In this document: piece by piece, positions 1 to 49,982 of the stretch | Layout of the letters: each line of letters begins with the position of its first letter | Numbering within the stretch: the stretch's first letter is position 1 | Assembly (NCBI GenBank): GCA_017609225.1 | Contig: JAFCEK010000001.1 | Location: forward strand, 1 to 49,982 | DNA from: Candidatus Aenigmatarchaeota archaeon | Lineage (GTDB): Archaea > Aenigmatarchaeota > Aenigmatarchaeia > QMZP01 | Length of the DNA stretch: 49,982 nt | Direction: 5' to 3' | Translations under genes and position numbers: made by a program | Notes under the pieces: model-generated | Databases searched by the model: none | Told to the model about the DNA's origin: nothing | What the model saw: the letters and a program-made list of their open reading frames with translations, nothing else

Positions 1-90
1 CTTAAGGCCAAAATTCCTGCATTCCTCAATAATTTTATCCCTGTCAGAATCATAGTCCTTTTGTTCCAGGTGGCAATGGACATCTATCAT
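1..90 (-). CDS. tatD: TatD-family metal-dependent hydrolase, N-terminal fragment running off the left edge
   Basis: The reverse complement of 1-90 reads MIDVHCHLEQKDYDSDRDKIIEECRNFGLK. M-I-D-x-H-C-H-L is the typical first metal-binding motif of TatD hydrolases. It is absent from the ORF track because it is truncated. Confidence 0.6.
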   Translation of the reverse strand, partial: MIDVHCHLEQKDYDSDRDKIIEECRNFGLK

Positions 91-97
91 ATATCTT

Positions 98-425
98 CGC
101 CTTGCAATCTGTTACGGAAACCGCTTATGCTTTATGCAGTTGGCTATCTGCAGTAGCGGTCATGTCTTACTTACGCCTTGCAGTGTGTGACGGGGACAGC
201 TATATGCTCAGTGCATACTGTCCTTGTTGTTAGCTGTCGTTTTATGCTTCGCCTTATAACCTATGACGGAAACTGCTTTGTTAGCAGTTAAATCTGTTCT
301 TGATGTTAGCAGTCATGCCTTGCTTACGCCTTGCAAACTGTAACGGGAACCACTTAATGCTTTATGTAATCTATCCTTGATGTTAGTGGTCAAACCCTTA
401 TCGCCTTGTAATCTGTGACGGAGCA
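98..425. repeat. Tandem array of about 4.3 units with a 75-77 bp period; each unit has a conserved box plus a covarying hairpin
   Basis: Units start at 98, 174, 250, 327 and 402, each with CGCCTT(G/A)(C/T)A..CT(G/A)T.ACGG. Each complete unit holds an inverted repeat ACNNCT...AGNNGT. Confidence 0.85.
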
Positions 426-434
426 TATTTAATA

Positions 435-1103
435 TTATTTATCCCCTTTAAGTGTTCTGTAATAATCACAATATCTCTTTATAGGGCATTCAGAGCATCC
501 GGGCCCAACAGGCCTGCATATCTTTTTGCCGAATGTTACAAACAATTCATTAACCATAAGCCAGTGTTTTTTAGGGATTTTCTTCATCAGCTCCTGCTCT
601 GTTTTCTCAGGGGTTTTTGTGTTTACGATGCCTATCCTGTTTGAAACCCTGTGAACATGCGTATCCACTGGTATGGCAGGCCTGCCATATGAATAAACCA
701 GCACACAGCCAGCTGTCTTCCTTCCTACCCCAGGCAGTGAGCACAGCTCTTCCATGCTTTCAGGCACATTGCCATTGTATTTTTTATCTATAATCCTGCT
801 TATCTTCCTGATTCTTTTTGCCTTTACCCTGTAAAATCCAGAAGGCCTGATAAGCTTCTCTATCTCCCTGATGCCTGCGTTTGCAAGAGACCTTGCTGTT
901 CTGTATTTTGCAAACAGCCTCCCGGCAGCAACTGATGTGTTTTCATCCCTTGTGCGCTGGGACAGCACAGTGCCTATCAGAGAGCGGAAGGGGTCTGACT
1001 TTATACTCTCCCATTGCATCTTCCTTTCCTTTTTCCATTCATGCTTGTCAAACCCGAAATCCACTGCAATCAGCTCAAGGATTCTGGCAATAGCCTTTGA
1101 CAT
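435..1103 (-). CDS. nth: Endonuclease III (HhH-GPD DNA glycosylase/AP lyase)
   Basis: HhH-GPD motif LPGVGRKTAGCV. C-terminal 4Fe-4S loop C-x6-C-x2-C-x5-C (CRPVGPGCSECPIKRYC). Confidence 0.9.
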   Translation of the reverse strand: MSKAIARILELIAVDFGFDKHEWKKERKMQWESIKSDPFRSLIGTVLSQRTRDENTSVAAGRLFAKYRTARSLANAGIREIEKLIRPSGFYRVKAKRIRKISRIIDKKYNGNVPESMEELCSLPGVGRKTAGCVLVYSYGRPAIPVDTHVHRVSNRIGIVNTKTPEKTEQELMKKIPKKHWLMVNELFVTFGKKICRPVGPGCSECPIKRYCDYYRTLKGDK

Positions 1104-1145
1104 GCATAATTTTTTATTGCCTGAAATAAATTCATAACAGTTATT

Positions 1146-1627
1146 ATGAGAATTGTAATCTGCGGAAGCGTGAACTTCCCTGAAAAAATGAAAGAAATAG
1201 AGAAAAGGCTAAAGAAAAGGGGGCATGATATTGTGCTTCCTTATTCTTTAATAAAACACAGCCTGAACAGCACAGAGGATGCCAGGAAACTAAAGGAGAG
1301 CAGCGATTACATAAAGGACATAAAGCCAGAGCTGACAAAAAGGCATTTTGATGAGATAAAAAACAGCGATGCAATAGTTGTGGTTAATGCTGAAAAGAAC
1401 GGCATATCCAATTACATTGGGGGTGCAACTTTTTCTGAAATCATGCTTGCCTTTTATGTTGAACCAGAAAACCATTGTTTTCAAACAGTGGATGTATGGT
1501 TCTGGTTCAACAGCTGTTGCCTCGCCAAGAAAACCGCCGACTTTAGTAGGCGGATATACGGAGGCGGGAGGAGATTGAATCTGTAAGCCCTGTAATACTA
1601 AACGGCAATCTGGATTTGGTGAAATAA
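1146..1627 (+). pseudogene. Nucleoside 2-deoxyribosyltransferase-like protein, disrupted by repeat copy 1
   Basis: The N-terminal part (MRIVICGSVNF...NGISNYIGGATFSEIMLAFY) resembles the small deoxyribosyltransferase-like fold. At 1458 the frame runs into the repeat (VEPENHCFQTVDVW...). A plausible native C-terminus EEIESVSPVILNGNLDLVK* lies at 1568-1627 in a different frame. Confidence 0.55.
1458..1565 (+). repeat. MITE-like two-hairpin repeat, copy 1 (3' end truncated; lacks the terminal AACATTAT)
   Basis: Near-identical to 23020-23130, 27381-27490 and the reverse complement of 37185-37294. Confidence 0.85.
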
Positions 1628-1637
1628 AGGAGATAAA

Positions 1638-2147
1638 ATGCCGCAAAAAAGAGAAGAGTTTTTTGATGTTGTTGATGAGAACAACAAAGTAATTGGCAGG
1701 GAAAAAAGAAGCATTGTTCACAAAAAAGGACTCTGGCACAGGGCTGTTTATGTTTTCCTTTTCAGCAGAAGAAATGAAATATTCATCCAGAAAAGGGCAG
1801 CATCCAAGGATGTGTGCCCCGGGCTCTGGGACCTCTCGGTGGCAGAGCATCTTAAATGCGGGGAAAGCTATGAAAAGGCAGCAGAAAGAGGCATGAAAGA
1901 GGAGCTTAATATCAGGGCAGCAGACCTGAAAAAAATCGGCGAATTAAGGTTCATGCTTAAAGACAAAGAAATAACAGAAAGGGAATTCAACAGCGTTTAC
2001 ATGGCAGGGTTTGCAGGAAAAATCAAACTGGACAAAAACGAGGTGCAAAAAGGAAGATGGATCAAAAAACAAAACCTTCTTGATGAGATGAAAAAACATC
2101 CCGAAAGATTTACGCCATGGATAAAGCAGGCAGTAAAGTTTTTGTAA
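1638..2147 (+). CDS. NUDIX hydrolase (IDI-like subfamily)
   Basis: Nudix box GESYEKAAERGMKEELNI (G-x5-E-x7-R-E-x2-E-E). AAGGAG SD lies 5 nt upstream of the ATG. Confidence 0.8.
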   Translation: MPQKREEFFDVVDENNKVIGREKRSIVHKKGLWHRAVYVFLFSRRNEIFIQKRAASKDVCPGLWDLSVAEHLKCGESYEKAAERGMKEELNIRAADLKKIGELRFMLKDKEITEREFNSVYMAGFAGKIKLDKNEVQKGRWIKKQNLLDEMKKHPERFTPWIKQAVKFL

Positions 2148-2162
2148 TATCAGAGAGGCACA

Positions 2163-2918
2163 TTACTCCTCAGTAACTCTGGGAGCCAGAATGAATGACA
2201 GGGACATCTTGTCAACCTTTTTGAAGCTGAGCCTTGCAGGATAGTCATTTCCAAATTCAAGAACAAGATGCTTTGAAAGCTTTCCTGCCTTTATCATTTT
2301 CTTCAGGTACTCCAGAGGATACTGTGCTTTTATATTTGAAGATGCCTCAAGCTTTAGCAGACCTTTGTCTTTTTTAACAACCTCAAGATGCGTGGAACTC
2401 ATATCACCCTTGGCATGCATCCTGAAGCCTTCAGGACCTGCCTCAAAAACAACAGAATCACCAATTACCTCAGCATCTGATATGCCTTCCTCTACTATGC
2501 TGGGGTCTATCTCTATCCTGCTGCTGAAATTCAGCTGGTCTATTGGAGGTTTCTCTGTTGTTATATCAAGAAGAGGAACCTCAAATGTCCTTATGCCATT
2601 ACCCTTTACGGTTATCCTTAGCTTGTTTTCATTTCCCTGCCTCTCCATAACAAGCTTGTCCGAGGGCTTTACCCTTTTAAGCACAGCAGCAAGATTGGCA
2701 AGGTTCAGGCCAAGATTGTCCTCACCCTCAACCTTGAATTCCTCAAATGCTGTTGGCAGTATCCTCAAATCTGTTATTGAAACCATGGTCCTGTCCGGCG
2801 ATGCCAGACTCAGCCCGTCCTTGTTTACCTTGAATACCCCCTCATCCAGAATCTCTGCTATTATAGGAATGGTATTTGTAAGCAAATCCACATCAGCTAA
2901 AGACAATTTGAATGACAT
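2163..2918 (-). CDS. pcn: DNA polymerase sliding clamp PCNA
   Basis: MSFKLSLADVDLLTNTIPIIAEILDEGVFKVNKDGLSLASPD... matches the archaeal PCNA N-terminal pattern and length. The ORF opens with a GTG at 2927, but the ATG at 2918 is preferred. Confidence 0.85.
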   Translation of the reverse strand: MSFKLSLADVDLLTNTIPIIAEILDEGVFKVNKDGLSLASPDRTMVSITDLRILPTAFEEFKVEGEDNLGLNLANLAAVLKRVKPSDKLVMERQGNENKLRITVKGNGIRTFEVPLLDITTEKPPIDQLNFSSRIEIDPSIVEEGISDAEVIGDSVVFEAGPEGFRMHAKGDMSSTHLEVVKKDKGLLKLEASSNIKAQYPLEYLKKMIKAGKLSKHLVLEFGNDYPARLSFKKVDKMSLSFILAPRVTEE

Positions 2919-2963
2919 ATACCTCACATTTAAAACTATACTGATAAATTAACTTTTTGATTT

Positions 2964-3293
2964 TTATGCTTTTCCCTCCAATTCCATGATTTTTCTGTAT
3001 AAATCCATGTTCAGCCTGCTCATATCCTGGGCTATCTCCCCCTGAAGTTCAAATCCGTCCTCTACTGGTATAACCCTGCCGAATACCCTTACAAACTGGT
3101 TTATCTCTATTTCCTGCGGCTCGTCAAATGTTATGTTTATTTTGCCTGAGCCATCATCAAGCACGACCCTGTTGTCTTTCTTGTCAATAACAGTCCCCAA
3201 AACAGAAACCCTGACATCCTCTGCCTTTATATCTGATATTTTCTTCTCCGCAGCAGGCATCCTCTTTCTGATATCCGTAACATCTTCATCCAT
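2964..3293 (-). CDS. OB-fold nucleic-acid-binding protein (RPA-like small subunit)
   Basis: VRVSVLGTVIDKKDNRVVLDDGSGKINITF...FVRVFGRV is an OB-fold beta-barrel pattern. The gene is upstream of and co-oriented with PCNA. The ORF could start as far up as 3368. Confidence 0.45.
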   Translation of the reverse strand: MDEDVTDIRKRMPAAEKKISDIKAEDVRVSVLGTVIDKKDNRVVLDDGSGKINITFDEPQEIEINQFVRVFGRVIPVEDGFELQGEIAQDMSRLNMDLYRKIMELEGKA

Positions 3294-3435
3294 GCAAACA
3301 CCAGCCAAATCACAGACTGCTTTATTAAGCAACAGCCGGTGCTTAATATAAGCAGTCAAATTATACATTGAATATGATTAAGTTTAAAACTCTTTATTAT
3401 ATAATGAATAAGAAATAAATATTCATGTGAGCCGC

Positions 3436-4728
3436 ATGGAAAGGATGTACTCAAAGGATGCCAGCGCAGGCAAAAGGGTCCTTGTAAAGGGCTGGGTGGA
3501 GAAAGTAAGAGACCTTGGCGGGCTGAAATTTTTCTCACTGAGGGACAGGGAGGGCTCCATCCAAATCACTGCAAAAAAAGGCATGGTAAAGGATGAGATT
3601 CTGGATGTTTTTTCCAGGCTAAACAGGGAGGATGCTGTTTCTGTTGCTGGCAAAGTTAAGCACTCAAAACAGGCGCCCGGAGGAAAGGAGATAATACCTG
3701 AAAAAATAGAGATTGTGAGCAAGGCAAAAACCCCCCTGCCAATAGATATTGCAGGAAAGATAGAGTCAGGATTTGACAAAAGGTTTGATTACAGGTTTCT
3801 TGATTTGAGAAACCCGAAGGTACGGGCAATATTCAGGGTTATGGACAGGGCATTAACCAGCATGAGAAAAAGCTTTGAAGCCAATGGCTTTGTTGAGATT
3901 AACACACCGGTTATACAGGCAGCTGGAGCAGAGGGTGGCTCAACACTGTTTCCGATAATCTATTACCAGAAGGAGGCATTTTTGAGGCAGAGCCCGCAGC
4001 TTTACAAACAGATAATGATGGCCTCGGGCCTGGACAGGGTTTATGAGATTGGCCCTGCGTTCAGGGCAGAGGAATTCCATACAACAAGGCATGTTTCCGA
4101 ATTCCTGTCAGTGGATTTTGAGATGGCATGGATTGATTCAGAAGAGGATGTAATGAGGATGCTGGAAACAATAGTTGCTGACACTTTGAGGGGGATAAAA
4201 AAGGAATGCAAGGAGGAGCTTGATTTGTTTGGAGCCAGGCTGAAGATACCGGAAATCCCGCTGAAAAGGATAGAGTATGAGAAGGCAATAGATATTGTGA
4301 ACAGGGCAGGTATGAAGCTGAAGTTCGGGGATGATTTCATGGATGTTGAGGAGAAAAAGCTCGGGGAAATCATGGCAAAGAAAGGGCATGAATGGTATTT
4401 TGTTACAAAATTCCCTTCACAGATAAAGCCCTTTTACATAATGATGGACGGGAAGTATTCAAGAGGCCTTGACCTTGCGTTCAGGGGCCTTGAAATGGCT
4501 TCAGGCGGGCAGAGGGAACACAGATATGGTGTTCTTCTAAAGGCAATGAAGGCAAAGGGACTTGACCCCAGCAATTTCAGGTTCTATCTGGATGCATTCA
4601 AATACGGAATGCCACCGCATGGCGGAATAGGTTTTGGTGCTGAAAGGATGGTGCAGAAGATTCTGGGACTGGAAAACATAAAAGAGGCAATACTCTTCCC
4701 AAGAACGCCAGAGAAGCTTGTGCCTTGA
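3436..4728 (+). CDS. aspS: Aspartyl-tRNA synthetase, archaeal type
   Basis: N-terminal OB domain (VLVKGWVEKVRDLGGLKFFSLRDREG). Class II motifs GPAFRAEEFHTTRHVSEF and GGIGFGAERMV. The ATG at 3436 is preferred over the GTG at 3427. Confidence 0.93.
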   Translation: MERMYSKDASAGKRVLVKGWVEKVRDLGGLKFFSLRDREGSIQITAKKGMVKDEILDVFSRLNREDAVSVAGKVKHSKQAPGGKEIIPEKIEIVSKAKTPLPIDIAGKIESGFDKRFDYRFLDLRNPKVRAIFRVMDRALTSMRKSFEANGFVEINTPVIQAAGAEGGSTLFPIIYYQKEAFLRQSPQLYKQIMMASGLDRVYEIGPAFRAEEFHTTRHVSEFLSVDFEMAWIDSEEDVMRMLETIVADTLRGIKKECKEELDLFGARLKIPEIPLKRIEYEKAIDIVNRAGMKLKFGDDFMDVEEKKLGEIMAKKGHEWYFVTKFPSQIKPFYIMMDGKYSRGLDLAFRGLEMASGGQREHRYGVLLKAMKAKGLDPSNFRFYLDAFKYGMPPHGGIGFGAERMVQKILGLENIKEAILFPRTPEKLVP

Positions 4729-4782
4729 ACAATCCATTACCTGCAGTTTTTATTCTTCCTGACCTAATTTTAAAATGGTATT

Positions 4783-5175
4783 ATGAAAGCCCAGATGTTT
4801 GTTATAACAATGGTTTTTCTTGCAGGCCTTTTGCTTTCAGTGCAGCAGGGATTATTACAATACTCTGCAGTTGATATGCGCTCAGCGCTTTCCAGCAATG
4901 ATTTTTTTCTGCTGGAAAACATAAGAAATGTAATGGACATTACAGTGAAGAATGCTGAAAGCTGCACAGCCCTGAAGGAAGAAATTGATGAGCTTGAAAA
5001 ATTCATGGAGAATTCATTAATAGTTTCTGAATACTTTGTAAACATTGAACATGAGATAAACTGCAACAACTGGTATAACACTCCAGATACAGGACCTTCA
5101 CCACTTAAACTCATAATTAAAATCAGTGGAGAAAAAACCCAGACACAGGCAGCATTTTATCTATATCATGAATAG
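4783..5175 (+). CDS. Small secreted protein with a class III (pilin-like) signal peptide
   Basis: MKA/QMFVITMVFLAGLLL: a short charged N-terminus, a K-A-Q site, then a hydrophobic helix. Confidence 0.55.
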   Translation: MKAQMFVITMVFLAGLLLSVQQGLLQYSAVDMRSALSSNDFFLLENIRNVMDITVKNAESCTALKEEIDELEKFMENSLIVSEYFVNIEHEINCNNWYNTPDTGPSPLKLIIKISGEKTQTQAAFYLYHE

Positions 5176-5193
5176 TTAAAAGCAAAAACAAAA

Positions 5194-8100
5194 TCATACC
5201 CTTCTTTTTTTGTAAACCAGTGCAGCAGCTATTATCACAATTATTACAGCAACCACTGCCAGCGCTATGCCTGTTATATTAACAGGGGCTTCACAAACAA
5301 GCCCTGATTCATTGCAGCCATATGTGCATGTTTCAACTGTTTCCCAGCCAGTGCCATCACCAGAGCACTGCTGAAGTTCATTTCCAAGGCATCTCTTTAA
5401 TCCAGGACTGCAAACTGTTTGTGTTGGGGCAATTCCCTCCTCTGTGTTGCACACAAGCGCTGTTTCATTGCATCCATACTGGCATGTTTCTATGGTTTCC
5501 CATGCACTTCCATCTGACATGCACCGCTGAAGGTCATCGCCAGAGCACTGTATAGCATCTGGTGTGCAAACAGTCCCTGCGGCTGCTGCTTCTTCACCTG
5601 TTATTGCAAATACAGAGAATCCAGGCGTTGTTGCCTGATAATATACATAATCTTCAACACCTGTAGCCCTGCCTGTTATGGCACCCAGAATTCCTTCAAC
5701 AAACTCAATAACACCCTTAACTATGCATCCAAGCCCAAGGATTCCGCAGTCACCTGCTGTAACAGCCCCTGTCAGTGAAAGGCTTCCGCTGACCTTTGCT
5801 GTCTGAAGGGTTTGCCATGTGTTGTCCTTGTATCTCATCATTTTCACGCTGTTTTCATCTATACTGTTATCAGTCAGCCATGATTTCAAAACCTTGAATT
5901 TTATCTTCGCTGTTGTTATGTTTTCCTCTTTTATATTCAATGCTGTTATAGTCAGATAGGCAAAAACATTTCCGGGTGCATCTGTTACATTTGCTGGTTT
6001 TGCTGCTTCTTTTTTAACTGTCACAACCACATTCTCAGCATTGGTTTTTGGTGTTATTGTTATTTCCTGAACATACAGATCATCCTCTTTTGTAAATGCT
6101 GCAACACCTGATGTGCCTGCAGGTATTGTGCCTATGTTTACTGTTTCGGAAACGCTGGATGCACCGGCTGCACCACCACCAGGCGTGCCCCCAGTGTCCC
6201 TTCCACCCGTAGATGTTCCAGGCTCTCCGGATGCCCAGATGGAGAATTCACAATATGGAATCTGCCATGTGCATGTTGTGGAAGTTGTGCCTGTAAGGTT
6301 TGCCTCATCTGTTCTTTCAATGCAATTTTCCCCTGAATTATCGCACTGGTATAAATGGTCGCATGCTGTATCCCCTCTCGGAATTGTCAGTTTGCATATC
6401 TGCGGATGGAGATTGTTTATTATCTTGTCTCTTGTTTCTGATATCATGCCAACATATCCGATTGTATTTCCTGAGGAATCTGTTTCACTGTCACTGAACA
6501 GCAAATCACCGGCTTCCTGTATATCCCTGGTATCGCTGCTCAGGCCGGTTTTTGTCAGGGTAACATTAAGGAAAATGATCTCACCACCCTCTGTATAGTT
6601 CAGCTTTATATTGGCTCTCCTGCCGGATGTATAATTGGTTTTCATTCCTGCATTCGGGCCGCATACCTGTCCCTGCACATGTTCCCATGTTCCATCCTGG
6701 TCAAGGTCATAACTCACGGTCCAGCCATCAGGCACCTGAATCAGGGTTACAAAATTACAGTAGGGGCATCTTGTAGCACTTGCTGTTCTTATTGGGGTGC
6801 ATGCGCTTATGCTGCATCTGGATTCAGAGTCACATATTTTTATTTTGTAATAATAGGTAGTGTTTGGCTGCAGGTCATAGTCAAGCGAGTTTACGCCACC
6901 ATCATTATAGATCTCTGCTGTGTGCCAAAGCTTGTGCTCTCTTACATCATCACTCAAAATACCAATATCATATATTGTCCTGTTGTATGGCGTTGAGCTG
7001 CATGTTGAGTCATTATACCAGAAGAACACTGTACCATTTGTGGGCTTGCTTGTTTCATACATTATCAGTGCAGAATCAGTATATTCTTCAAATTTAACAC
7101 CCACTATTACAGGCATGGATGTATCAACATAGTCAGGCGAATTTACCCCAACACCTTCGCAGTTTGGAGCAAATTCACAATCCCAGTCATTGCAGTCAAC
7201 CATATCATCATCGTCATCATCCACGCCGTTAAGACAGTCCTCATACTTTACAAAGCCATGCATAAGTATGTCTTCAAACATTGCCGTGTCTACATCCTGC
7301 TCAAAAAACCCGTCTATTGAAAAGTCAATTGCCCCGGGTGTAACCCAGCCAGGGCCAACCATATCGGAAGGTGAACTTGCATTTTTGTTTTCACTCGCTG
7401 AAGCTGCGGACACCCTCATATCTTTTTCGGAATCATAAAGCAACGGGAATTTTTCAAGGTCAGATTTCTTTACAGCCAGCATTGGTCCATGTATTACAGA
7501 GCACATCTTCTCTTTCCATGCGCTTAAAGTTATATCAGCAGCCTCCCATCCCCCGCTTGCACCGCACTTGTAGGCATTGAATACCTCGGTGGCTTTGTTA
7601 AGACTGGAATTCCATGCAGATATGTACTTGAACATAAACTCATAACCCCCTGCTGATGAATTATGCCCAAGGGAACAACCTCCTGTGGTGCTCCCGTCTG
7701 TATCAAGGTATATGTAAAGCTTCACAGTCTGATTGCCGCTTCCGAACATACCAGGACCTGTTTTTTCATCCTTGCATATTCCTGCCTGGCTGAAGTCCCT
7801 GACATCTACACCAAACCCGAAAGCATCACCTATATCCTTCATTCCCAGTCCGCATATATCCACAGCACCATCAAGCCCGGAATCAGGCCCTACCAAATCA
7901 CAGCCATCAGGATCAAATGCAACAGGAACAGGCGGCCCCTCTTCCATGCCATAAAACATATCATGCATTCCGGGAGAGGTACAGAAGCCGGTCATCCATC
8001 TGCATCCAGTGCCGCATTCAGCCTCTGTTGCAGCTGAGAAACATGTTGGCTCGCACCAGCCGCCATCAGGAGCCCCTGCCTGGGTTGTCCAGTTGCAGTA

Positions 8101-11100
8101 GGGGCTTTCATCACATGCTGTCTGGTTTGAGCTTAAAGTGATGTTGGTATGACACTGTTCAAATACGTTTGTGCAGTATCCAAATTCGCTGCTCCACATG
8201 CACTGTGTCTGCTCATCACACATTGTCTGGTTCCAGTCATACTTCCAGCATTCCATGCTCCAGTCAGGCTCACAGAACGGATATGGTTCAGGCATCCACT
8301 GGCATGCCATGCCGATCAGCGTTTCATTTGTGCATGCTGACTCATTCCCGTCATACTTCCAGCATTCCATACCTGCCTGTGCACCTGTGCCCATTCCACC
8401 AATAACATCCCCGCCTGCAAACCCTTTTGGATTGCACCAGCCGGGTTCCTTCCATCTGCAGCCTTCGGTGGCATCACATGCATTCTGGTCGTTTGATAAT
8501 GATTCATTCCAGCAGTCAACTCCTCCAGCACTCCAGTCCTCCATGCACCAGCCGTCAGTCCATCTGCATCCTGCAACGCTGTTACAGCCGTTTTCACCAA
8601 GGCTCTGGTTATAGCATATAGGCTCGCAAAAACCAGAAGGGTCCCAGTAGCAGATATCAGAATGCTGACTGCATGCTGCCTGGTTATCATAATCCCAGCA
8701 AACCATTAACTGGTTATCGCACCAGCTGCCCCATGAATCAGTTCTCCATGTGCAGCCAGCTGCAGTGTTACATGAGACATTGTCATTATACTGCCAGCAG
8801 TTTGATGACCAGTCCACATCACACACCGCGCCCCAGTCATTTGTTTCCCATCTGCAGCCCTCAGTGAGATTACACGCAGTCCTGTTACTGTCATACAGCC
8901 AGCAGTTTTTTGGGGCAAACGCTGCAGGCTCGCACCAGCCGCCTTGGGTCTGGCACCATTCTGTGGTGGCTCCCTCACCTTCACAATATGTGTCATTTGT
9001 CCATATACAATCCGATGGGCTGGCTTCGCATGCTGTCTGTGTTGTCATGGAATAGCATTCTTCCCCGATGCTCCAGTCCTGCTCACACCACCCGCTTCCT
9101 GTTCCATTGGACCATTCACAGGTTGCATTCCTCGCAAGGCATGCTGACTCATTCCCGTCATATTTCCAGCAGTCAGCACCAGGGAAATCACACCAGCTTC
9201 CCCAAGGGTCTGTCATCCATGTGCAGTTGTTGGCAATGCAGTTTGCCTCGCCAAGGTCTTCCAGCTCTGGATTATACCAGCCAAAACAGTCACCTGAAAC
9301 AAATCCGCAAAACGAATCAGCAAAGCATTCAGGATCAGTGCAATCAATAAGGTTATCATTATCATTATCAATAGAATCCCAGCATATTTCGGCTGTTTCT
9401 CCTGCCTTTGAGCAGTAGCCATCATTTTCCCCGCCTGACCATTCACAGGAACCTGTTGCATTGATTGCGCTCCTGCCTTTGTTTACACAGTCATACTGCG
9501 TATAACATCTGTCACAGGAATCTTCACATGTTTTTTCACTGCTGTCAACACAATACCCGCCCATTTCACTATTGTTTTCCTGAATCCATTTGCATTTAAC
9601 ATTATTGAATTCGTACGCATGCTCACAGTAGCACTTGGGGGTATTGCACATGTCAAAGGTTGTTGCAGAGCCTGGTGCAGCACTGGAATAGCTTGAAGCA
9701 TTTGGGTTTCCATAATAGGTGCAGCTTCCGCAGTCTGTTGTGCAGTCTGAAGCTATTCCAGTTTTAAACTGTTTTTTCGCCCTGCATGTGCCAAACCCGT
9801 TGGGAGCATCAGCATCAGCAGTAAATACGCATTTTGGGTTTTGCAGGCAATACTCCCTGGCGCTGGCTGTTGAATTATGCGCAGTCCCGTCAAATTTGTA
9901 TTCACATGCATAGCATGCCTTCATACAGTTTCTTTCATCGCTTCCCTTTGGCTCACATCTTCCGGATGGCACAGAAAGGTTTCCCTCGCAGTAATTCTCC
10001 AGAACCCATTTGCATCCGGCAGCCAGGCAGTTCCTTTCATTATCCAGAATGGTGCAGCTTTGGGTTTCATTTACACCAAAAATATCCTCCCTGTTGGGTA
10101 TGCATGTTTTTGTGGAGTTATCCCATATGCAGGGCATATACCATGGGTCTCCGGCTATCTGGTCGCATAAGGTCCTTGCAGACTCGGAATCAGTTGTTTT
10201 CATAATAACATCCTCGCATGAGGTTACGCCCTCCGGGACAGGTTCCATTTCGTCATAACATGCATGACTTATCCTGTTTTCAGTACAGCTTCCAGCCTTC
10301 CATTCACAGCATGTAGCAAGCATGGATATGGTGTTGCAAAGCCTTGATTCATTAATCATAGTGCAGTTTATTCCGTGATCCTGTATCTGGTTTGCATTGG
10401 CATGGCTTGTATTAATTATGCATTCATTGCTGCTGTATTCACAGCCAAGAACATTATTGCAGTTTGTTGAATTTTTATCAAAAAGGTAACATCCGGGGTT
10501 CCATTCCTCAAAAATACTTTCCCCATAACCAAAATCAGAAGGGTCTATGCAGCTTCCCCCCAGAGCAGGATTGGTCCAGTCAGTATACTGCCAGAAGCAG
10601 TAGTATGTTTCCATACACTCCCTTTCTGTTGTTATATTGGAACATGACATATTGAAATTCGGATAACACCAGCCATCGTTGGGTCCTGCGCCCCAGCTCT
10701 CCCAGGCACAATTCAACCCATAGGCATTATTCACACAATCATTCTGGGTGCCTCCTCTCCAGCCATCCCATGTCCAGCACTGTACCTCTTCACACCAGCC
10801 CCAGCCTTCTGAAAGCCGCCATGTACAGCCTGCAGCTTCACACTCGCCGGCAGTACTATAATCCCAGCAGCCCTCCTCCATGCAGTATGATGAGCCGTCC
10901 CATGTGCAATTTAATCCATAGGGATTGTTTTCACATGCACTCTGGTTTGTAAAGTCAAAATGCCAGCATGAGTACTCTTCGCATGAATCATGAACATAAT
11001 AATTATCTACCCATGTGCAGTTCATACCTTCAGGATTGTTTTCACACACACTCTGATTTGTTCCTGAATAATCCCAGCAGCCCTTTTCATAGCAGTAAGA

Positions 11101-11646
11101 AGACTGGGAATTCCATGAGCAGCTCTGGTTTTTTGAACCCAGCCCATTATTGCATTCAGCTTCTGTGGAATAGCTCCAGCAGCCTGCTTCATAACAGCTT
11201 CCCCATCTGCATCCTGTAGCATTCCTGCATTCAGCCTCTGTTTCCAGCTCCCAGCAATTTATGTTGGGATTGTAGCCTGTGCATTCGTTTTCCCAGCTGC
11301 ATCTCAGATTATAGATGTTATTTTCACACGCACTCTGGTTTGTTCCGTCAAATGTATCGCAATGAGGCTGTTCGCACCAGCCCCAGTCCGTTCCTGTCTG
11401 CCATGTGCAGTTTTTTCCGGGAATATCAGCTGAGAGGCATGCTGTTTCATTCCAGAAATTCCAGCATCCCAACTCTTCGCACCATCCGCCCCATTCGTCT
11501 GTATGCCAGTTGCAGTTAATATCAGCTTCGCATTCTGTTTCTGTTGTATAACTCCAGCAGTCTGCAGCAGCAAACGGAGAAACAAATATAATTGAAAACA
11601 TAGTAATTGCTGCAACTGCCCAAAAAAGAACAAATCCAGCCCTCAT
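5194..11646 (-). CDS. Giant (2150 aa) Cys/Trp-rich, sequon-rich surface protein with a C-terminal TM anchor
   Basis: Uninterrupted 6.45-kb ORF. Sec signal MRAGFVLFWAVAAITMFSIIFVSPFAAA. Many CW-x-C-x-C-x-W-x-WC repeats. Two D-rich DxDxDNLIDCxDxxC motifs. An FN3-like segment. A PGF-pre-PGF-like domain ends in TTPGFSVFAITGE. There are two Cys modules, then the TM IALAVVAVIIVIIAAALVY and KKRRV. Confidence 0.9.
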   Translation of the reverse strand: MRAGFVLFWAVAAITMFSIIFVSPFAAADCWSYTTETECEADINCNWHTDEWGGWCEELGCWNFWNETACLSADIPGKNCTWQTGTDWGWCEQPHCDTFDGTNQSACENNIYNLRCSWENECTGYNPNINCWELETEAECRNATGCRWGSCYEAGCWSYSTEAECNNGLGSKNQSCSWNSQSSYCYEKGCWDYSGTNQSVCENNPEGMNCTWVDNYYVHDSCEEYSCWHFDFTNQSACENNPYGLNCTWDGSSYCMEEGCWDYSTAGECEAAGCTWRLSEGWGWCEEVQCWTWDGWRGGTQNDCVNNAYGLNCAWESWGAGPNDGWCYPNFNMSCSNITTERECMETYYCFWQYTDWTNPALGGSCIDPSDFGYGESIFEEWNPGCYLFDKNSTNCNNVLGCEYSSNECIINTSHANANQIQDHGINCTMINESRLCNTISMLATCCEWKAGSCTENRISHACYDEMEPVPEGVTSCEDVIMKTTDSESARTLCDQIAGDPWYMPCIWDNSTKTCIPNREDIFGVNETQSCTILDNERNCLAAGCKWVLENYCEGNLSVPSGRCEPKGSDERNCMKACYACEYKFDGTAHNSTASAREYCLQNPKCVFTADADAPNGFGTCRAKKQFKTGIASDCTTDCGSCTYYGNPNASSYSSAAPGSATTFDMCNTPKCYCEHAYEFNNVKCKWIQENNSEMGGYCVDSSEKTCEDSCDRCYTQYDCVNKGRSAINATGSCEWSGGENDGYCSKAGETAEICWDSIDNDNDNLIDCTDPECFADSFCGFVSGDCFGWYNPELEDLGEANCIANNCTWMTDPWGSWCDFPGADCWKYDGNESACLARNATCEWSNGTGSGWCEQDWSIGEECYSMTTQTACEASPSDCIWTNDTYCEGEGATTEWCQTQGGWCEPAAFAPKNCWLYDSNRTACNLTEGCRWETNDWGAVCDVDWSSNCWQYNDNVSCNTAAGCTWRTDSWGSWCDNQLMVCWDYDNQAACSQHSDICYWDPSGFCEPICYNQSLGENGCNSVAGCRWTDGWCMEDWSAGGVDCWNESLSNDQNACDATEGCRWKEPGWCNPKGFAGGDVIGGMGTGAQAGMECWKYDGNESACTNETLIGMACQWMPEPYPFCEPDWSMECWKYDWNQTMCDEQTQCMWSSEFGYCTNVFEQCHTNITLSSNQTACDESPYCNWTTQAGAPDGGWCEPTCFSAATEAECGTGCRWMTGFCTSPGMHDMFYGMEEGPPVPVAFDPDGCDLVGPDSGLDGAVDICGLGMKDIGDAFGFGVDVRDFSQAGICKDEKTGPGMFGSGNQTVKLYIYLDTDGSTTGGCSLGHNSSAGGYEFMFKYISAWNSSLNKATEVFNAYKCGASGGWEAADITLSAWKEKMCSVIHGPMLAVKKSDLEKFPLLYDSEKDMRVSAASASENKNASSPSDMVGPGWVTPGAIDFSIDGFFEQDVDTAMFEDILMHGFVKYEDCLNGVDDDDDDMVDCNDWDCEFAPNCEGVGVNSPDYVDTSMPVIVGVKFEEYTDSALIMYETSKPTNGTVFFWYNDSTCSSTPYNRTIYDIGILSDDVREHKLWHTAEIYNDGGVNSLDYDLQPNTTYYYKIKICDSESRCSISACTPIRTASATRCPYCNFVTLIQVPDGWTVSYDLDQDGTWEHVQGQVCGPNAGMKTNYTSGRRANIKLNYTEGGEIIFLNVTLTKTGLSSDTRDIQEAGDLLFSDSETDSSGNTIGYVGMISETRDKIINNLHPQICKLTIPRGDTACDHLYQCDNSGENCIERTDEANLTGTTSTTCTWQIPYCEFSIWASGEPGTSTGGRDTGGTPGGGAAGASSVSETVNIGTIPAGTSGVAAFTKEDDLYVQEITITPKTNAENVVVTVKKEAAKPANVTDAPGNVFAYLTITALNIKEENITTAKIKFKVLKSWLTDNSIDENSVKMMRYKDNTWQTLQTAKVSGSLSLTGAVTAGDCGILGLGCIVKGVIEFVEGILGAITGRATGVEDYVYYQATTPGFSVFAITGEEAAAAGTVCTPDAIQCSGDDLQRCMSDGSAWETIETCQYGCNETALVCNTEEGIAPTQTVCSPGLKRCLGNELQQCSGDGTGWETVETCTYGCNESGLVCEAPVNITGIALAVVAVIIVIIAAALVYKKRRV

Positions 11647-11705
11647 TATATATAATTAATATAGAGAATATAAATATTTAAACCAATTCAAACCAAATAT
11701 TATTC
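11647..11705. promoter_or_regulatory. Divergent AT-rich promoter region between the giant gene and the pilin-like operon
   Basis: 59 bp (tatatataattaatatagagaatataaatattta...) with several TATA-like boxes. It sits between two divergent start codons. Confidence 0.5.
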
Positions 11706-11933
11706 ATGAATAATTCTAAAGGGGCATTCCAGCTGAGTCTGAGCTTCATTATAATAATAGTTTTTGCTATTGTTCTTTTAACCCTTGCAGTAACATGGCT
11801 GCAGGGCGTGATAACCAGTGTAACAGGTCTTACAAATGATCTAACACAGCAGGCACAGAGCAAGCTTCAGAGCACGTTTTCGCAGACAAACAAAAACTTT
11901 GCTGTATGGCCCAGCAGCTATAAGATTGAGTGA
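11706..11933 (+). CDS. Pilin-like protein, N-terminal part (class III signal peptide), ending at an in-frame TGA
   Basis: MNNSKGA/FQLSLSFIIIIVFAIVLLTLAV. Same reading frame as 11949-12323. Confidence 0.6.
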   Translation: MNNSKGAFQLSLSFIIIIVFAIVLLTLAVTWLQGVITSVTGLTNDLTQQAQSKLQSTFSQTNKNFAVWPSSYKIE

Positions 11934-11948
11934 GGCAAGGCATTCAAG

Positions 11949-12323
11949 ATGTCTGCAGGAGTGAAAAACAATGCAGATGACGGGGCAAGCCATAAATTTG
12001 TATTGAATGTTGTCCCTGCAGCTGCAAGTGTAAGCATATTTAGCTCCTATGGCTGTTCAGGAACTGATATAAACAGCTGCGTTGCACTTGAAAATGATAT
12101 GGCAGGATGGGTAACATTTCCCGCAGGCGTGTTCACAGTGCAGATAAACAGTGTGGGATACAGGGATATAACAATAACAATACCAGATGATGCCAAAACC
12201 GGAACATACCAGTTTGATGCTGTCGTGTGCTGCACTGACTGTGCTGATTATGCTGGCTCCTGCACAACAGACAACCTTAACTGGGGCGGAAGCGCGCAGC
12301 CGATTCAGATAATTGTTGAATAA
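11949..12323 (+). CDS. Cys-containing extracellular-type domain without its own signal peptide (probable C-terminal part of 11706)
   Basis: In frame with 11706-11933, separated by TGA at 11931-11933 and 5 sense codons. There is no hydrophobic N-terminus. Confidence 0.55.
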   Translation: MSAGVKNNADDGASHKFVLNVVPAAASVSIFSSYGCSGTDINSCVALENDMAGWVTFPAGVFTVQINSVGYRDITITIPDDAKTGTYQFDAVVCCTDCADYAGSCTTDNLNWGGSAQPIQIIVE

Positions 12324-12370
12324 TTCTTTGAATATATTATAACAAAAACAATTATTATTTAGTGGGATGT

Positions 12371-12847
12371 ATGAATGTGGGAGCTGTGTTTGGCATAATA
12401 TTTGCCGCAATATTCATAGGATTTATCCTGGCATTTGGTACAGGAGCAATAACAGACATATTCTGTGTTGGCAATGTTGCCCAGACAAACAATGCAGTAA
12501 AGCAGCTTGAGATAGCTGTTGAAAACCTTTATGTAAGGGGATCCGAGGGCTCAAGCGATGAATATACACTAAACATACCTGACAATGCAAGGGTATGCTT
12601 TGTGAACAGCACAGATGCAAGCCCGAATGTCCTGGGCGGCTGGATGCCAGACCCTGATACAGCGCATATAGTGAAAAGAAAGATAGAAACACAAAACCTC
12701 AATGTATGGGTTTACTACAACTGCGGAAGCCAGGAGCCGGGTTACAGGATTGAGTATCTCTCTGTGCCCAGCAGCTTTTGCGCCAGTCCAGGAACATCGC
12801 TCTATCTGGAGAACAAGGGACTTTCGGTTGAGATATCAAAAATGTAA
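12371..12847 (+). CDS. N-terminally anchored secreted protein (operon member)
   Basis: MNVGAVFGIIFAAIFIGFILAF hydrophobic N-terminus. Tightly spaced in the co-directional operon. Confidence 0.6.
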   Translation: MNVGAVFGIIFAAIFIGFILAFGTGAITDIFCVGNVAQTNNAVKQLEIAVENLYVRGSEGSSDEYTLNIPDNARVCFVNSTDASPNVLGGWMPDPDTAHIVKRKIETQNLNVWVYYNCGSQEPGYRIEYLSVPSSFCASPGTSLYLENKGLSVEISKM

Positions 12848-12887
12848 TTCATCAGCGCATGATTCAGAGTTCACATAACTGATATGC

Positions 12888-14015
12888 ATGATAACATTAT
12901 TCCAGCTGTTCAAGATGATTTTTGGCATAATTGTGGCAGCCTTTATTCTCTATGCGCTTCTGAATTATTCAGGCAGCTATTCAGTATTTCAGGAAAGCGG
13001 CATAAAGGCAAAGATATTGAACAATTTCAGGGAAACAGCGCAGGATGTTTATTATTCCGGAAATGCCATAACCTATACAGACTTTTCTGCATATGATTTT
13101 TCTGGCACAAGATATGAACCGCTCAGAAACCCCCCTCTAATAGTGTCCGAAGCAGGGGAAATGGATATATGGTTTCCTCTTTTCTTTGTTATGGGAGAGA
13201 ATGTTTACATACACAGGGGCAGCCTTGATTACAAATTCTGGAAATTTTATTTTGTTGAGGCACTACCTGATATGAATATAATCTTTAATCCTGTTGACAA
13301 CACGCCTGATGCATGGGAAATAATGCAGGGCATAGTGGAGCTTATGCCTGATACAGCAGGAACAGAAAGGAAAATATATTTCGGACTTTGTGACGGGGAT
13401 TTTTATGAAACAAATGCATGCGGAGGCAAGCCATGCAGCAGAAATGACTTCCTTAATGCGCAGTCCACATTCTCTGCAACCCGGTTTGATAAATGCACAG
13501 CATCCCTGCCGCAGAACTCAAGGCTTGTTGTGATATCATCAGGCTGCACGCAGGGCTATGCAAACAGCAGCATATGCATAATACCATCCGGTTCAGGTGT
13601 TGGAAATTTCTATATCTCGGGTTCTCCTGAAAAATTTATATACAGGGATTCCCTTGACCTGCTGTCTGCAGTCCTTGGCGGGACAGAGCAGGATGCATTT
13701 GGCAAAACGCAGGGGGAAAAATTTTATGAATACAAAAACAGGATATTTGGGGAAAGATTAAAGATAGCATCAGACATAACCGCCAAAAGGTCGCTGCTTG
13801 TTACAGGAAGGCTTAACCCGGATACGGAAAGCACTGACTATTACTGCAGGTCAGTTTATATTTCCCTTGAGGGCATAACAAACCAGATAAAATCACTTGT
13901 TTCCAACAGGAATTACTACACGAATACAGCAGACCAGACAAACCTTAAGAATCTCCTTGAGCAGGCAAAGCTCAATTACCAGGAGCTTGTAAACAGGGGA
14001 TGTGAGTATCAATGA
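12888..14015 (+). CDS. N-terminally anchored secreted protein, 375 aa
   Basis: MITLFQLFKMIFGIIVAAFILYALL N-terminal helix. Its stop overlaps the next start (ATGA at 14012). Confidence 0.65.
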   Translation: MITLFQLFKMIFGIIVAAFILYALLNYSGSYSVFQESGIKAKILNNFRETAQDVYYSGNAITYTDFSAYDFSGTRYEPLRNPPLIVSEAGEMDIWFPLFFVMGENVYIHRGSLDYKFWKFYFVEALPDMNIIFNPVDNTPDAWEIMQGIVELMPDTAGTERKIYFGLCDGDFYETNACGGKPCSRNDFLNAQSTFSATRFDKCTASLPQNSRLVVISSGCTQGYANSSICIIPSGSGVGNFYISGSPEKFIYRDSLDLLSAVLGGTEQDAFGKTQGEKFYEYKNRIFGERLKIASDITAKRSLLVTGRLNPDTESTDYYCRSVYISLEGITNQIKSLVSNRNYYTNTADQTNLKNLLEQAKLNYQELVNRGCEYQ

Positions 14016-14536
14016 AAACAAAAAACATAAAGGGGCAGTATTCTGTTCTTGAATATGTGTTTCTTTCCCTGTTCATTATAGCAATCATAATAGGGCTCAT
14101 GTTTTTCCTTACCATATGGAGCAGCATACAGTTTGGAGCTGAAAGCATGAAAACAGAATGGGACAGGGCTTTATGGCTCGGCCAGTATGTTCAGAACATT
14201 CCCCTGCTGGTTAAGGAAACAGGCATGTTTGATGATGGCAAGCTGACAGCCCTTGCAAGCATGGGCCCATCAAAGGCATGCGAATATCTTGAAAGCCTTG
14301 CAGGCCCTGACTTCTTTATGGAACTCAGGATTCTGGATGGAAATGAAACCCAGATAAACTGCACATGGCAGAACTATCCTGACTGCAATTACTGGGAGTT
14401 CTGCAAAAATACAGGCAAAAAAAAGAAAAAATTCTACACGCTTCCTGTAAATGTTTACAGAAGGATAGGGTTCAAGCTTCAGGAAACAACCACAGGCAGA
14501 ACAGACATTGGAATATTAAAGGCAGGTGTGTACTGA
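14012..14536 (+). CDS. Pilin-like protein with a class III signal peptide
   Basis: MKTKNIKG/QYSVLEYVFLSLFIIAIIIGLMFFL: K-G-Q site followed by a hydrophobic helix. Confidence 0.7.
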   Translation: MKTKNIKGQYSVLEYVFLSLFIIAIIIGLMFFLTIWSSIQFGAESMKTEWDRALWLGQYVQNIPLLVKETGMFDDGKLTALASMGPSKACEYLESLAGPDFFMELRILDGNETQINCTWQNYPDCNYWEFCKNTGKKKKKFYTLPVNVYRRIGFKLQETTTGRTDIGILKAGVY

Positions 14537-14559
14537 GGGTAGCAGCGGAAGGAGATTGC

Positions 14560-15093
14560 ATGAATGCAGAAAAAAACCATGAAAAGGCGCAGGCAAGCAT
14601 AATAATGATAGTCCTTGTTCTCATAATATTTGCAGGGCTTGCCCTGTTTCTCCTCTCCTTTGCAAAAACAATGAGCCAGGAGGATTACATGAGCACCTAT
14701 GTTAACAGTCTGCTGCTTTCAATAATGAGAACAGACACAGGATACCTGGATTCAGACTGCAGGCTTGTGTCAGATGCAATATCATGCAGCTTTTTCTCAA
14801 CAGGGCTTGTGTGCAGGGATTCGGAAATAACATGCGACAGCCTGGCATACAGAAAGGTGGAGGAATACATAAACAGAACCATAAAAAAAGGCTTCAGGTA
14901 TTTCTTTTCTGTAACACCGGAAGGATTTGTTGCAAGGTCAAGCTCGGGGGAGCCAATAAAATTTGAAATCGGGGATTCAAAGCTGAAAAGCGAGAAAACA
15001 GAAAAATGGAGCGCAAACCAGAGAATAATGAAGGCAACAGCAACAGGCCAGTATTCCCTGAAGGTTCAGCTTGTTATAGCTGTGAAAAAATAA
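14560..15093 (+). CDS. Pilin-like protein with a class III signal peptide
   Basis: MNAEKNHEKA/QASIIMIVLVLIIFAGLALFLL. Confidence 0.65.
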   Translation: MNAEKNHEKAQASIIMIVLVLIIFAGLALFLLSFAKTMSQEDYMSTYVNSLLLSIMRTDTGYLDSDCRLVSDAISCSFFSTGLVCRDSEITCDSLAYRKVEEYINRTIKKGFRYFFSVTPEGFVARSSSGEPIKFEIGDSKLKSEKTEKWSANQRIMKATATGQYSLKVQLVIAVKK

Positions 15094-15169
15094 CAGCATG
15101 CCCAGCTCTGCGAGCCCATGATTTCAAATAATTTCCAAATTTATATACATATAATGTTAATTAATTATT

Positions 15170-17020
15170 ATGAATATTAGGAAGGGGCAGGCAGAGCTCA
15201 TAATCCTGGTTGGCATAATAGTTGTTTTTGTGGCTGTTGTTTTCTATACATACCAGTCAAGCCTGTTCACGGCACCTGTAACACCTGAAACAGAAAACAT
15301 AAGGAACACTATAGAGAACTTCATAAGGGAGGGAGCAAGAGACACGCTCAGAACAATGTATGATTACGGCGGATACCTGGAGGCGCAGCCCGGCTCCGTG
15401 ATTTTTCTGGGAAAGGAAATTCCATACTGGCAGAAAAGCGGACAGGTATCATACCCTGATGTGAGGCAAAATCTTGTACAGGGCGTAACAAGCTATCTGA
15501 ATGAAAACAAGGATTCTCTTGAGGCAATGCTTGCAGGAAAGAATGTAACCCTTGGAACCGCCTATGTAAGCGCGGTTATCCTGGGAAGCCAGATAACCCT
15601 TACAGTAAACATGCCAACCCAGTACATGGAACAGAGCCTGCAGCAGCCGTATGTTGTTACAGTTCCATCCAAACTCGGCGAGATATATGAGTTTTCAAAG
15701 GGATTTGCAGCGCAGGAGGCCACAAGCAGATATTTTGAATATTTCACTGTGTCCAGCATGATGATAAGCCCGTTTGAAGGCGGTGTGCAGGCAGTGCCTG
15801 TTGTGGTTTTGCTTACGCAATGCGGGGAAATGGTTTTCAAAACATGGTTTGATATAAAACCCGGAATGGAGGATGTAATAAAAACAACGCTTGCTCATAC
15901 CTATATGCCAGGCAAGTCACCGCTTGGCGTAATGCACAAAACAAGCTTCCCGAAATATATGATACCTGAAATAGGAAACAAGGCATATGAGGATTTGAAT
16001 ATAAGCTTCCATCTGCCTGATGATTTTGAATTAACGCAGAGCAATTTCCAGTTTACCCCAAATCCGATAAGTGCATTTACAGAGCCTGTGCCAATGACAA
16101 GCCAGTGCTATTCAAACCCTGTTTATGTCAAGTATGCAGTAAACTACCCTGTTATTGTAAGGGTAAAGGACAGCCTTACAGGAGACAGCTTCCATTTCGC
16201 GATTGATGTTTCCATTTATGACAATGCGCCAAGGCCATGGACATCTGATACAACAGGATACACACCAGAGGTGCAGCAGGAGATATGCGAGAACCAGCTC
16301 TGCACAGCAAGCATAACAGTCACAGACAGCAGCGGTGCACCTGTTTCTGGAGCAGAAGCAAGCTTTATGGGATGCCCAATCGGAAGAACAGACAGTAATG
16401 GTATAGTGACAGCTTCCATACCATGCGGTATAGGGCCTCTTGTAATATACAAAAACAGATACCAGACATTCGAGCAGATGATGTCCTCAGACCATCTTGA
16501 AGGCACCACGATATCTATTGAAAAGATACCTGTGGTAAATCTGAATTTTTATGAAGTTAATATAGTCAACAACACGCTGACAGACGAGTACTGGATAAGG
16601 GTTGGAGATGTGAATATGATAGATGATATAACAGATGAAACAATTCATATAATATTTTATGACCTTTCAACAGGCGAAACCTATGAGAGAATATACGAGA
16701 ACAGGCAGGCAACAATAAGGCATATACCCCCGGGTTCATATGCTGTTACAGCCATGCTTTCAAGCCCTGATATGGCAATCATGTATGGCGCTGTGCTAAC
16801 CACACTTACAATAACAGAAGATATGGACGGAGGCACACTTTATGTTTATCTTCCTTATAATTTTGAATTCAAGGACATAACAGACAGCGTTGAAAAAACA
16901 GTTGCATCCAGAACATTAACAGCAGTGCTGGAGGAATGCGGCATAGGACCAATATCAAGCGAACAGTACGATATAAATAATTTACCATGTAAAAAAGCAT
17001 ATAGCGAGATTGTAATCTAA
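15170..17020 (+). CDS. Large (616 aa) pilin-like protein with a carboxypeptidase-regulatory-like beta-sandwich
   Basis: MNIRKG/QAELIILVGIIVVFVAVVF. Internal ITVTDSSGAPVSGAEASFMGCPIGRTDSNGIVTASIPCG resembles the CarboxypepD_reg fold. Confidence 0.7.
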   Translation: MNIRKGQAELIILVGIIVVFVAVVFYTYQSSLFTAPVTPETENIRNTIENFIREGARDTLRTMYDYGGYLEAQPGSVIFLGKEIPYWQKSGQVSYPDVRQNLVQGVTSYLNENKDSLEAMLAGKNVTLGTAYVSAVILGSQITLTVNMPTQYMEQSLQQPYVVTVPSKLGEIYEFSKGFAAQEATSRYFEYFTVSSMMISPFEGGVQAVPVVVLLTQCGEMVFKTWFDIKPGMEDVIKTTLAHTYMPGKSPLGVMHKTSFPKYMIPEIGNKAYEDLNISFHLPDDFELTQSNFQFTPNPISAFTEPVPMTSQCYSNPVYVKYAVNYPVIVRVKDSLTGDSFHFAIDVSIYDNAPRPWTSDTTGYTPEVQQEICENQLCTASITVTDSSGAPVSGAEASFMGCPIGRTDSNGIVTASIPCGIGPLVIYKNRYQTFEQMMSSDHLEGTTISIEKIPVVNLNFYEVNIVNNTLTDEYWIRVGDVNMIDDITDETIHIIFYDLSTGETYERIYENRQATIRHIPPGSYAVTAMLSSPDMAIMYGAVLTTLTITEDMDGGTLYVYLPYNFEFKDITDSVEKTVASRTLTAVLEECGIGPISSEQYDINNLPCKKAYSEIVI

Positions 17021-17031
17021 AAGATGAGAAT

Positions 17032-20000
17032 ATGGATATAAAGCACCTTGCACTGGAAATCTTTGCAGTAGCGGTATCCTATTTATTGTTAATGTTACCT
17101 GTAACATCAGCCACAAGCGTTAATATATTTTTCAATGGCATACAGCAGGACACAACAGATATATCTCCCGGAAATCTTGTAAGCAAAGAGATAAACGTGT
17201 ATCATGATGCTGATGATATAACATGGACAAACATAAAGGTTCTTGTAACCCTGAGCAGCGCAAGCCTTTCCCACAGCATAAAGAAAATATATTTATACAA
17301 ATGCAAAACACTGTCGCCATCCGCATGCATCCAGGGAACGCCCCAGGTATTTGACAGCTGGATTGATACAGAGCTTTCATGGAATGATATATCCCAGAGT
17401 GAGGGCGTGGGGGTTTATCCCCAAACAGCAAACCTGATGTTCCTTGTTAAGCTTGAAGACTTCAATGGCAAGGCAAGCTGGGTTGGCTTCTGGGATACCA
17501 TAAGAAGAATAGACTACAACATATTCAATCATTATAGTTATCCCCTCAATGAAATTGAATTTCATGCAAAATCCCTGGATATGATAGAACCCATAAAGAC
17601 ATACATAGAAAATTACCAGATGATTCCCTTCAACTGGGCAGAGAAGGTTGTATTCAGGATGGCAAACATACTCTATGGTGTTGGTGCAAACGAGCAGGAA
17701 ATTGAACAGACACCACCGTTTTTTGATGGGGCCCAGACAAGTACAAACCAGGTAACAAGCATAGGAAAGGACTATTACTTTGTGCTTTCAAACATCACAA
17801 GCGGCATAACCAATCCTGTAACCATGCGTTTGAATCCATCATTCACATGCGGCAATGGCCAATGCGAAACAGACTTGGGAGAAACCACATCAACATGCTG
17901 CTATGACTGCGGCTGCGCAGCAGATTTCTATTGCGATATGAGTGATGAACAGAATCCGGAAACAGGCGCCTGCAGGTCGCTAACAGAAATCACAGTAGAT
18001 GTAACAAGCACATCAATGGCTGACATAACTGACTGCAGCCAGAACCAGCAGTTAACTATAACAGCGCAGATAAATAATGCACCTTCCAACCTTCCCGCAA
18101 CGCTTACAGGATATATAAAACTGAATGAAACCCAGTATAATGTTCCATGCCAGTCAAGCATCCCAGGAATATATGAATGCACTGTAAATCTGCAGCCAGA
18201 GGTAAGATGCGGTGACGGAAGCTATGTTCTTGGTCCAAATGAGATTAATTTCACCATACCATTTAATGACGGACCTGATATGATAACTGAAACAATAGGA
18301 ACAGAATTTTCTGACATAACAGTAAACTACAACTGCGAATGTGCAGGCGGATATTATTGTGATTCCGGTCTGAGAATGTGCAAGCCGGAGGGGCAGATAG
18401 CGCTTGTTATAATAAATGTTACCTCATATATGGATAATTACAATCCTGCAGGGGATAACATAGGAATATATGCAACAATAAACAATCCCCCATCTGACAT
18501 GAGTATTACAGGAAGTTCATATGTTCTGGGAAACATAACCTTTGACGGAAGTTCTTCGCCTGGTTCCTCAGGAAGCGTGACATGTGATGAAAGCAACAAC
18601 ATATATTACTGCAGCATACCGCTGTTTATACAAAACTATGACCACTCAAGGCAGTATATAGTGAACGGAAACAGCCTCTCATTTACAATAAGCTTTAGTG
18701 ATGGCGGCAACTCCATAACAAAAACGCTTACAACAGGGTTTTCCGATATTATAGTGCCTTCGTACAGATGCGGTGATACTACATGCAATGCCGAAGAGAA
18801 TTCAGATAACTGCTGCCTGGACTGCGGATGTCCCAATCCCGATGATTACTGTGACAGGGTTTACGGCTGCGTGAACGAAAACAACATAACCATGGTTATC
18901 GATACAATAACACCTGAAAACCTGACTGACTGCAAGATACCCCATGTGCTTAACATAAAAGCAAGAATACTCAACGCGCCAAGCGACCTTGTTCTCAATT
19001 ATTATTATTATCTGCAGAATGATGAAATAAAGGGCTGGAACCTGTTATGCATGGAATCACCGCCAGGATCAAATATGGGAATTTTTGAATGCCAGCTTGC
19101 TGTTCCCCCCATTGATGATTGTTCCCTGCCTTATTACACGCTTGGCAATAATAAGCTGAGGTTTTCAGTTTCATTTCCAAACGGCCTCACGCAGGTTCTG
19201 ACAAAAACGCTTGAGGCTGAGTTTCAGGATATAAACATAGTTCCAACATACCATTGCGGTGACAATATATGCGAATATGACCTAAACGAGAGCGGCTCTG
19301 TGTGCTGTATTGACTGCATATGCGGCTCAGACCCGGATTTTGGATCTGAATATTACTGCGACTATGACCCCCAGCTGAATCCAAACGGCACATGCCTCCC
19401 AAAAAACAACATAACACTTGTTATAGACAAGCCGATGGCAGTTGTGCATTTCACAAGCTGCGAGAAGGCAAACACAGTAAACATAAAGGCGCATGTTGAA
19501 AACCAGCCTTCAGGCATGATTGTTGAAAATATTTTCGGCATTTTCAACGGGGAAACAGCTGAATATATCTCATGCACACCTGAAATGGGAATAATTACAA
19601 CACCAAACTATACAGGACCTGTTGAATGGAACTCATACAACTGCAGTCTTATTGTACCTGCAGAGCAGCAATGTTCACAGGGCCAGACATACACCTATAG
19701 CAATAACTCACTCTCATTCTTCATAAGCTATACAAACGGTTTGGGAAAAAGGGAAACACAGATACTTACACAGCCATATCCTGATGTGACAATAACCCAG
19801 AATATAAGAACACTTTATGACATAATGCAGGATGCAATCAGCAGGATGAAAGGAAAGCTTCAGGAAACCATAACACTTATGGAGGACCTCATCAAAATGT
19901 GGGAGGACTGTTTGGACATGCTGATTGCATTAACCATAGTAATGGTTATAGGAACAATTGTGGCAGGCGTTATTGGAGCCAAGACCGGAGGGACAGAAGG

Positions 20001-21426
20001 ATTCTCTGAAACAGTAAAGGCATCAAGTGCAGCCAGCACTGCAGTCATAACAACACTCATGGGCATATGCGAAATAATGGGTAAGGTAATACAGCTCAGA
20101 ATAAATATGAAGGAAACAGAGATTGACTTTATAAGAATGGAAACATGCATCGAGGTTTACCAGCACCAGATGGACACGGGAATGTGTGACAGGAATGCTG
20201 AGGGCTGCTTTAATGCAATAGCAGGCTGCATAGAGTTCGGGGAAATTAATAGTTTCATAAACAGCGCACAGAGCATAGGCAGGGATATAAACTCCCAGGT
20301 ACAGCGGATTGGAAACGCATGGAGAAATGTGGGAGAAACAGTTGAAGGCCTTTCATTCGGAGCCCAGGGAGAAGGTGCAATAAGCTTCACATGCTCTCCT
20401 GGAGGCAGCTACTGTTGCGGCTATGTACCAAGAACAACAACAGGCGCAGGGCAGAACCAGTACCAGCTTCAGACAGTCAGCCTGACTATGGCCAGTCTGA
20501 AAAACTGTGAGAGGCCAAGCATAAAGATATACTCAAAGAAGGACTGGCTGGCAAGCTCCGATGTATGCAAATCAGCAAGCGGCAGGGCAGATGATGAGGC
20601 AGAAACAGCAGCAAACCAGATATGCATTGAAGCTGGTACAGGGTGCAATGTTGACAGGAAGACCATAAGCAGGCATGACAGGGTTTTTGAATGCAAGTAT
20701 CTGCTAAAGGAAGGCGACAACGGATACGATGAAAATGTAAAGATGCAGTGCGAGGCAAAATCAGCATATGCGAATCAGGCAGGAAAAGAAAAAGCCAATA
20801 AAATATGTGAAAGCGAGGGCGGTTCAGGCTGCAAGGCAAAGGCAACCTTCTGGGGTGAGAATGAATTTAAATGTGTATCCTCAGAAACAGGATTCAAGGA
20901 AATAACATCTTCTTACAGGGGAACCACAAAGGAGCTGTTCGGACCGCAGATGTTTGGCCAGTCAGACCAGGATTCGGGAAATGATGAATATGCCTTTGTT
21001 CTGGCATGTGATGGCGTGGACACAGACACATCCCAAACAGTGAAGTACTGCCTGGGAACACCGCAGGCAGGATGCGGAACAGGCTCTCCATGCGCTGCTG
21101 TCCGCCCGGAATGGGAAGACATGGCTCCAAAATCACCTGCAGGCACAATAACACCAACAGCAACACCTGTTGATACCCCAACAACATTCAGCGTCCAAAC
21201 AGACGCATCAGTTGTTTCTTTTGTATGGCTTATAAACGGCAGAGAATTGCGTAGAGGCAGAACATATGATGATGATAATTATGGCTACAGGGTATTGGAT
21301 ATAACCAGCGATGGAAGATTGATAATTGAATTCACAAAACCAAACAGATACCCGCTTGAATCGCGCATAACAGATGACAGCGGAAACATTGGCTACATAA
21401 CAGAATGGATAGATGTTTCACCCTGA
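17032..21426 (+). CDS. Giant (1464 aa) modular Cys-rich surface protein with an internal hydrophobic segment
   Basis: Sec signal (LLLMLPVTSA). Four tandem modules of roughly 150 aa, three of which start CG-x-x-x-CE...CC-x-DC-x-C while the second starts with the variant CECAGGYYC. TM-like LIALTIVMVIGTIVAGVIGA at 19921-19980. Cys-rich C-terminal region and a PKD-like end. Confidence 0.85.
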   Translation: MDIKHLALEIFAVAVSYLLLMLPVTSATSVNIFFNGIQQDTTDISPGNLVSKEINVYHDADDITWTNIKVLVTLSSASLSHSIKKIYLYKCKTLSPSACIQGTPQVFDSWIDTELSWNDISQSEGVGVYPQTANLMFLVKLEDFNGKASWVGFWDTIRRIDYNIFNHYSYPLNEIEFHAKSLDMIEPIKTYIENYQMIPFNWAEKVVFRMANILYGVGANEQEIEQTPPFFDGAQTSTNQVTSIGKDYYFVLSNITSGITNPVTMRLNPSFTCGNGQCETDLGETTSTCCYDCGCAADFYCDMSDEQNPETGACRSLTEITVDVTSTSMADITDCSQNQQLTITAQINNAPSNLPATLTGYIKLNETQYNVPCQSSIPGIYECTVNLQPEVRCGDGSYVLGPNEINFTIPFNDGPDMITETIGTEFSDITVNYNCECAGGYYCDSGLRMCKPEGQIALVIINVTSYMDNYNPAGDNIGIYATINNPPSDMSITGSSYVLGNITFDGSSSPGSSGSVTCDESNNIYYCSIPLFIQNYDHSRQYIVNGNSLSFTISFSDGGNSITKTLTTGFSDIIVPSYRCGDTTCNAEENSDNCCLDCGCPNPDDYCDRVYGCVNENNITMVIDTITPENLTDCKIPHVLNIKARILNAPSDLVLNYYYYLQNDEIKGWNLLCMESPPGSNMGIFECQLAVPPIDDCSLPYYTLGNNKLRFSVSFPNGLTQVLTKTLEAEFQDINIVPTYHCGDNICEYDLNESGSVCCIDCICGSDPDFGSEYYCDYDPQLNPNGTCLPKNNITLVIDKPMAVVHFTSCEKANTVNIKAHVENQPSGMIVENIFGIFNGETAEYISCTPEMGIITTPNYTGPVEWNSYNCSLIVPAEQQCSQGQTYTYSNNSLSFFISYTNGLGKRETQILTQPYPDVTITQNIRTLYDIMQDAISRMKGKLQETITLMEDLIKMWEDCLDMLIALTIVMVIGTIVAGVIGAKTGGTEGFSETVKASSAASTAVITTLMGICEIMGKVIQLRINMKETEIDFIRMETCIEVYQHQMDTGMCDRNAEGCFNAIAGCIEFGEINSFINSAQSIGRDINSQVQRIGNAWRNVGETVEGLSFGAQGEGAISFTCSPGGSYCCGYVPRTTTGAGQNQYQLQTVSLTMASLKNCERPSIKIYSKKDWLASSDVCKSASGRADDEAETAANQICIEAGTGCNVDRKTISRHDRVFECKYLLKEGDNGYDENVKMQCEAKSAYANQAGKEKANKICESEGGSGCKAKATFWGENEFKCVSSETGFKEITSSYRGTTKELFGPQMFGQSDQDSGNDEYAFVLACDGVDTDTSQTVKYCLGTPQAGCGTGSPCAAVRPEWEDMAPKSPAGTITPTATPVDTPTTFSVQTDASVVSFVWLINGRELRRGRTYDDDNYGYRVLDITSDGRLIIEFTKPNRYPLESRITDDSGNIGYITEWIDVSP

Positions 21427-21455
21427 TTTTTATTTCCTTCTGCCTAATTATTTAT

Positions 21456-23006
21456 ATGAAATTAGCACCTGCACTTTTCCTTGCTTTTGCAATAGTTATG
21501 CTGTTTTCCCCTGTGTCAGCCCTGAGGATTAATGATAATCTTTATTTCACAATAAGCAATGACAGCGTAAAATGTGTTGATATTTTTCTGCCTGATGATG
21601 CAGGGGTTTTTGACCTGGGGCTTTTCGAGTATGTTATAACAAGCACAAGCCCATGGGGCGACCTGACAGAGCAGATAGTGAGAACAGATGAGAACAATAC
21701 AGTACTGATACCAATATGCTTTTTTGGCTCAGAATGGCCAGAGTGCCAGTGCTCAAACCATACAATCACCATATCAGTGCCTTCGCTTGGGATAAGCAAA
21801 ACCTTCAGAGGCGGGGTTTGCGTATCCAGCATAGAGGATGTTGATATTGTGGATGATGCCGGGGGGCAGACACCGGACCAGGTTCTTAACACCAACATGG
21901 ACATGTTCAGTATAGGATTTCAGATGCCAGTTCAGCATGCAGCTCCGGGGGAAACCGTTACATACAGGCTGTTTGCCGAGTCGCAGGCGGATATAGTGCT
22001 TGACATAATATTTGAAAATTCAGAATTATCAGTAATACCTGCCCAGGCGCAGGCAGAGCTGGACAGCTCAAACCCCTTTGAACTCTTTGACTTTAATGTT
22101 ACAGCCCCAAGCCAGGCAGGAAGCTATACGTTTACAATAACTGCTGCAGCCAGGGACTGCACAGGAAATTTCTGCACAAAAAAAGCCAGAGGAACGCTTA
22201 ATGTTGGAGGCACACCCTCCGCAGGATTTTCTGTAAATCTGTTCCCAAAAAACCTTAATGTCAGGGAGCTTACATCTGTTAGATATGAATTTTCAATCCA
22301 GAACTTTGGTGAACCGGAAAACTTTACCATAACAGGAAACATACCACAGAATCTTGCCACAGATTTCCGGGAAACAACCCTGTTTGTAGGGTCCAAAAAA
22401 ATAAAAAGCATAAAATTTTCTGTTACGCCTGCTGCATCCTCAAGCCTTTATGAGATAACAATATCCGCCACTGGCTCCGGAAACAACACAAAGCATGCCA
22501 CTGCATACCTTTCCACAAATGAAATGCTGACAGACCCGCAGAGGTATGCAAACAGCATAACAGGAAGCACAGACAACAGAAGCATTATAAACAATGTGAA
22601 CAACGCAATGAACAGCTGGCAGAATTCATACAGCTCAAACACATATGGAGCGGATACAGGGCAGTACAGCAGCCTGCAGGAAACCCTTGGCATTGCACAA
22701 TCCTCACTTAAGTCATCCCAGGAGCAGCCAGCGGGAATATGCACCCCAGGCAAAAAGCAGTGTTATGGTATGCTCCTTCAGGAATGCAGGCAGGACGGCT
22801 CAGGCTGGGAAACCCTTGAAACATGCGATTATGGATGCGATAATACACTGCATGCATGCATACAGGACAGTGGAGGGCAGCCATCTGCAGGTTTTGACTA
22901 CATATGGATTATTGTTATAGCTGTCATTGCTGCAGCAGCCATTGGCTTTATTTTTTACAGAAAAAAATCAGGCGGCCTGGAGGCCGAGCTTGAACAGGAG
23001 TTTTGA
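21456..23006 (+). CDS. Surface protein (about 516 aa) with Sec signal, C-terminal Cys module, TM anchor and acidic tail
   Basis: MKLAPALFLAFAIVMLFSPVSA. The C-terminal CTPGKKQCYGMLLQECRQDGSGWETLETCDYGC module is shared with the 2150-aa protein. TM YIWIIVIAVIAAAAIGFIF. The ATG at 21456 avoids overlap with the upstream stop at 21426. Confidence 0.8.
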   Translation: MKLAPALFLAFAIVMLFSPVSALRINDNLYFTISNDSVKCVDIFLPDDAGVFDLGLFEYVITSTSPWGDLTEQIVRTDENNTVLIPICFFGSEWPECQCSNHTITISVPSLGISKTFRGGVCVSSIEDVDIVDDAGGQTPDQVLNTNMDMFSIGFQMPVQHAAPGETVTYRLFAESQADIVLDIIFENSELSVIPAQAQAELDSSNPFELFDFNVTAPSQAGSYTFTITAAARDCTGNFCTKKARGTLNVGGTPSAGFSVNLFPKNLNVRELTSVRYEFSIQNFGEPENFTITGNIPQNLATDFRETTLFVGSKKIKSIKFSVTPAASSSLYEITISATGSGNNTKHATAYLSTNEMLTDPQRYANSITGSTDNRSIINNVNNAMNSWQNSYSSNTYGADTGQYSSLQETLGIAQSSLKSSQEQPAGICTPGKKQCYGMLLQECRQDGSGWETLETCDYGCDNTLHACIQDSGGQPSAGFDYIWIIVIAVIAAAAIGFIFYRKKSGGLEAELEQEF

Positions 23007-23019
23007 GTCTTAATTTTAT

Positions 23020-23130
23020 GCTGAACCAGAAAACCATTGTTTTCAAACAGCGGATGTATGGTTCTGGTTCAACAGCTGTTGCCTCGCCAAGAAAACCGCC
23101 GACTTTAGTCAGCGGATATACGGAGGCAAC
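23020..23130 (+). repeat. MITE-like two-hairpin repeat, copy 2 (intergenic, between convergent genes)
   Basis: Same ~110-bp sequence as the other three copies. Flanked by TTTAT and ATTAT. Confidence 0.85.
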
Positions 23131-23146
23131 ATTATATTAGTCTGAC

Positions 23147-24922
23147 TCAGAATTCTTCTTCGCTTCCAGCATCATCCTCAAACTCTTCTTCCCCGGCAGA
23201 TTCCTTTCCACTGCCAAGACCATGTTTTTTGAGAAATTTGAATGCTACAAAAACAACCACCAGCACCACAACAACTATTATAACAAGAGTGAAATCAAAA
23301 CCCCCGCCTGCACTAACAGGCTGCACTGCAGCCCCAAGAGCAATAACATTCTGAAGAAGACTGAATTTTGCGCTGGCAGAGTCATAGTATTCTTTTGCCC
23401 GGGTATAATCACTGTCTTTATATGAATCTGCAGAGCTTATATCGCTGTCTATGTCATCCAATATATAATAAAACAGGTTTTCCTGATCCAAACTAAGATT
23501 CATTCTGAAGCTGGAAAATTCCTGCTGCAGTGAATCTACATCGCCTGAAATATCCTGGAAAAATTCAGCGCTTACAACTATATTTGCTGTTCCAGCACCT
23601 GTATCTATCTCAATTGTGCCGCTGTATCTTCCGGGGCTGGGAGTTGAAAGCGAAACATTCACTATTCCTGAGCTGCCTGGTGCTATGGAATTTGGCAAAA
23701 CCACAGAAGCTATTGAGCCTATTGTTCCAGTGGCTGAATAACTAATGTTATCCATTGTGCTGTTTCCAAGGTTTGAGAGCGTGAATGTTCTGTAAATTGT
23801 TTCTCCAACTGTGCTGGTTTCAATCCATGTTGAAGGTGAAATGCTCAGGTCACCAGACACGCAGGCAGGGCAGTCCCCACCAGCGCTCCCATCACACTCA
23901 TTCATAACGCTTATGGTTATGTTTACAGGTATCCTGCCTATCACAGTTCCGTTTGAAACAATATCTGCCTGGGTTCCTATCTCCATGCTGTTTTGTATGT
24001 TGTTCAGGTTTACAGTAAAGTAAATAGTCCCTTTTCCTTCTATTGTGCTGTTGCCCAGGGTTATGCTGAGATATGGTGAAAGCGCAGATATTATGCTGGT
24101 TGACAGGTCTGCTATGCTCTCATTGCCAAGATTTCTTATCCTGAATCCTCCCTGCGAAAAGCTCTGTCCTTTTGTAACCATAACATCCAGGGAAACAGCA
24201 TCTATCTCCAGGTCAGCAGGCACATATGCCCCACCGGTTTCTTCACCTTTAATTACAAATCTTACCAGGTCACCGCCAAAGCTTGTTCCTCCGCTGTTTT
24301 GAGCGGCGAATGCCATGTAGTACTCGCCGGGCCCCAGGCTTATATTGCCTATGTAACCTCTTATGGGAGTATAATAAACCAGGCTGCCTGACTTTTCAGG
24401 CAGAAGGTCTATGCTGCTGTTGTATGTTTTGTAGCTTACACCTGTAACCCCTGTATCAGACCATACTGTTATATCAACCATGCCATTATTATTTGTTGTT
24501 ATGTTTATGGTAAGCTCTATATCACCTGCATTTACAGTGTCCTGAAATCCGCTTTCCTGACCATAGGCATCGCTAATGTTTACAGAGAATGTATAAGGTA
24601 TAAATGTTTCAGAGCCCTGATATTTTGATGCATAGAAGGGCGTGGGACCGCATGTGCTCTTTTCATCTGTATTTGAAAAATAGCAAACCCACCTGTTTCC
24701 GGACCTTGGAAACGAGCCAAAACCATCTGCTATGCCAAAAACCTGCCATCTTACCCTTATGGACTTGGAATATTCCCCCGGATCTGCTACTGCAATAAAG
24801 CTTGCGTTTGCGGAGAATTTTTCAGGGATAAATGTTACTATGGGGTCGGGAAGCGCCTGCACATTAACCAAAACCAGTGCAAAAACCAGAAACCCGGCTG
24901 CCAGCCCCGCACATATTTTCAT
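23147..24922 (-). CDS. Surface protein (591 aa) with Sec signal, beta-rich repeats, C-terminal TM and acidic tail
   Basis: MKICAGLAAGFLVFALVLVNVQA. C-terminal FDFTLVIIVVVVLVVVFVAFKF followed by KKHG...EEEFEDDAGSEEEF. Confidence 0.8.
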   Translation of the reverse strand: MKICAGLAAGFLVFALVLVNVQALPDPIVTFIPEKFSANASFIAVADPGEYSKSIRVRWQVFGIADGFGSFPRSGNRWVCYFSNTDEKSTCGPTPFYASKYQGSETFIPYTFSVNISDAYGQESGFQDTVNAGDIELTINITTNNNGMVDITVWSDTGVTGVSYKTYNSSIDLLPEKSGSLVYYTPIRGYIGNISLGPGEYYMAFAAQNSGGTSFGGDLVRFVIKGEETGGAYVPADLEIDAVSLDVMVTKGQSFSQGGFRIRNLGNESIADLSTSIISALSPYLSITLGNSTIEGKGTIYFTVNLNNIQNSMEIGTQADIVSNGTVIGRIPVNITISVMNECDGSAGGDCPACVSGDLSISPSTWIETSTVGETIYRTFTLSNLGNSTMDNISYSATGTIGSIASVVLPNSIAPGSSGIVNVSLSTPSPGRYSGTIEIDTGAGTANIVVSAEFFQDISGDVDSLQQEFSSFRMNLSLDQENLFYYILDDIDSDISSADSYKDSDYTRAKEYYDSASAKFSLLQNVIALGAAVQPVSAGGGFDFTLVIIVVVVLVVVFVAFKFLKKHGLGSGKESAGEEEFEDDAGSEEEF

Positions 24923-24989
24923 ATATAATTATTATATTCCCGCTCTATATAAATCCTTCCAGTGAATATTTATTGTGTTAGGTGCTGAT

Positions 24990-25667
24990 ATGAAGGCACA
25001 AAAAATCCTTCCCGCAGGAAAGCCTGTTATATTTGTGGACAACAGGGAGCTTAACTCAAATGTAGCAAGGCATATAAAAAAATACAACGCGCTTGTCAGG
25101 GAGGAACAGCTCGAAGTCGCTGACTATATATGCTCAAAAAGAGTAGCCTGCGAGAGAAAAACAGTTGAGGATTTCATCCAGTCCATCACGAACCAGAGGA
25201 TTTTTGAGCAGCTGAAAAACCTTTCAGAATCATATGATAATCCTGTGCTTATCATTGAGGGAAACCCTGAGCTGCTTTTTTTGGAAAGAAGCATGCATCC
25301 CAACACCATCAGGGGAGCCCTGGCAAGCATAGCAGTTGACTACAAAATCCCGATTATATGGACAAACAACCCGGAAGAAACAGCAGCGCAGATATACTGG
25401 CTTGCATACAGGGAGCAGGTAAAAGAGCAAACCCCGGTTCAAATACGCTCTTCAAAGATACCCAAAACCCTGGCAGAGCAGCAGGAATTTCTTGTTGCTG
25501 GGCTGCCAGGCATAAATTCTACAAGAGCAAAAAAACTCCTGAAACATTTCAAAACACCCGAGAGAATATTCACAGCATCTGAAGAGGCGCTGAAAAGGAT
25601 TGAAGGCTTTGGAGAAAAAACAGCAAAAAGAATAAAGCATGTTCTGGGCAGCAGCTATAATAAGTAA
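24990..25667 (+). CDS. xpf: XPF/Hef-type ERCC4 nuclease with a C-terminal (HhH)2, stand-alone
   Basis: ERCC4 motifs VDNRE and ADY...ERK. C-terminal LPGINSTRAKKLL...IEGFGEKTAKRI helix-hairpin-helix pair. Confidence 0.85.
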   Translation: MKAQKILPAGKPVIFVDNRELNSNVARHIKKYNALVREEQLEVADYICSKRVACERKTVEDFIQSITNQRIFEQLKNLSESYDNPVLIIEGNPELLFLERSMHPNTIRGALASIAVDYKIPIIWTNNPEETAAQIYWLAYREQVKEQTPVQIRSSKIPKTLAEQQEFLVAGLPGINSTRAKKLLKHFKTPERIFTASEEALKRIEGFGEKTAKRIKHVLGSSYNK

Positions 25668-27365
25668 TTATTTCAGGCATGCCTCAAGAAATCCCCTGAA
25701 AACAGGACTTGGATTCAGCGGCTTTGATGTGAATTCAGGATGGAACTGTGTTGCCAGAAAGAATTTATGCCCCGGAATTTCAAGAATCTGCATTATTCTT
25801 TTCTCTGGTGCATAGCCTGAAAAAACCAGACCATTCTTCTCAAGCAAATCTATATATTTTGTGTTAACATTCCATCTGTGCCTGAACCTTTCCCTGATTT
25901 TTGTTTTTCCGTAAAGCCTGTGCGCAAGCGTGTTTTCCCTGACAACAAGGTCAAGACCACCCAGCCTCATGGTTCCTCCAAGGCCCTCAATCTCCTCCTG
26001 TTCGGGAAGTATGCATATCACAGGCTCCTTTGTTTTCGGCTCAATCTCTGTTGAGTTTGCATCTTTCAGGCCGCATACATTTCTTGCAAACTCTAAAACA
26101 GCCATCTGGAAGCCAAAGCAAAGCCCGAGAAACGGCATATTGTTTTCCCTTGCATATTTTATGCAGAGTATTTTTCCCTCGGAGCCCCTGGAGCCAAAGC
26201 CTCCGGGAACTATTATGCCGTCAAGGCCATGAAGCGATTTTTCCGCATCCTCCGGGCTTTTTATATCAGGGGTTTCTATCCAGCTTATTTTTGCCTTTGC
26301 GAGCAGATAAGGAGCGGTGTGTTCCAGCGCCTTGAGAATGGAGATATATGAATCATGAACTGTTGTGTACTTGCCTGTTATCCCGATTGCTATTTCTTTT
26401 CTGCTTTTCCTTATCCTTTCTACGAGCCTTTCCCATTTCCTGAACTCTGTATTTTCCCTTCTTGCCTTCAGATCAAGAACATCCAGCACTATCCTGTCCA
26501 CGCCTATGTCTTTCAGTATAACAGGAATCTCATGTATGTTATCAGCATTCCTTGCATCTATAACCCTTGAAACAGGTATGTTGGAATGTATGCTTATCTT
26601 CTCCTTTATATTCTCATTTATAGGGTTCTCGCTTCTGCACACAACTATATCAGGCTGTATCCCAAGACCCATAAGCGTTCTGAGGCCAAGCTGGGCAGCC
26701 TTGCTTTTCTGCTCCCCAAGGCTTTCAGGCTCCAGGATGTATACAACATTTATGAAGCATACATTTTTCTTTCCCTCCTCGTATGCAAGCTCTCTCATTG
26801 CCTCCAGAAAATATGAATTTTCAATATCGCCAACCGTTCCCCCAACCTCAACCAGAACTATGTCAGCCCTGCTTTTCAGTGCAAGATTCCTGAGGAACCC
26901 CTTTATCTCCCCTGTTACATGGGGAATGAACTGCACATCCCTTCCGAGATATTTTCCCTTTCTCTCCTTGTCTATTATGTTTTTAAAAATCTTTCCTGCT
27001 GTCAGATAGTTGTCTTTTGACAGGTTTTTTTTTTTTTTTTTCTCATATGTTCCCAGGTCAAGGTCGCACTCTGTCCCATCATCCAGAACAAACACCTCAC
27101 CATGCCTGTACGGATTCAGCGTTCCCGCATCATAGTTCAGGTAGCCGTCAAACTTTACAGGCGAAACCCTGAAGCCATGCCGCAGGGCAAGCAGTGCCCC
27201 AAGGCAGGAAGTGAATGTTCCCTTTCCAACACCAGAAATAACAGAGCCTGTTACAACAATAAATTTTGTTTTTCCTGGTTTGTAGCCTTTTGGTATATTG
27301 ATATAGAATTCAGTTTCATTTGTTTTCCTTGCAAGTTTTTCAAGCTCATTCTGCATTATACACAA
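25668..27365 (-). CDS. pyrG: CTP synthase
   Basis: Synthetase domain (VVTGSVISGVGKG) and glutamine amidotransferase domain (GLCFGFQMAV, ATQFHPEF). It contains an in-frame A17 run (KKKKK) and an N-terminal extension of about 30 aa. Confidence 0.92.
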   Translation of the reverse strand: MCIMQNELEKLARKTNETEFYINIPKGYKPGKTKFIVVTGSVISGVGKGTFTSCLGALLALRHGFRVSPVKFDGYLNYDAGTLNPYRHGEVFVLDDGTECDLDLGTYEKKKKKNLSKDNYLTAGKIFKNIIDKERKGKYLGRDVQFIPHVTGEIKGFLRNLALKSRADIVLVEVGGTVGDIENSYFLEAMRELAYEEGKKNVCFINVVYILEPESLGEQKSKAAQLGLRTLMGLGIQPDIVVCRSENPINENIKEKISIHSNIPVSRVIDARNADNIHEIPVILKDIGVDRIVLDVLDLKARRENTEFRKWERLVERIRKSRKEIAIGITGKYTTVHDSYISILKALEHTAPYLLAKAKISWIETPDIKSPEDAEKSLHGLDGIIVPGGFGSRGSEGKILCIKYARENNMPFLGLCFGFQMAVLEFARNVCGLKDANSTEIEPKTKEPVICILPEQEEIEGLGGTMRLGGLDLVVRENTLAHRLYGKTKIRERFRHRWNVNTKYIDLLEKNGLVFSGYAPEKRIMQILEIPGHKFFLATQFHPEFTSKPLNPSPVFRGFLEACLK

Positions 27366-27380
27366 CCCCTGTTAAATTAT

Positions 27381-27490
27381 GTTGAACCAGAAAACCATTG
27401 TTTTCAAACAGTGGATGTATGGCTTTGGTTCAACAGCTGTTGCCTCGCCAAGAAAACCGCCGACTTTAGTCGCGGATATACGGAGGCAAC
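27381..27490 (+). repeat. MITE-like two-hairpin repeat, copy 3 (just upstream of the pyrG start, antisense to it)
   Basis: Flanked on both sides by ATTAT (27376-27380 and 27491-27495). Confidence 0.85.
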
Positions 27491-27574
27491 ATTATGAACT
27501 ATGATATATTGTATGAAAGAAGAATAAAAACCTTTGGTAACATCAGTTTTTATTCTAATTCTGTAAATTAGAGG

Positions 27575-28012
27575 CTACCTGCCGTTTCTCACAAAGCTTT
27601 TCAGCTGTTTCTGGCCTTTCCATTCATTGTATTCGTTTTTTATCTTGAACTTTTTAACCAGCTCCCTGTTCCTGTCAACATCAACAATAAAATTTCCTGT
27701 AAGTATGTCTCTGCCTATAATTATGGGAAATGTCATATGCGACCTGTCCTGCAGATTGACCTCTGCATCAAATTTTCTGCCCTTTATTTTTATCTTCCCT
27801 GAAACCACAGGCCTGTAAATCCTTGCCTTGATTGAGGGGTTTTTGATTTTTGTTGTTCTGACAACAGGACCAAGCTTTGCCCTTGAGGCAAGCTTTGTGT
27901 CAACAGAGGTAAAGCTGGCCCCTGTATCAAAAAGCGCGTATGTTTTCACTGTTTTTTCCCCTATGAGTTCTATTTTCTCCACAAGCCCTATAACCCTTTT
28001 TTTCCTGACCAT
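27575..28012 (-). CDS. Retropepsin-like aspartic protease domain protein
   Basis: YALFDTGASFTSV contains the D-T-G-A aspartic protease signature. The 145-aa size fits single-domain retropepsin-like archaeal proteins. Confidence 0.6.
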   Translation of the reverse strand: MVRKKRVIGLVEKIELIGEKTVKTYALFDTGASFTSVDTKLASRAKLGPVVRTTKIKNPSIKARIYRPVVSGKIKIKGRKFDAEVNLQDRSHMTFPIIIGRDILTGNFIVDVDRNRELVKKFKIKNEYNEWKGQKQLKSFVRNGR

Positions 28013-28054
28013 AAATCACTACTTAATTATATTTCCAAACACCCATTAATAATT

Positions 28055-29602
28055 ATGCCGGATTTTTTTGAGCATCCCCTGATAAAAAAAGGAAAAATCC
28101 AGGCAAGGGCATACCAGGAAGCCATACTTAAGGAGGCAATGAAAAACAACCTTCTCGCAGTGCTTCCCACAGGGCTTGGAAAAACACCTATAGCTGTAAT
28201 GCTTGCAGCCAGGAGGCTTGAGCAGTTCCCTGAGGGAAAGATTATTGTAATGGCACCTACAAGGCCGCTAACAAACCAGCATTTCAAAACATTCAGGGAT
28301 TTTCTGAACATGCCGGAGGAAAAAATGCAGGTGCTTACAGGGAATGTCAAGCCCAGCAAAAGAGAAGCCCTTTACAGGGAAAAACAGATAATATTTGCCA
28401 CACCCCAGACCATACAAAGGGATATAGAGTCAGGCAGATTAAGCCTTAGGGATGTTGTGCTGCTTGTTACAGATGAGGCGCATCATTCAATAGGAAGGTA
28501 TTCATATCCTTTTGTTGCAAAAAAATATCTTGAGAAATCAGAACACCCAAGAATACTCGGACTTACAGCAAGCCCCGGGGGAACCAGGGAAAAAATAATG
28601 GAGATATGCAGCAATCTGGGTATAGAATCAGTTGAGATAAGAACAGAAAAAGACCATGATGTCAGCCCATATGTAAAGGAGAAAAAAATAGAATGGTTTT
28701 ATGTTGAGCTGCCTGAAAGCTTCCTGAGGGTAAGCAGACTCCTGAGCGAAGCATACAGCAAAAAGATAGAAGGGCTCAGGAAATGGAGAATGGTGGGCAG
28801 GAGAAGGATTTCAAAAAGGGAGCTGCTGCATCTCCAGAAAACTCTCATATCCAAGATAAAGCAGGGCAACAGGAAGGCGTTCATACCCATATCCCTGGTG
28901 ACACAGGCAATAAAGATTGAGCATGCCCTCGGGCTCCTGGAAACCCAGGGAGTTGGCATTCTTGAAAAATACTGGAACAAACTCAGATCAGAAAAATCAA
29001 ATTCAACCAAAAGAATGCTTGCAAACAAAAACATAAGCCAGGCAATGAACCTGACAAGGGGGCTTCTTGAATCAGGTTCAAGGCACCCCAAGATCGGCAA
29101 ACTGTGCTCAATAGTTGAACAGCAGCTCAGAAAAAAGCCGGAATCCAAAATCATAATATTTGCCAACTACAGAAGCACTGTAAAGGAAATAGTTGATGTT
29201 CTTGGCAGGATAAAAAGGGCAAAGCCTGTTGAATTTATCGGCCAGAGGTCAGGAATAACACAGAAAGAGCAGATGAAGAGGCTTGGCGATTTCAGGTCAG
29301 GTGCCTATAATGTGCTTGTTGGAACCAGCATATCAGAAGAGGGCCTGGACATCCCGGAAATGGATATGGCAATTTTTTATGAGCCTGTTCCCTCTGAAAT
29401 CCGCTCCATCCAGAGAAGGGGAAGGGTGGGCAGGCAGAAGTTTGGCAGAATAATAATCCTTATAACAAGGGGAACAAGAGATGAGGCCTACTTCTGGACA
29501 GCAAGAGCCAAGGAAAAAAGAATGAAAAAAACACTTTATGACATGAAGCATGACAAAAAACCACTGAAAAAAACAGGCCAGTACACACTCGGGGATTTCT
29601 GA
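28055..29602 (+). CDS. hef: Hef/FANCM-family SF2 helicase (no nuclease domain)
   Basis: Motif I LPTGLGKT, motif II DEAHH, motif III TASP, motif VI QRRGRVGR. Ends after the helicase core. Confidence 0.85.
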   Translation: MPDFFEHPLIKKGKIQARAYQEAILKEAMKNNLLAVLPTGLGKTPIAVMLAARRLEQFPEGKIIVMAPTRPLTNQHFKTFRDFLNMPEEKMQVLTGNVKPSKREALYREKQIIFATPQTIQRDIESGRLSLRDVVLLVTDEAHHSIGRYSYPFVAKKYLEKSEHPRILGLTASPGGTREKIMEICSNLGIESVEIRTEKDHDVSPYVKEKKIEWFYVELPESFLRVSRLLSEAYSKKIEGLRKWRMVGRRRISKRELLHLQKTLISKIKQGNRKAFIPISLVTQAIKIEHALGLLETQGVGILEKYWNKLRSEKSNSTKRMLANKNISQAMNLTRGLLESGSRHPKIGKLCSIVEQQLRKKPESKIIIFANYRSTVKEIVDVLGRIKRAKPVEFIGQRSGITQKEQMKRLGDFRSGAYNVLVGTSISEEGLDIPEMDMAIFYEPVPSEIRSIQRRGRVGRQKFGRIIILITRGTRDEAYFWTARAKEKRMKKTLYDMKHDKKPLKKTGQYTLGDF

Positions 29603-29758
29603 GATAGTTTTTTAAAACTAACTGCCAATCTAATTCCATGGACAGTGAGTTTTCAGGCTGGTCAGAAAGCTGTTTTTCTAGTTTTTGCTCCTGTTCATGC
29701 TCATTCAGCTCAGGATGCTGAATCCTGCTGCATTGGTTCTTTCTCTTAAGGTGATATT

Positions 29759-30043
29759 ATGAAGCCTGCCGAGAGATTCTGGGAACTCTATGAAAGAAGA
29801 TTTGGAGAATACAAGCCCCCTGTGCCTGATTTAGGCTGTGATATAATGGAGATTGATATAGCCTATGATGGCAGCACTGAAACAATCCGTCTGGAGGGAA
29901 CCAGAGGAGCAACCTTCCCGAAAACAGGAGAAAGAGGAATAGAAATAGTATTAAATGAGCTGAGACAAGAATATAATGACAAAATCAAAATAACAACCAG
30001 AAAAACCACACATGGAAATAAATGGGCTGGTGGAGATGCTTGA
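29759..30043 (+). CDS. Hypothetical protein (94 aa)
   Basis: AGGTGAT SD lies 3 nt upstream of the ATG. Its stop overlaps the serS start (ATGCTTGA). No recognisable motif. Confidence 0.45.
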   Translation: MKPAERFWELYERRFGEYKPPVPDLGCDIMEIDIAYDGSTETIRLEGTRGATFPKTGERGIEIVLNELRQEYNDKIKITTRKTTHGNKWAGGDA

Positions 30044-31304
30044 CATAAAATTAATCAGGGAAAACCCAAAGCTGGTTGAGGAGAATCTGAAGAAGAGAAG
30101 AGACCCCGAGAAGCTGAAGCAGCTTAAACAGCTGATTGAAAAAGACAGGGAATGGAGAGAGGTCCTGTATAAAGTGGAGCAGCTCAGGCGCAGAAAAAAC
30201 ATTGTTACAAGAGAGATTGCAAGGAAAAAAGACAATGCAAAGATAAAGCAGATGAAGAAGATATCAGGGGAGATAAAGGAGCTTGAACAGAAAAGCGAAA
30301 AGCTTAGAGCTGAAGTGAGAATGCTTCTGATGGGCATACCCAACATGCTGCATGAGTCTGTGCCTTATGGAAAGGATGATGAGGATAATGTTGAAATAAG
30401 GAGATGGGGCAAGGAGCCAAAATTCGGATTCAGGCCAAAAAACCATTTTGAGATTCTTGAGGGGCTGGGGCTTCTTGATGCAGAAAGGGCAGCAAAGGTT
30501 TCAGGGCATGGCTTCTTTTACTTTAAAGGCGCTCTGGCAATGCTTGACTATGCTCTTATAAAATACACAATAGATTTCATGGTAAAAAGGGGATATCTCC
30601 TTATAGAGCCGCCTTTCATGATACAGAGAAAGCCGTATGAAGGGGTTACAGACATGGAATTTTTCCAGGACCAGCTTTACAAGATAGAAAATGAAAATCT
30701 CTATCTTATAGCAACGTCCGAGCATCCAATGGCAGCAATGTTTATGAATGAAACCATTGACAGGAGCATGCTGCCCATAAAACTTGTCGGGGTTTCACCC
30801 TGCTTCCGAAAGGAAGTCGGGGCGCACGGGAAATACACAAAGGGCCTGTTCAGGATGCACCAGTTCAACAAGGTTGAGCAGTTTATATTCTGCCTGCCTG
30901 AGGATAGCTGGAAGTTCCATGAGGAGCTGCAGAAAAATGCAGAGGATTTGTACCAGAGCCTCGGCCTCCCTTACAGGGTGATGAATGTATGCACAGGGGA
31001 CATTGGCGACATAGCTGCAAAGAAGTATGACACTGATATATGGATGGCTGACGGGAATTACAGGGAGATTGGCAGCAATTCAAACTGCACTGATTACCAG
31101 GCAAGAAGGCTTAACATAAAATACAGGGAAAAGGAAGGAGCGCCACCATCAGGTTTTGTTCACACGCTGAACAACACAGCCATAGCAACAAGCAGGACCA
31201 TGATGGCAATAATTGAATACTACCAGCAGAAGGACGGAACAGTTAAAATACCAAGGGTTTTGTGGCCCTATATGAACGGAATCAGAAAAATGGAGAAGGT
31301 TTGA
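30036..31304 (+). CDS. serS: Seryl-tRNA synthetase
   Basis: MLDIKLIRENPKLVEENLKKR is the typical SerRS start. Class II motif 2 CFRKEVGAHGKYTKGLFRMHQFNKVEQF. Confidence 0.92.
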   Translation: MLDIKLIRENPKLVEENLKKRRDPEKLKQLKQLIEKDREWREVLYKVEQLRRRKNIVTREIARKKDNAKIKQMKKISGEIKELEQKSEKLRAEVRMLLMGIPNMLHESVPYGKDDEDNVEIRRWGKEPKFGFRPKNHFEILEGLGLLDAERAAKVSGHGFFYFKGALAMLDYALIKYTIDFMVKRGYLLIEPPFMIQRKPYEGVTDMEFFQDQLYKIENENLYLIATSEHPMAAMFMNETIDRSMLPIKLVGVSPCFRKEVGAHGKYTKGLFRMHQFNKVEQFIFCLPEDSWKFHEELQKNAEDLYQSLGLPYRVMNVCTGDIGDIAAKKYDTDIWMADGNYREIGSNSNCTDYQARRLNIKYREKEGAPPSGFVHTLNNTAIATSRTMMAIIEYYQQKDGTVKIPRVLWPYMNGIRKMEKV

Positions 31305-31397
31305 GAATTGTTTTTATAGATATTGTGATGTTTTAACCAAAGCATAAAAAATTTTAAGTCCTGAGCAAAATTTTAAGCTGTAAGGCAAATAATTATT

Positions 31398-32597
31398 ATG
31401 AAAATAATAATGATTGTTCTGGACGGGGCAGGAGACCTGCCTGACAGCAGTGGCAGCACGCCCATATCCCTGGCAAAAAAACCAGGCATTGATTCCCTGG
31501 CAAGAAAAGGCCAGGCAGGCCTGCTTGATATGGGTTACAAGGGAAGGAACGAGGATGTTAATTCTGACATGGGTTATCTTGTTCTGCTTGGCTGCTATTC
31601 AAAGGAAGATTATCCGGGCAGGGGATACATAGAGGCGCTTGGAGCAGGGCTTGAGCCAGGCCCTGATGACATAGCTATAAGAGGCAATTTTGCAACGCTT
31701 GATGCCCGGGGAAATATCAGAGACAGAAGGGCAGGCAGGGATGAAACAGGACTGGAGGAGCTTGCTGAAAAGCTTGACGGCATGGAGATAGACGGGGTTC
31801 ATTTTCAGGTAAGGAAATCATCAGGCCACAGGGTATGCATACTCATGAAAGGAAAAAACCTTTCTGACAATATTATGCCAAACGATACGCAAAGGGTTAA
31901 TGTCCCACTGCCGCAGATAAAGCCAAAGGGAATTGAAGCCAAGTTCACTGCTTCTGTGCTTAACAAGTTCATATACAGGGCAAACAAAATCCTCTCAGAA
32001 GATCCTGTAAACAGGAAAAGAAAGATGCCTGCCAACACAATCCTGATAAGAAATGCAGGGAGAAGGGTTGCTGTGAAAAGCTTTGGGGAAAGATTTGGCT
32101 TGAGGGCATGCAGTGTTTCAGGCCTTGCTGTTGTGAAGGGTGTGTGCAGATTCCTGAATATTGATAATATAGATGTGCCTGGAGCCACAGGCCTGCCTGA
32201 CACAGACCTTAAGGCAAAGGCAGATGCGGTTATTGAAAACATAAAAAACTATGATTTTGTTTTTTTGCACATAAATGGAATGGACACATTATCGCATGAA
32301 AGAAATCCGGAAGGAAAGAAAAAATTCCTGGAAAAGATAGACAGGATTGTGTTATCAGAGCTTATTAAGGAAATAAAACCCCGTGAGAATATTTATATAA
32401 TAACATGCGACCACAGGTCTGCAAGCAGCCCTTCATACAGGGGATATGAACACCTGACACTTCCTGTTCCTGCTCTTGTGTCAGGAAACGGGATAAAGCC
32501 ATCAGGCCTGAAAACATGGAATGAAAATGCCTGTGAGGAGGGATTTCATATTTCAGGCAATGATTTGATGCCCTGGATACTGAAAACCTTTAAATAA
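31398..32597 (+). CDS. apgM: Cofactor-independent phosphoglycerate mutase, archaeal type
   Basis: MIVLDGAGD metal-binding start. The length and overall pattern fit the ApgM family. Confidence 0.8.
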   Translation: MKIIMIVLDGAGDLPDSSGSTPISLAKKPGIDSLARKGQAGLLDMGYKGRNEDVNSDMGYLVLLGCYSKEDYPGRGYIEALGAGLEPGPDDIAIRGNFATLDARGNIRDRRAGRDETGLEELAEKLDGMEIDGVHFQVRKSSGHRVCILMKGKNLSDNIMPNDTQRVNVPLPQIKPKGIEAKFTASVLNKFIYRANKILSEDPVNRKRKMPANTILIRNAGRRVAVKSFGERFGLRACSVSGLAVVKGVCRFLNIDNIDVPGATGLPDTDLKAKADAVIENIKNYDFVFLHINGMDTLSHERNPEGKKKFLEKIDRIVLSELIKEIKPRENIYIITCDHRSASSPSYRGYEHLTLPVPALVSGNGIKPSGLKTWNENACEEGFHISGNDLMPWILKTFK

Positions 32598-32707
32598 CGT
32601 CAGTTTATATAATCTATAAATAAGATTTCCATAAGCATTCACTGGCAATCTTGAAAACAATAATGCCTGAATTCAACAAAATCGCTATTGGAAGATATTG
32701 GATTGGG

Positions 32708-32881
32708 TTACTGCTAACGCAGCAGAGGTTTAATAGTTAAAAAGCGGAGGTAGCAGGAAAGGCCTTCTCCGCCAATACAGCGAGAAGGTTATATAGCTAA
32801 ATAAGTGGAGGTATCAAGAAAAGCATTCTCCACTTGTATAGCAAACAAGTTGGAGAACTAAATAAGTGGAGGTATCATTAT
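32708..32881 (+). promoter_or_regulatory. psmA leader: three tandem hairpin-plus-AAG(C/T)GGAGGTA modules
   Basis: Hairpins at about 32711-32725, 32763-32788 and 32826-32857. Each is followed by (T)AA(A/T)A..AAGYGGAGGTA. The last GGAGGT (32868-32873) lies 8 nt before the ATG. Confidence 0.6.
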
Positions 32882-33586
32882 ATGGCACAGCCAATGCCGC
32901 CAAGTTATATGGCTTATGACAGAACCATCGTGGTTTTTTCACCGGATGGAAGGCTTTTGCAGGTGGAATATGCAAGGCAGATGGTAAAGAACGGCTCAAC
33001 ATCAATGGGAATTGTAACGAATAATGCTGTTTTGCTGGGGACCGTAAAGCCATTAATGCCTCTTGCAGTAGCAGAGTCCTACAAGAAAACACACAAGCTT
33101 GACGAGCACATAGCAATGGTTTCAGCCGGCAGCCTTGCAGATGCCAGAAGCCTTGCCGAACTGGCAAGGGTAAAGGCGCAGATAAACAGAATAACATACA
33201 GCGAGCCGGTATCTGTTTACACATTAACAAAATATATTTGCGACAGGAAACATCTTGTAACCCAGTATGCCGGTGTAAGGCCGTACGGGGTTGGTTTGCT
33301 TATAGGCGGAATAGACAAAGCAGGAGCCAGGCTTTTTGAAACAGAACCTTCAGGAACAATGATAGAATGGAAGGCGCAGGCAATAGGAAGAGGCGCAGAA
33401 AAGGCAAAAAAAGTGCTTGAAAGGGGATACAAGGATGGCATGGATGAAAAATCAGCTATCAAGCTCCTTCTAAAAGCCCTTAAATCAGGTGAAAAAACAC
33501 TAACACCGGAAAACATAGATGTTCTGGTGATAAAGAAAAACAGCATAGAAAGGCTTTCAAAGGAAGAACTGAAGAAAGCACTATAA
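32882..33586 (+). CDS. psmA: 20S proteasome alpha subunit
   Basis: MAQPMPPSYMAYDRTIVVFSPDGRLLQVEYA is the canonical alpha-subunit N-terminus. The ATG at 32882 follows a GGAGGT SD. Confidence 0.93.
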   Translation: MAQPMPPSYMAYDRTIVVFSPDGRLLQVEYARQMVKNGSTSMGIVTNNAVLLGTVKPLMPLAVAESYKKTHKLDEHIAMVSAGSLADARSLAELARVKAQINRITYSEPVSVYTLTKYICDRKHLVTQYAGVRPYGVGLLIGGIDKAGARLFETEPSGTMIEWKAQAIGRGAEKAKKVLERGYKDGMDEKSAIKLLLKALKSGEKTLTPENIDVLVIKKNSIERLSKEELKKAL

Positions 33587-33620
33587 TCAGTTGTGCCTGA
33601 AAAACTGGGCCTGCAGACTG

Positions 33621-33721
33621 CTAAGCTCCACTAATATAGCAAAACAAGTGGAGGTTGGGAAAGGCCTTCTCCACTAATATAGCAATGCAATAATATAGCA
33701 AAACAAGTGGAGGTTGTATAT
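33621..33721 (+). promoter_or_regulatory. SBDS leader: two CTCCACT...AGTGGAGGT hairpins, the second sequestering the SD
   Basis: CTCCACT 33626-33632 pairs with AGTGGAG 33647-33653. CTCCACT 33669-33675 pairs with AGTGGAG 33706-33712. GGAGGT is at 33709-33714 and the ATG at 33722. Confidence 0.55.
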
Positions 33722-34426
33722 ATGACTTCTGTAGACAAGGCGGTGACAGCAAGGATAACAAAGGACCATACAAGCTTTGAGATTCTTGTGGACCCTGACA
33801 AGGCACTTCAGTTCAAAAAAGGCATGGATGTTTCCATGGATAATCTTCTGGTTGTGAGAGAGATATTTACTGACTCAAAAAAGGGAGAAAGGGCATCAGG
33901 CTCTGACCTGGAAAAGCATTTTGGCACATCAGATGTGTTGAAAATTTCAGAGCAGATACTGAAAACAGGAGAGTTGCAGCTGACAACAGAGCAGAGAAGA
34001 AAGCTTCTTGATGAGAAGAAAAAACAGATAGCAAATATAATATCAAAACAGGGGATTGACCCGAAAACAAAACTGCCTCATCCCCCGCAGAGAATAATAA
34101 ATGCAATGGAAGATGCCCATGTAAGTGTGGAGGCGTTCAGGCCCGCAGAAGAGCAGATACAAAGGGTTCTGGATGCAATCCAGGAAATAATACCCATAAG
34201 CATAGAGAGGCTTGAAATAGCAGTAAAGGTGCCAATGCAGTATGCAGGCAAGGTAAGCTCAATAATGCATAACCTGGCTCCTGTGAAGAAGGAGGAATGG
34301 AAATCAGATGCCTGGCTTGCACTTATTGAAATTCCTGCAGGCATGCAGGCAGATATTTACAGCAAGCTGAATGATATGACATCAGGCCAGGTGGAGGTAA
34401 AAGTTGTAAAGAGAATACATGTATAG
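33722..34426 (+). CDS. sdo1: Ribosome maturation protein SBDS/Sdo1
   Basis: SFEILVDPDKALQFKKG N-terminal FYSH-domain pattern. Conserved position between psmA and rrp4. Confidence 0.88.
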   Translation: MTSVDKAVTARITKDHTSFEILVDPDKALQFKKGMDVSMDNLLVVREIFTDSKKGERASGSDLEKHFGTSDVLKISEQILKTGELQLTTEQRRKLLDEKKKQIANIISKQGIDPKTKLPHPPQRIINAMEDAHVSVEAFRPAEEQIQRVLDAIQEIIPISIERLEIAVKVPMQYAGKVSSIMHNLAPVKKEEWKSDAWLALIEIPAGMQADIYSKLNDMTSGQVEVKVVKRIHV

Positions 34427-34515
34427 GCAGATAATCAGCACTGATAACATCTATATATAAATAATGCCGCATAAAAATAGGATTATAGCGAAAAATAGTA
34501 AGGAATTAGGTTTGT

Positions 34516-35307
34516 ATGGAAAAAGCAGAAGCTGAAAAACAAAAAGGCGAAGGCAAGCTGTTAAAAGGCGAAAGAGAACTGGTTTTGCCAGGAGACAAGA
34601 TAGTGGAATCCATGGATTTCCTTCCGGGCAAAAACTGCTTCAGGGAGGGAAACACAATACTTGCAAAAAGACTCGGGATACTAAGCGTAAGCAACAGGGT
34701 TATATCTGTTATACCCCTGAACAGCGTGTACATACCAAAACCAGGCGACATGGTGATAGGAGAGGTTGTTGAGATTCAGCCAACCGGCTGGGTTGTGAAC
34801 ATAGATGCGCCCCAGGATGCATACCTTCCGCTTTCAGGCGTAAGAAAATTCATTGACACAACAAAAATGGATCTTTCCAAATTTTACGGGATGGGTGATA
34901 TAATATACGCAAAGATAGTATCTTCAAACCAGGGCTCAATCCATCTTACTATGCAGGATTCCAGGGCAAGAAAGCTGATAGGAGGAAGGATAGCGAAAAT
35001 AAACCCTGCAAAGGTTCCAAGGCTTATAGGAAAACAGGGCTCAATGATCAGCATGATAAAAAGCAAAACAGGATGCAGGATAAGCGTAGGCCAGAACGGG
35101 CTTATATGGATTGACGGAAAAAAATGCAATGAGGTTTTGATGGTTATAAAGCTGATTGAGGACGAGGCGCAGGTTGAAGGCCTTACAGACAGGATATCAG
35201 AAATGCTCGGAGGAGAGGAAAAAACCAAGGCAGGCAGCACAGGAAATGCAGCCAGCCAAGGCACGGAAGGGCATTCACAGGAGGAAGGTGTTAAAAATGA
35301 GAATTGA
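34516..35307 (+). CDS. rrp4: Exosome RNA-binding subunit Rrp4 (S1 + KH)
   Basis: S1 domain (PKPGDMVIGEVVEIQPTGWVVNI) and KH domain (VPRLIGKQGSMISMIKSKTGCRISV). Confidence 0.9.
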   Translation: MEKAEAEKQKGEGKLLKGERELVLPGDKIVESMDFLPGKNCFREGNTILAKRLGILSVSNRVISVIPLNSVYIPKPGDMVIGEVVEIQPTGWVVNIDAPQDAYLPLSGVRKFIDTTKMDLSKFYGMGDIIYAKIVSSNQGSIHLTMQDSRARKLIGGRIAKINPAKVPRLIGKQGSMISMIKSKTGCRISVGQNGLIWIDGKKCNEVLMVIKLIEDEAQVEGLTDRISEMLGGEEKTKAGSTGNAASQGTEGHSQEEGVKNEN

Positions 35308-35977
35308 CAAAAGAAAATATGACGAGTTAAGGCCGTTGGAAATAAAGGCAGGCGTTATACCAAACGCAAACGGCTCAGCCATGGTCAGAATGGGAAAAAC
35401 CATAGCTGTTGCAGCGGTTTATGGCCCAAGGGAGATGTTCCCGAAATTCAAGCAGAAATCAAACAAGGCTGTTCTGAACACATTGTACACGATGGTACCT
35501 TTTTCTACAACAGAAAGAGTAAGACCCGGGCGTTCAAGAAGGTCAATGGAGATATGCAAGGTAACAAGGCAGGCACTGGAACCTGCAATATTTCTGGAAG
35601 AATTCCCAAAATCAGTGATTGATGTTTACATAAACATAATACAGGCAGATGCAGGAACAAGAACAGCAGGAATAAACGCAGCCTCGGTTGCACTGGCAGA
35701 TGCAGGAATACCAATGAGGGATCTGGTGGCATCTGTTGCGGGGGGAAAAATAGGAAAAAACTTTCTTGTTGACCTCTGCATGGAAGAGGAGGAAGAAACA
35801 GAGGCTGATGTGCCTGTTGCTTACATGCCGAGAACCAGGCAGATAACACTCCTCCAGATGGACGGGGACCTGCCAAAGGAGGATGTAAAGGAAATAATAA
35901 AGCTTGCAATAAAATCAATTGAAAAAATATACAAAGAGCAGAGAAAGGCACTGGAAGCAAGGTGGAAAAAAGGGTGA
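35297..35977 (+). CDS. rrp41: Exosome RNase PH subunit Rrp41
   Basis: MRIDKRKYDELRPLEIKAGVIPNANGSAMVRMGKT is an RNase PH pattern. Its start overlaps the end of rrp4. Confidence 0.9.
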   Translation: MRIDKRKYDELRPLEIKAGVIPNANGSAMVRMGKTIAVAAVYGPREMFPKFKQKSNKAVLNTLYTMVPFSTTERVRPGRSRRSMEICKVTRQALEPAIFLEEFPKSVIDVYINIIQADAGTRTAGINAASVALADAGIPMRDLVASVAGGKIGKNFLVDLCMEEEEETEADVPVAYMPRTRQITLLQMDGDLPKEDVKEIIKLAIKSIEKIYKEQRKALEARWKKG

Positions 35978-35982
35978 TAAAA

Positions 35983-36753
35983 ATGATAATGCAGGACCAG
36001 TATGTGCTTGACATGGCAGCAGAAGGCAAAAGGGTTGACGGAAGAAAGCATGATGAATTCAGAAAAATAGAAATTGAAAAGAACCCCCTGGAAAAGCCTG
36101 AGGGCTCTGCAAGGGTAAGGATTGGCAAAACAGATGTTATAGTGGGTGTGAAAATGGAGGTTGGGGAGCCGTTCCCTGACAAGCCGGATGAAGGAACCCT
36201 GATGGTTGGAGCAGAGTTTTCTCCCATGGCATCGCCTGACTTTGAGGCAGGTCCTCCAAGGGAAGATGCTGTGGAGCTTGCAAGGGTTGTGGACAGGGGA
36301 ATAAGGGAATCAGGAGCAATAGATGTTAAAAAGCTGTGCATCAAAAAGAAAGAGAAGGTATGGATTGTTATGATTGACATTCAGATAATGAATCATGACG
36401 GGAACCTTTTTGATGCATCAACCCTGGGAGCTATAACAGCCCTGCTTAATACAAAAATACCGGAGTATGATGAAAAAAAAGATGAAATAAACTACGAGAA
36501 AAAAACAAAGGTGCTGCCTGTCACATGCAAGCCGGTTTCTGTTACATTTGCAAAGATTGGAAACCAGATTTTTGTGGACCCCGGCCTTGACGAGGAAAAC
36601 GTTGAAGGAGGAAGAATAACAGTCACAACAAAGGACAATGGAAATATATGCGCTATACAAAAGGGAAGTCCTGTGCCCTTTACACTGGATGAAATAGAAA
36701 AAATATTTGATATGGCAATTGAAAAAGGCAAGGAGCTGAGAAAGCTTGTTTGA
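35983..36753 (+). CDS. rrp42: Exosome RNase PH-like subunit Rrp42
   Basis: GKRVDGRKHDEFRKIEIEKNPLEKPEGSARVRIGKTDVIVGVK. The ATG at 35983 is preferred over the GTG at 35962. Confidence 0.88.
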   Translation: MIMQDQYVLDMAAEGKRVDGRKHDEFRKIEIEKNPLEKPEGSARVRIGKTDVIVGVKMEVGEPFPDKPDEGTLMVGAEFSPMASPDFEAGPPREDAVELARVVDRGIRESGAIDVKKLCIKKKEKVWIVMIDIQIMNHDGNLFDASTLGAITALLNTKIPEYDEKKDEINYEKKTKVLPVTCKPVSVTFAKIGNQIFVDPGLDEENVEGGRITVTTKDNGNICAIQKGSPVPFTLDEIEKIFDMAIEKGKELRKLV

Positions 36754-36769
36754 GAGCAGGAGATGAGAT

Positions 36770-36985
36770 ATGCCAAGAACAAAGAAAGTGGGTGCAGCAG
36801 GGAAGTTCGGCTCAAGATACGGAAAAACAATAAGAGACAGATATGTTGATATTCAAAAACTCAAAAAGAAAAAGAACACATGCCCAAAATGCCTGAGCCA
36901 GAGGATAAAAAGGGTTTCAGCAGGCATATGGGAATGCAGAAAATGCGGGCTGAAGTTTGCAGGCAAGGCATATAAACCCAAATGA
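36770..36985 (+). CDS. rpl37ae: Ribosomal protein eL43 (L37Ae)
   Basis: [18 protein letters not shown] plus the CPKC...CRKC zinc ribbon. Confidence 0.93.
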
Positions 36986-37045
36986 GATATATTAATATAA
37001 AATATTTCTCCACTAATAGTCATGTGGAGCAAGGCTGTAGATTAT

Positions 37046-37183
37046 ATGTACAGGTGTCTTAACTGCGGAAAGCAGGTAGAGCTGGACTTAAAGACAGCCA
37101 AAAAAGTAATCTGCCCCTACTGCGGCTACAGGATTCTGAAAAAGGAAAGGCCAAAGGTAATAAAAAAGGTAAGGGCAATATAA
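37046..37183 (+). CDS. rpoP: DNA-directed RNA polymerase subunit P (Rpo12), 45 aa
   Basis: Not in the ORF track. Manual translation gives MYRCLNCGKQVELDLKTAKKVICPYCGYRILKKERPKVIKKVRAI*. It has a CxxC...CxxC zinc ribbon and the typical KERP...VKAx tail. It sits in the conserved position after rpl37ae. Confidence 0.85.
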   Translation: MYRCLNCGKQVELDLKTAKKVICPYCGYRILKKERPKVIKKVRAI

Positions 37184-37184
37184 T

Positions 37185-37294
37185 GTTGCCTCCGTATATC
37201 CGCCTACTAAAGTCGGCGGTTTTCTTGGCGAGGCAACAGCTGTTGAACCAGAACCATACATCCACTGTTTGAAAACAATGGTTTTCTGGTTCAG
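37185..37294 (-). repeat. MITE-like two-hairpin repeat, copy 4 (inverted; between the rpoP stop and pfdB)
   Basis: The reverse complement matches copies 1-3. It begins 2 nt after the rpoP TAA and runs up to the truncated N-terminus of pfdB. Confidence 0.85.
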
Positions 37295-37321
37295 GCATAC
37301 CAGCAGCAGATACAGGGCCTG

Positions 37322-37591
37322 ATGGCGCAGAAGGAAGCGCTAAATATGCAGCTCATGGAAATAAGAAAAGCCCTTGAGGAGCTGGAAAAAACAAAAGAAA
37401 AAGAGGTTTACAGGCTTTCGGGTCCCATTCTGATAAAATCAACAAAGGCGGAAGTAAAAAGCATGCTTAAGGACAAAGAAGAGCTTATAAACATGAAAAT
37501 AAAAACCCTGGAAAAGGGAGAAAAAAAGATGAAAGGAAAGATTGAAGAGCTCAGAGACAAACTCACAAAAAATGATTCAGATGCAGGCTAG
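37322..37591 (+). CDS. pfdB: Prefoldin beta subunit (N-terminally short)
   Basis: MAQKEALNMQLMEIRKALEELEK...VYRLSGPILIKSTKAEV...coiled coil. The in-frame upstream codons AYQQQIQGL continue the expected prefoldin N-terminal helix but run into the repeat with no start codon. Confidence 0.8.
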   Translation: MAQKEALNMQLMEIRKALEELEKTKEKEVYRLSGPILIKSTKAEVKSMLKDKEELINMKIKTLEKGEKKMKGKIEELRDKLTKNDSDAG

Positions 37592-37616
37592 CTTGCAAGG
37601 CCATGGAGGTGTTCAT

Positions 37617-37877
37617 ATGAACAAGGAGATAGTCACCTTTCTTGAAGATATAATAAATGACAGGGGAATTCCCAGAAACATAAAAACAAACCTTGAAAAT
37701 TCAATGGAGATGCTGAATGAAAAAGAAACCACAGAAGAGGAGAAACTTGCTGATATAATATCCATTCTTGATGAGGCCTCAACAGACCCCAATGTATCAT
37801 TTCACACAAGAACCCTTATCTGGAATACGATTTCTTTCCTTGAGGAAATGAAAAACAGAACACAGAAAGAGCGTTAA
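37617..37877 (+). CDS. UPF0147-family small helical protein
   Basis: The ATG at 37617 is preceded by GGAGGTG. The sequence IINDRGIPRNIKTNLE...STDPNVSFHTRTLIWN fits the UPF0147 pattern. Confidence 0.6.
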   Translation: MNKEIVTFLEDIINDRGIPRNIKTNLENSMEMLNEKETTEEEKLADIISILDEASTDPNVSFHTRTLIWNTISFLEEMKNRTQKER

Positions 37878-37983
37878 GCTGTTGTTGAGCTGGCAATATG
37901 GCAGCATTTAAGGAACTGGTTTTAACCATAAATCTTATAAAGCTTACTTTCATATACTGATATACTGCATTTAAGGATGAAAA

Positions 37984-38108
37984 GAAAGGCCTTCTCTGCT
38001 AATACAGCGAGAAGGCTGCATAGCTAAATAAGTGGAGGTATCATAAGAGGCATTCTCCACTTGTATAGCAAACAAGTTGGAGAACTAAATAAGTGGAGGT
38101 AGTATGCT
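37984..38108 (+). promoter_or_regulatory. sepF leader: near-duplicate of the psmA leader (two hairpin-plus-AAGTGGAGGTA modules)
   Basis: 52 nt (gcattctccacttgtatagcaaacaagttggagaactaaataagtggaggta) are identical to 32823-32874. The preceding module differs at only a few positions. Confidence 0.6.
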
Positions 38109-38462
38109 ATGGGATTCAACATTCTGAAAAGAGGCGCTGAAATAGAAGAAGAGGTTGAGGAGCCATCAGAGGAGTACATAGAAGTTAATGTCATGGATTC
38201 CGGAGCCAAAAAAGGCGCCATAGGAATAAAGATAGAGAAACTTAACGAATTTGCTGACACAGAAAGGGTCCTGAGGGCAGTAAGAGACGGAAACATAATC
38301 TTCCTCAAGATAAAGGGACTCAAGGAAAAGGACATAGGAGAGCTTAAAAGGGCAGTGGACAAGCTGAAAAAGGCAATAACAGCAAACAACGGAGACATTG
38401 CAGGCGTTGAGCAGGACTGGCTCGTTTTAACACCGGAATTCGCAACGGTGCACAGAGAATAA
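38109..38462 (+). CDS. sepF: SepF-like cell division protein (DUF552)
   Basis: Acidic N-terminal linker followed by IKIEKLNEFADTERVLRAVRDGNIIFLKIKGL...GDIAGVEQDWLVLTP, the SepF core pattern. Confidence 0.7.
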   Translation: MGFNILKRGAEIEEEVEEPSEEYIEVNVMDSGAKKGAIGIKIEKLNEFADTERVLRAVRDGNIIFLKIKGLKEKDIGELKRAVDKLKKAITANNGDIAGVEQDWLVLTPEFATVHRE

Positions 38463-38519
38463 AATGCCAGAGCAATTCCGCTTGCATGCCTGTGGAAATA
38501 CCAAGCGGAAGCATCATTT

Positions 38520-40400
38520 CTATTTTAATCTCACTGTTTCCATGTTTTTTGGCGCCATGGTTTCGCATCTGAACATCTTGTGAATATCCCTTGCAAGCTC
38601 CGTGCATTTTCTGCTTTCACCATGGTTTACTATAACCCTTTCAGGCCTGCTTGCCAGTTTGTACATATATTTTATAAGCTCATTCCTTCCCGAATGACCT
38701 GACAAACCATCCAGGGTTTTCACTTCCATCTCTATTTTAAGCGCCTTTGTTTTTCCGCCTTCCCCTGTTATGGGTATTTCCTTCCAGCCCTTCTGAATCC
38801 TGCTTCCAAGGCTTGCAGGTGACTGCCATCCAACAAAAACAAGCATGTTCTTTTTGTCATGCGCAAAGCCCTTCAGATATTCCACTGAAGGACCTCCTAT
38901 AAGCATGCCTGAGGTTGCAATCACAACACATGGCTCTGCAGAATCTATTATATCATTCCTTTCCTTTGGGGCAACCCTGTGAAACATTTCTGAAATAAAG
39001 GGATTTTTCCCCCTGTGGAATATGTCCCTCTGGAGATAATGGGACAGATATTCAGGATATGCTGTATGTATTGCTGTTGCATCCCAGACCATGCCCTCCA
39101 TGTAAACAGGATGATCAAAATTATATGCTGCAAGTATGGTCATAACCTCCTGGGCTCTTCCCACAGCAAAGCTTGGTATCAGAACCTTACCCCCTCTTTT
39201 CATTGTGTCATTAACCATTTTCATAAACTCCTCCTCAACCTGCTTTCTGGGCGGGGTTATATCCTCTGATGCTCCATATGTTGATTCAATGATAAGTGTT
39301 TCAACCCTCTGGAAATCAGTGTAGGCAGGGTTAAAGAGCCTTGAAGGCCCGAATTTCATATCCCCTGTATAGAGTATGTTGTGCAAACCTTCTCCAATAT
39401 GGAGATGTATCATTGAGCTTCCCAGAAGATGCCCTGCAGGCTGGAATGTCAGCCTCATGTTGGGGCATATATCAGAAACCTCTCCATAATTCAAAACAAC
39501 AGAATGCTTAACAGCCTTTTCAACATCCTTTTTTGAGTAGTATAATTTTTTGCCCTCTTTCTGGCACACATCAATATAATCCAGGCACAGCAGAACCATA
39601 AGGTCCCTTGTTGGCGCAGTGCAGTAGAAAGGGCCTTTAAACCCGTTTTTGTAAAGCCATGGTATGTATGCGCAATGGTCTATATGGCTGTGCGTAAGGC
39701 ATATTGCATTGAGTTCATCCATATTAAACTCGGGAAGATTAAGATATGGAACCTCATCAGAGCCGGGTTCAATCCCGCAGTCAAGAAGCACATTGGAATG
39801 CGGTGTCTGCACAAGAATAGAGCTTCTTCCCACCTGCCTGAAGCCGCCAAGGGCAGAGATTCTTATCCATTCCTTGTTTTTATCCCCTATCTCTATCTCG
39901 CTGTTTATCTTCTGTCCAACCCTGTTAAGGAATTTTTTCCTGTAATCTATTTCAGAATGCAGAAAGTTTCTAACAGCCCTTACTATCTCCGAGTCTATGG
40001 CAGGCGCCCTCTCTATTTTCGGAAGCCATAATGTTTCTGTTTTTATTCTCTTGTATGTTTCACCACCCTTCCCTATAACAAGCCCTGGTTTTTTTGCCTC
40101 TATTATAACCTTGCCAAGCTCAGGTTCAAAATAGATTGCCTGTATTCCTGCCTCTTCAGGAACTATTTTGTTTATAATCTCCTTTGTTTTTTCCTGGTCT
40201 GTTGTTATGGTCAAATCCGGCCTTACCTCTACCCTTTTCTTCAGCTCCTTGACTATATTTTTTATCATCTCTTCGCTGTTCTGGAAGAACTCCCTGCTTT
40301 TTGTGTATATGACAAGCTCCGAGCCCTCAAACTTCACCTCGGATACCTTTGCATCTGCAGGCAGCCTTCCCTGGAGTTCTTTCAGAATATTTACACTCAT
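38520..40400 (-). CDS. aCPSF1: aCPSF1 ribonuclease (KH-KH, metallo-beta-lactamase, beta-CASP)
   Basis: 626 aa. N-terminal KH region (GLVIGKGGETYKRI), the HSHIDHCAY metallo-beta-lactamase motif, and a beta-CASP C-terminal region. Confidence 0.92.
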   Translation of the reverse strand: MSVNILKELQGRLPADAKVSEVKFEGSELVIYTKSREFFQNSEEMIKNIVKELKKRVEVRPDLTITTDQEKTKEIINKIVPEEAGIQAIYFEPELGKVIIEAKKPGLVIGKGGETYKRIKTETLWLPKIERAPAIDSEIVRAVRNFLHSEIDYRKKFLNRVGQKINSEIEIGDKNKEWIRISALGGFRQVGRSSILVQTPHSNVLLDCGIEPGSDEVPYLNLPEFNMDELNAICLTHSHIDHCAYIPWLYKNGFKGPFYCTAPTRDLMVLLCLDYIDVCQKEGKKLYYSKKDVEKAVKHSVVLNYGEVSDICPNMRLTFQPAGHLLGSSMIHLHIGEGLHNILYTGDMKFGPSRLFNPAYTDFQRVETLIIESTYGASEDITPPRKQVEEEFMKMVNDTMKRGGKVLIPSFAVGRAQEVMTILAAYNFDHPVYMEGMVWDATAIHTAYPEYLSHYLQRDIFHRGKNPFISEMFHRVAPKERNDIIDSAEPCVVIATSGMLIGGPSVEYLKGFAHDKKNMLVFVGWQSPASLGSRIQKGWKEIPITGEGGKTKALKIEMEVKTLDGLSGHSGRNELIKYMYKLASRPERVIVNHGESRKCTELARDIHKMFRCETMAPKNMETVRLK

Positions 40401-40461
40401 TCAACCACTCTTTAACATATTCAACAACTTCTGCCCTATCCAAAATCAGTGAACATTAAAA

Positions 40462-41094
40462 CTAATTTCCTATGAGCTTTTTAATCTCTTCCTGGGGCAC
40501 CATCCTAAATCCTCTTGAGTCAATAACAGCAACATCAATGCCTTCACCGCCTGATGCTATGTCCCTTTTTGTTGCTGCCTTAACCGCCCTTACCACAAGT
40601 TTTTTTGCATCTTCAACATTCATATCCCTTGCAAACCCATCCTCCAGGACACCAAATGCAATGGGAGAGCCCGAGCCTGTTGAGAAGTATTCCTTTTCCT
40701 CCATAACAGAGCCGTCCGGAGCCAGGCTGAAAAGCCTTGGCTGGTCATCATATCCTCCTATCACAAGCTGGACAATGTAGGGAAAAAACCTCCTTGAGTA
40801 TAATATATTGGCAACCAGGTTGGCTGCAGCCTTTATGCTTATATCCCTTTCCTCCTGAAGATTGTAAAGCTTTATCTCCGCCTTTATATACCTTTCAATT
40901 GCCTGTGCATCGCCAACAACGCCGGCAATGCTCATGCCTATCCTTTTGTCTATCTGCAGTATCTTCTTTGCTGCCTTGCTCGCCACAAGATAGCCCATGG
41001 TTGCTTTTTTCTCTGCAGCAAGAATAACCGCATCCTTACATACAACCCCCACGGTTGTTGTTCCTGTTTTTAATTTCTTAATTTCGTTATCCAT
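40462..41094 (-). CDS. psmB: 20S proteasome beta subunit
   Basis: Propeptide MDNEIKKLKTG followed by the catalytic TTTVGVVCKDAVILA. The ATG at 41094 avoids overlap with the upstream gene. Confidence 0.9.
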   Translation of the reverse strand: MDNEIKKLKTGTTTVGVVCKDAVILAAEKKATMGYLVASKAAKKILQIDKRIGMSIAGVVGDAQAIERYIKAEIKLYNLQEERDISIKAAANLVANILYSRRFFPYIVQLVIGGYDDQPRLFSLAPDGSVMEEKEYFSTGSGSPIAFGVLEDGFARDMNVEDAKKLVVRAVKAATKRDIASGGEGIDVAVIDSRGFRMVPQEEIKKLIGN

Positions 41095-41152
41095 AAGAAT
41101 CAGTTTATTATGTTTTGTGAATTTGGGTTTATAAAGCTTGCGGTTTTGCTTA

Positions 41153-41578
41153 TCAGCCCTCACTTTTTATTTTTTCCCTTATTTTTGGCATTATGCTTGA
41201 TAAATCAATCTCATACTTCCCCGGCCCGACTCTTATAACTATGGGCTTCTGCTTGAACAGTGTTGTGACATCAATCCTGTACTTTCCGGGCTTTATCACC
41301 CTGATTGCCTCTACATCAAGAACCACAACATCCTCAGGCTTCAGTTCCCTGCCCTCTTCAGAAACAATATCCCTGATATCCTCTTCAATCTCCTTTACCT
41401 CCTCTTTGCTGAGCTTCTCTATATCGGTTTCTGCCTGCTTCAGATCCTCCTGCCTGACAAAGAAAAAGAACTTTGAACCGCACCTGTCGCATCCGTTCAT
41501 AAGATACTCAGCATTGTCAGGATGTATCTTCCCGCAGCCCGTGCATTTGTTCGGCATATCATTCACCAATTCCAGCAA
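41153..41578 (-). CDS. Zn-ribbon protein (DUF2072-like)
   Basis: CTGCGK...CDRCGSKFFFF zinc ribbon, an acidic linker, and a C-terminal beta-rich domain. Confidence 0.6.
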   Translation of the reverse strand: MLELVNDMPNKCTGCGKIHPDNAEYLMNGCDRCGSKFFFFVRQEDLKQAETDIEKLSKEEVKEIEEDIRDIVSEEGRELKPEDVVVLDVEAIRVIKPGKYRIDVTTLFKQKPIVIRVGPGKYEIDLSSIMPKIREKIKSEG

Positions 41579-41663
41579 AATATAATAAAAACCTCAATTT
41601 CGGCCTGTATATAATTGAAGGCAGTATTAATAAATTTGTTATCTGCAAATTTTTTAAAACCAA

Positions 41664-42020
41664 CTACATATACAGAAGCAAATCCTCGGGGTCTCTTTTT
41701 ATTTTGCGGACAATCTTTGCAGGCCCTATTATCGTGAATCCCCTTTTCTTGCCTATTATGGTTTCTATTATACTGTTCCTTATTTTTTCAAATGGGGTTG
41801 TTTTGTCACCTGAACTTAAATCAAGAGAGCCCAGCTCAATCCCCTTGAATCTTGAGGAAACCTCCTCCATGGTCTCCTTTATAATAAGCGCCTCTTCCTC
41901 GGGGTTGAGCTTTGCATCAATAAGAATTATTGTGTCTTTCTGTAGGTCATTTAGAAAGCTTTTGATACCATCCTTCTTGAACTTCTCATATGGTATCATT
42001 TTTATCATAATATTTTTCAT
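41664..42020 (-). CDS. DUF2073-like archaeal conserved protein
   Basis: MKNIMIKMIPYEKFKKDG...ILIDAKLNPEEEALIIKETME. It lies between the Zn-ribbon protein and the GTPase, as in the conserved archaeal triad. Confidence 0.5.
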   Translation of the reverse strand: MKNIMIKMIPYEKFKKDGIKSFLNDLQKDTIILIDAKLNPEEEALIIKETMEEVSSRFKGIELGSLDLSSGDKTTPFEKIRNSIIETIIGKKRGFTIIGPAKIVRKIKRDPEDLLLYM

Positions 42021-42060
42021 ATCGCTTACCTTTGGATTTTCCGGCAGATTAACGGCCCAG

Positions 42061-42723
42061 TCACAATGCATTGAAGAGCTCCTTGTACAGCTCATCAATA
42101 TTAAATCCTGTTTTTGCAGATATGCCTATTGTTTTGTAGTTCGGGAATGCAGACCTTACCCTGCTTGCCTTTGACCTCTTTAAATCAACCTTGTTGGCCA
42201 CTATAAGAAGGGGGATTTTCCTTGCATCCAGGTTGCCCAGGATTGTTATGTTCACCTGGGTAAGAGGGTCCTTTGTTGAGTCAAGAACAACCAGCACAAG
42301 GTCCATGTCATCAAGCCATTTTATGGCCTCTATCACACCTTTTGTGGCTTCCTTTGCCCTCTGCTTTGCTGTCCTTTTCTTAAGGCCGTATTTGATGAAA
42401 TCCTCAAAATCTATTTTTGTTGCTATGCCAGGAGTATCAACAAGATTGAATGTAAGGCTTTTTCCATTATCCTTTATGGTTACGCTCTCCTTCATTTTCA
42501 CTTCCCTGGTTTCATGCGGTATAACAGAAACCTTTCCCAGCTCCTCGCCAAGCCAGTCCATGCATATTTTATTGGCAAGCGTGGTTTTCCCGGAATTGAC
42601 AGGCCCATAAAGACCTATCTTTATGTTCTTCCTTTTCCTGAAAATCCTGGAAACCAGAGAACGCAGTTTTCTTCCAATTCTCCTTAAAACCATTAAATCA
42701 CCAAATTCTGTCTGCGGAACCAT
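42061..42723 (-). CDS. Small GTP-binding protein
   Basis: G1 [10 protein letters not shown]3 DTPG, G4 NKVD. Confidence 0.85.
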
Positions 42724-42809
42724 CTGGACATATCAGCGGAAATATGGTTTATATTTGGGAAATTGATATATATTTGTTGACTTCAGAAGCCGGAAATAAA
42801 TGAAAAAAA

Positions 42810-43011
42810 TGCGCCGACCGGGATTTCCGCGATTGTTTCCCTGCATGGTTTCGAACCCGGATCGAGGGCTTTCTTCGTAAGGCGGTTTTTGCCTTAAGGC
42901 TTTTGCAGAAGGCTGAAGCCTCTAAAAAGCCTTGCTTGGAAGGCCCGCATCCTTTAATGGCAGCCCTTCCCCTCCTCATAAAGAAAGGCTCTACCATTAG
43001 ACTATCGGCGC
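42810..43011 (-). tRNA. tRNA-Gly(UCC) with three predicted introns (D-arm, canonical 37/38, T-loop)
   Basis: Predicted exons are 43011-42991, 42951-42937, 42870-42850 and 42823-42810. They assemble into a 71-nt cloverleaf with a perfect 7-bp acceptor (GCGCCGA/TCGGCGC), a 5-bp T-stem (CCGGG/CCCGG), T-loop TTCGAAT and anticodon loop CTTCCAA. The 37/38 intron forms a textbook bulge-helix-bulge. A poly-T tract follows the 3' end. Confidence 0.7.
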
Positions 43012-43067
43012 GTGACAAACCAATGACCGCTGGTTAATTCAGTATTAGCTGCCATAATTTTATATTA

Positions 43068-43589
43068 TTACTCAATATCATCAAAGTTCAGGTCTTCAAA
43101 TTCCTCATCCTCAGGCTCCTCTTCCTCCTTGCCCTGAACATTTGCAGGCTTCTGCACAGCCTTTGCTGATGCGCCTGAAATTGCCTCAACTATCTTGTCC
43201 AGGGTTTTTTCATCCATTTTTTTGACCTGAAGCATGCCTTCAAGGCTCACTGGGCCCTCTGTCAAAAATCTTGGTATCACATGGAAATGTGCATGCGCAA
43301 CAACCTGGCCTGCTGCCTTGCCATTGCTCTGCGCAATGGAAATTCCCTGCGCATTCATTCCGTTCATTACCATGCCTGCAATCCTTCTCACAGATTCAAA
43401 AAGCCTGCCTGCCTCCTTTTCCGGCATATCCAGGAGGGTTTCATAATGTTTCTTTGGTATTACCAGCGTATGTCCGGGATTCCTTGGGTTTATATCAAGG
43501 AATGCAAAGGACACATCATCCTCATAAACCTTTTTTGCCGGTATATCTCCCTTTACTATTCTGCAGAACAGGCATTCGCCTTCTTCCAT
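43068..43589 (-). CDS. HIT-family nucleotide hydrolase with an acidic C-terminal tail
   Basis: Histidine triad HAHFHVIP. N-terminal CLFCRIVKGDIPAKKVYEDD. Confidence 0.88.
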   Translation of the reverse strand: MEEGECLFCRIVKGDIPAKKVYEDDVSFAFLDINPRNPGHTLVIPKKHYETLLDMPEKEAGRLFESVRRIAGMVMNGMNAQGISIAQSNGKAAGQVVAHAHFHVIPRFLTEGPVSLEGMLQVKKMDEKTLDKIVEAISGASAKAVQKPANVQGKEEEEPEDEEFEDLNFDDIE

Positions 43590-43866
43590 TACACAACCTC
43601 CTTGCAGCCGATACATACATAACTGCTGCCGGCTGCCTTTATGGGGCCATCCGGATGTTCAGCAAGCCGGTGCTGCCGGCATGCATTTGAACCGGAGTCG
43701 GCGGCTGTTCCGCAGAAGCTGCACAATGCATGCAGCCATCTGGCCCAAAGCCGCAATGCTAACCAAACTACACCATGGCTTCATGCAGGCATTTGCCTGT
43801 CCCATGCACATGGCCCCTGTGAATTAATAACATTTTCTTTGTTGTGTTTAAAAACCTTTATGGTCA

Positions 43867-43962
43867 AGCCCCGGGCCGGAATATCAGACAACACCCGTTG
43901 CCTTTTGAACCGGCGACCTGTGCTTTACGAGAGCACCGCTCTGCCAGCTGAGCTACCGAGGC
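43867..43962 (-). tRNA. tRNA-Thr(CGU) with a 23-nt intron in the T-loop
   Basis: Acceptor GCCTCGG/CCGGGGC (one G-U), D-arm GCTC-AGCTGGCA-GAGC, anticodon arm GTGCT-CTCGTAA-AGCAC. The T-stem GCCGG/CCGGC encloses 30 nt instead of 7. Removing 43881-43903 gives the T-loop TTCAAAT. Confidence 0.8.
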
Positions 43963-44024
43963 ATGCACAATCCCCATAAGCATGCTGGGCAACACTTTTA
44001 ATATTGAAATTCATGTATTAAATT

Positions 44025-45038
44025 ATGAAGCAGGCGCTGTTTTATATAAAAAAGCCGGGCGGCATGGTTCAGTGCACGCTCTGCCCCAGATTCTGCATGA
44101 TTGCTGATGGCAAAACCGGATTTTGCAGCGTAAGGAAAAAAAAAAAAGGCAGACTTGTGTCACTTGTGTATGCAAGGCCATGCTCTGTAAATGCTGACCC
44201 CATAGAAAAAAAGCCATTGTTCCATTTTGCGCCCGGAACATCCTGCCTGAGCATATGCACTGTTGGATGCAACCTTGACTGCGCCTTCTGCCAGAACTGG
44301 GAGATATCGCATCCTGAAAGCATATTCGGTGATAATGTCCCTCCTGAAAGAATAGTTGAGATAGCAAGAGAGAACAGCCTGCCCGGCATTGCATACACAT
44401 ATACAGAGCCCACAATATTCTATGAGTATACCCTGGACTGCATGAAGCTTGCAAAAAAGGCAGGGCTTTACAATGTATGGGTTTCAAACGGCTACATAAA
44501 CCCAGAACCTGCAAAAAAGGTTTCAAGATATCTTGATGCCATAAATGTGGATTTAAAGGGCGATATAAAATTCTACCAGAAGCTCTGCGCTGTGCCAGAT
44601 GAGGAACCCATGAAAAAGGCGCTGAAGATATACAGGGAAAATAATGTATGGATTGAAGTCACAAACCTTGTTATACCCGGATACAATGACATGGAAAGGC
44701 AAATATCCGGGCTTGTTGCCTGGGTAAGGAAAGCCCTGGGACCGGAAACACCGATGCATTTTTCCAGGTTTTTTCCCCATTACAAAATGAGCCATGCCAT
44801 GCCAACCCCACCGGAAAAACTGGAAAAGGCTGCAGGGATTGCTGAAAAGGCAGATATGCATTATGTTTATGTTGGCAACATGCCAAACAAAAGAGAGAAC
44901 ACACACTGCCCGAAATGCGGGGCTGTTGCTATAAAAAGAAACGGTTATAATACAGAATTGTATGTTGACAAAAAAGGCAGGTGCAGACAATGCAGCACCA
45001 GGATAGCGCTTGCCGGAATGAAATGGACAGGGGACTGA
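44025..45038 (+). CDS. Radical SAM enzyme, AmmeMemoRadiSam / PFL-activase-like
   Basis: CTVGCNLDCAFCQNW (C-x3-C-x2-C), an N-terminal C-x2-C...C motif, and a C-terminal CPKCG...CRQC zinc-ribbon-like pair. Confidence 0.8.
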   Translation: MKQALFYIKKPGGMVQCTLCPRFCMIADGKTGFCSVRKKKKGRLVSLVYARPCSVNADPIEKKPLFHFAPGTSCLSICTVGCNLDCAFCQNWEISHPESIFGDNVPPERIVEIARENSLPGIAYTYTEPTIFYEYTLDCMKLAKKAGLYNVWVSNGYINPEPAKKVSRYLDAINVDLKGDIKFYQKLCAVPDEEPMKKALKIYRENNVWIEVTNLVIPGYNDMERQISGLVAWVRKALGPETPMHFSRFFPHYKMSHAMPTPPEKLEKAAGIAEKADMHYVYVGNMPNKRENTHCPKCGAVAIKRNGYNTELYVDKKGRCRQCSTRIALAGMKWTGD

Positions 45039-45039
45039 A

Positions 45040-45585
45040 ATGAAGGTTCTGGCAATATGCGGCTCGCCAAGGAAAGGCAACACAGAGACAATGCTGAAAG
45101 AGGTATTAAGAGGAGCAAGAGACGCGGGAGCAGAGACAGAGCTGGTTCTCCTCAGGGAAAAGAAGATAAATTACTGCACAGGATGCGAGAAATGCAAGGA
45201 TGGAGATTGTATTTTTGATGATGATATGAATGAAATTCTTGAAAAAATGATGAAAGCTGACCTAATAGTAATAGGCTCGCCAAATTATTTCAGCAATGTT
45301 CCCGGAATACTGAAATCAATGATAGATAGGACAGACCCCCTGTATCATCAGGGAGAGAAACTGAAAGGAAAAAAAGCAGCGGCTGTCTTTGTTGGAGAGG
45401 TTGAAACAGAAACTCTTAAAAGAGCTGTTATTGATTTTATTGAGAGTTGCCAGATGGAGCTTGTAAAATCCATGAAGGCAAAGGCAGGTTCCCCGGATGA
45501 AATTTCAAAAAACAGGGAAAAAATGGAGGAATGCTATGCATTTGGACAGGAAATTGTAAAAGATATAAATAAGACAGGGAAATGA
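45040..45585 (+). CDS. Iron-sulfur flavoprotein / NADPH-dependent FMN reductase family
   Basis: MKVLAICGSPRKGNT flavodoxin-like start. Compact Cys cluster CTGCEKCKDGDC. Confidence 0.8.
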   Translation: MKVLAICGSPRKGNTETMLKEVLRGARDAGAETELVLLREKKINYCTGCEKCKDGDCIFDDDMNEILEKMMKADLIVIGSPNYFSNVPGILKSMIDRTDPLYHQGEKLKGKKAAAVFVGEVETETLKRAVIDFIESCQMELVKSMKAKAGSPDEISKNREKMEECYAFGQEIVKDINKTGK

Positions 45586-46028
45586 TAAACATGGCAAAAA
45601 ATGAGCTGCCGGAGAAGATACAGAAGAAGATTAAAGAGGGATGGATCAGAAGCTGGATGATGATTGAGGTACTGGCAATAACAGAAAAGGCAGCAAAGGA
45701 TGCCATGGAAAAGCACATAAAGAAAATGAAAATGGAGAAAAAAACAATTGTTTACGGGAGAAAAAACCACAGCATTGAAAAAATCAAAAACCCAAGGCCA
45801 GACATACCAGAGGCATACTCATATGTTGTTGAGCTCGAGGTTATTACAGAAACATTTGAGCAGCTTGTTGTAATAGCAATGACATACGGGCCCTCTGCAG
45901 TTGAAATCCTGGAGCCCCAGAAAATTGAGATAAGCATAGGGGAGGCGCAGTCAATTATCAATTCTGTTGCAGAAATGATTCACAAGTTTGTGCAGGCAGG
46001 AATTGGAGGCATTGTGATAAGCACATGA
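45582..46028 (+). CDS. Hypothetical protein (148 aa)
   Basis: Its start overlaps the upstream stop (ATGA). No recognisable motif. Confidence 0.45.
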   Translation: MINMAKNELPEKIQKKIKEGWIRSWMMIEVLAITEKAAKDAMEKHIKKMKMEKKTIVYGRKNHSIEKIKNPRPDIPEAYSYVVELEVITETFEQLVVIAMTYGPSAVEILEPQKIEISIGEAQSIINSVAEMIHKFVQAGIGGIVIST

Positions 46029-46031
46029 GCA

Positions 46032-47234
46032 TCAGAAATCCGTAAGCCTTTTTTGTTTCAGTATTCTGCTTATTTTTCTGTATTCATTCAATGGGAGCCT
46101 CAGCCTGGATTCTATATCTTTCAGGGCTTCCCCAAGCGTGCTGAATTTTTTGCATGGCTTTCTGAACGCATTCCTGACATTCTCCCTCACCTGCCATACG
46201 CCCAGGGGGATGACATAGCCCTCGTAGATTTCCCTGAAAACAACAACCCTTGCCTGCCTTCTCATCCTGTGCAGGCCTTCAATAACGCCAAGCCTGGCTG
46301 CATAATATCCTCCGCCCTCCTTGTCAGCATAGCTTGTCCTGCCGCTGAAAGGCTCATACTCTTCCAGTATCTCAGGCTTCTTGAGCTTTGAGGTCCATAC
46401 AGAGCCGGGCGCCCATGCCTCAAAATCCTCATACTCCCAGCTTCCGGGCATTAGCAGAATTTCGAACCTGTTGTCAAGATAGAAGCTTGAGTAAACCATG
46501 TATTCATCAACTGATGGAAAGCCCCTCACATCAGCAGCCAGCCTCCTGAATATCATATCATCAACAGCTGTTATGCTCCATCTTGTTGGAACAAGCTTTT
46601 TGCTTTTTTTTATGCCCAGCACACCCGAACTCAGTATGCTGCTTATCCTGTGAACATCCTGGCCTGTGCTGTAAAGAAGGAATCCTGCATGCTCTGCCTT
46701 TATATCATCCGAAACAATTTTTTCAACCTTGCTGTGGATTTTTGGGTTCTCTGCTACCCTCATTCTTTCCAGAGGGGCGCTGGGCCCCATTGGCTGAACA
46801 ACATCAGAGAAGCTCACAGTATATACAGGCCTTTTCCTGAAGCTCATCTCAACATCTGTTGGCCTGCTGGCAAGCACAAGCTCCTGGTTTTCCAGCACAA
46901 ACCTGGAACTGGACTTTACATTCTCCTTTTGTTTTGACCTCAGAAGCAGAGACCTCAGCTCAATTATATCAGAATACTTCATGCCGAACCATTTCTCTGG
47001 TGAATCCAGGTTCGGCTTCTCATCTATTGCAGCCAGCGGCCCTATATTTACATCGGGATAGCCAAACCTTCCCACAAAAACAGAATAGCTTGGACCAAAA
47101 AAACTCCTTTTTATCTTCCCTGCCTCAGGTATTGCCCTGAACCTTGGAATAAGGGGGCATGGGCTGTGTCCGCACAAATTCCTTCCGCCCTTGCAGATAA
47201 CACAAAGTCTTGCAGGAGAAACCATAAACCTCAA
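46032..47234 (-). CDS. nreA: Nre-family (DUF650/DUF651) putative DNA repair protein
   Basis: N-terminal CVICKGGRNLCGHSPCP Cys motif. The 400-aa size is typical of archaeal Nre proteins. Confidence 0.65.
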   Translation of the reverse strand: MRFMVSPARLCVICKGGRNLCGHSPCPLIPRFRAIPEAGKIKRSFFGPSYSVFVGRFGYPDVNIGPLAAIDEKPNLDSPEKWFGMKYSDIIELRSLLLRSKQKENVKSSSRFVLENQELVLASRPTDVEMSFRKRPVYTVSFSDVVQPMGPSAPLERMRVAENPKIHSKVEKIVSDDIKAEHAGFLLYSTGQDVHRISSILSSGVLGIKKSKKLVPTRWSITAVDDMIFRRLAADVRGFPSVDEYMVYSSFYLDNRFEILLMPGSWEYEDFEAWAPGSVWTSKLKKPEILEEYEPFSGRTSYADKEGGGYYAARLGVIEGLHRMRRQARVVVFREIYEGYVIPLGVWQVRENVRNAFRKPCKKFSTLGEALKDIESRLRLPLNEYRKISRILKQKRLTDF

Positions 47235-47302
47235 AAGGGAATTGTTTTAAAGAATTAAATATTTTCAGAAACAATATTAATATCAGATTGCTGTGATTTT
47301 TT

Positions 47303-48007
47303 ATGGCAAACTGTCCAAGATGCGGAAACAAAATGGAGAAGGGCTGGAACTTCTGCCCCAGATGCGGATACAGGCACAGCGCGGATTTGGGGTTTAACAG
47401 CTTTGACAAGATTTTTTCAAGGGCATTCAGGCAGATGAGGGAGATGAACAAGCAGATTGAAAAACAGTTTGAGGCATTTGATATATCACCGTTTTTCAGG
47501 CCCCTGACAAGAGAGGATATGGAGAAGGTGCGCGGAGGAAAGCCTGTAAAGAAGGGGTTCTCAATAAGGATATTCCAGAGAAACCATAACAAGCCAAAGG
47601 TTTATATCAGAACATTCGGCGATGTTGACAGGGAAAAGATAAAGCATGAGCTTTATGAACAGCTTGGCAAAAAAAGAAGCACTGAGAAAAAAACCAGAAT
47701 ACTTTTTCCCAAACTTTTCAGGCCAAAAGAGGAAAAGCCCGGGCACAAGATAGCGCTCAAAATGCCCAGCGTTACAGAGGAGCCGAAAACAGAGGTCAGA
47801 AGAACAGATTCAAGGGTTGTTGTTGAAATAGACATGCCTGGAGTCAAATCAATGGGAATGATTGATGTAAGGGAGCTGGAAAACTCTGTTGAGGTAAAGG
47901 CAATAGCTGACAACAAGGCATACTTCAAGATTCTTACAAAACCTGCCCAGTACAGAATGGCAGGAAAGAAATTCAGGGAAGGCAAGCTGACACTTGAGTT
48001 TATGTGA
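47303..48007 (+). CDS. Zinc-ribbon plus Hsp20/alpha-crystallin-like domain protein
   Basis: MANCPRCGNKMEKGWNFCPRCG zinc ribbon. C-terminal VVVEIDMPGVKSMGMIDVRELENSVEVKA...GKLTLEF resembles an alpha-crystallin-domain beta-sandwich. Confidence 0.6.
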   Translation: MANCPRCGNKMEKGWNFCPRCGYRHSADLGFNSFDKIFSRAFRQMREMNKQIEKQFEAFDISPFFRPLTREDMEKVRGGKPVKKGFSIRIFQRNHNKPKVYIRTFGDVDREKIKHELYEQLGKKRSTEKKTRILFPKLFRPKEEKPGHKIALKMPSVTEEPKTEVRRTDSRVVVEIDMPGVKSMGMIDVRELENSVEVKAIADNKAYFKILTKPAQYRMAGKKFREGKLTLEFM

Positions 48008-48488
48008 ATGACCTGAATTTGCTCAGCGGAACTGCCTTGATTTCCTTTTTCCTTTTTCCTTTTCCGGCAGCCGGCTTTGTTTTCCTTTCCGCCTTTCCGC
48101 CATAGAATTCCCTGTTTTCCATGCAAACAGAACAGCTGGCAAGCCCGGGGTCAAGCCTTCTGTGCAGCTCGCATGCATCACCTTCAAACCTTATATGTTT
48201 GCATATTTCGCAGAAGCCAAGGGTTAAATCAAAACCCGAAACCTCTCCTGATGCCATTGACCTGGCAAAGGAATCAACCATTTCCATAAGCCTGGGATTT
48301 TTCTCAAATATCTCTGTTTTGTATCCCCTTACATCCCTCTTGTACTGGGACACTGCAGGCTGGCTTATGCCCATTTTCTCCGCTGCCTCCTTCTGGCTCA
48401 GGCCATACTGATTAACAAGCTTCTTTGCAATCAGTGCCCTGAAGGCAGGCAGGATTTCAAGCGAAACTATTTCACATGCTGGTTTCAT
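48000..48488 (-). CDS. HTH transcriptional regulator with a C-terminal Cys-rich (Zn-ribbon-like) domain
   Basis: LSQKEAAEKMGISQPAVSQY helix-turn-helix, then CEICKH...CELH...CSVC. The ATG at 48488 is preferred. Confidence 0.7.
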   Translation of the reverse strand: MKPACEIVSLEILPAFRALIAKKLVNQYGLSQKEAAEKMGISQPAVSQYKRDVRGYKTEIFEKNPRLMEMVDSFARSMASGEVSGFDLTLGFCEICKHIRFEGDACELHRRLDPGLASCSVCMENREFYGGKAERKTKPAAGKGKRKKEIKAVPLSKFRSFT

Positions 48489-48565
48489 GCAAATCCATAC
48501 AATAGTTGTTTGGAGGGATTTAAATATAACACTGTTATATAAATCCCTATGCATATTTAATTTAT

Positions 48566-49402
48566 ATGAACCCAAAACCTGTTATTGCCATAGCCCTGAT
48601 TCTGTTTGCCCTGCTGGGATTTGGTTTAGCCAATATCCCCACAGGAGGCATAACGCAGAAACCCGGCCAGGCAAATGGATATGAAACAGCCATTGTCACA
48701 AGGGTTATAGATGGCGACACGGTTGTAATAGAGGGAGATGAAAGGATAAGGCTTCTTGGCATTGACACACCTGAAAGAGGGCAGCATTTTTACCAGGAAG
48801 CAAAGCAGATGCTGCAGGAGATGGTTGAAAACAAAACAGTCATGCTTGAATCTGATATCAAAAACAGGGACAAGTATAACAGGCTTCTCAGATATATCTA
48901 TGCAGGCGAAACCCTTGTAAACCTTGAGCTTGTGAAAAAGGGAATGGCAAGGGCATATATAATCCCCCCGAATGAAAGGCATTCTGATGAGATACTCATG
49001 GCAGAGGCAGAAGCCAGAAACTCAAACCTTGGCATCTGGAAATTTTCCGGGTTAAAAGACATCTTCTGCATAGGCATATTTTATTTCCATTACAATGCCA
49101 GGGGCAATGACAATGAAAACCTTAATGATGAGTATGTTGTTTTCAGGAATTCATGCAATCATTCGTTAAACCTCGGTGGCTGGGTTATAAAGGATGCAGC
49201 AAACAAAAGCTATGCATTCCCTGACTTTCCTGTGCCTGCAAAAACCAAGTTCATCCTGCACACAGGATCAGGCACAGACAATGAAACAGACCTGTACTGG
49301 GAAAGCAGCCGGGCCATATGGAACAACAACGGCGACACGCTCAGGATGTGGAACAGCGAAGGCGAACTCCTTCTGGACTACAGTTATGGCCAGCACCTGT
49401 AA
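48566..49402 (+). CDS. Membrane-anchored thermonuclease (SNase) fused to a lamin-tail domain
   Basis: N-terminal TM PVIAIALILFALLGFGLA. SNase motifs VIDGDTVVI, RLLGIDTPE and YNRLLRYIY. C-terminal NDEYVVFRNSCNHSLNLGGWVIKD...WNNNGDTLRMWN matches the LTD pattern. Confidence 0.8.
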   Translation: MNPKPVIAIALILFALLGFGLANIPTGGITQKPGQANGYETAIVTRVIDGDTVVIEGDERIRLLGIDTPERGQHFYQEAKQMLQEMVENKTVMLESDIKNRDKYNRLLRYIYAGETLVNLELVKKGMARAYIIPPNERHSDEILMAEAEARNSNLGIWKFSGLKDIFCIGIFYFHYNARGNDNENLNDEYVVFRNSCNHSLNLGGWVIKDAANKSYAFPDFPVPAKTKFILHTGSGTDNETDLYWESSRAIWNNNGDTLRMWNSEGELLLDYSYGQHL

Positions 49403-49437
49403 AACCTTTTAAATTCCTTCCACAAAACAATGCTATT

Positions 49438-49982
49438 ATGAAAAAGGGAGATTTCATTGAGATTGAATATGTTGGCAGGGTTCTCGGCACAAACGAGATT
49501 TTTGACCTTACTGATGCAGAGCTGGCAAAAAAGGAAGGCATCTACAACCCCAAGCAGAAATACGGGCCTGTACTTGTCATAATAGGTGCAGGCATGACCA
49601 TACCAGGAGTGGAAAAACAGCTTGAATCCATGAATGTTGGCGAGAGGAAAGAGTTTGATATCATGCCGGAAGAGGGCTTTGGCAGGCGAGACCCAAGGCT
49701 GATAAAGATAATCTCAATGGCAAATTTCATCAGGCAGAACATAAATCCTGTTCCCGGTGCTTTTGTCACCATTAACAGAAGGAATGCCAGGATACAGTCT
49801 GTTGCAGGAGGCAGGGTAAGGGTTGATTTTAATCATCCCCTTGCAGGCAGAAGGCTCCATTATATGCTCAGCATTGTCAGGAAAATAACAAAAACCGCTG
49901 AAAAGGCAGAAGCGCTGCTGGATTATTACAACATAAAATCCGAGCAGAAACTCAGGGAAAACATCCTGGAGATAAAAACAGA
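49438..49982 (+). CDS. FKBP-type peptidyl-prolyl isomerase (SlyD-like), truncated at the right edge
   Basis: Manual translation gives MKKGDFIEIEYVGRVLGTNEIFDLTD...MTIPGVEKQLESMNVGERKEF...RVDFNHPLAGRRLHY. The ORF is open to the end of the window. Confidence 0.8.
   Translation, partial: MKKGDFIEIEYVGRVLGTNEIFDLTDAELAKKEGIYNPKQKYGPVLVIIGAGMTIPGVEKQLESMNVGERKEFDIMPEEGFGRRDPRLIKIISMANFIRQNINPVPGAFVTINRRNARIQSVAGGRVRVDFNHPLAGRRLHYMLSIVRKITKTAEKAEALLDYYNIKSEQKLRENILEIKT

Follow-up and report, generated by a model that had tools for sequence, protein, structure and literature searches.

The 344-bp spacer between nth and tatD (positions 91 to 434 of the window, by which we mean the whole 49,982-bp stretch of DNA that was analysed) consists almost entirely of a tandem array of 76-bp units, each combining a conserved 20-nt box with a short hairpin whose arms vary between units and yet stay complementary. 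The array is of a known general kind, the prokaryotic intergenic hairpin repeats and minisatellites, and belongs to no known family. Our tentative reading, to which we give a probability of about 40%, is that it is an old, lineage-specific intercistronic hairpin minisatellite of the MIRU/REP type, which would be cotranscribed with nth and tatD and whose stem would be under selection as RNA.

A repeat search of the window revealed five in-register copies of the box (consensus CGCCTT..A...T.T.ACGG), starting at positions 98, 174, 250, 327 and 402 with start-to-start spacings of 76, 76, 77 and 75 bp and all lying on one strand. Searching with the 20-nt box CGCCTTGCAANCTGTNACGG at up to three mismatches returned the same five positions and no other in 49,982 bp, compared to an expectation of 0.03 matches, and none of 100 shuffled sequences reached five. 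Both searches agree with an earlier note on this DNA, which had placed four full units and one partial unit at these starts between nth and tatD. The conserved box that the note saw at the head of each unit does recur five times, but as a consensus and not as an exact sequence (three mismatches in unit 3, two in unit 2), and its idea that the box might recur elsewhere, for example near replication or partition genes, was not borne out, as no copy lies outside the array in the window and no such genes are nearby. Half-box searches of the window gave, outside the array, one 1-mismatch match to the first half-box only, which is within chance expectation. The whole units are 61–66% identical in pairwise comparisons, and Tandem Repeats Finder, when run on the window, missed the array because of this low identity. 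Mean identity was 78% in the stem arms, 76% in the box segment (columns 1–22; pairwise 64–86%), 55% in the tail and 52% in the loop. The segments between the boxes are nevertheless homologous to each other, with identities of up to 0.67 in the loop and up to 0.85 in the tail. The description of the loop as poorly conserved is therefore correct for its mean identity, but overlooks the shared motifs CTTGATGTTAG (units 2–4) and ATGCTTTATG (units 1 and 4). Within the box lies an imperfect dyad, CTGTNACGG. On the minus strand, the spacer has the layout box5-(linker-hairpin-box)x4, so that a box stands at both ends of the array.

Unit 1 (98–173) has its box core at 98–117 and its stem at 120–125/155–160 (ACCGCT/AGCGGT), with an inner TGC/GCA extension; its loop holds a 14-nt internal duplication (129–140 and 143–154). 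In unit 2 (174–249; box core 174–193) the stem at 196–201/232–237 (ACAGCT/AGCTGT) can be extended to 8 bp as 195–202/231–238, and in plus-sense RNA it would face a competing alternative pairing, GGACAG/CTGTCC. Unit 3 (250–326) has three substitutions in its box core (250–269) and a 5′ arm at 272–277 (ACTGCT); its 3′ arm (AGCAGT) is present twice, proximally at 283–288 and distally at 308–313, TGTTAGCAGT occurring in two copies, and the predicted hairpin uses the proximal arm to form 7 bp around a 5-nt loop. Unit 4 (327–401) has its box core at 327–346 and its stem at 349–354/385–390 (ACCACT/AGTGGT). The partial unit 5 (402–440) comprises a box core (402–421) and a weakly homologous stretch up to about column 39, which runs across the nth stop codon (435–437); nhmmer aligned 402–440 to positions 1–39 of the unit model (E = 2.4e-5).

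The flanking genes, both on the minus strand, are as the earlier note named them. The upstream gene of the interrupted pair, nth (endonuclease III; 435–1103), encodes HhH-GPD domains, and the first 30 codons of tatD (1–90), at which the contig ends, show 53% identity to the N-terminus of a relative's TatD (E = 9e-11). In six related lineages (loci L121–L127 and L248–L251) the block from PCNA to nth is syntenic, and the next gene begins 0–18 bp past nth or overlaps it. Where identified, this next gene is tatD, with a gap of 4–18 bp, as in the junctions TGA-tatt-ATG (L122) and TAG-ttgattat-ATG (L125). The junction in the window is wider by about 335 bp, and the tight junction in six lineages shows that the 344-bp spacer is a lineage-specific insertion. 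No similar repeats were found in the relatives' loci with nhmmer profiles of the unit and the box. The nearest nth homologues are only 60–71% identical (one homologue cluster, at 64% identity, includes a protein named 'Candidatus Aenigmatarchaeota archaeon'), and the proteins of the contig are singletons among about 15 billion sequences. Absence of the array from close relatives, together with the lack of a transcript, had been named as a finding that would speak against a selected helix; half of this applies, in that the array is absent from all available relatives, although all of these are distant. The contig is about 92% coding by a crude ORF model, and the spacer is its longest non-coding stretch; retention of 344 bp in so compact a genome argues against junk. 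The contig encodes PCNA, a class II aminoacyl-tRNA synthetase, SerRS, CTP synthase, both proteasome subunits, SBDS, the Rrp4/41/42 exosome operon, L37ae, RpoP, prefoldin, SepF, FttA, an ERCC4 nuclease and Nre. The window appears to span an entire contig, part of an ordinary archaeal chromosome. When its ORFs were scanned against Pfam and NCBIfam, genes for Cas proteins, transposases, RAYTs, Orc1/Cdc6 and partition proteins were all lacking.

When the units are aligned with MAFFT, every one of the four full units shows columns 23–28 paired with columns 59–64. The result showed that 24 of 24 stem cells are Watson–Crick and that two columns have changed on both arms, in three cells: one column pair reads C:G, A:U, U:A and C:G across the units, and its neighbour is G:C three times and A:U once. 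The inverted repeat that had been reported to vary between units while remaining complementary is thus present exactly as described. When the 3′ partner was slid by 1–3 columns, pairing fell to 8–63%. A within-alignment permutation test gave 10/500, about 1/48, which is the floor for four sequences; the covariation statistics stand at this floor because there are only four units. In simulations on a star phylogeny, in which four units derived from a paired ancestor by unconstrained change, four perfect 6-bp stems were kept in 0 of 200,000 runs at the divergence of the loop and tail, whereas at the divergence of the box they were kept in 0.14% of runs, none of which had three or more double changes. 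Even if a few thousand other helix positions are taken into account, the stem result remains unlikely by chance. Simple satellite decay is rejected, and some process maintains the complementarity of the arms. The covariation is real, but a single locus in a single assembly, with four units, is all that underlies it; to the extent that four units permit, the data support a helix under constraint.

The earlier note had also proposed that the helix itself is selected, whether as RNA, as a cruciform or as protein-bound DNA. That the pairing goes beyond chance and simple decay is upheld by the simulations, but duplex DNA is unlikely to form a cruciform here, 6-bp arms separated by a 24–30-nt spacer being poorly suited to it, and single units folded as RNA did not outperform their shuffled counterparts (z between −2.3 and +0.4). 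The region as a whole reached only z = −1.4 to −1.7, and as single-stranded DNA the single units gave weak folds that did not surpass those of shuffles (−3.7 to −8.9 kcal/mol). The two RNA senses were compared by a partition function over positions 60–470. The stem probability in the minus sense was 0.84 for unit 1, 0.87 for unit 2, 0.99 for unit 3 (proximal arm) and 0.96 for unit 4, compared to 0.77, 0.00, 0.99 (proximal arm) and 0.93, respectively, in the plus sense. The minus sense also adds a seventh pair, which is G.U in three units and G-C in unit 2. The RNAalifold consensus energy slightly favoured the plus sense (−10.9 versus −8.2 kcal/mol), owing to a G.U-rich hairpin within the box (columns 3–9 with 13–20); this box hairpin was rejected as a structure of its own, as its covariation scored 178/500 against shuffles and its predicted probability was about zero. 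These predictions weakly favour the operon (minus) strand, the preference coming from one unit and one wobble pair. Given that the flanking genes are co-directional and that neither strand of the array has five or more T in a row, minus-strand cotranscription within the operon is most likely. An AT-rich stretch, TATTAAATAT (425–434, minus strand), follows directly after the nth stop and, as read from the sequence, might serve a minus-sense transcript as a TATA-like element of the archaeal type. We infer that the hairpin probably acts as RNA rather than as single-stranded DNA.

No coding signal was found in the array, in keeping with the view that neither strand holds a conserved ORF. The unit period, 3n+1, is no multiple of three. 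A frame of 10–12 codons does recur in register on the minus strand in all four units, with the peptides MTATADSQLHKA, (L)TTNIKDRLHKA..., MTANIKNRFNC and (T)TANNKDSMH, but only two of the four combine a start with a stop. The BLOSUM score of this frame (1.08) lies between those of the other frames (0.90 and 1.14), and the variable columns fall on codon positions 1, 2 and 3 at 12, 9 and 11, without bias. The MTANIKDRLHKA-like mini-ORF was therefore rejected, being neither above the other frames nor marked by codon-position bias. A six-frame pseudo-protein of the array had no match among 5.8 billion proteins.

Searches for a second locus or an orthologous array in the window, the relatives' loci, JGI metagenomes, IMG/VR, plasmids and phages found none. 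The nhmmer profiles of the unit and the box, run against the window and the comparison loci, recovered the array only. Rfam gave no match at the gathering score for the whole window; at E values up to 10, positions 1–600 gave four far-sub-threshold chance matches, mostly outside the array. ARAGORN found no tRNA or tmRNA in the window. A two-box pattern proved too loose for GTDB genomes, giving 118 chance matches, mostly in bacterial MAGs and genomes unrelated to this archaeon, and a single one of these 118 loci matched a stricter form of the box. The scan of JGI metagenomes, which required two strict boxes 50–62 nt apart, led to two loci that proved unrelated, one with a short 37-nt repeat (L120) and the other a REP cluster beside a RAYT-like gene (L119). 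In IMG/VR, the two-box pattern had no match and the single-box pattern chance matches only, and blastn in distant mode against plasmids and phages found no match.

Several known systems resemble the array in part. MIRUs are intergenic elements of 40–100 bp, one of which, located between two ORFs, is transcribed in a polycistronic mRNA, and which are absent at the homologous Mycobacterium leprae site; clusters of REP/BIME elements influence mRNA stability; and copies of bcr1 preserve their RNA structure through compensatory changes (PMC3184786). Like MIRUs, the array consists of tandem units in this size range (here 76 bp) with internal inverted repeats, in one orientation between co-directional operon genes, and its site, occupied here, is empty in relatives. 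The likeness is by analogy alone, since MIRUs are mycobacterial and the host of the array is archaeal; homology is for this reason not expected, and no sequence similarity is claimed. MIRUs further differ in occupying about 40–50 loci, compared to one for the array, and in having small ORFs that overlap the stop and start of the flanking genes, whereas the array has a 3n+1 period and lacks a coding signal. REP/BIME elements are likewise hairpin repeats between cistrons, in some cases in clusters, and they can stabilise the upstream mRNA and preserve their structure from copy to copy; however, REPs are 20–40 nt long, G+C-rich, present in hundreds of copies, alternating within BIMEs and linked to RAYTs, whereas the 76-bp units are all direct and confined to a single locus, with no other copy and no RAYT in the 50-kb contig. 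The array shares with bcr1 the nature of a non-coding repeat in which compensatory changes preserve the predicted RNA structure, but bcr1 is about 155 bp long, dispersed and not tandem, with 5-bp flanking direct repeats. CRISPR arrays also alternate a short conserved repeat with a longer variable segment and have a repeat at both ends, but the variable segments of the array are homologous, its repeats are diverged and there are no cas genes. Sponge RNAs of the CsrB/RsmZ type, in which about 350 nt are built up from imperfect repeats of a module that bears a short conserved motif, are similar in build but carry another motif, and we know of no CsrA-type partner in archaea. In the F-plasmid centromere sopC, too, direct repeats stand in tandem and every one of them includes an inverted repeat; there, however, the inverted repeat is the conserved protein site, whereas in the array its arms covary, and the neighbourhood lacks partition genes.

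Other assignments were rejected. By inspection, a C/D-box sRNA does not fit (UGAUGU in only two units, no CUGA at the right spacing), nor does an H/ACA sRNA (ANA 6–7 nt past the stem, a strongly asymmetric 'pocket'), and the Rfam search at E up to 10 over positions 1–600 found no snoRNA match within the units. An archaeal ORB origin was dismissed in view of the all-direct repeats, the lack of an AT-rich block in the array and of an Orc1/Cdc6 domain on the contig, and no skew switch occurs at the site. Readings as attC sites or as a DGR were considered and rejected. The VIPR repeat RNAs, which consist of short alternating GGY/NN motifs (bioRxiv 10.64898/2026.04.26.720920), are unrelated to the 76-nt units.

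If the array is an intercistronic hairpin minisatellite, it may have arisen by old tandem amplification of the 76-bp unit, the 20-nt box plus short hairpin, in a formerly tight nth-tatD junction. Read-through of the operon on the minus strand would place four hairpins in the intercistronic RNA, each followed by the box UYCCGUNACAGNUUGCAAGGCG, and selection for base pairing in this RNA would maintain the stem. By analogy with REP/BIME elements and MIRUs, the hairpins may punctuate the transcript; they might shield the upstream nth message from 3′-to-5′ decay by the exosome that the contig encodes, and might uncouple tatD from nth. The insertion itself must have put an end to the tight coupling between nth and tatD. 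In the minus-strand reading, the last box (box 1) ends 7 nt before the tatD ATG, and its 3′ end, AAGGCG, is the only Shine–Dalgarno-like motif available to tatD. The conserved box has no role in the intercistronic-hairpin model, which was counted against that model.

The same filled site can be read as the work of a selfish element, which we regard as unlikely. The units would then be a cluster of hairpin elements of the REP/REPIN, MITE or PATE type, each separately inserted or amplified; a transposase encoded elsewhere would recognise the single-stranded DNA hairpin, the covariation would come from a constraint that mobility imposes on the whole family, and the box would serve as a target or cleavage motif, so that new copies land beside old ones. 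Occupancy of the site here and its emptiness in relatives agree with this, as do the box at both ends of the array (an R-S-R-S-R layout) and a weak ATAT direct repeat flanking the insert. The contig also has another small, highly structured insertion element in four near-identical copies, one of which replaces the 3′ end of a gene, indicating that the lineage hosts small mobile elements, and the metagenome locus L119 is a true RAYT-plus-REP cluster with a superficially similar box. However, there is no further box or unit in 50 kb, no transposase or RAYT emerged from the Pfam and NCBIfam scans of the contig, the units share a single orientation, unlike those of BIMEs, their hairpins are weak as single-stranded DNA, and units that are 61–66% identical must be old and not recently mobile. 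A stand-alone ncRNA gene of about 330 nt on either strand, in which the five boxes are repeated protein-binding sites accompanied by structural hairpins, is in our view rather improbable; it might act as a sponge in the manner of CsrB/RsmZ, or be processed into small RNAs of about 76 nt. In its favour, the box is the best-conserved segment after the stem arms and is found in the array only; the reading also accords with the covarying stem, with the TATA-like TATTAAATAT directly upstream in the minus sense and with plus-sense box substitutions that are all compatible with a small G.U-containing hairpin. That box hairpin, however, lacks statistical support and has a predicted probability of essentially zero; Rfam gives no match even at E up to 10, C/D and H/ACA box geometry and tRNAs are lacking, a terminator is not evident, and absence from all relatives would be unusual for a housekeeping ncRNA. 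A more specific version, to which we give somewhat less credence still, is that the array is a previously unknown modular ncRNA of an Aenigmarchaeota-like DPANN archaeon, with five 20-nt protein-recognition boxes, each with a constrained hairpin, formed de novo by tandem duplication in the operon junction and serving as a sponge, a scaffold or a small-RNA precursor; if true, it would show a CRISPR-like architecture of repeats and variable segments without cas genes.

A neutral, decaying minisatellite, quite unlikely in our judgement, would owe its complementarity to quasi-palindrome template switching, to arm-to-arm conversion or to luck. Slippage-type events in the loops (the internal duplication in unit 1 and the duplicated 3′ arm in unit 3), the gain of flanking complementarity in unit 2, to 8 bp, and the limitation of the array to one lineage are what such a history would leave. 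The simulations, however, exclude chance, and template switching would have been needed at least three times while leaving no uncorrected mismatch; over a 6-bp stem with a 24–30-nt spacer, quasi-palindrome mutagenesis should be rarer than point mutation. Further points against neutrality are that the arms are more conserved than the loop or tail and that a streamlined genome retains the spacer. Duplex-DNA iterons, that is, five phased sites for a DNA-binding protein at a centromere-like, origin or regulatory locus, with an incidental inverted repeat, are very unlikely: the regular spacing of five direct 20-bp boxes, the imperfect dyad CTGTNACGG in the box and the similar build of sopC-type centromeres, tandem repeats each with an inverted repeat, would suit them, but recognition of the duplex leaves the arm covariation unexplained, the contig carries no orc1/cdc6, parA/segA or similar gene, there is neither an AT-rich unwinding element nor an inverted ORB-like arrangement, and the array sits in a former operon junction. 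An assembly artefact is scarcely credible even though the array begins 97 nt from the contig end and the window is as long as the longest contig recorded for its proteins (49,982 bp), since units that differ by about 35% cannot come from collapsed or duplicated reads and the genes on both sides are those that synteny predicts, in the right orientation. Read as an orphan CRISPR array that has degenerated, the array would have a 24-nt repeat that ends in GAAAC, and its spacers would measure about 52 nt; the R-S-R-S-R-S-R-S-R layout and the superficial likeness of the box and its RAAC tail to CRISPR repeats suggest this reading at first sight, but it is effectively refuted by 'spacers' that are homologous to each other and each contain their own covarying inverted repeat, by 'repeats' that are merely 64–86% identical and by the lack of a cas gene within 50 kb.

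If the stem is truly selected, the intercistronic hairpin minisatellite would be a small and clean case of a structured element born by tandem duplication in a compact DPANN genome, with divergence under a pairing constraint after duplication. It would also extend intercistronic hairpin repeats of the REP/MIRU/bcr1 type to archaea, in which, to our knowledge, such elements have hardly been described. The array offers a testable handle on the uncoupling of an archaeal operon, nth-tatD, once translational coupling has been lost. As it is known from one locus on one metagenome-derived contig, with no relatives that carry it, its reach is limited and it has no bearing on a long-standing question; so far it is a one-off in a single uncultured archaeon.

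Two possible origins within the contig were rejected. Derivation of the box from the 3′ end of nth was suggested by a similarity that is not significant, unit 5 being marginal (9/500), and kinship of the array with a 118-nt element or with 57-nt upstream modules gave local alignment scores no better than those of shuffled sequences. The peptides encoded by the 118-nt element match two more contigs (P0124 and P0125), possibly from the same organism or a close relative.

Paired modules of 57–61 nt, arranged in tandem, were found immediately 5′ of three genes, namely psmA (32756–32873), SBDS (33629–33716) and sepF (37983–38100). Every module consists of a sequence-variable hairpin followed by a conserved 3′ box, CTAAATAAGTGGAGGT, which contains the TATA-like ATATAGC and GGAGGT. 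Comparison of the regions upstream of psmA and sepF (129 bp each) showed that they are 90% identical. Complementarity between the GGAGG box and the 5′ arm of the module (CCTTCTCC or TCTCCACTT) suggests that the modules constitute a common promoter/5′-UTR cassette whose structure would sequester the Shine–Dalgarno sequence. As for psmA itself, the listed TTG start (32834) is probably wrong, and the ATG at 32884 is probably the real start.

A distinct repeat of about 118 nt is present in the window in four copies, three on the plus strand (1452–1565, 23014–23138 and 27375–27495) and one on the minus strand (37177–37294); three copies share 96–100% identity and one is at 84%. The strand complementary to the plus-strand copies is predicted to fold into a pair of strong hairpins, with an energy of −50.4 kcal/mol (z = −5.95), and a search of Rfam returned no match for the element. 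In the conserved 144-aa gene at 1146–1586, one copy has replaced the last ~40 codons, and homology to relatives ends at residue 105. Another copy lies in the exosome/rpoP superoperon, and ORFs on two further contigs (P0124 and P0125) include peptides that the element encodes. The ~118-nt repeat has the appearance of either a MITE-like element that is still active or a family of sRNAs.

A 2,150-aa ORF on the minus strand (5194–11646), which carries internal degenerate repeats of families D4–D6, D8, D12 and D13, is followed by a series of large ORFs of 375–1,464 aa (12362–24922). Searches of Pfam and NCBIfam gave no match for any of these ORFs with the sole exception of that at 23147–24922, which has a single weak NCBIfam domain match. 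The large ORFs of both intervals probably encode surface proteins specific to the lineage, proteins of this kind being typical of DPANN archaea.

At 49,982 bp, the window is as long as the longest contig recorded for its proteins and so appears to represent the entire contig; it ends within tatD, just 97 nt past the array of 76-bp hairpin units (window 1–97). The search pattern built from the conserved box that opens each array unit retrieved a bacterial contig, L119 (JGI Ga0163144_10724810, positions 1–1028). This locus is unrelated to the archaeal array and was rejected as a relative of it, but it makes a useful comparator. One of its genes is RAYT-like, matching NCBIfam REP_Tyr_transpos at a level under the curated cut-off (E = 1.3e-13), and after this gene come tandem REP-like hairpin units of ~70 bp in which CGCCTTGGAACTTGTAACGG is present; L119 is a true REP/RAYT cluster.

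Follow-up and report, generated by a model that had tools for sequence, protein, structure and literature searches.

A conserved Aenigmatarchaeota operon that may encode a type-IV-filament-like pilin/adhesin surface structure

What does a small-genome, symbiotic DPANN archaeon of the phylum Aenigmatarchaeota build from the 20 kb of genes that lie between aspS and xpf? We analysed this interval within a window of 49,982 nucleotides (the whole stretch of DNA studied). A preliminary description had taken the host for a small-genome archaeon, as its placement in DPANN bears out, and had seen an N-terminal signal in every ORF from aspS to xpf. A hydrophobic signal or anchor is indeed present in 12 of 12, whereas the flanking ORFs have one in 2 of 33; no significant Pfam match was obtained for any of the 12. 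From the observed conservation, motifs, predicted folds and domain fusions we lean towards reading the region as a vertically inherited, phylum-wide operon for a type-IV-filament-like pilin/adhesin surface structure. The ORF coordinates given earlier are correct, and the features are as follows (a slash marks predicted cleavage).

4783–5175, forward: g130, small pilin-like protein, MKA/QMFVITMVFLAGLLL..., motif present in orthologues
5194–11646, reverse: g2150, 2150-aa giant surface protein with Sec signal peptide and C-terminal TM anchor
11647–11705, no strand: divergent spacer, 59 nt, AT-rich, TATA-like elements on both strands (from sequence)
11706–12323, forward: gA, candidate major pilin-like subunit, MNNSKG/AFQLSLSFIIIIVFAIVLL..., 205 codons with an in-frame TGA
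11931–11933, forward: in-frame TGA in gA, after 75 codons; the frame is open again to 12323
12371–12847, forward: gB, bitopic, hydrophobic helix from the start, MNVGAVFGIIFAAIFIGF...
12888–14015, forward: gC, 375-aa bitopic protein, N-terminal helix and conserved Cys-containing extracellular domain
14012–14536, forward: gD, small pilin-like protein, MKTKNIKG/QYSVLEYVFL..., 4-nt overlap with the gC stop
14560–15093, forward: gE, small pilin-like protein, MNAEKNHEKA/QASIIMIVLVLII...
15170–17020, forward: gF, 616-aa pilin-like modular protein, MNIRKG/QAELIILVG...
17032–21426, forward: gG, 1464 aa, Sec signal peptide and conserved N-terminal domain
21456–23006, forward: gH, type I membrane glycoprotein, Sec signal peptide MKLAPALFLAFAIVMLFSPVSA/L; longest ORF from 21405
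23007–23146, no strand: convergent spacer with two strong hairpins
23147–24922, reverse: g591, type I membrane glycoprotein, Sec signal peptide, 13 N-glycosylation sequons

Gene order and limits of the operon

The order aspS, g130, gA, gB, gC, gD, gE, gF, gG, gH, g591, xpf, pyrG is also found in about 12 other Aenigmatarchaeota assemblies. Hence we take it for a vertically inherited operon and not for a mobile island. GC and GC3 of the cluster agree with those of adjacent genes. The co-directional arrangement claimed for 11706–23006 is correct, with intergenic distances of 47, 40, −4, 23, 76, 11 and −22 nt, the final one being +29 nt with the gH start at 21456. The proposed single operon is supported by the gA-to-gH order, held in the same assemblies. 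In the complete genome CP070801.1 the locus is degenerate: gA, gB and gC are missing from it, gD is a fragment, and the gH match covers only residues 18–347 of 533, followed by masked sequence.

The 20 kb cannot be kept as one unit, as first described, since the 2150-aa gene is missing from its position in all other syntenic loci (no tblastn match in 18). g2150 is a lineage-variable insertion outside the conserved operon. The divergent 59-bp spacer was rightly described in length and AT-rich composition; however, this arrangement stems from the g2150 insertion: at 6 of 10 loci g130 is the gene immediately 5' of gA. We treat a promoter role of the spacer as putative, and it was probably g130 that headed the ancestral operon.

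In g2150 itself, the 'CW-Y..C..C-W' repeat occurs no fewer than 14 times. The protein also has a pair of Cys-rich stalk modules and a pair of acidic double-disulfide motifs of teneurin-like type, with an acid_disulf_rpt match and a Teneurin-4 motif. Its residues 1852–1953 match TIGR04213 PGF_pre_PGF (E 1.3e-26), and its homologues, 31–62% identical, fall into 166 clusters from Woese-, Nano-, Pace- and Aenigmarchaeota. The large proteins, at first not assigned to any characterised family, are uncharacterised, but g2150 falls in a recognisable DPANN-wide PGF-pre-PGF family. The giants were called Cys-rich, which fits the 2150-aa (7.9%) and 1464-aa (4.5%) proteins, the 533-aa one weakly (2.8%), but not the 591-aa one (1.0%).

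At the 3' end, the convergent spacer has an MFE of −48.8 versus −31.5 ± 3.8 in shuffles (z −4.6), and its hairpins are probably bidirectional terminator-like structures. Such a long gH–g591 spacer is peculiar to the window; it measures 0–91 nt at other loci. g591 adjoins xpf in 9 loci.

Prepilin-like N-termini and the question of a filament

All five class III motifs reported at first are present: MKA/Q (4783), SKGA/F (11706), IKG/Q (14012), EKA/Q (14560) and RKG/Q (15170). The [KR][GA]/[Q/A] motif with its hydrophobic helix recurs in nearly all orthologues examined of g130, gA, gD, gE and gF, families with no other similarity to each other. A crude class-III-like pattern matches 7 of the 207 six-frame ORFs of the window, four of the seven lying in the operon. 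We infer that the conserved G/A-Q junction speaks for prepilin-like proteins, since a plain signal anchor would need no fixed junction. A conserved acidic residue stands at +3 in gF and gA and at +6 in gD, and is absent in gE and g130; the canonical pilin position, +5, is used by none of the five.

Among the small families, K[AG]Q-MF is kept in g130 orthologues from 10 other loci, [KR]GQ..[IL]MEY of gD across 16 aligned loci with small variants, and [KR][AG]Q[ST][ST] plus hydrophobic helix of gE in 17, one of which reads NGQ. Comparison of gD with gE by hhalign gave 75%. No Pfam match was found for g130. The N-terminal anchors described at 12371 and 12888 are real, both gB and gC opening straight into a hydrophobic helix. 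In these two families the leader is mostly absent; in three gB orthologues, however, an upstream leader in the same frame ends in K[AG], directly before the Met that starts the other gB proteins, and an alternative start of gB in the window is a GTG at 12362. Judged by sequence, gB is a paralogue of the gC N-terminal part (hhalign probability 94%, 109 columns; against gA, 63% over the N-terminal 49 columns). gC was found in 16 loci, the window included, with six invariant Cys in alignment A5 and no sequence match in Pfam, NCBIfam or PDB.

The ORF listed at 11706 needs a correction: gA holds an in-frame TGA, while all 37 homologues found are intact, about 200 aa long, and align across the stop. 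The second piece (11949–12323), which alone is annotated publicly (P0064), is without a signal of its own. Most homologues have Arg at the stop position, and its codon CGA is a single transition away from TGA; in some the residue is Pro, Ala, Ser or Lys. TGA terminates 19 of 41 window genes and is thus an ordinary stop codon here. Its origin lies in a nonsense mutation, in faulty assembly or in variation within the population; with gA cut short, the fibre could be defective here, or the base may have been miscalled. For the gA homologue P0065 the AF2 model (pLDDT 90.8) predicts a long N-terminal helix (7–39) and a beta-sandwich (65–207), in line with the pilin-like build first proposed. By Foldseek the gA head groups with PapD/MSP-like Ig sandwiches of a generic kind; none of the top 50 matches is an archaeal pilin.

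No known pilin, PilY1 or archaellin matches the cluster proteins in sequence or fold. Pilin_N matched 6 of 74 N-termini (best E 0.002), among random TM matches, the curated pilin/archaellin models gave nothing above noise, and NCBIfam gave nothing. As noted before, no ATPase, platform protein or prepilin peptidase is nearby: none was found by Pfam among ORFs of at least 110 aa in the 50-kb window, nor in any of the 21-kb syntenic loci. Most Aenigmarchaeota MAGs are reported to encode FlaI and FlaJ (PMC8407114). One contig (L023) carries K-x-Q...E pilins beside T2SSE and two T2SSF genes, and is presumably DPANN since it encodes the giant (PGF-pre-PGF) family. In Pseudomonas, the fimU-pilVWXY1Y2E operon is separate from pilBCD, hence we do not count the absence of a nearby ATPase against the minor-pilin/PilY1 analogy.

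The same absence of an assembly ATPase and platform protein also suits a membrane-anchored surface complex with no polymerised fibre, which we consider unlikely. Its [KR][GA]Q N-termini would be class III or signal-anchor tethers, modelled on the sugar-binding proteins of the Sulfolobus "bindosome", and the extracellular proteins would be held at the surface with gG, gH and g591 as an attachment patch. Such a complex would agree with gB and gC as plain N-terminally anchored proteins, with gF being bulky for a filament subunit at 616 aa, and with the missing homology to known pilins. However, the G/A-Q junction is conserved in nearly all orthologues of five unrelated families, the gA homologue shows a helix-plus-sandwich lollipop architecture, module-grafted bacterial pilins are filament tip subunits, and the bindosome model itself demands assembly machinery. 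The bindosome depends on a TFF-type ATPase and a platform protein.

The gF–gG pair and the envelope glycoproteins

gF and gG are the most conserved core pair. They are 11 nt apart in the window, overlap in several loci, and are the sole part of the cluster retained in distant relatives (L001, L020, L021). Besides its N-terminal helix, gF has an alpha/beta domain of a novel type and a pair of beta-sandwich domains of the carboxypeptidase-regulatory/Ig-like kind; the AF2 model (pLDDT 89) has the N-terminal helix followed by globular and Ig-like domains. In alignments A1/A2, K5, G6 and Q7 are nearly invariant and E9 is invariant. Foldseek found matches for the beta-sandwich domains alone (3mn8, for one, with an rmsd of 3.0 across 83 aa), and gF relatives number 302 cluster representatives at E ≤ 1e-30.

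A CarboxypepD_reg-like fold lies within gF itself, VWA is fused to the gF orthologues P0231 and P0242, and g130 orthologues are fused to Laminin_G_3 plus beta-helix (L004) or to Lcl_C (L014). With VWA on gF orthologues and ConA-like lectin, beta-helix and Lcl_C on g130 orthologues, the families resemble bacterial "modular pilins", for which the same module types are reported (PMC8179133). The suggested likeness to a minor-pilin/PilY1 tip-adhesin arrangement thus gains adhesion modules on orthologues of two pilin-like proteins, but no sequence or fold match.

gG contains 3–4 Cys-knot plus beta modules (Y-CGD-C...CC-DC-C) and a hydrophobic/helical QH..D.G.C region at about 925–1100. Identity is 0.35–0.55 to residue 950 and 0.12–0.19 beyond 1150; tblastn coverage in all loci is limited to residues 1 to about 1100, and the C-terminal third differs between lineages. 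C-termini elsewhere carry PKD (L005, L006, L019) or PT-HINT (L002); gG of the window has no match in Pfam, NCBIfam or PDB.

Of the syntenic loci fetched, 11 contain a gH orthologue. gH has Ig-like domains and, beyond its C-terminal TM, an acidic tail that closes with EQEF; one Cys-rich stalk module is common to gH and g2150. g591 has a choice-of-anchor-D/CARDB-like Ig domain (NF012200, E 1.2e-8, under that model's cutoff), and its C-terminal TM is followed by a cytoplasmic tail of acidic EEEF repeats. These type I glycoproteins, with their Ig-like domains and conserved acidic tails, would also be at home in a cell-envelope (S-layer, anchoring) cluster, where gH, g591 and gG are envelope glycoproteins with no specific attachment role and the small proteins are membrane-bound biogenesis or anchoring factors. 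The position among housekeeping genes, fixed phylum-wide, SlaB among the Foldseek matches of gF, and S-layer genes reported in the phylum point the same way. We nevertheless find this quite improbable: the degenerate CP070801.1 locus is unexpected if the cluster is essential, the VWA, lectin and Lcl_C fusions indicate ligand binding, and the gG C-terminus is hypervariable.

Contact-dependent effector delivery, with gG as a polymorphic-toxin-like giant on a stalk of pilin-like proteins, its variable C-terminal domain freed by HINT or inserted into the partner via the hydrophobic helical region, draws on the conserved 1100-aa N-terminus next to a variable C-terminus, on PT-HINT in the L002 orthologue (E 1.5e-19) and on the conserved hydrophobic segment and Cys/His helical region (about 925–1100), but is very improbable, since PT-HINT occurs in 1 of 10 tested gG orthologues (the rest having PKD/Ig or nothing recognisable), no toxin domain was identified, gH and not an immunity-like gene directly follows gG, and the hydrophobic segment exceeds the TM threshold in only 8 of 15 orthologues.

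Proposed structure and its role

For the favoured pilin/adhesin structure we suggest the following scheme. g130, gA, gD, gE and gF are prepilin-like, with short basic leaders ending in [KR][GA] and predicted cleavage before Q or A. Upon polymerisation, their hydrophobic helices of about 20–30 residues would pack into the filament core. gA (about 200 aa, helix plus Ig-like sandwich) is the likely main subunit, and g130, gD, gE and the large gF would be minor or tip subunits. The paralogous bitopic proteins gB and gC probably act at the membrane base. We also suggest that gG is the giant Sec-exported partner of gF, likely a displayed adhesin analogous to PilY1 with a lineage-specific outer third. 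gH and g591 would be type I membrane glycoproteins of the envelope. g2150 stands apart as a surface protein whose gene entered between g130 and gA solely in this lineage. Assembly would rely on genes at other sites in the genome for the prepilin peptidase, the ATPase and the platform protein.

The adhesive role most likely consists in attaching the cell to a host cell or surface. The protein families involved are unstudied so far, and together they probably form an adhesive fibre or tip complex for cell attachment.

The island between aspS and xpf

We suggest that the genes between aspS and xpf form a type-IV-filament-like pilin and adhesin operon, which we consider the most likely explanation and hold with slightly more confidence than doubt. 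The window is a piece of archaeal chromosome, and the island is flanked by aspS, xpf, pyrG, PCNA, exosome, proteasome, FttA and OapB/C genes (Pfam). Twelve ORFs are counted in the interval, with the candidate main subunit gA entered as two, since it is split by an internal stop.

Features of the aspS-xpf interval
3427-4728: aspS, flanks the island
4783-5175, + strand: g130, pilin-like protein
5194-11646, - strand: g2150, 2150-aa surface protein
11706-12323, + strand: gA, candidate main pilin-like subunit, interrupted
12371-12847, + strand: gB, protein with N-terminal anchor
12888-14015, + strand: gC, protein with N-terminal anchor, paralogue of gB
14012-14536, + strand: gD, pilin-like protein
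14560-15093, + strand: gE, pilin-like protein
15170-17020, + strand: gF, large pilin-like protein
17032-21426, + strand: gG, 1464-aa exported protein
21405/21456-23006, + strand: gH, type I membrane protein, two candidate starts
23147-24922, - strand: g591, type I membrane protein
24975-25667: xpf, flanks the island

Every product of the island begins with a hydrophobic segment, against 2 of the 33 ORFs elsewhere in the window, which bears out the preliminary description of an N-terminal signal on each ORF here. Sec-type signal peptides are present in g2150, gG, gH and g591, and all of these except gG also have a C-terminal TM anchor. The proteins gB and gC open directly with a helix, in agreement with the anchors described at 12371 and 12888. 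The giants had been called Cys-rich, which is correct for g2150 (7.9% Cys) and gG (4.5%) but not for the other large proteins. Outside the island, the only convincing exported protein of the window is a staphylococcal-nuclease (SNase) and lamin-tail-domain protein with a signal peptide at 48566-49402.

Successive co-directional genes are separated by 47, 40, -4, 23, 76, 11 and -22 nt, the last becoming +29 nt if gH starts at 21456. The largest is 76 nt, so the run at 11706-23006 indeed has only overlaps or gaps below 80 nt. Comparison of the window proteins with 19 fetched loci by tblastn recovers the order aspS-g130-gA-gB-gC-gD-gE-gF-gG-gH-g591(-)-xpf-pyrG(-) in about 12 assemblies at 30-57% identity; the preserved gA-to-gH order supports the single operon proposed before. 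Every named source of gF homologues is Candidatus Aenigmarchaeota/Aenigmatarchaeota. The island genes equal their neighbours in GC and GC3. With the synteny conserved at one chromosomal site, the region is therefore an old, vertically inherited operon; the same observations rule out a mobile or foreign island.

The slot between g130 and gA is variable. It is empty in six loci, holds a SpoIIM-like membrane protein and a different 1329-aa Cys-rich protein in locus L002, is occupied by a C-terminal extension of g130 in loci L004 and L014, and is filled by the 2150-aa gene in the window. In 6 of 10 loci gA is immediately preceded by g130 in the same orientation, so that the ancestral operon probably began with g130. 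The divergent, AT-rich spacer between gA and g2150 is 59 nt long, as described initially; this putative promoter region is a by-product of the insertion of g2150 between g130 and gA.

In the only complete genome recovered (CP070801.1, 454814-476658), the locus has been rearranged and lacks g130 and gA-gC, gD is a C-terminal fragment beside a truncated cation-ATPase gene, and the match to gH is limited to residues 18-347, followed by masked sequence. Elsewhere in the window, OapC and OapB (origin-associated proteins) at 41153-42098 adjoin a GTPase and a proteasome subunit, and a replication origin may therefore be close. No RNA family is found by the Rfam scan of the window.

Pilin-like proteins and the interrupted candidate main subunit

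Five proteins (g130, gA, gD, gE and gF) open with a short basic leader whose last two residues are K-G or K-A, and the Q or A after it leads into a hydrophobic helix. The leader ends in [KR][GA] and about 20 hydrophobic residues come next, as in class III signals. The pattern noticed in these five ORFs is thus real, and it is kept by nearly all of the orthologues compared: K[AG]|QMF in g130, [KR][GA]|A[FI][QE][LM]S in gA, [KR]G|Q..[IL]MEY in gD and [KR][AG]|Q[ST][ST] in gE, where the bar marks the predicted cleavage point. In gF the junction is RKG|Q.E; across the gF alignments A1/A2, E9 never varies and K5, G6 and Q7 hardly do. A crude form of the leader pattern is passed by four of the five proteins and matches 7 of the 207 six-frame ORFs of the window, 4 of these 7 being in the operon. 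Beyond the N-terminus the five families have no similarity to one another; hhalign gives N-terminal matches only (gD-gE 75%, gA-gF 37%).

A fixed G/A-Q junction suggests a processing site, since a simple membrane anchor would not need it. A non-polymerised, bindosome-like complex, in which the same proteins would stay anchored in the membrane, is in our opinion unlikely. The proteins gB and gC are paralogues (hhalign probability 94%, 109 columns) and start with the helix itself. In three gB orthologues the frame extends upstream into a leader that ends K[AG] exactly before the Met where the other gB proteins start.

The filament-like reading of the operon draws further on predicted folds. The AlphaFold2 model of P0065, the closest intact gA homologue (35-sequence alignment, pLDDT 90.8), consists of a helix at 7-39, a short second helix and a beta-sandwich at 65-207, a predicted layout that resembles the architecture of archaeal pilins. 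Foldseek with the head of this homologue retrieves generic PapD/MSP/WxLIP-type Ig sandwiches and no pilin among the top 50. The gF model (pLDDT 89) shows a helix at 6-32 with a break after it, an alpha/beta domain that lacks a clear structural relative, and two carboxypeptidase-regulatory/Ig-like sandwiches. Against the PDB, the models of gF and gA find only generic Ig-like or CnaB/PapD-like sandwiches, with whole-chain query-normalised TM-scores that do not exceed 0.19 for gF and reach about 0.44 for gA.

Curated pilin and archaellin N-terminal models (Pilin_N PF07790, Class_IIIsignal, archaellin and the NCBIfam equivalents) match no window protein at E<=0.1. In a Pfam scan of 74 orthologous N-termini, Pilin_N appears in 6 with a best E of 0.002, which is no better than the matches to random TM families. 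No island protein except g2150 has a significant family in the Pfam and NCBIfam scans, sequence and profile searches of the PDB with gG, gC, gF and gA give no match, and neither does an exact-sequence look-up of the window gF. As the curated models stay at noise level, membership of a known pilin family is unsupported, and the assignment as pilin-like stands on the motif, the architecture and the context.

In the window, the gene of the candidate main subunit contains an internal stop codon. The ORF from 11706 stops after 75 codons at a TGA at 11931-11933, and the same frame continues to 12323; all 37 gA homologues are uninterrupted, of about 200 aa, and aligned across this position. In the public record only the downstream part, of 124 aa, is annotated (P0064). 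Most homologues have Arg at the stop position (Pro, Ala, Ser and Lys also occur), and so a CGA-to-TGA change is the simplest explanation. Recoding of TGA is rejected, because TGA terminates 19 of the 41 window genes and the homologues never have Cys or Trp there.

Giant proteins, glycoproteins and the gF-gG pair

The 2150-aa protein g2150 has 166 homologue clusters, which belong to Woesearchaeota, Nanoarchaeota, Pacearchaeota and Aenigmarchaeota. They are typically 1800-2100 aa long and share 31-62% identity with it along most of the sequence; several are named PGF-pre-PGF by NCBI. Its PGF-pre-PGF domain (TIGR04213, residues 1852-1953, E 1.3e-26) scores 93.4 bits against a curated cutoff of 28, which makes it similar to PGF-pre-PGF surface proteins. 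The large proteins had not been recognised as members of any characterised family; g2150, at least, is no orphan. Unlike PGF-pre-PGF/PGF-CTERM archaeosortase substrates, g2150 is a Cys/Trp-repeat giant of about 2000 aa and ends in a TM helix and KKRRV (C-terminus ...ITGIALAVVAVIIVIIAAALVYKKRRV, after two Cys-rich modules); no PGF-CTERM sorting-signal model matches it at E<=0.01. It contains at least 14 CW-Y..C..C-W repeats and an acidic double-disulfide repeat, also matched as a teneurin-like motif; a short teneurin-like Ca-binding motif is the sole match in the PDB search. Homologues elsewhere are in unrelated gene contexts, and g2150 is a surface protein in its own right whose insertion at this site is incidental.

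One such homologue lies on a 1.3-Mb contig (L023, 17100-25752) 2 kb from a T2SSE ATPase and two T2SSF platform genes, together with pilin-like ORFs having KAQ...E, KCQ...E and RAQ...E N-termini, one of them of 691 aa. The contig is presumably of DPANN origin, as it encodes the g2150 giant family; by tblastn the window proteins have no homology to the pilins of this TFF locus.

A Cys-rich stalk module of about 40 aa, C.P....C.G..L..C..DGS.WE....C.YGC, occurs twice in g2150 (residues ~2027-2110, window 5194-5560) and once in gH (residue 446), always just outside the C-terminal TM anchor. Both gH (C-terminus at 22900-23006) and g591 (C-terminus at 23147-23330) are type I membrane proteins with acidic cytoplasmic tails bearing EEEF-type repeats. 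Aromatic tail ends (EEF, EEFY, EYY, DFY) are found in most g591 and about half of the gH orthologues (L002-L019), and may represent a conserved motif at the C-terminus by which a cytoplasmic partner docks. The two genes converge on a 140-nt spacer (23007-23146) with two strong hairpins (z -4.6), which contain the near-repeat CAGCGGATGTATGG / CAGCGGATATACGG; since the spacer is 0-91 nt in other loci, the long structured form is specific to the window genome. An S-layer or envelope cluster, to which gH and g591 would belong as glycoproteins, is a reading that we consider improbable.

Returning to the filament-like operon, gF and gG probably are a functional pair. Their genes are 11 nt apart in the window and overlap in several loci, and they are the sole part of the cluster kept in distant relatives and in the rearranged CP070801.1 locus. 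A profile search of 1.84 billion cluster representatives yields 302 gF relatives at E<=1e-30, the best 150 being essentially all full-length or near-full-length. The partner gG retains 35-55% identity to about residue 950, continues with a hydrophobic/helical segment bearing a conserved QH..D.G.C...CF motif, and diverges completely past about 1150. It has no match in Pfam, NCBIfam or PDB sequences and no PilY1/PilC beta-propeller (Neisseria_PilC). The C-terminal thirds of its orthologues carry PKD/Ig domains or, in L002, a pretoxin HINT domain (PT-HINT).

That L002 orthologue (14856-16511, 520-kb metagenome contig) has PT-HINT at E 1.5e-19 followed by a further, unassigned stretch of about 190 aa, a polymorphic-toxin-like ending; the window gG is without it, and its C-terminus gives no PT-HINT match. 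A contact-dependent effector system centred on gG is the least probable of the readings, with PT-HINT only in L002 and gG directly succeeded in all loci by gH and not by an immunity gene.

Adhesion-type modules follow the pilin-type N-terminus in some gF and g130 orthologues. Two gF-family members, P0231 (1102 aa) and P0242 (996 aa), have a C-terminal VWA domain. The g130 orthologue of L004 (3079-6270, 1064 aa) carries Laminin_G_3 (PF13385, a ConA-like lectin) and a right-handed beta-helix, and that of L014 (3880-5814, 645 aa) an Lcl_C domain; by analogy, these fusions look like archaeal counterparts of bacterial modular pilins. In the window itself such modules are limited to the weak CarboxypepD_reg-like (PF13620-like) domains of gF, and g130 has no extra module.

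Relation to known systems and proposed organization

The preliminary description compared the island with the bacterial minor-pilin/PilY1 arrangement, and the resemblance of gG to PilY1 is limited to position and size. As in Pseudomonas fimU-pilVWXY1Y2E and the type II secretion pseudopilins GspG-K, one operon encodes several small proteins with class-III-type N-termini; the large gF is comparable to GspK, and gG (>1000 aa, Sec-exported) to PilY1. Unlike in these systems, the setting is archaeal, the +1 residue is Q or A, gG lacks the PilY1/PilC beta-propeller, the cluster also encodes gB and gC, bitopic paralogues that lack a leader, and a pair of type I glycoproteins, and no sequence or fold homology is present. 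Like the Pseudomonas operon, this one comes without ATPase, platform protein or peptidase: the Pfam scan of the substantial ORFs of the 50-kb window and of the flanks of all 21-kb syntenic loci finds none, as was stated for the neighbourhood initially. In Pseudomonas, too, the minor-pilin/PilY1 operon lies away from pilBCD. FlaI, FlaJ and FlaG are reported in most Aenigmarchaeota MAGs (Li et al., PMC8407114), and a recent survey reports TFF "system 1" in some DPANN. We therefore treat the absence of machinery from the locus as neutral.

In bacterial modular pilins, VWA, PF13385 lectin and PF13620-type modules serve adhesion at the pilus tip (PMC8179133). The VWA of gF orthologues and the lectin of a g130 orthologue, grafted on a pilin-type N-terminus, are similar to Streptococcus sanguinis PilB-vWA and PilC-lectin (PMC8179133), as is the PF13620-like fold within gF to such modules; however, the pilin modules are unrelated in sequence, the carriers here being the g130 domain and the gF alpha/beta domain. 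By this analogy the data suggest that the modular pilin strategy is also used in archaea. Methanococcus Epd pili share the KG|Q-style signal (EppA-processed pilins with Q at +1; bioRxiv 10.64898/2026.04.22.720090) and a locus with multiple minor pilins and adhesin-like proteins per transcription unit. Unlike the operon here, the Epd locus includes genes for an ATPase, two platform proteins and a peptidase; in our proteins no Pfam pilin N-terminal model matches above noise and the acidic residue is away from +5.

In the proposed filament, gA would be the main subunit, and g130, gD, gE and gF minor or tip subunits, with adhesion modules in some lineages. The proteins gB and gC would act as membrane-base accessories, gG would be the giant that is displayed together with gF as its partner and whose outer end can be swapped, and gH and g591 would be associated envelope glycoproteins. 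Comparable systems have been described before; what is new here are the protein families, the paralogues without leader, the gF-gG core and a position that is fixed throughout the phylum. The cluster comprises ten gene families conserved across the phylum, none of the ten being in Pfam. A PGF-pre-PGF giant of about 2000 aa, common to DPANN phyla, enters and leaves loci of this type.

Last, a bolder and quite improbable extension is that gF-gG with the accessory pilin-like proteins is the core of a DPANN-specific host-contact organelle, independent of the canonical type IV filament ATPase. A self-assembling stalk would present gG to the host envelope or insert it there, and gG would act via its hydrophobic Cys/His helical region and the swappable C-terminal module. 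To our knowledge, the molecular basis of host recognition and holding by DPANN archaea is largely unknown, and we know of no characterised surface structures in Aenigmatarchaeota. With its conserved processing-type motif, its tightly coupled gF-gG core pair and its adhesion modules that differ between lineages (VWA, lectin, beta-helix, Lcl_C, PKD, HINT), the cluster offers specific targets. An ATPase-independent host-contact organelle, if true, would add a new class to the machines of cell-cell interaction in archaea.

Follow-up and report, generated by a model that had tools for sequence, protein, structure and literature searches.

A giant cysteine-rich protein conserved in DPANN archaea, built on an undescribed repeat module and a candidate for their cell coat

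Introduction

Here we report a giant cysteine-rich protein of 2150 amino acids, encoded in a window of 49,982 nucleotides (the whole stretch of DNA analysed) from a Candidatus Aenigmatarchaeota archaeon, which we put forward as a good candidate for the cell coat, so far unknown, of many tiny DPANN archaea. With a probability of roughly 55%, we regard it as a single-copy, Sec-exported, type I membrane-anchored surface glycoprotein, and as a conserved giant envelope protein of DPANN archaea of the Woesearchaeales/Pacearchaeales type and of some Aenigmatarchaeota. Its outer half is an array of small cysteine-rich repeats, typified by four-cysteine, tryptophan-containing CW units, a module, probably disulfide-bonded, that is undescribed in the databases tested. 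A literature search found nothing on the protein.

Results

Gene and domain layout

The single giant open reading frame of the original prediction was verified: it begins with ATG and runs uninterrupted for 2150 codons. The protein is 7.9% Cys, 4.2% Trp and 0.9% His, with an even total of 170 Cys. The short intergenic region contains a TTTAAATA-type box, some 30-37 nt before the ATG, as a putative archaeal TATA element and promoter, and the hydrophobic N-terminus would direct export by the Sec route. The features are listed below, with window coordinates, strand and the basis of each assignment.

5194..11646 (-): whole CDS, giant Cys-rich surface glycoprotein (candidate), 2150 aa + stop (ORF list, colinear homologues)
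11647..11705 (-): divergent intergenic region, 59 bp, AT-rich (sequence read directly)
11563..11646 (-): predicted signal peptide, aa 1-28, MRAGFVLFWAVAAITMFSIIFVSPFAAA (sequence; comparable hydrophobic N-terminus in all full-length homologues)
10660..11562 (-): CW block A, aa 29-329, nine four-Cys units (HMM units, AF2, Cys conservation)
9403..10659 (-): middle Cys-rich, Trp-poor region, aa 330-748 (weak HMM matches, AF2 pattern)
9286..9402 (-): acidic Cys module 1, aa 749-787, CWDSIDNDNDNLIDCTDPEC... (7plp, NF033662, conservation)
7975..9285 (-): CW block B, aa 788-1224, about 13 four-Cys units (HMM units, block-A HMM, AF2)
9139..9174 (-): patch copy 1, 36 nt, encoding CWKYDGNESAC, aa 826-836 (34/36 nt match copy 2)
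8332..8367 (-): patch copy 2, 36 nt, encoding CWKYDGNESAC, aa 1095-1105 (34/36 nt match copy 1)
7252..7974 (-): conserved β-rich globular region 1, aa 1225-1465 (AF2, conservation)
7147..7251 (-): acidic Cys module 2, aa 1466-1500, CLNGVDDDDDDMVDCNDWDC (second stretch of NF033662; 7plp)
6772..7146 (-): FN3-like β-sandwich, aa 1501-1625 (AF2 model, Foldseek)
6232..6771 (-): conserved β-rich region 3, aa 1626-1805 (AF2 model, conservation)
6097..6231 (-): Gly/Ser/Thr-rich linker, aa 1806-1850 (sequence)
5602..6096 (-): PGF-pre-PGF domain, aa 1851-2015, ending in TTPGFSVFAITGE (TIGR04213)
5293..5568 (-): two membrane-proximal 6-Cys modules, aa 2027-2066 and 2079-2118 (regular expression)
5197..5280 (-): C-terminal TM helix and cytoplasmic KKRRV, aa 2123-2150 (sequence)

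The CW array

More than 15 degenerate four-Cys, Trp-containing units had been predicted. With an iterated HMM, 22-23 units score at least 13 bits, and they fall into two blocks (aa 29-329 and 795-1224); the best score among 200 composition-preserving shuffles was 9.3 bits. Written as a strict regular expression, the predicted unit pattern matches only five units. An HMM built from block A only, a non-circular test of the relationship between the blocks, detects seven block-B units at 10 bits or more (shuffle maximum, 6.4 bits). Units of block A have the form C-W-x-[YF]..C..C-x-W..C-[ED], and the Cys within CW units are spaced by 8-10, 5-9 and 8-12 residues; the units contain no CxxC or CxxCH motifs. 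As a correction to the earlier description, repeat-type modules run on through the Trp-poor middle; the array amounts to about 1,200 aa and roughly 35 small modules of 25-40 aa.

Structure prediction, proposed earlier for a repeat block, was run with AF2 and gave CW units at pLDDT 80-92, each consisting of a helix, a second helix and a β-hairpin; the low pTM (0.35) means that inter-module geometry is not fixed by the model. The Trp-poor stretch at aa 330-785 is predicted to hold variant or degenerate units, likewise of helix-helix-hairpin type. Each CW unit probably contains two disulfides around conserved Trp residues. Paired Cys loss is seen only as C1+C3, and the most likely connectivity, judged from this single co-loss event, is C1-C3 plus C2-C4. 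Against disulfides, such bonds would have to form outside the cell in organisms that are presumably anaerobic.

The suspected recent internal duplication is real as near-identity (34/36 nt) but comprises only a tiny patch of 33-36 nt. The two copies share 10 of 11 codons (P ~0.004 given identical amino acids) and have flanks unrelated to each other, and the patch looks like a short conversion tract rather than a duplicated unit. The array as a whole is ancient, with positions conserved across homologues, and has not expanded recently.

Database searches and other carriers of the CW unit

Searches of Pfam, NCBIfam, PDB sequences and Foldseek (PDB, BFVD) returned no significant match to the CW unit or the array, in agreement with the earlier failure to recognise the repeat as a named domain. 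The unit profile matches only 76 of 1.84 billion representative proteins, most of them from the giant-protein family itself. The unit also occurs in three mucin-like proteins of choanoflagellates and in a small number of further proteins, including P0164, in which it lies beside a β-helix (NosD-like) domain. Four of 22 CW units match Paramecium_SA below significance (best E 0.014), and a choanoflagellate protein carrying the unit matches Trypan_glycop_C at 26.3 bits.

Acidic modules, β domains, stalk and anchor

Two acidic, putatively metal-binding motifs had been noted, and both were found again. Module 1 can be aligned with the C-rich domain of teneurin-4 (7plp; E 8.4e-6) over the motif C-x-D-S-x-D-N-D-x-D-x-L-[IV]-D-C-x-D-P-[ED]-C, whose acidic residues coordinate three Ca2+ ions in teneurin-4 (PMC9058538), and would be a putative Ca2+-binding module of the teneurin C-rich or thrombospondin-T3-like kind; it is kept in 85/120 homologues, with low AF2 pLDDT. 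Module 2 (aa ~1468-1495), kept in 101/120, aligns weakly to 7plp (E 0.12). NF033662 of NCBIfam matches below its threshold (32.8 versus a cut-off of 41 bits).

β-rich region 1 (54% identity across the family; pLDDT mostly 80-95) has only generic β-sandwich matches in Foldseek. The proposed FN3-like segment gains support from a seven-strand block at aa ~1514-1620 of the AF2 model and from single-domain FN3 matches in Foldseek (probability 1.0, TMt 0.51-0.55), which are reported without the query residues aligned; Pfam fn3 has no match there. β-rich region 3 (55% identity) ends in the conserved motif ...C.W.IPYCEFS and is followed by the linker, at pLDDT <50 and 20% identity.

Nearer the membrane, TIGR04213 confirms the PGF-pre-PGF domain (E 1.3e-26; 93.4 bits versus a cut-off of 28), which is present in only 24/120 homologues, and the 6-Cys pattern C..C..C..G.W..C..GC..C occurs, by regular expression, in only 3/120. 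These parts form a lineage-variable addition outside the conserved core. In place of a PGF-CTERM signal, for which NCBIfam gives no match, the protein has the ordinary TM helix and KKRRV described in the original prediction, and a TM helix with a basic tail closes nearly all homologues. A neighbouring ORF (21405-23006) also ends in a 6-Cys module like that of the giant protein.

Glycosylation sequons

The N-x-S/T sequons, first estimated as occurring by the dozen, number 55 against 22.9 +/- 4.1 expected from 1000 shuffles, a 2.4-fold excess. Half of the sequon positions are conserved across the family, with sequon columns conserved in 51% of homologues versus 4.5% for other Asn residues. Judged by this pattern, the sequons are probably N-glycosylated; the glycans would sit at conserved positions, typically N-x-S/T-x-C2 or N-C3-T.

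Family, conservation and distribution

The composition and termini of the protein recur in more than 100 homologues that are colinear with it and about 1,700-2,500 aa long. One locus each came from at least 72 DPANN genomes at species level (Woese-, Pace-, 'Nano-' and Aenigmatarchaeota), among them the closed 1.16-Mb genome GW2011_AR15. The nearest homologue shows 62% identity across 88% of the length and has gene neighbours in common. In an alignment of 70 colinear homologues, aa 29-1805 show 44-55% identity at an occupancy of at least 0.94 (middle region aa 330-748: 50% and 0.96). Of all 170 Cys, 150 are at least 90% conserved, while array residues other than Cys and Trp show 38% identity; in block A the Cys are invariant or almost so among 88 homologues. 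The distal and central parts are conserved and the membrane-proximal stalk varies, and a structural or lattice protein therefore fits better than a fast-evolving adhesin. The gene is divergent to a type-IV-pilin-like gene cluster in the source contig and at locus L002, and lies near T2SSE/T2SSF genes at L001; this synteny is not family-wide.

Discussion

Proposed function and alternatives

We favour a role as the major, S-layer-like envelope glycoprotein, or as a conserved contact protein, in archaea of the Woesearchaeales type. Starting at the membrane, a TM helix and five-residue basic tail would carry the lineage-variable stalk (two 6-Cys modules, PGF-pre-PGF domain, G/S/T linker), then the conserved β-sandwich block, one domain of it FN3-like, with a putative Ca2+-binding acidic module, and outermost the CW array, interrupted by the second teneurin-like module of Ca2+-binding type. 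Disulfide-stapled and glycan-shielded, the array would most likely build a stiff, protease-resistant outer coat, either an S-layer-like canopy or a fibrillar layer, which may also be the surface where tiny, probably episymbiotic cells meet their surroundings. Against a coat, some 35 tandem modules, if fully extended, would be far longer than a typical S-layer canopy.

Alternatively, the protein would be a dedicated adhesin for attachment of an episymbiotic DPANN cell to its host or substrate, with the array as a long stiff spacer that could present lectin-like surfaces (exposed aromatic residues) or Ca2+-dependent ones (the acidic modules). Small Trp-rich disulfide domains are often carbohydrate-binding, and the architecture recalls giant adhesins and eukaryotic adhesion receptors in its FN3/Ig-type β-sandwiches and teneurin-like Ca modules; Foldseek matches include the Ca-binding adhesin SiiE and receptor ectodomains. 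The CW unit in choanoflagellate mucin-like surface proteins and in P0164, and the nearby pilin-like and T2SSE/T2SSF genes, point the same way. However, host-specific adhesins usually vary in tip and copy number, whereas here distal array positions are conserved, the unit number is almost unchanged, length is tightly held (~1,850-2,100 aa), the scan found one locus per genome and the pilin synteny is not general. We consider a dedicated adhesin possible, though less probable than an envelope protein.

It is far less probable that the Cys bind metals (Zn, Fe-S, chalcophile) in place of forming disulfides, in which case the protein would serve outside the cell in binding metals or minerals or in redox reactions. 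The very high Cys content and a probably anoxic habitat would fit, and a recent survey (PMC13607799) takes small, dark, Cys-rich domains of archaea to bind metals. Yet the lack of CxxC knuckles in CW units and the scarcity of His leave no haem or Zn-finger signatures; the Cys spacing and Trp core are what extracellular modules stabilised by disulfides typically show, a signal peptide together with conserved sequons by the dozen places the protein outside the cytoplasm, and the choanoflagellate counterparts are mucin-type ectodomains. Least credible is that the ORF results from misassembly or chimerism, or that it is a repetitive pseudogene in decay. A repetitive, compositionally unusual 6.4-kb gene on a metagenomic contig invites the suspicion, and the exact protein is absent from the gene-position index; but the frame is intact, the closest homologue shares gene neighbours, and the repeats have diverged in DNA (~60-80%) and are thus too different to cause assembly collapse. 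A chimera was rejected, being effectively refuted by full-length homologues, 70 of them colinear over aa 29-1805 with near-invariant Cys.

Comparison with known systems

As an envelope glycoprotein, the protein resembles archaeal PGF-pre-PGF surface proteins (TIGR04213) and S-layer glycoproteins such as that of Haloferax volcanii in its signal peptide, sequons, β-sandwiches, C-terminal membrane anchoring and bona fide PGF-pre-PGF domain. Unlike them, it has no PGF-CTERM or archaeosortase signal, and the PGF-pre-PGF part is confined to a minority of the family. Characterised S-layer proteins contain nothing corresponding to its core (CW array plus aa 1225-1805), and Pfam, NCBIfam and Foldseek gave no similarity to any characterised S-layer family. 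The acidic motif is like those of the teneurin C-rich domain, thrombospondin type-3-like Ca2+ sites and the NF033662 'acidic double-disulfide repeat', but here it occurs just twice, as isolated copies within a different protein, and the stretch has five rather than six Cys and no CC doublet.

Many small disulfide modules also make up the surface coats of protists: Giardia VSPs, Paramecium surface antigens (PF01508) and the trypanosome VSG C-terminal domain (PF10659). Giardia VSPs are type I proteins whose TM anchor is followed by a very short basic tail. The archaeal protein itself, however, matches none of these families significantly, has no CxxC motifs, and belongs to a conserved single-copy family, not to a variable multigene one.

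The choanoflagellate carriers (Savillea parva EP00038_P027267 and P006508, Stephanoeca diplocostata EP00041_P037619) are uncharacterised membrane proteins with 6-9 copies of C-[FW]-x-[FI]-x-[DT]-Q-x-x-C-E-x(3-5)-C-x-W-x(3-5)-G-x-G-[FY]-C-[DE] (profile match E 3.6e-26; hhalign probability 97.4%, E 1.6e-11). Their units are spaced by Thr/Ser-rich mucin linkers, whereas the archaeal units are contiguous; most Trp positions hold Phe, the cytoplasmic tails are eukaryotic in type, and nothing beyond the CW unit is held in common. With eukaryotic Cys-rich rods (EGF-like, laminin-type EGF and TNFR/furin-like repeats), to which the unit has no sequence or Foldseek match and from which it differs in Cys number and spacing (four Cys, helix-helix-hairpin), the analogy is functional only: tandem disulfide-locked modules of 30-40 residues that form extended, glycosylated extracellular stalks.

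Architecture and composition of the repeat protein

The Cys-rich surface protein candidate examined here is encoded in Candidatus Aenigmatarchaeota archaeon by one gene:

5194..11646, minus strand: frame-intact ORF encoding a 2150-aa protein (the target protein)

Cysteine makes up 7.9% of the target, tryptophan 4.2% and histidine 0.9%, with an even total of 170 cysteines. The strict repeat pattern of the original prediction has five matches in the protein, and an iterated hidden Markov model (HMM) places 22-23 units of 25-40 aa each, of the form C1-W-x-[YF]…C2…C3-x-W…C4-[ED] (the CW unit), in two blocks at aa 29-329 (block A) and aa 795-1224 (block B). When the repeat region was shuffled 200 times with its composition kept, no shuffle produced a unit of 13 bits or more (best 9.3 bits). 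With an HMM built from block A alone, seven units of block B score at least 10 bits; the shuffle maximum here is 6.4. A profile scan of every other ORF in the window found no CW unit.

The array is ancient and fixed in position, rather than a rapidly expanding repeat. A recent internal duplication had been proposed from a near-identical stretch, and such a patch does exist, with 34 of 36 nt identical between 8332-8367 and 9139-9174 and, in the encoded peptide CWKYDGNESAC, 10 of 11 codons identical given the same amino acids (P≈0.004). The patch is minute and its flanks are unrelated, which is unlike a recent duplication of a unit but compatible with a short conversion tract.

A conserved family in DPANN archaea

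A homology search gave 166 matches, the best 120 of which are 1,197-3,167 aa long (most 1,700-2,500, a few being truncated on short contigs) and come from metagenome-assembled genomes (MAGs) of Woesearchaeota, Pacearchaeota, 'Nanoarchaeota' and Aenigmarchaeota; no precomputed Pfam domain is recorded for any of these best 120. The homologues all have a hydrophobic N-terminus, contain 7-8% Cys, about 4% Trp, 25-100 N-x-S/T sequons (mostly 40-80) and 6-23 detectable CW units, and nearly all finish with a transmembrane (TM) helix plus a basic tail. Among GTDB species representatives, at least 72 genomes have one locus each, including the closed 1.16-Mb genome GW2011_AR15 (CP010425.1). Many TPA_asm records of MAGs whose title reads 'uncultured Methanosarcinales archaeon' also contain this DPANN-specific family (loci L004, L012, L035, L049, L050, L052, L053, L056, L060, L062, L066 and L068); these titles are probably taxonomic mislabels.

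In a full-length alignment of 71 sequences, aa 29-1805 are colinear, with identities of 44-55% and an occupancy of at least 0.94. Conservation reaches 90% or more at 150 of the 170 cysteines, and within the array Trp is conserved at 75%, against 38% for other residues. The original prediction had named an assembly chimera as one outcome that would count against it; these colinear homologues exclude a chimera, and leave a negligible chance that the ORF is any kind of assembly artefact.

Sequons, which had been described as occurring by the dozen, are indeed in large excess, with 55 in the target against 22.9±4.1 expected from 1000 shuffles. When DSSP assignments are mapped onto the sequence, they sit at set positions within the CW unit (N-x-S/T-x-C2 and N-C3-T). 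In the 71-sequence alignment the sequon columns are common to 51% of homologues on average, and many to more than 85%, against 4.5% for non-sequon Asn, so these glycosylation sites are kept by selection. Conserved sequons include N392, N432, N1101 and N1694. From the conserved sequons we infer that the target itself is N-glycosylated.

Predicted structure of the modules

AlphaFold2 models were built from 38-sequence alignments (37 homologues) for aa 25-790 (mean pLDDT 77.4, with 80-92 in the repeats, and pTM 0.35) and aa 786-1830 (pLDDT 77.2, pTM 0.57). Every CW unit in these models has the same DSSP layout: a short helix is made by C1-W-x-Y and the next helix contains C2, while C3-x-W is part of the first strand and [W]-C4-[ED] part of the second. 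The helix-helix-hairpin topology recurs in the Trp-poor region at aa 330-748, with variant Cys patterns, and the models therefore fill the first ~1,225 residues with about 35 mini-modules. Across 949 unit × homologue cells Cys is almost never lost, and the sole double losses remove C1 and C3 together (seven homologues, one unit), a pattern weakly consistent with 1-3/2-4 disulfide pairing.

The best-conserved part of the target, aa 1225-1805, is beta-rich. An FN3-like segment had been predicted downstream of the repeats, and this stands as to fold: a Foldseek search with the model of the C-terminal half as a whole gave convincing single-domain FN3 matches (3n1g_D, 3d1m_D and 2e3v_B; probability 1.0, TMt 0.51-0.55), and the model contains a seven-strand block at aa ~1514-1620. 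It does not stand as to sequence, Pfam fn3 having no match to the target at E<=1. The remaining Foldseek matches to this half were generic FN3/Ig beta-sandwich arrays that offer no functional clue.

Two acidic motifs, suggested earlier to be of a metal-binding type, align to a domain of known ligands. Acidic module 1 (aa 749-787) aligns to the C-rich domain of teneurin-4 (7plp) with E 8.4e-6, and module 2 (aa ~1468-1495) more weakly, with E 0.12; the alignment places in the target the ligand motif D-x-D-N-D-x-D-x-L-x-D-C-x-D-P-x-C with its framing Cys. In teneurin-4, three Ca2+ are bound through exactly these acidic residues (PMC9058538). The NCBIfam model for an acidic double-disulfide repeat (NF033662) scores 32.8 bits over two stretches, under its cut-off of 41. 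Modules 1 and 2 are present in 85 and 101 of the 120 homologues, respectively, and both may be assigned to a teneurin-like, putative Ca2+-binding type.

A variable stalk and an ordinary anchor

Toward the C-terminus, the target continues through a G/S/T linker, a PGF-pre-PGF domain, two 6-Cys modules, a TM helix and the tail KKRRV. The PGF-pre-PGF assignment proposed earlier is confirmed by TIGR04213, whose score of 93.4 bits (E 1.3e-26) exceeds the cut-off of 28 and comes from aa 1852-1953 together with a second stretch. Equally, the absence of a PGF-CTERM sorting signal holds, as no PGF-CTERM model (TIGR04126-type signal) matches the target at E<=1, and the protein ends in the TM helix and KKRRV instead; the only PGF motif, at aa 2006-2008, lies ~115 residues ahead of this helix, with the two Cys modules between. 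No exosortase or archaeosortase was found among the ORFs of the 50-kb window, and no AglB gene was found in it. The membrane-proximal stalk (aa 1851-2122) is modular and variable in the family, with an occupancy of ~0.3; of the 120 homologues, 24 have PGF-pre-PGF and 3 have the 6-Cys module.

The CW unit in other libraries and other proteins

The original prediction could not assign the repeat to a named domain, and our searches agree. No family for the repeat was found by comparing the whole target with Pfam and NCBIfam, and comparing 22 isolated units with the same libraries gave only sub-threshold Paramecium_SA and Trefoil noise; Paramecium_SA (PF01508) matches 4 of the 22 single units, with a best E of 0.014, and does not match the whole target. 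A search of PDB chains with the CW-unit profile gave no match at E<=10. Foldseek, which is insensitive to modules of 30 residues, found nothing significant for the model of the repeat half, the best E being 4.7 among PDB entries and 0.38 in BFVD. The sole unit-sized structural echo was a 30-residue local match of one unit to BFVD W5S4L6, a transmembrane protein of Pithovirus sibericum (rmsd 1.0 Å, probability 0.92), which with an E of 2.5 is not significant.

When 1.84 billion representative proteins were searched exhaustively with the CW-unit profile, 76 matched at E≤1e-3. Most are members or fragments of the target family, and CW-type units were also recognized in several other proteins.

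Proteins outside the target family that contain CW-type units
P0123, P0156 (Savillea parva), P0150 (Stephanoeca diplocostata): choanoflagellates, EukProt transcriptomes; 6-9 units each
P0164: JGI metagenome, 1068 aa; N-terminal NosD / right-handed beta-helix domain, then units such as 'CWDYDDNQTACEAVGGCFW…WCDP'
P0180, P0172, P0191: small secreted proteins, metagenomic
P0184: small secreted bacterial protein of 91 aa, Oligoflexia MAG (MDR3606906.1)

The choanoflagellate proteins are mucin-like type I membrane proteins, in which units such as 'SCFSFSDQAACEAAPSCQWSTSYGFGFCD' are spaced by Thr/Ser-rich linkers. A profile of the non-family units aligns over its full length to the DPANN unit profile (hhalign probability 97.4%, E 1.6e-11), and when a profile of two non-family units was used in a word-indexed search, the Oligoflexia protein was the only match. 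The occurrence of CW units in unrelated architectures indicates that the unit behaves as an autonomous, mobile and rare small domain, undescribed in the libraries tested. We define it as a stretch of 25-40 aa with four Cys, in which C1 is followed by an aromatic residue and C4 by an acidic one, C3 stands in C3-x-W, and a helix-helix-beta-hairpin is predicted, and which a profile detects in unrelated architectures; all of these features were found here. The choanoflagellate P0123 also matches the C-terminal domain of the trypanosome variant surface glycoprotein (VSG; Pfam PF10659), marginally, with 26.3 bits where the gathering score is 21.4. It is the only protein to match PF10659, and a PDB sequence search with P0123 gave nothing relevant, and so no support for a link to solved VSG C-terminal domains; we take the match as a lead, short of a classification.

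A candidate envelope glycoprotein

Membrane-anchored archaeal surface glycoproteins with tandem modules are already known as a kind of object, and members of the target family already have database entries, named 'hypothetical' or 'PGF-pre-PGF domain-containing protein'. Three things are new here. The CW unit is defined as a small domain of its own, not described before, for which a helix-helix-hairpin fold with two disulfides is predicted; it forms a conserved array of ~35 modules in a family that spans several DPANN orders; and it is present in choanoflagellate mucin-like proteins. Neither the family nor the repeat was found described in our search of the published literature. The Woesearchaeales, the Pacearchaeales and DPANN archaea related to them occur in abundance and have almost entirely escaped cultivation, and we found no published account of their envelope make-up or host contact. 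The family is a concrete candidate for an envelope or contact protein of these cells, with a gene that takes up ~0.5% of a 1-Mb genome, and is open to direct study by metaproteomics, antibodies or cryo-ET.

We propose, with a probability of about 0.55, that the target is the principal envelope (S-layer-like) glycoprotein, doubling as a contact surface. With its signal-peptide-like N-terminus, it would be exported, disulfide-bonded and N-glycosylated, and would have a type I anchor that leaves the CW array on the outside, where the array would form a stiff, glycan-shielded, protease-resistant layer. The attributes of an S-layer protein (secreted, membrane-anchored, N-glycosylated, encoded by a single conserved gene) are seen here in the sequence features, in the conserved sequons that point to glycosylation, and in the one locus per genome. 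Known S-layer families showed no homology to the target in Pfam, NCBIfam or Foldseek searches. The main rival, which casts the target as a dedicated adhesin or a lectin-like protein for attachment, is a real but less probable alternative. Host-specific adhesins typically show the opposite of a conserved tip and variable stalk, whereas in the target family it is the distal and central parts that are conserved and the stalk that varies; for this reason, and because the gene is single-copy and length-constrained, a coat is favoured over an adhesin. That the many cysteines serve to bind metal is very improbable in an extracellular, glycosylated context, and the motifs led us to reject a metal cluster or zinc knuckle, since CxxC and His motifs are absent and His stands at 0.9%.

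A bolder proposal, which we regard as tentative and rather unlikely to hold in full, would make the CW unit a truly new fold, autonomous and extracellular, in which a glycan-bearing helix-helix-hairpin has a Trp core and two disulfides. The units of DPANN archaea and those of choanoflagellate surface mucins would then be homologues, either shared since ancient times or transferred between domains of life, and in DPANN would build a new type of archaeal envelope protein. If true, a DPANN envelope protein would consist of ~35 knotted mini-domains rather than Ig-like sandwiches. The unit, absent from Pfam, NCBIfam and the PDB, would deserve a family definition, and whether its presence in choanoflagellates reflects transfer between domains of life or convergence is a question that can be tested.

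Genomic neighbourhood

The gene content of the window is otherwise ordinary archaeal housekeeping (PCNA, AspRS, Hef/ERCC4, CTP synthase, SerRS, proteasome α and β, SBDS, exosome subunits, aCPSF1/FttA and Nre). The target gene stands out in composition: at 6001-12000 the GC content is 0.44-0.49, compared with flanks of ~0.42, and the GC skew of the plus strand reaches strongly negative values (-0.14 to -0.17). An abundance of TGC/TGG/GGN codons on the minus strand explains this, and not a foreign origin. The 59-bp spacer upstream of the target contains a TTTAAATA box ~30-37 nt before the ATG, a putative promoter. A cluster at 11706-23006, divergent from the target, encodes unannotated proteins, several of them with class-III (type IV pilin-like) N-termini and two of them large, Cys-containing and probably surface proteins:

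11706-17020, plus strand: unannotated ORFs, several with class-III / type-IV-pilin-like N-termini (MNNSKGAFQLSLSFIIIIVF, MKTKNIKGQYSVLEYVFLSLF, ..KAQASIIMIVLVLIIF and MNIRKGQAELIILVGIIVV); no Pfam match
17032-21426, plus strand: 1464-aa protein, four or five CG[DN]GxCE...CCxDCGC Cys modules alternating with beta-rich segments; no Pfam match
21405-23006, plus strand: 533-aa protein ending with CTPGKKQCYGMLLQECRQDGSGWETLETCDYGCDNTLHAC, a TM helix and RKK

The 1464-aa protein is probably another surface protein, and its homologue at L002, the locus of the closest relative, has 2521 aa with PKD and CARDB domains. The end module of the 533-aa protein is the same 6-Cys module found at aa 2027-2066 and 2079-2118 of the target. 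Surface proteins of the source genome appear to share this module as a stalk element that can be swapped. When 17 window neighbours were compared with 74 loci by tblastn, the pilin-like cluster and AspRS were syntenic in L002 only; a distant homologue locus lies near T2SSE/T2SSF genes. Since neighbour linkage is limited to the closest relative and not conserved across the 74 loci, a functional operon link with type IV filaments was rejected as a family trait. Near the far end of the window lies one further ORF:

48566-49402, plus strand: 278-aa ORF joining a staphylococcal-nuclease domain and a lamin-tail domain (LTD)

This protein may be a secreted or surface nuclease, as expected in nucleotide-scavenging DPANN cells.

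Follow-up and report, generated by a model that had tools for sequence, protein, structure and literature searches.

The window analysed here, a stretch of 49,982 nucleotides from a Candidatus Aenigmatarchaeota archaeon, contains at 17032-21426 of the forward strand an open reading frame whose translation is, as first described, a protein of 1464 aa (P0001). P0001 is a large cell-surface protein made by a tiny DPANN archaeon, from an undescribed family and with an unusual layout, and it offers no proven new mechanism. It consists, in this order, of a Sec-type signal, an all-beta N-domain, four modules, a helical region, a Cys-rich tail and a PKD-like sandwich. Searches with P0001 returned no family match in Pfam, NCBIfam or the PDB. 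Homologues (21 from a word-indexed search and 56 representative clusters from an exhaustive search) were limited to DPANN archaea, labelled Aenigmatarchaeota or Nanoarchaeota, and were present in 23 of 23 sampled genomes from the window's own family. As more than 50 diverged homologues share the layout, including the position of the hydrophobic helix in the middle of the protein, the arrangement proposed in the original prediction is real and not a product of chance. The features of the locus are as follows.

12362-15093 (+): four small upstream genes of 161, 375, 174 and 177 aa, all with a hydrophobic helix at the N-terminus (sequences; same operon)
15170-17020 (+): partner gene, 616 aa, with a pilin-like N-terminus of the class III signal type, MNIRKG/QAELIILVGIIVVFVAVVFY (sequence, synteny)
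17032-21426 (+): whole gene of P0001, 1464 aa (ORF list, translation, homologue searches)
17032-17112 (+): Sec-type signal peptide, residues 1-27 (hydropathy, family alignment)
17113-17844 (+): all-beta N-domain, residues 28-271 (AlphaFold, Foldseek, invariant columns, sequon bins)
17845-18333 (+): module 1, residues 272-434, Cys knot CGNGQCETDLGETTSTCCYDCGC and Ig-like sandwich ending FSDITV (module alignment, AlphaFold)
18334-18765 (+): module 2, residues 435-578, truncated knot CECAGGYYCDSGLRMC and Ig-like sandwich ending FSDIIV (module alignment)
18766-19251 (+): module 3, residues 579-740, knot CGDTTCNAEENSDNCCLDCGC and Ig-like sandwich ending FQDINIV (module alignment)
19252-19794 (+): module 4, residues 741-921, knot CGDNICEYDLNESGSVCCIDCIC and Ig-like sandwich ending YPDVTI (module alignment, AlphaFold, sequon positions)
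19795-19908 (+): stalk part of helix 1, residues 922-959, with the motif TQxIRSxYDI... (AlphaFold, alignment, column statistics)
19909-19911 (+): C960, directly before the hydrophobic helix (invariant in 28/28; symmetric spacing)
19912-19974 (+): hydrophobic helix TM1, residues 961-981 (Kyte-Doolittle, Hessa sum, fixed length, charge)
19975-20001 (+): tip loop of the predicted hairpin, residues 982-990, GAKTGGTEG (homologue comparison, AlphaFold)
20002-20067 (+): putative return helix h2, residues 991-1012 (AlphaFold, fixed spacing, short-clade alignment)
20068-20070 (+): C1013 (invariant in 28/28)
20071-20349 (+): rest of the helical domain, residues 1014-1106 (AlphaFold, alignment)
20350-21153 (+): lineage-specific Cys-rich region, residues 1107-1374 (sequence)
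20563-20694 (+): four-Cys unit, copy 1, residues 1178-1221 (sequence)
20746-20874 (+): four-Cys unit, copy 2, residues 1239-1281 (sequence)
21154-21186 (+): Thr/Pro linker PTATPVDTPTT, residues 1375-1385 (sequence)
21187-21423 (+): C-terminal beta-sandwich, residues about 1386-1464 (AlphaFold strands, Foldseek)
21405-23006 (+): downstream gene, 533 aa, with a signal, an Ig-like region, a C-terminal TM and an acidic tail (ORF list)

The partner gene stops 11 nt short of the P0001 start, and a gene of 614-625 aa lies directly upstream of the P0001 homologue in every case examined. The gene pair is duplicated in the genome, with 31% identity (E 7e-74) between the partner of P0001 and that of the short paralogue, and an A24 prepilin peptidase was also found. 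Two of the four small upstream genes have KG/Q or KA/Q class III-like sites, and a family search with all four gave zero matches. They have a syntenic set in L001, where a 518-aa gene also occupies the place of the downstream gene, whose first 22 nt in the window are shared with the end of P0001.

By hydropathy, the N-terminus of P0001 has a hydrophobic core at residues 6-24 and a T-S-A/T site, and in the family alignment A27 is invariant in 21 homologues and P23 nearly invariant; cleavage of the signal is predicted after T-S-A. The N-domain, modelled with a pLDDT of 91.6 (AlphaFold model m7e91bb0b29e0), probably forms two beta-sandwiches. Its invariant residues are one Cys pair (C91/C99) and W117, W150 and W202, and generic tandem Ig/FN3 proteins were its only Foldseek matches. 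The four tandem modules described earlier are true repeats, with pairwise identities of 31-36% over about 145-185 aa, and their knots, which match the sequences quoted originally, lie at 273-295, 435-450 (the truncated variant), 580-600 and 742-764. The FSDI(T/I)V ending ascribed to every module applies to modules 1 and 2, whereas modules 3 and 4 have FQDINIV and YPDVTIT. A beta-sandwich was predicted by AlphaFold for module 1 (pLDDT about 90) and module 4 (pLDDT 80-95).

After residue 984, P0001 contains 22 Cys. The Cys-rich region at 1107-1374 has a pLDDT below 50, is conserved only as far as close relatives and contains zero sequons; the 'CK..A.G' motifs noticed there do recur, but they belong to a four-Cys unit of roughly 44 aa that is present in two copies. 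The Thr/Pro linker is present as described, and the sandwich that follows it (last 70 residues, pLDDT 60-73) gave Foldseek matches to the PKD structures 4l9d and 4aqo (TM 0.53-0.55, probability about 1.0, E 0.07-0.14). Because a Pfam search of P0001 gave no PKD match, the label 'PKD-like' holds for this end of the protein by fold only.

The segment LIALTIVMVIGTIVAGVIGA, which had been singled out as TM-like, lies at residues 964-983 (nt 19921-19980) and is the top hydrophobic window of P0001 (Kyte-Doolittle 2.74). The second stretch that had been called hydrophobic, AASTAVITTLMGICEIMG, is present at residues 1000-1017, but only weakly hydrophobic (Kyte-Doolittle 1.53). An AlphaFold run on residues 740-1464, as a monomer with an alignment of 21 sequences, predicted a long antiparallel helical hairpin formed by residues 928-984 and 988-1048 (pLDDT 74-86, falling to 59-68 at the turn). 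The end of its second helix is followed by helix 1056-1066 and by a 38-residue helix, 1069-1106, which matches in length the part of the stalk above the Cys pair.

In the stalk part at 922-959, Q923 and I931 are invariant and 33% of the residues are charged. The Cys-to-Gly segment from C960 to G982 measures 21 residues in 26 of 28 diverged homologues, and the segment from F991 to C1013 measures 23 residues in 27 of 28. TM1, with a rough Hessa sum of -2.8 and a small-xxx-small pattern, is variable in sequence across homologues yet always hydrophobic, which fits the expectation for a lipid-facing helix. h2 is rich in Ala, Ser, Thr and Gly, with one hydrophobic face (991, 995, 1001, 1005, 1009, 1012). 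The charged fraction is 0.07 in TM1 and 0.10 in h2, compared with 21-33% in the flanking helices, and the positions beside the cysteines (955, 958, 962 and 1014) carry a charge in 75-86% of sequences (1014 in 75%). Beyond C1013, the helical domain has the motif M..C....QH..D.G.C......CF.....C, with C1039, D1048, C1052, C1059 and C1066 invariant; in an exhaustive search this part (1014-1106) was the sole stretch of 925-1464 with family-wide conservation.

The topological puzzle that had been raised is real: there is one clear mid-protein helix, no other anchor and an extracellular-type part after the helix. In each member of the long clade exactly one mid-protein helix is clearly hydrophobic, and hydropathy revealed no C-terminal hydrophobic segment or other anchor in any of them. 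One TM-grade segment per member would suit a plain single-pass type I protein, in which helix 961-981 alone crosses the membrane and the helical domain, Cys-rich region and last beta-domain are cytoplasmic, where the cysteines might bind metal. The short-clade paralogues P0019 and P0020, type I-like with a 65-residue charged tail and an aligned E...MC motif, point the same way, as does P0015, whose Cys-rich tail after a third hydrophobic helix would be inside by simple counting. We nevertheless consider this arrangement improbable, as the C-terminal half is extracellular in character. The C-terminal extensions of homologues carry PKD, CARDB, Big_5, Big_7 and LNR domains, which are extracellular types, and their Cys counts are even in 29 of 36 homologues (p = 1.6e-4); those of P0001 are even region by region (2, 42, 6, 16). 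A single pass would leave C960 as a lone 45th cysteine outside and five invariant cysteines inside, and the sharp charge change at C1013 mirrors that at C960.

A new observation, the restriction of N-x-S/T sequons to the four modules, also argues against a cytoplasmic C-terminal half. Sequons are absent from the N-domain and from everything after module 4, the last one in P0001 being N891 in that module. Observed/expected ratios are 0.08 in the helical domain (4 vs 47) and 0.12 in the extension (16 vs 130), compared with 0.65-1.28 for control motifs and, in the extension, 0.91-1.12 (reverse motif, NxA/G, QxS/T, DxS/T). In this genome, which encodes STT3/AglB, the ratio is 1.9 in 220 ORFs with a hydrophobic segment and 0.92 in 277 ORFs without one. 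The latter value, taken as the cytoplasmic baseline, is far above that of the sequence after module 4, which shares its avoidance with the N-domain (binned ratios of 0.0-0.18 in the long clade), a part that is undoubtedly secreted. Sequon avoidance at 0.08-0.12 makes sense only for sequence exposed to oligosaccharyltransferase.

We favour, with a probability of roughly 0.55, the reading that P0001 is anchored in its own membrane by a disulfide-clamped, two-pass hairpin in mid-chain, with a marginally hydrophobic return helix and both halves outside. The Sec signal would be cleaved, the N-domain and four modules translocated, and helix 961-981 would act as a stop-transfer. The short Gly-rich loop would then turn the chain at the cytoplasmic face, and the small-residue-rich h2 (991-1012) would pack on the first helix and go back across the membrane, so that the helical stalk, the Cys-rich region and the PKD-like domain would be outside too. 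C960 and C1013 would lie at the outer membrane boundary, probably joined by a disulfide clamping the hairpin, and a helical stalk of roughly 5 nm would be held together by the other four invariant cysteines. Self-association, or contact with the pilin-like partner's N-terminal helix, would probably shield the polar face of h2.

Among the solutions originally offered, the helical hairpin is preferred on the basis of the AlphaFold model, the spacing of the cysteines around charge-poor segments and the short paralogue clade, where the segment aligned with h2 is properly hydrophobic in most members, the paralogue on contig C39 of this genome among them. Several observations stand against it. h2 does not qualify as TM by hydropathy (Kyte-Doolittle 1.53; about +4.4 kcal/mol on the Hessa scale, summed by hand) and is Ser-, Thr-, Asn- and Gln-rich in many homologues, and the first helix is short in several, with just 13-16 consecutive hydrophobic residues in P0009, P0010, P0033 and P0050. 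P0019 and P0020 are exceptions within the short clade, having one hydrophobic helix and then a highly charged helix; the latter is unable to cross a membrane, so the topology of the motif after the helix may vary within the family. The tip loop, Gly- and aromatic-rich in homologues, with a mean K+R of 1.3 and a net charge of -0.2, is more like an interfacial loop than a positive-inside loop. Since h2 falls short of simple hydropathy thresholds and the loop at the tip breaks the positive-inside rule, the hairpin is not fully ordinary, close as it comes to the two passes with a short cytoplasmic loop that had been held to speak against an exotic topology.

There would be no single-chain puzzle if processing of the chain close to the hairpin gave two proteins, an N-terminal one with a type I anchor and a separate C-terminal one that arrives at the surface along a different route. 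A flexible, Gly-rich loop and a region after residue 1165 that is lineage-specific and modular, as if appended, would be compatible with processing, which we regard as very improbable indeed: the loop has no conserved cleavage motif in the homologue alignment, the C-terminal part lacks a separate signal, six invariant cysteines and the predicted hairpin link both sides, and the single ORF is intact, without internal stops, in all homologues.

An unlikely but more serious possibility is that the hairpin of the mature protein does not cross the membrane of its own cell but is buried in the core of an oligomeric helical bundle, packed on the hydrophobic N-terminal helices of pilin-like operon products or kept as a latent, pore-forming or fusogenic tip for a host membrane, with partners holding the protein on the cell. 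The amphipathic to polar h2 and the 13-16-residue hydrophobic stretches of several homologues would fit, as would a tip loop that is uncharged on balance, Gly- and aromatic-rich and, like interfacial or fusion loops, very variable in length (5-35 residues in homologues, about 100 in three members). In P0019 and P0020 the charged helix is paired with the hydrophobic one, with Cys at symmetric distances (22+20 residues vs about 44). Furthermore, the pilin-like partner is always adjacent and duplicated together with its neighbour, all sequence after module 4 is selected to stay glycan-free, and DPANN archaea rely on cell-cell contacts with their hosts (PMC11329633). Against this, helix 961-981 (Hessa about -2.8) would be expected, after a Sec signal, to enter the cell's own membrane, and in most short paralogues two or three helices are clearly hydrophobic, one of them at the extreme C-terminus, an arrangement that looks like ordinary integral anchoring. 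The fusogenic segment proposed originally gained no positive support: the second anchor of the kind fusogens need is absent, and comparisons of sequence and fold gave no significant match to any fusion protein, alpha-pore-forming toxin or translocator, those to HA2, F, YaxA and SseC reaching E values of 0.1-3 only.

In the favoured two-pass anchor, the four glycosylated modules would serve as a spacer, and the two glycan-free parts, namely the N-domain at the tip and the base together with its C-terminal arm, would be surfaces for protein-protein or ligand contact. These surfaces may be part of a complex built from the pilin-like operon products, most plausibly an adhesion or contact structure.

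The most economical model for P0001, the 1464-aa product of the ORF at 17032-21426 (+), is a two-pass helical hairpin anchor in mid-chain, to which we would give a probability of roughly 0.55. The N-terminal rod and the C-terminal arm would both lie outside, with the short loop of the hairpin at the cytoplasmic face. In the AlphaFold model of residues 740-1464, module 4 is followed by two antiparallel helices of bilayer length (928-984 and 988-1048; pLDDT 74-86, with a dip at the turn), which hold segments of fixed length, 21 and 23 residues; beyond them come a short helix (1056-1066), a 38-residue helix (1069-1106), a poorly predicted Cys-rich stretch and a final sandwich. For the helical part there was no significant fold match (CorA at a probability of 0.16-0.18 only) and nothing meaningful in BFVD, and Foldseek with the whole C-terminal model gave no PDB match under E 1e-3 and, in BFVD, only low-TM noise from tail-fibre or Ig proteins. 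When a helical-domain profile was searched against PDB sequences, and the members of that profile against Pfam, coiled-coil noise was all that appeared.

All features quoted for P0001 in the original prediction were found where it had placed them. The four tandem modules are true repeats (31-36% identical), each consisting of a Cys knot followed by a beta-sandwich; the proposed ending FSDI(T/I)V holds for modules 1 and 2, whereas module 3 ends in FQDINIV and module 4 in YPDVTIT. The repeated CK..A.G motifs are present but turned out to be two copies of a ~44-aa four-Cys unit (1178-1221 and 1239-1281). The PKD-like C-terminus was suggested by fold only, without a Pfam match: the last 70-80 residues (model pLDDT 60-73) aligned in Foldseek with 4l9d (PrtV PKD1; TM 0.53-0.55, rmsd 3.3, probability 1.0, E 0.07) and 4aqo (TM 0.55), but did not reach the gathering score of the PKD families (PF00801 / PF18911), and the whole protein matched no family at E <= 0.1. 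Pfam and NCBIfam scans of P0001 and eight neighbours likewise gave no meaningful family.

At the N-terminal end, residues 27-440 were modelled as a high-confidence chain of beta-sandwiches (AlphaFold, pLDDT 91.6), in which module 1 reaches a pLDDT of about 90; module 4, in the model of residues 740-1464, has 80-95. Foldseek matches of the N-terminal model were generic (tandem Ig/FN3 adhesins, complement MG domains and similar proteins) and gave no lectin or enzyme clue. The predicted ectodomain is thus a rod of about six sandwiches without enzyme or lectin signature. A class III signal on P0001 itself was ruled out, since there is no [KR]-G site and a conserved A-x-A-type site fits signal peptidase I. 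An assembly or gene-fusion artefact was also ruled out, the continuous ORF being kept in dozens of genomes; that processing of the chain yields two products seems very improbable to us.

Six Cys are invariant in 28 sequences of the long clade, the long form of the family (C960, C1013, C1039, C1052, C1059 and C1066). C960 lies directly before the hydrophobic helix (961-981), with 21 residues to a conserved Gly in 26 of the 28, and the stretch from F991, which opens the return helix, to C1013 is 23 residues in 27 of the 28. The loop preceding F991 has 5-35 residues, except in three members where it reaches ~100; in two of these it includes an uncharged insert of 40 residues, rich in Gly and Ala. 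The predicted hairpin tip is tolerant of very large insertions. In the homologues P0035 (945-1090) and P0038 (955-1100), the insert at the tip is 40-45 residues long, uncharged, Gly/Ala-rich and glycine-zipper-like, and is followed by about 75 polar residues.

The first segment has 7% charged residues and the second 10%, compared with 21-33% in the neighbouring helices, and the positions next to C960 and C1013 carry a charge in 75-86% of sequences. The character of both helices therefore changes at one level, marked by the Cys pair, as would be expected at a bilayer boundary clamped by a disulfide. Sequence variation in the first helix, with hydrophobicity kept, suggests a lipid-facing surface, and the second helix has one hydrophobic face with Ala, Gly, Ser and Thr elsewhere. 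Hydropathy peaks at the signal core (6-24), very strongly at 963-981 (Kyte-Doolittle 2.74, rough Hessa sum -2.8) and weakly at 1004-1022 (Kyte-Doolittle 1.53, with no window under +3 in a Hessa scan); no hydrophobic segment follows residue 1022 in P0001 or the equivalent position in other long-clade members. In the short clade of shorter paralogues, the segment aligned with the second helix is a real hydrophobic helix in most members, and there is often a third at the very C-terminus. In one short-clade member, P0015, the third hydrophobic helix is followed by 170 residues with 14 Cys (1095-1263), a tail that would be cytoplasmic by simple TM counting; either this count is wrong or the family has Cys-rich tails on both sides.

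A plain single-pass protein with a cytoplasmic tail is one alternative to the hairpin, and we consider it quite unlikely. The weak second hydropathy peak would suit such a protein; opposed to it are three independent, indirect lines of evidence (domain types, Cys parity and sequon avoidance), which, read from the sequences, say that the C-terminal half and hence both flanks of the hairpin would be outside. Firstly, the extensions of homologues contain PKD, CARDB, Big_5, Big_7 and LNR domains, the PKD hits (Pfam) occurring in P0009 and P0014. Secondly, 29 of 36 homologues have an even number of Cys in the extension (p = 1.6e-4) and the regions of P0001 all have even counts (2, 42, 6 and 16), while a single pass would leave C960 stranded alone outside. 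Thirdly, across 36 homologues, N-x-S/T sequons are avoided both in the helical domain (4 observed, 47 expected) and in the extension (16 observed, 130 expected).

This sequon desert is not a composition effect, as control motifs (the reversed motif, N-x-A/G, Q-x-S/T and D-x-S/T) occur at 0.91-1.12 of expectation in the extension and 0.65-1.03 in the helical domain, nor is it a family-wide trait, as the short clade lacks it (observed/expected 1.21, 1.59 and 1.07). The genome's own baseline is 0.92 for ORFs without a hydrophobic segment and 1.9 for ORFs with one, and STT3/AglB is encoded. Avoidance well below the cytoplasmic baseline points to selection against sequons, and the sole sensible setting for such selection is a sequence exposed to the oligosaccharyltransferase. 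Equally few sequons are seen in the N-domain, whose secretion is certain (binned observed/expected 0.0-0.18), sequons being limited to the four modules: P0001 has none in 28-253, 13 from N254 to N891 and none in 892-1464. Across this genome as a whole (G000), the ORFs with a hydrophobic segment (e.g. C57:1-13741, C39:3109-7081 and C19:4751-7811) hold almost twice the expected number of sequons (1470 observed, 775 expected), with 242 against 76 expected in one 4580-aa ORF and 55 against 23 in a 2150-aa protein of the window, and the organism appears to glycosylate its own surface very heavily.

Of the genes around P0001, the following concern it directly:

15170-17020 (+): partner gene (616 aa), product start MNIRKG/QAELIILVGIIVVFVAVVFY, predicted cut after KG; class III (type IV pilin-like) signal
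12362-15093: four small genes, each with an N-terminal hydrophobic helix, in the same operon as P0001
21405-23006 (+): downstream gene, 533 aa, TM-anchored, starting 22 nt before the P0001 stop

The window is archaeal chromosome, and the P0001 locus lies amid housekeeping genes (PCNA, AspRS, SerRS, CTP synthase, FttA and ERCC4 nuclease), with the same neighbours at another locus, L001. There are no tRNA genes in the window, and no mobile-element marks were seen in it at the P0001 locus. Immediately upstream of every homologue examined there is a gene for 614-728 aa, often overlapping or within about 11 nt. The N-terminus of the 616-aa partner shows the pattern that defines a class III signal, namely [KR]-G, then Q, then a hydrophobic helix, and the paralogous partner has the same motif (KRG/QAELIIIIG); Pfam gave no class III signal match on the 616-aa partner at E <= 0.1, and phmmer with it found no matches in the PDB. 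As the 616-aa partner and that of the short paralogue are 31% identical (E 7e-74) and have the same N-terminus, the gene pair was duplicated as one unit. This second pair, on another contig of the same genome (C39, L007:7897-13382), lies beside alanyl-tRNA synthetase and ribosomal protein genes and consists of a 728-aa pilin-like partner and the 1108-aa short paralogue, which ends in three hydrophobic segments; the same type of context recurs in L003, from a different metagenome.

The long paralogue belongs to a larger operon, which is syntenic in L001. Among its small genes, the ORFs of 174 and 177 aa (14012-15093) have class III-like N-termini (KNIKG/QYSVLEYVF and HEKA/QASIIMIVL) and the ORFs 12362-12847 and 12888-14015 have N-terminal hydrophobic helices that look uncleaved; none of the small upstream ORFs matched known pilin families. 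A match to Peptidase_A24, the A24 prepilin peptidase, above cut-off (contig C54) and T2SSE-type ATPases (contigs C64 and C75) were found outside the P0001 locus. The partner gene ends 11 nt before the P0001 start (17020-17032), and the corresponding two genes of relatives overlap by 4-28 nt. This layout suggests translational coupling of three envelope proteins, namely the partner, P0001 and the 533-aa product. At the 3' end of the locus, the surface proteins encoded at 21405-23006 (+) and 23147-24922 (-) are both anchored, their C-termini consisting of a TM helix followed by basic residues and then by an acidic tail with ...EQEF or ...EEEF as its last residues.

In the hairpin model, the marginally hydrophobic return helix would insert with the help of the first and would be shielded, probably by self-association or by the pilin-like helix of the partner. 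We hold this model no more firmly because four facts sit uneasily with it. Hydropathy criteria do not identify the return helix as transmembrane, some homologues have a short first helix, and in two short-clade members the hydrophobic helix is paired with a charged one. The loop, finally, is Gly- and aromatic-rich and shows no positive charge bias (mean K+R 1.3, net charge -0.18), and the flank before the first helix has a net charge of -1.9, so that the positive-inside rule does not mark the tip as cytoplasmic. A hairpin that in the mature protein does not cross its own membrane, and is instead buried in an oligomer or among pilin helices or kept as a latent membrane-active tip, would ask less of the return helix; two charge-poor helices of bilayer length that change character at one level speak for the transmembrane hairpin, and we regard the buried or latent form as possible but clearly the less probable of the two. 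The proposal that the segment is fusogenic found no positive support, as there is no second anchor and similarity was limited to coiled-coil noise.

The word-indexed search gave 21 homologues, the few source-named ones being labelled Aenigmatarchaeota or Nanoarchaeota, i.e. DPANN archaea, and an exhaustive phmmer search of 1.84 billion representatives with residues 925-1464 matched 56 proteins. Only the helical domain (925-1165) of this query is conserved, the sequence past ~1165 being lineage-specific, and it always lies about 900-1100 residues into proteins of 1300-2250 aa. The genome (0.88 Mb, 78% complete) also encodes the 1108-aa short paralogue. In a sample of 200 genomes of the phylum, the family was present in all 23 genomes of the window's own family, most with both the long and the short form, and three sister families of the same order have the N-domain alone, attached to other giant proteins; the remaining 150 genomes gave no match. 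On those proteins, of 1500-2900 aa, the N-domain (window 17113-17960, about residues 6-310) again forms the N-terminus, and it looks like a portable head domain.

A surface complex is suggested by the pilin-like pairing, the pilin-like operon and the naked ends on either side of a glycosylated spacer; in it, the N-domain tip and the membrane-proximal base with the C-terminal arm would make specific contacts. DPANN archaea depend on contact with host cells (PMC11329633). For an organism with such a need, an adhesion or contact role is a natural guess, and a structural coat may also be what the complex provides. A further reading, unlikely in our view, gives a disulfide-clamped hairpin and the glycan-free C-terminal arm a membrane-active role at the end of a DPANN contact apparatus made of pilin-like operon products. 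Oligomers that turn the lipid-facing helix 961-981 outwards and the Ser/Thr/Asn-lined return helix inwards would then act as a pore or insertion device, in the symbiont's own membrane or that of the host, with the glycosylated Ig modules spacing the naked N-domain out to the host surface. The family would gain in importance if the hairpin were indeed membrane-active towards the host.

DPANN archaea spend their lives attached to other archaea, and little is known of the proteins that form and use this contact. Given its presence in 23 of 23 sampled genomes of the window's own family, usually as long and short paralogues, with a constant pilin-like partner and no database annotation, the P0001 family offers a concrete candidate for a core structure of the envelope or of contact. 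Its building blocks (Sec signal, Ig-like modules, helical stalk and membrane helix) are of known kinds; their arrangement was undescribed in any library searched, and combines a mid-chain hairpin bracketed by a putative disulfide with large, probably extracellular arms to either side of it, an obligatory partner of pilin type and sequon avoidance confined to particular regions. A mid-chain anchor between two large extracellular arms would be unusual among prokaryotic surface proteins and is directly testable. The sequon pattern, a glycosylated spacer between glycan-free ends, shows the parts that probably make specific contacts, and sequon observed/expected ratios read against the genome baseline could mark topology and interfaces in other archaeal surface proteins.

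Among known systems, class I viral fusion proteins (HA2, paramyxovirus F) and fusexins (Fsx1/HAP2) share with P0001 a hydrophobic segment beside long helices and a large glycosylated ectodomain. Unlike class I proteins, P0001 has no cleavage-generated fusion peptide, and neither it nor other long-clade members have a separate C-terminal anchor; profile matches to fusion subunits in the PDB were coiled-coil noise (HA2 E 0.12-0.9, F E 0.3-3.7), and there were no fusion proteins among the significant Foldseek matches in PDB or BFVD. Fusexins differ in being all-beta class II folds, and their three-domain beta fold, fusion loops and C-terminal TM were not found in P0001: none were among the top 50 fold matches of either model, and alphavirus glycoproteins reached a probability of 0.13-0.21 only. 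Alpha-pore-forming toxins and translocators (YaxA/XaxA, the ClyA family, SseC/IpaB) resemble it in their long helical bundle with a hydrophobic helix-turn-helix at one end and in the amphipathic return helix, but are secreted soluble proteins without Ig-module ectodomains, and the matches were insignificant (YaxA E 2.6; SseC Pfam E 0.003 in one of 28 members).

SlaB, the S-layer stalk of Sulfolobales, has a Sec signal, a row of beta-sandwiches, a long helical coiled-coil stalk and a single C-terminal TM helix, and cooperates with a second envelope protein encoded beside its gene. P0001 too has a Sec signal, a sandwich row, a helical stalk running into a membrane helix and an adjacent envelope-protein gene. 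However, its membrane helix is mid-chain with 480 residues after it, and where SlaB stops the chain of P0001 would turn back and continue for 450 residues outside; the neighbour is pilin-like rather than a SlaA-like canopy or lattice protein. SlaB-type sequence similarity was not detected, nor was sequence similarity to any PDB chain. With the hairpins of polytopic proteins, where the second helix is marginal, and with CorA, it shares closely spaced antiparallel helices, each about 21-23 residues long with a short loop between them, packing motifs of small residues and a long helical stalk continuous with the membrane helices. It differs in flanks that are both large and, as proposed here, extracellular, in the invariant Cys pair around the hairpin and in a loop without positive charge; the CorA chains among the Foldseek matches are weak (TM about 0.08-0.14) and homology is therefore not claimed. 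For type IV pilus tip or minor-pilin systems with a large Sec-dependent adhesin (PilY1-type) and archaeal class III-signal surface proteins of the bindosome type, sequence similarity was not detected, the P0001 locus has no ATPase or platform gene and PilY1 has no membrane hairpin. The likeness to these systems lies instead in an operon that joins small pilin-like proteins to a large non-pilin with a Sec signal, and in genes at other sites in the genome for a prepilin peptidase and T2SSE ATPases.

Follow-up and report, generated by a model that had tools for sequence, protein, structure and literature searches.

A two-hairpin repeat in an Aenigmatarchaeota genome as a probable non-autonomous derivative of IS200/IS605 elements

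The 116-nt repeat that occurs four times in the window (the whole 49,982-nt stretch of DNA analysed here, contig C32 of the host genome, G000) is probably a PATE-type non-autonomous derivative of IS200/IS605 elements, which would be moved as single-stranded DNA by a Y1 TnpA transposase. The observations behind this assignment are the architecture of the repeat, its TTAT specificity, the homology of its modules to the ends of tnpA-carrying elements, the correspondence between guide and cleavage sequences, the recovery of one gene when a copy is removed exactly and a patchy taxonomic distribution. Catalysis by TnpA, the single-stranded intermediate and the choice of the acting TnpA are what we infer, mostly by analogy with IS608.

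The host assembly (880 kb in 79 contigs, 78% complete, 41.6% G+C) carries archaeal genes such as those for aCPSF1/FttA, the exosome RNase PH subunits and prefoldin as well as an RpoP-like ORF, and the genomes of its relatives measure 0.5-1.9 Mb. All four copies reported in a preliminary description of the window proved real and lie where they had been placed: a 28-nt core gave four exact matches, with none expected from 100 shuffles. Their limits were set by alignment together with the flanks and by comparison with all copies of the genome. In this way the start of copy 2, previously given as 23020, was retained, while its 3′ end moved from 23130 to 23135, that is, 5 nt further. The copies of the window are as follows.

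1458-1565, + strand: copy 1, truncated, with the last 8 nt (terminal AACATTAT) missing
23020-23135, + strand: copy 2, complete, 116 nt, scoring 146.7 bits with the covariance model
23016-23019, + strand: TTAT target, or left cleavage tetranucleotide, of copy 2, in the flank and outside the element
27381-27495, + strand: copy 3, complete, with a 1-nt deletion in the inner palindrome of its second unit (IP2) and its target TTAT at 27377-27380
37180-37296, - strand: copy 4, right end intact, left flank atypical (GGTAT and an extra C)

The window is devoid of a transposase, as had been noted, and the element itself is non-coding and too short to encode one. The peptide that recurs in ORFs running through it had already been suspected of being fictitious; such ORFs are artefacts, a point to be borne in mind in annotation.

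Past the flanking TTAT, the consensus reads G-TTGAACCAG-AAAA-CCATTGTTT-TC-AAACAGTGG-ATGTATGG-TT-CTGGTTCAA-C AGCT in its 5′ half and, after AGCT, G-TTGCCTC-GCCAAG-AAAA-CCGCCGAC-TTTA-GTCGGCGG-ATATACG-GAGGCAA-C-A-TTAT in its 3′ half, the last TTAT closing the element. In copy 2 these parts are distributed as follows.

23020-23073, + strand: unit 1 (left end), homologous to the left end of an IS605-like element on contig C22 of the related genome G020
23020-23029 and 23064-23073, + strand: outer stem of unit 1 in the single-stranded DNA fold, covarying with the copies of genome G045
23030-23033, + strand: guide AAAA of unit 1
23034-23042 and 23045-23053, + strand: inner imperfect palindrome of unit 1 (IP1), loop TC
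23054-23061, + strand: 3′ extension ATGTATGG of unit 1
23078-23135, + strand: unit 2 (right end), which aligns with unit 1
23078-23085 and 23123-23130, + strand: outer stem of unit 2
23092-23095, + strand: guide AAAA of unit 2
23096-23103 and 23108-23115, + strand: inner palindrome of unit 2 (IP2), loop TTTA
23132-23135, + strand: predicted element-borne right cleavage site TTAT, the last 4 nt of the copy

The two units are direct homologous repeats (alignment score 36 against a shuffle mean of 8.9 and maximum of 28, unmatched in 2000 shuffles), and the same order is found in each half, namely a GTTG-stem, (C)CA(A)GAAAA, the inner palindrome, (G)GAT(G/A)TA and a stem-CAAC. Complementarity between the termini is limited to 6 nt (ATGTTG/CAACAT). 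Folded as single-stranded DNA, the consensus reaches -33.4 kcal/mol (z = -7.9 against shuffles), which confirms the two hairpins described before; the opposite strand folds equally well. It had also been remarked that the inner stem of the second hairpin varies between copies, and its 3′ arm is indeed the most variable part (GTAGGCGG, GTCAGCGG, GTCGCGG, GTCGGCGG and GTGGGCGG).

The covariance check that the preliminary description had called for was made on an alignment of the host copies with the diverged copies of G015, a genome of a different genus within the same family. RNAalifold on the MAFFT alignment returned the outer stems only, because the inner hairpins had been misaligned by MAFFT, and the structure was therefore supplied by hand. 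With this structure, 91% of the cells were paired and nine pairs were changed on both sides; the covariation score was reached by none of 500 shuffles, and registers slid along the alignment were paired in 26-50%. Within IP1, five of the nine pairs show compensatory changes between genomes. In G045, the outer stem of unit 1 changed from GTTGAACCAG/CTGGTTCAAC to ATTGAAAACA/TGTTTTCAAT. Since the first base of the element is itself part of this change, the left boundary can be placed directly after TTAT.

This tetranucleotide stands directly 5′ of 35 of the 37 full copies found in the host genome by BLASTN with the consensus. The base before it is variable, and no repeat extends beyond the element on the right; in a logo of 33 left flanks, the four positions are T in 32, T in 31, A in 32 and T in 32. 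The (T/A)TTAT flanks pointed out earlier are thus real, but not as a variable duplication of 4-5 bp, since the identical TTAT recurs in 35 of 37 copies and hence is a fixed site. Intact right ends all terminate in TTAT, except in copy 1, which is truncated, and in the first unit of a tandem partial duplication on C75. The left TTAT is lacking in copy 4 and in C35:9249-9366 (flank AGAT). We considered these two flanks as proof that the right TTAT belongs to the element and dropped the argument, copy 4 being the result of a secondary deletion. In G045, TTAT precedes all nine full-length copies examined.

Taken alone, TTAT on both sides of the host copies fits a strict 4-bp duplication and the IS200/IS605 arrangement equally. 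The case for a lack of target duplication comes from a sister subfamily of the same architecture, represented by four loci (L111 and L115 in G044, L144 in G045 and L107 in G071). CAAA serves as right guide here, all four loci end in TGAT, beyond which they diverge, and TTAT is found on the left in three of four. These sequences argue against duplication, and the TTAT/TGAT ends therefore favour the IS200/IS605 arrangement. In IS608, a 4-nt guide located just 5′ of each hairpin foot reads the cleavage tetranucleotide, GL AAAG being matched with CL TTAC and GR GAAT with CR TCAA, including the pairs A+16:T-3 and A+17:T-4; of the two sites, only the right one belongs to the element, the left one being outside it, and insertion occurs 3′ of the target without duplication (PMC3201880, PMC5934647). 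From these pairs the rule was derived that the site read by a guide G1G2G3G4 is comp(G2) comp(G1) x comp(G4). AAAA accordingly predicts TTxT, and TTAT is what is found at both ends in G000 and G045; CAAA combined with a TGAT terminus in the sister subfamily fits the IS608 rule as well. Exceptions are some decayed copies in G015 and G044, and others need a G-T wobble. As in IS608, AT follows directly 3′ of each hairpin foot in the host copies. The subfamilies (AAAA with TTAT, CAAA with TGAT) thus provide a natural covariation test of the guide/cleavage code of TnpA.

Confinement to the four sites of the window, which the preliminary description had considered as evidence against mobility, is not what the genome displays: besides the 37 full copies there are partial and variant ones, bringing the family to ~50 loci once long, short and terminal-only derivatives are added. 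Among 35 full copies compared, mean pairwise identity is 93.8% (range 86-99%), with no identical pair. A long variant of ~194 nt carries an extra 85-nt hairpin module after the inner hairpin of unit 1 (C79:1213-1406 and six contig ends), in a short one of ~100 nt unit 2 is reduced (C4:8995-9089, C4:10899-10993 and C40:15734-15807), and internal deletions have left terminal-only derivatives of 49-52 nt, as well as one lone unit 1. Because 9 of the 158 contig ends stop inside a copy or within 150 nt of one, the family limits the assembly, and ~50 loci is a minimum that underestimates the copy number. These mini-elements make up ~0.6% of the host DNA and fill many very short intergenic spacers.

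Traces of movement are preserved at two loci in particular. When C10:4013-4132 is removed and one TTAT is kept, a continuous open frame of 409 aa results, with a beta-propeller Pfam match (7.5e-64) that spans the junction at residue 113, its best stretch being residues 72-269. On C13, insertion is nested: an older terminal-only copy ends in TTAT, and a copy of the long variant begins directly 3′ of this tetranucleotide. Among the 91 genomes of the order, the covariance model detected the family in six, which are spread over four taxonomic families: 39 matches in G000, 12 in G015, 10 in G045, 6 in G044, 5 in G026 and 1 in G071. In genus g18, one member has no matches and two others have 6 and 10. 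Occupied sites shared by all relatives, which would have spoken for immobility, are accordingly not the pattern, the distribution being patchy. An exact 20-nt core, sought in all species-representative genomes, was met elsewhere in G015 only, apart from three chance bacterial matches, and it occurred in no viral contig searched. A metagenome scan with the neighbouring CTP synthase yielded a best identity of 58%, and so no orthologous intergenic DNA, and an exact-protein look-up for one of the neighbouring genes was negative.

The start or end of a long ORF is 3-45 nt away from most copies, which practically constitute the spacer. Copy 2 lies between the stops of two convergent ORFs, 11 nt from that of 21405-23006 and 12 nt from that of 23147-24922. 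Copy 3 is located ~24 nt upstream of the start of the CTP synthase gene (25668-27356, -), with 80 nt separating it from the stop of the ORF at 27575-28012 (-); it is antisense to both. Copy 4 separates the rpoP-like ORF (37046-37183, +) from the prefoldin beta gene (37322-37591, +). Its terminal TTAT supplies, on the other strand, the TAA stop of the rpoP-like ORF, the target having been the ATA-TAA end of that ORF. Its left flank is atypical because a deletion removed the original target along with ~17 N-terminal codons of prefoldin beta; the 15-18 residues (M...QAQL) that precede YQQQ in five of five orthologues examined are missing from the host protein. Prefoldin beta was found in all 21 genomes searched (the host and 20 relatives). 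A conserved nucleoside-deoxyribosyltransferase-like gene harbours copy 1; the gene spans 1146-1457, and a remnant of its native C-terminus is found at ~1566-1627. There, a deletion starting from the right end of the element, with GGAGG microhomology, removed AACATTAT and ~22 codons: orthologues read ...FAFY-EKKKIFLLNPIP...VINGNLDLIK, and the host sequence resumes with ...EEIESVSPVILNGNLDLVK before the stop, the C-terminus being still readable downstream. The prefoldin beta and deoxyribosyltransferase-like genes, together with that of a PQQ-type beta-propeller, are thus conserved genes that have been broken or truncated. One further copy (C53:18984-19102, -) is inserted in the sense orientation inside the 23S rRNA gene (C53:15637-19639, -). 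That gene is the only 23S rRNA gene found in the assembly. In tandem gene contexts, five copies are sense and six antisense, so that no orientation bias exists and a strand-specific RNA role is not suggested. The earlier view that copies in or against genes speak for mobility rather than for an RNA gene present once is supported, the element being non-coding and multi-copy.

Links to transposase-carrying elements were sought in the host and in its relatives. Y1_Tnp (PF01797) matches at three places in G000, and a Pfam search of this 78%-complete genome gave no match to OrfB_IS605. The end of C54 and the start of C50 together encode an intact TnpA of 134 aa (full-length Pfam match, 1e-24), the only one in the host; because the hairpins of the corresponding IS (CCACCAGTG..., guide AATT) differ from those of the repeat, this is a different element. 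A cognate-looking tnpA is found, frameshifted, at C63:4300-4720, in an element whose right end is truncated. Upstream of it, C63:4134-4220 carries the same module as the repeat, GGAAGAAAC-CTGCTGTCT-TC-AGACAGTAG-ATGAATTCC. No intact cognate TnpA was found in the 78%-complete host genome. In G020, of a related genus, contig C22 bears divergent tnpA (Y1_Tnp 5e-42) and tnpB (OrfB_IS605 1e-25, TNB 1e-20) genes in an element that sits between two tRNA genes. The left end of this element follows TTTAT and reads ACGGAACAGA-GCCACAG-AGAAGA-CCACCGTTT-TT-AAACAGTGG-ATGAA-CTGTGGC, with the palindrome CCACCGTTTTTAAACAGTGG between AGAAGA and ATGAA. Positions 12-40 of the repeat match it in BLASTN with 86% identity over 29 nt, in the same order of modules. 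IS200/IS605 ends in G015 display C-rich palindromes with a TTTA loop, then ATGAA, like unit 2. When the covariance model of the repeat was run unfiltered on 19 tnpA loci, weak matches were obtained (E 0.008-0.9), most of them within ~160 nt of the tnpA genes and on the strand expected for left or right ends. Candidates for an autonomous copy in G015 were discarded: the longer variants on C17 and C34 are non-coding and ~200 nt long, and the copy located at one end of C62 has another IS inserted in it.

The ends of IS608 and ISDra2 and the peel-and-paste mechanism of their TnpA are the subject of He 2011 (PMC3201880) and Morero 2018 (PMC5934647), and reportedly of Barabas 2008. If the repeat follows this scheme, it would consist of the left-end and right-end hairpin modules only, and a Y1 (HUH) TnpA supplied in trans would bind both inner imperfect palindromes on the single-stranded top strand. 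The AAAA just 5′ of each palindrome would pair with TTAT and so define the two cleavage sites, one in the left flank and the other formed by the terminal four bases of the element. The latter may then be peeled out as a single-stranded circle, the donor being resealed with one TTAT, and the circle would insert 3′ of a further TTAT, leaving the target unduplicated. TTAT/ATAA overlaps stop codons (TAA) as well as AT-rich spacers, so that surviving copies pile up in short spacers and occasionally hit genes. Several points speak against this scheme, among them the decayed copies that depart from the guide rule and the 6-nt complementarity of the termini. The outer stems, if they form in single-stranded DNA, would hold TTAT away from the guide, and the only intact TnpA of the host belongs to an element with different hairpins, the cognate-looking tnpA being a pseudogene. 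Alternatively, the family may still be moving, or may be kept, without a working cognate transposase, either through cross-mobilisation by the TnpA of an IS200 element with unrelated hairpins or through a role of the hairpins at the level of the host. We regard this as unlikely. Were a host role real, RNA processing or tolerance of the sense copy in the 23S rRNA gene could be examples, and the covarying outer stems, which are absent from IS608-type ends, would represent a functional novelty.

Other origins of the repeat have to be weighed against derivation from IS200/IS605. The preliminary description took it for a MITE with a target-site duplication of 4-5 bp, in other words a deletion derivative of a DDE-transposase IS with terminal inverted repeats and a 4-bp TTAT (or TA) duplication. 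The TTAT on both sides of nearly all host copies, the short terminal complementarity ATGTTG...CAACAT and the existence of a DDE_Tnp_1 fragment in the genome would all be in keeping with such an origin. However, the termini share only ~6 nt whereas the two halves are direct, not inverted, repeats, the sister subfamily has TTAT on its left and TGAT on its right, and the hairpin modules match those of IS200/IS605 ends, in elements that carry tnpA. The DDE_Tnp_1 gene is a single pseudogene on a contig without similarity to the repeat, and searches for IS630 (DDE_3) and rve transposases found none. The classical MITE is thereby largely refuted, and we consider it very improbable.

Nor do we give much credence to structured small-RNA genes or cis-acting RNA elements (a terminator, stabiliser or processing site) that would have spread secondarily. 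The strong fold with its compensatory changes, the positions hard against gene ends and the sense-oriented copy in the 23S rRNA gene could be accommodated by a function in RNA. Yet both strands fold equally well, the copies show no orientation preference with respect to flanking genes and break some of them, and the covariation is explained at the level of DNA by the fixed TTAT target, by the relation between guide and cleavage site and by homology with the ends of transposons. As to a known RNA family, another alternative raised at the outset, Rfam 15 gave no match in the window at gathering score, and with permissive E-values only a chance-level match to psRNA14 appeared (26 bits, the threshold being 60; E = 0.45). 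An archaeal intron bounded by a bulge-helix-bulge motif (3-nt bulges on either side of a 4-bp helix) is not suggested on inspection, the ends pairing as a continuous 6-bp helix (AUGUUG/CAACAU) devoid of bulges; moreover, the copy on C10 is not sense-oriented to the gene that it interrupts. A repeat of the REP/REPIN type, kept by a domesticated Y1 transposase present as a single copy (RAYT) and not by the TnpA of an IS, would agree with the presence of Y1 transposase homologues, with the many extragenic palindromes and with a cognate IS that is apparently dead though the copies are fairly homogeneous. REPINs are made of two REPs, inverted with respect to each other, that have a GTAG or CGTC head (PMC3337134, PMC3733652). 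The units studied here are direct and lack such a head, the Y1 genes of the host lie inside IS-like units with different hairpins of their own and are not flanked by the repeat, and RAYTs have been described in bacteria. This origin therefore has hardly any likelihood in our view.

IS200/IS605 is the most widespread IS family in archaea (PMC13343696), and the survey that reports this does not name the present lineage and mentions MITEs once, in passing. The top-ranked full-text papers retrieved on Aenigmarchaeota together with IS605, transposase or MITE included none on this lineage. Elements of the kind proposed here are known from haloarchaea and bacteria, and the family hence adds a lineage and a variant architecture rather than a new principle. 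It also indicates that even a strongly reduced DPANN-type genome can harbour a burst of ~50 mini-elements probably derived from IS200/IS605.

Comparison with IS608 and ISDra2 brings out several common features. The subterminal imperfect palindromes have the same orientation at both ends (PMC3201880, PMC5934647), a 4-nt guide 5′ of the hairpin foot predicts the cleavage tetranucleotide, insertion takes place 3′ of the target, the left site is located outside and the right site inside the element, and a second hairpin 3′ of the left palindrome has its counterpart in the long variant. Unlike IS608, the repeat contains neither tnpA nor tnpB and possesses outer stems; the spacing between cleavage site and foot is 14 nt on the left and 16 nt on the right, as compared with 19 and 10 nt in IS608. 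Closer in sequence are the element on C22 of G020 and the dead IS200-like element of the host (C63:4134-4770), with which the repeat shares the left outer stem, AGAAGA/GAAAC, a palindrome of the form ...GTTT-(TT/TC)-AAACAG... and ATGAA. The G020 copy stands 3′ of TTTAT and, like the repeat, has an outer stem in its left module. Both elements differ from the repeat in carrying tnpA (in G020 also tnpB) and in their right ends (guide GAAG, predicted site TCAC), and neither is a proven parent.

The closest parallel is offered by the PATEs (palindrome-associated transposable elements) of Haloquadratum walsbyi described by Dyall-Smith et al. in 2011, which are related to IS605-type transposons, form homogeneous families of >90% identity and include ~52-bp core-deletion forms, in hosts where intact IS200-type TnpA genes are few or absent (PMC3119063). 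The present family differs from them in its host, a DPANN-type archaeon with a genome of ~1 Mb and not a haloarchaeon, in its unrelated sequences, in the nesting of each palindrome within an additional covarying outer stem and in the identity of left target and right terminus (TTAT). Like PATEs (PMC3119063), it has palindromes close to its termini, similar both to one another and to the palindromes of IS605-type elements, and it has no MITE-type inverted terminal repeats. PATEs make no target duplication, and the sister subfamily argues for the same here. Both also combine a short targeting oligonucleotide with a conserved 3′-terminal oligonucleotide, reside in hosts with few or no intact IS200-type TnpA genes, and comprise families that are >90% identical, ~50-bp terminal-only forms and elements inserted within elements (PMC3119063).

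Copy 4 of the element (window 37180-37296, reverse strand) lies between two genes:

37046-37183, forward strand: RpoP-like zinc-ribbon ORF, ending …CPYCGYRILKKERPKVIKKVRAI before the stop
37297-37591, forward strand: prefoldin beta region

The TAA stop codon of the RpoP-like ORF falls within the terminal ATTAT of copy 4, on the opposite strand, and the ATA-TAA end of this gene was evidently the target into which the copy inserted. Prefoldin beta is a core gene, present in all 21 genomes searched (the source genome and 20 relatives). In the source genome it lacks 15-18 N-terminal residues found in each of the five orthologues examined, the first in-frame ATG being at 37322; the protein is probably N-terminally truncated.

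An element copy also resides in an rRNA gene of the source genome, G000:

C53:15637-19639, reverse strand: 23S rRNA gene

This gene spans 4003 nt versus a 2987-position model, so insertions account for about 1 kb of its length. Among them is one sense-oriented element copy (C53:18984-19102), found inside a GACGGCTT/AAGCCGTC hairpin, within the AT-rich loop.

Composite arrangements were found at two loci, one of them in the related genome G015:

G015, C62:6190-6329 (L060): element-family copy with interrupted inner hairpin 1
G000, C75:1290-1486: full copy joined to a second copy beginning at element position 35

In the former, the inner palindrome of the left unit is interrupted by the end of a CCACCAGT-type IS200 element, and the locus is an insertion of one mobile element into another. 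The joined copies reflect either a tandem partial duplication or recombination between copies.

Three further loci carry transposase genes or matches:

G000, C18:923-1213, reverse strand: DDE_Tnp_1 (IS4/IS5-type) transposase match
G020, C22 (L084, reverse strand 100-2030): IS605-like tnpA/tnpB element
G000, C54:6500-7084 and C50:1-210, two overlapping contigs: IS200-like element with intact TnpA

The source genome has no other DDE_Tnp_1 match; this one is interrupted by an internal stop and bears no relation to the element. The IS605-like element, in a related genus, is flanked on both sides by tRNA genes, the downstream one having apparent intron-like inserts. The IS200-like element has CCACCAGTG-type hairpins, with a 57-bp tandem duplication separating the left hairpin from tnpA, and the same IS type also occurs in G015 (L080, L083).
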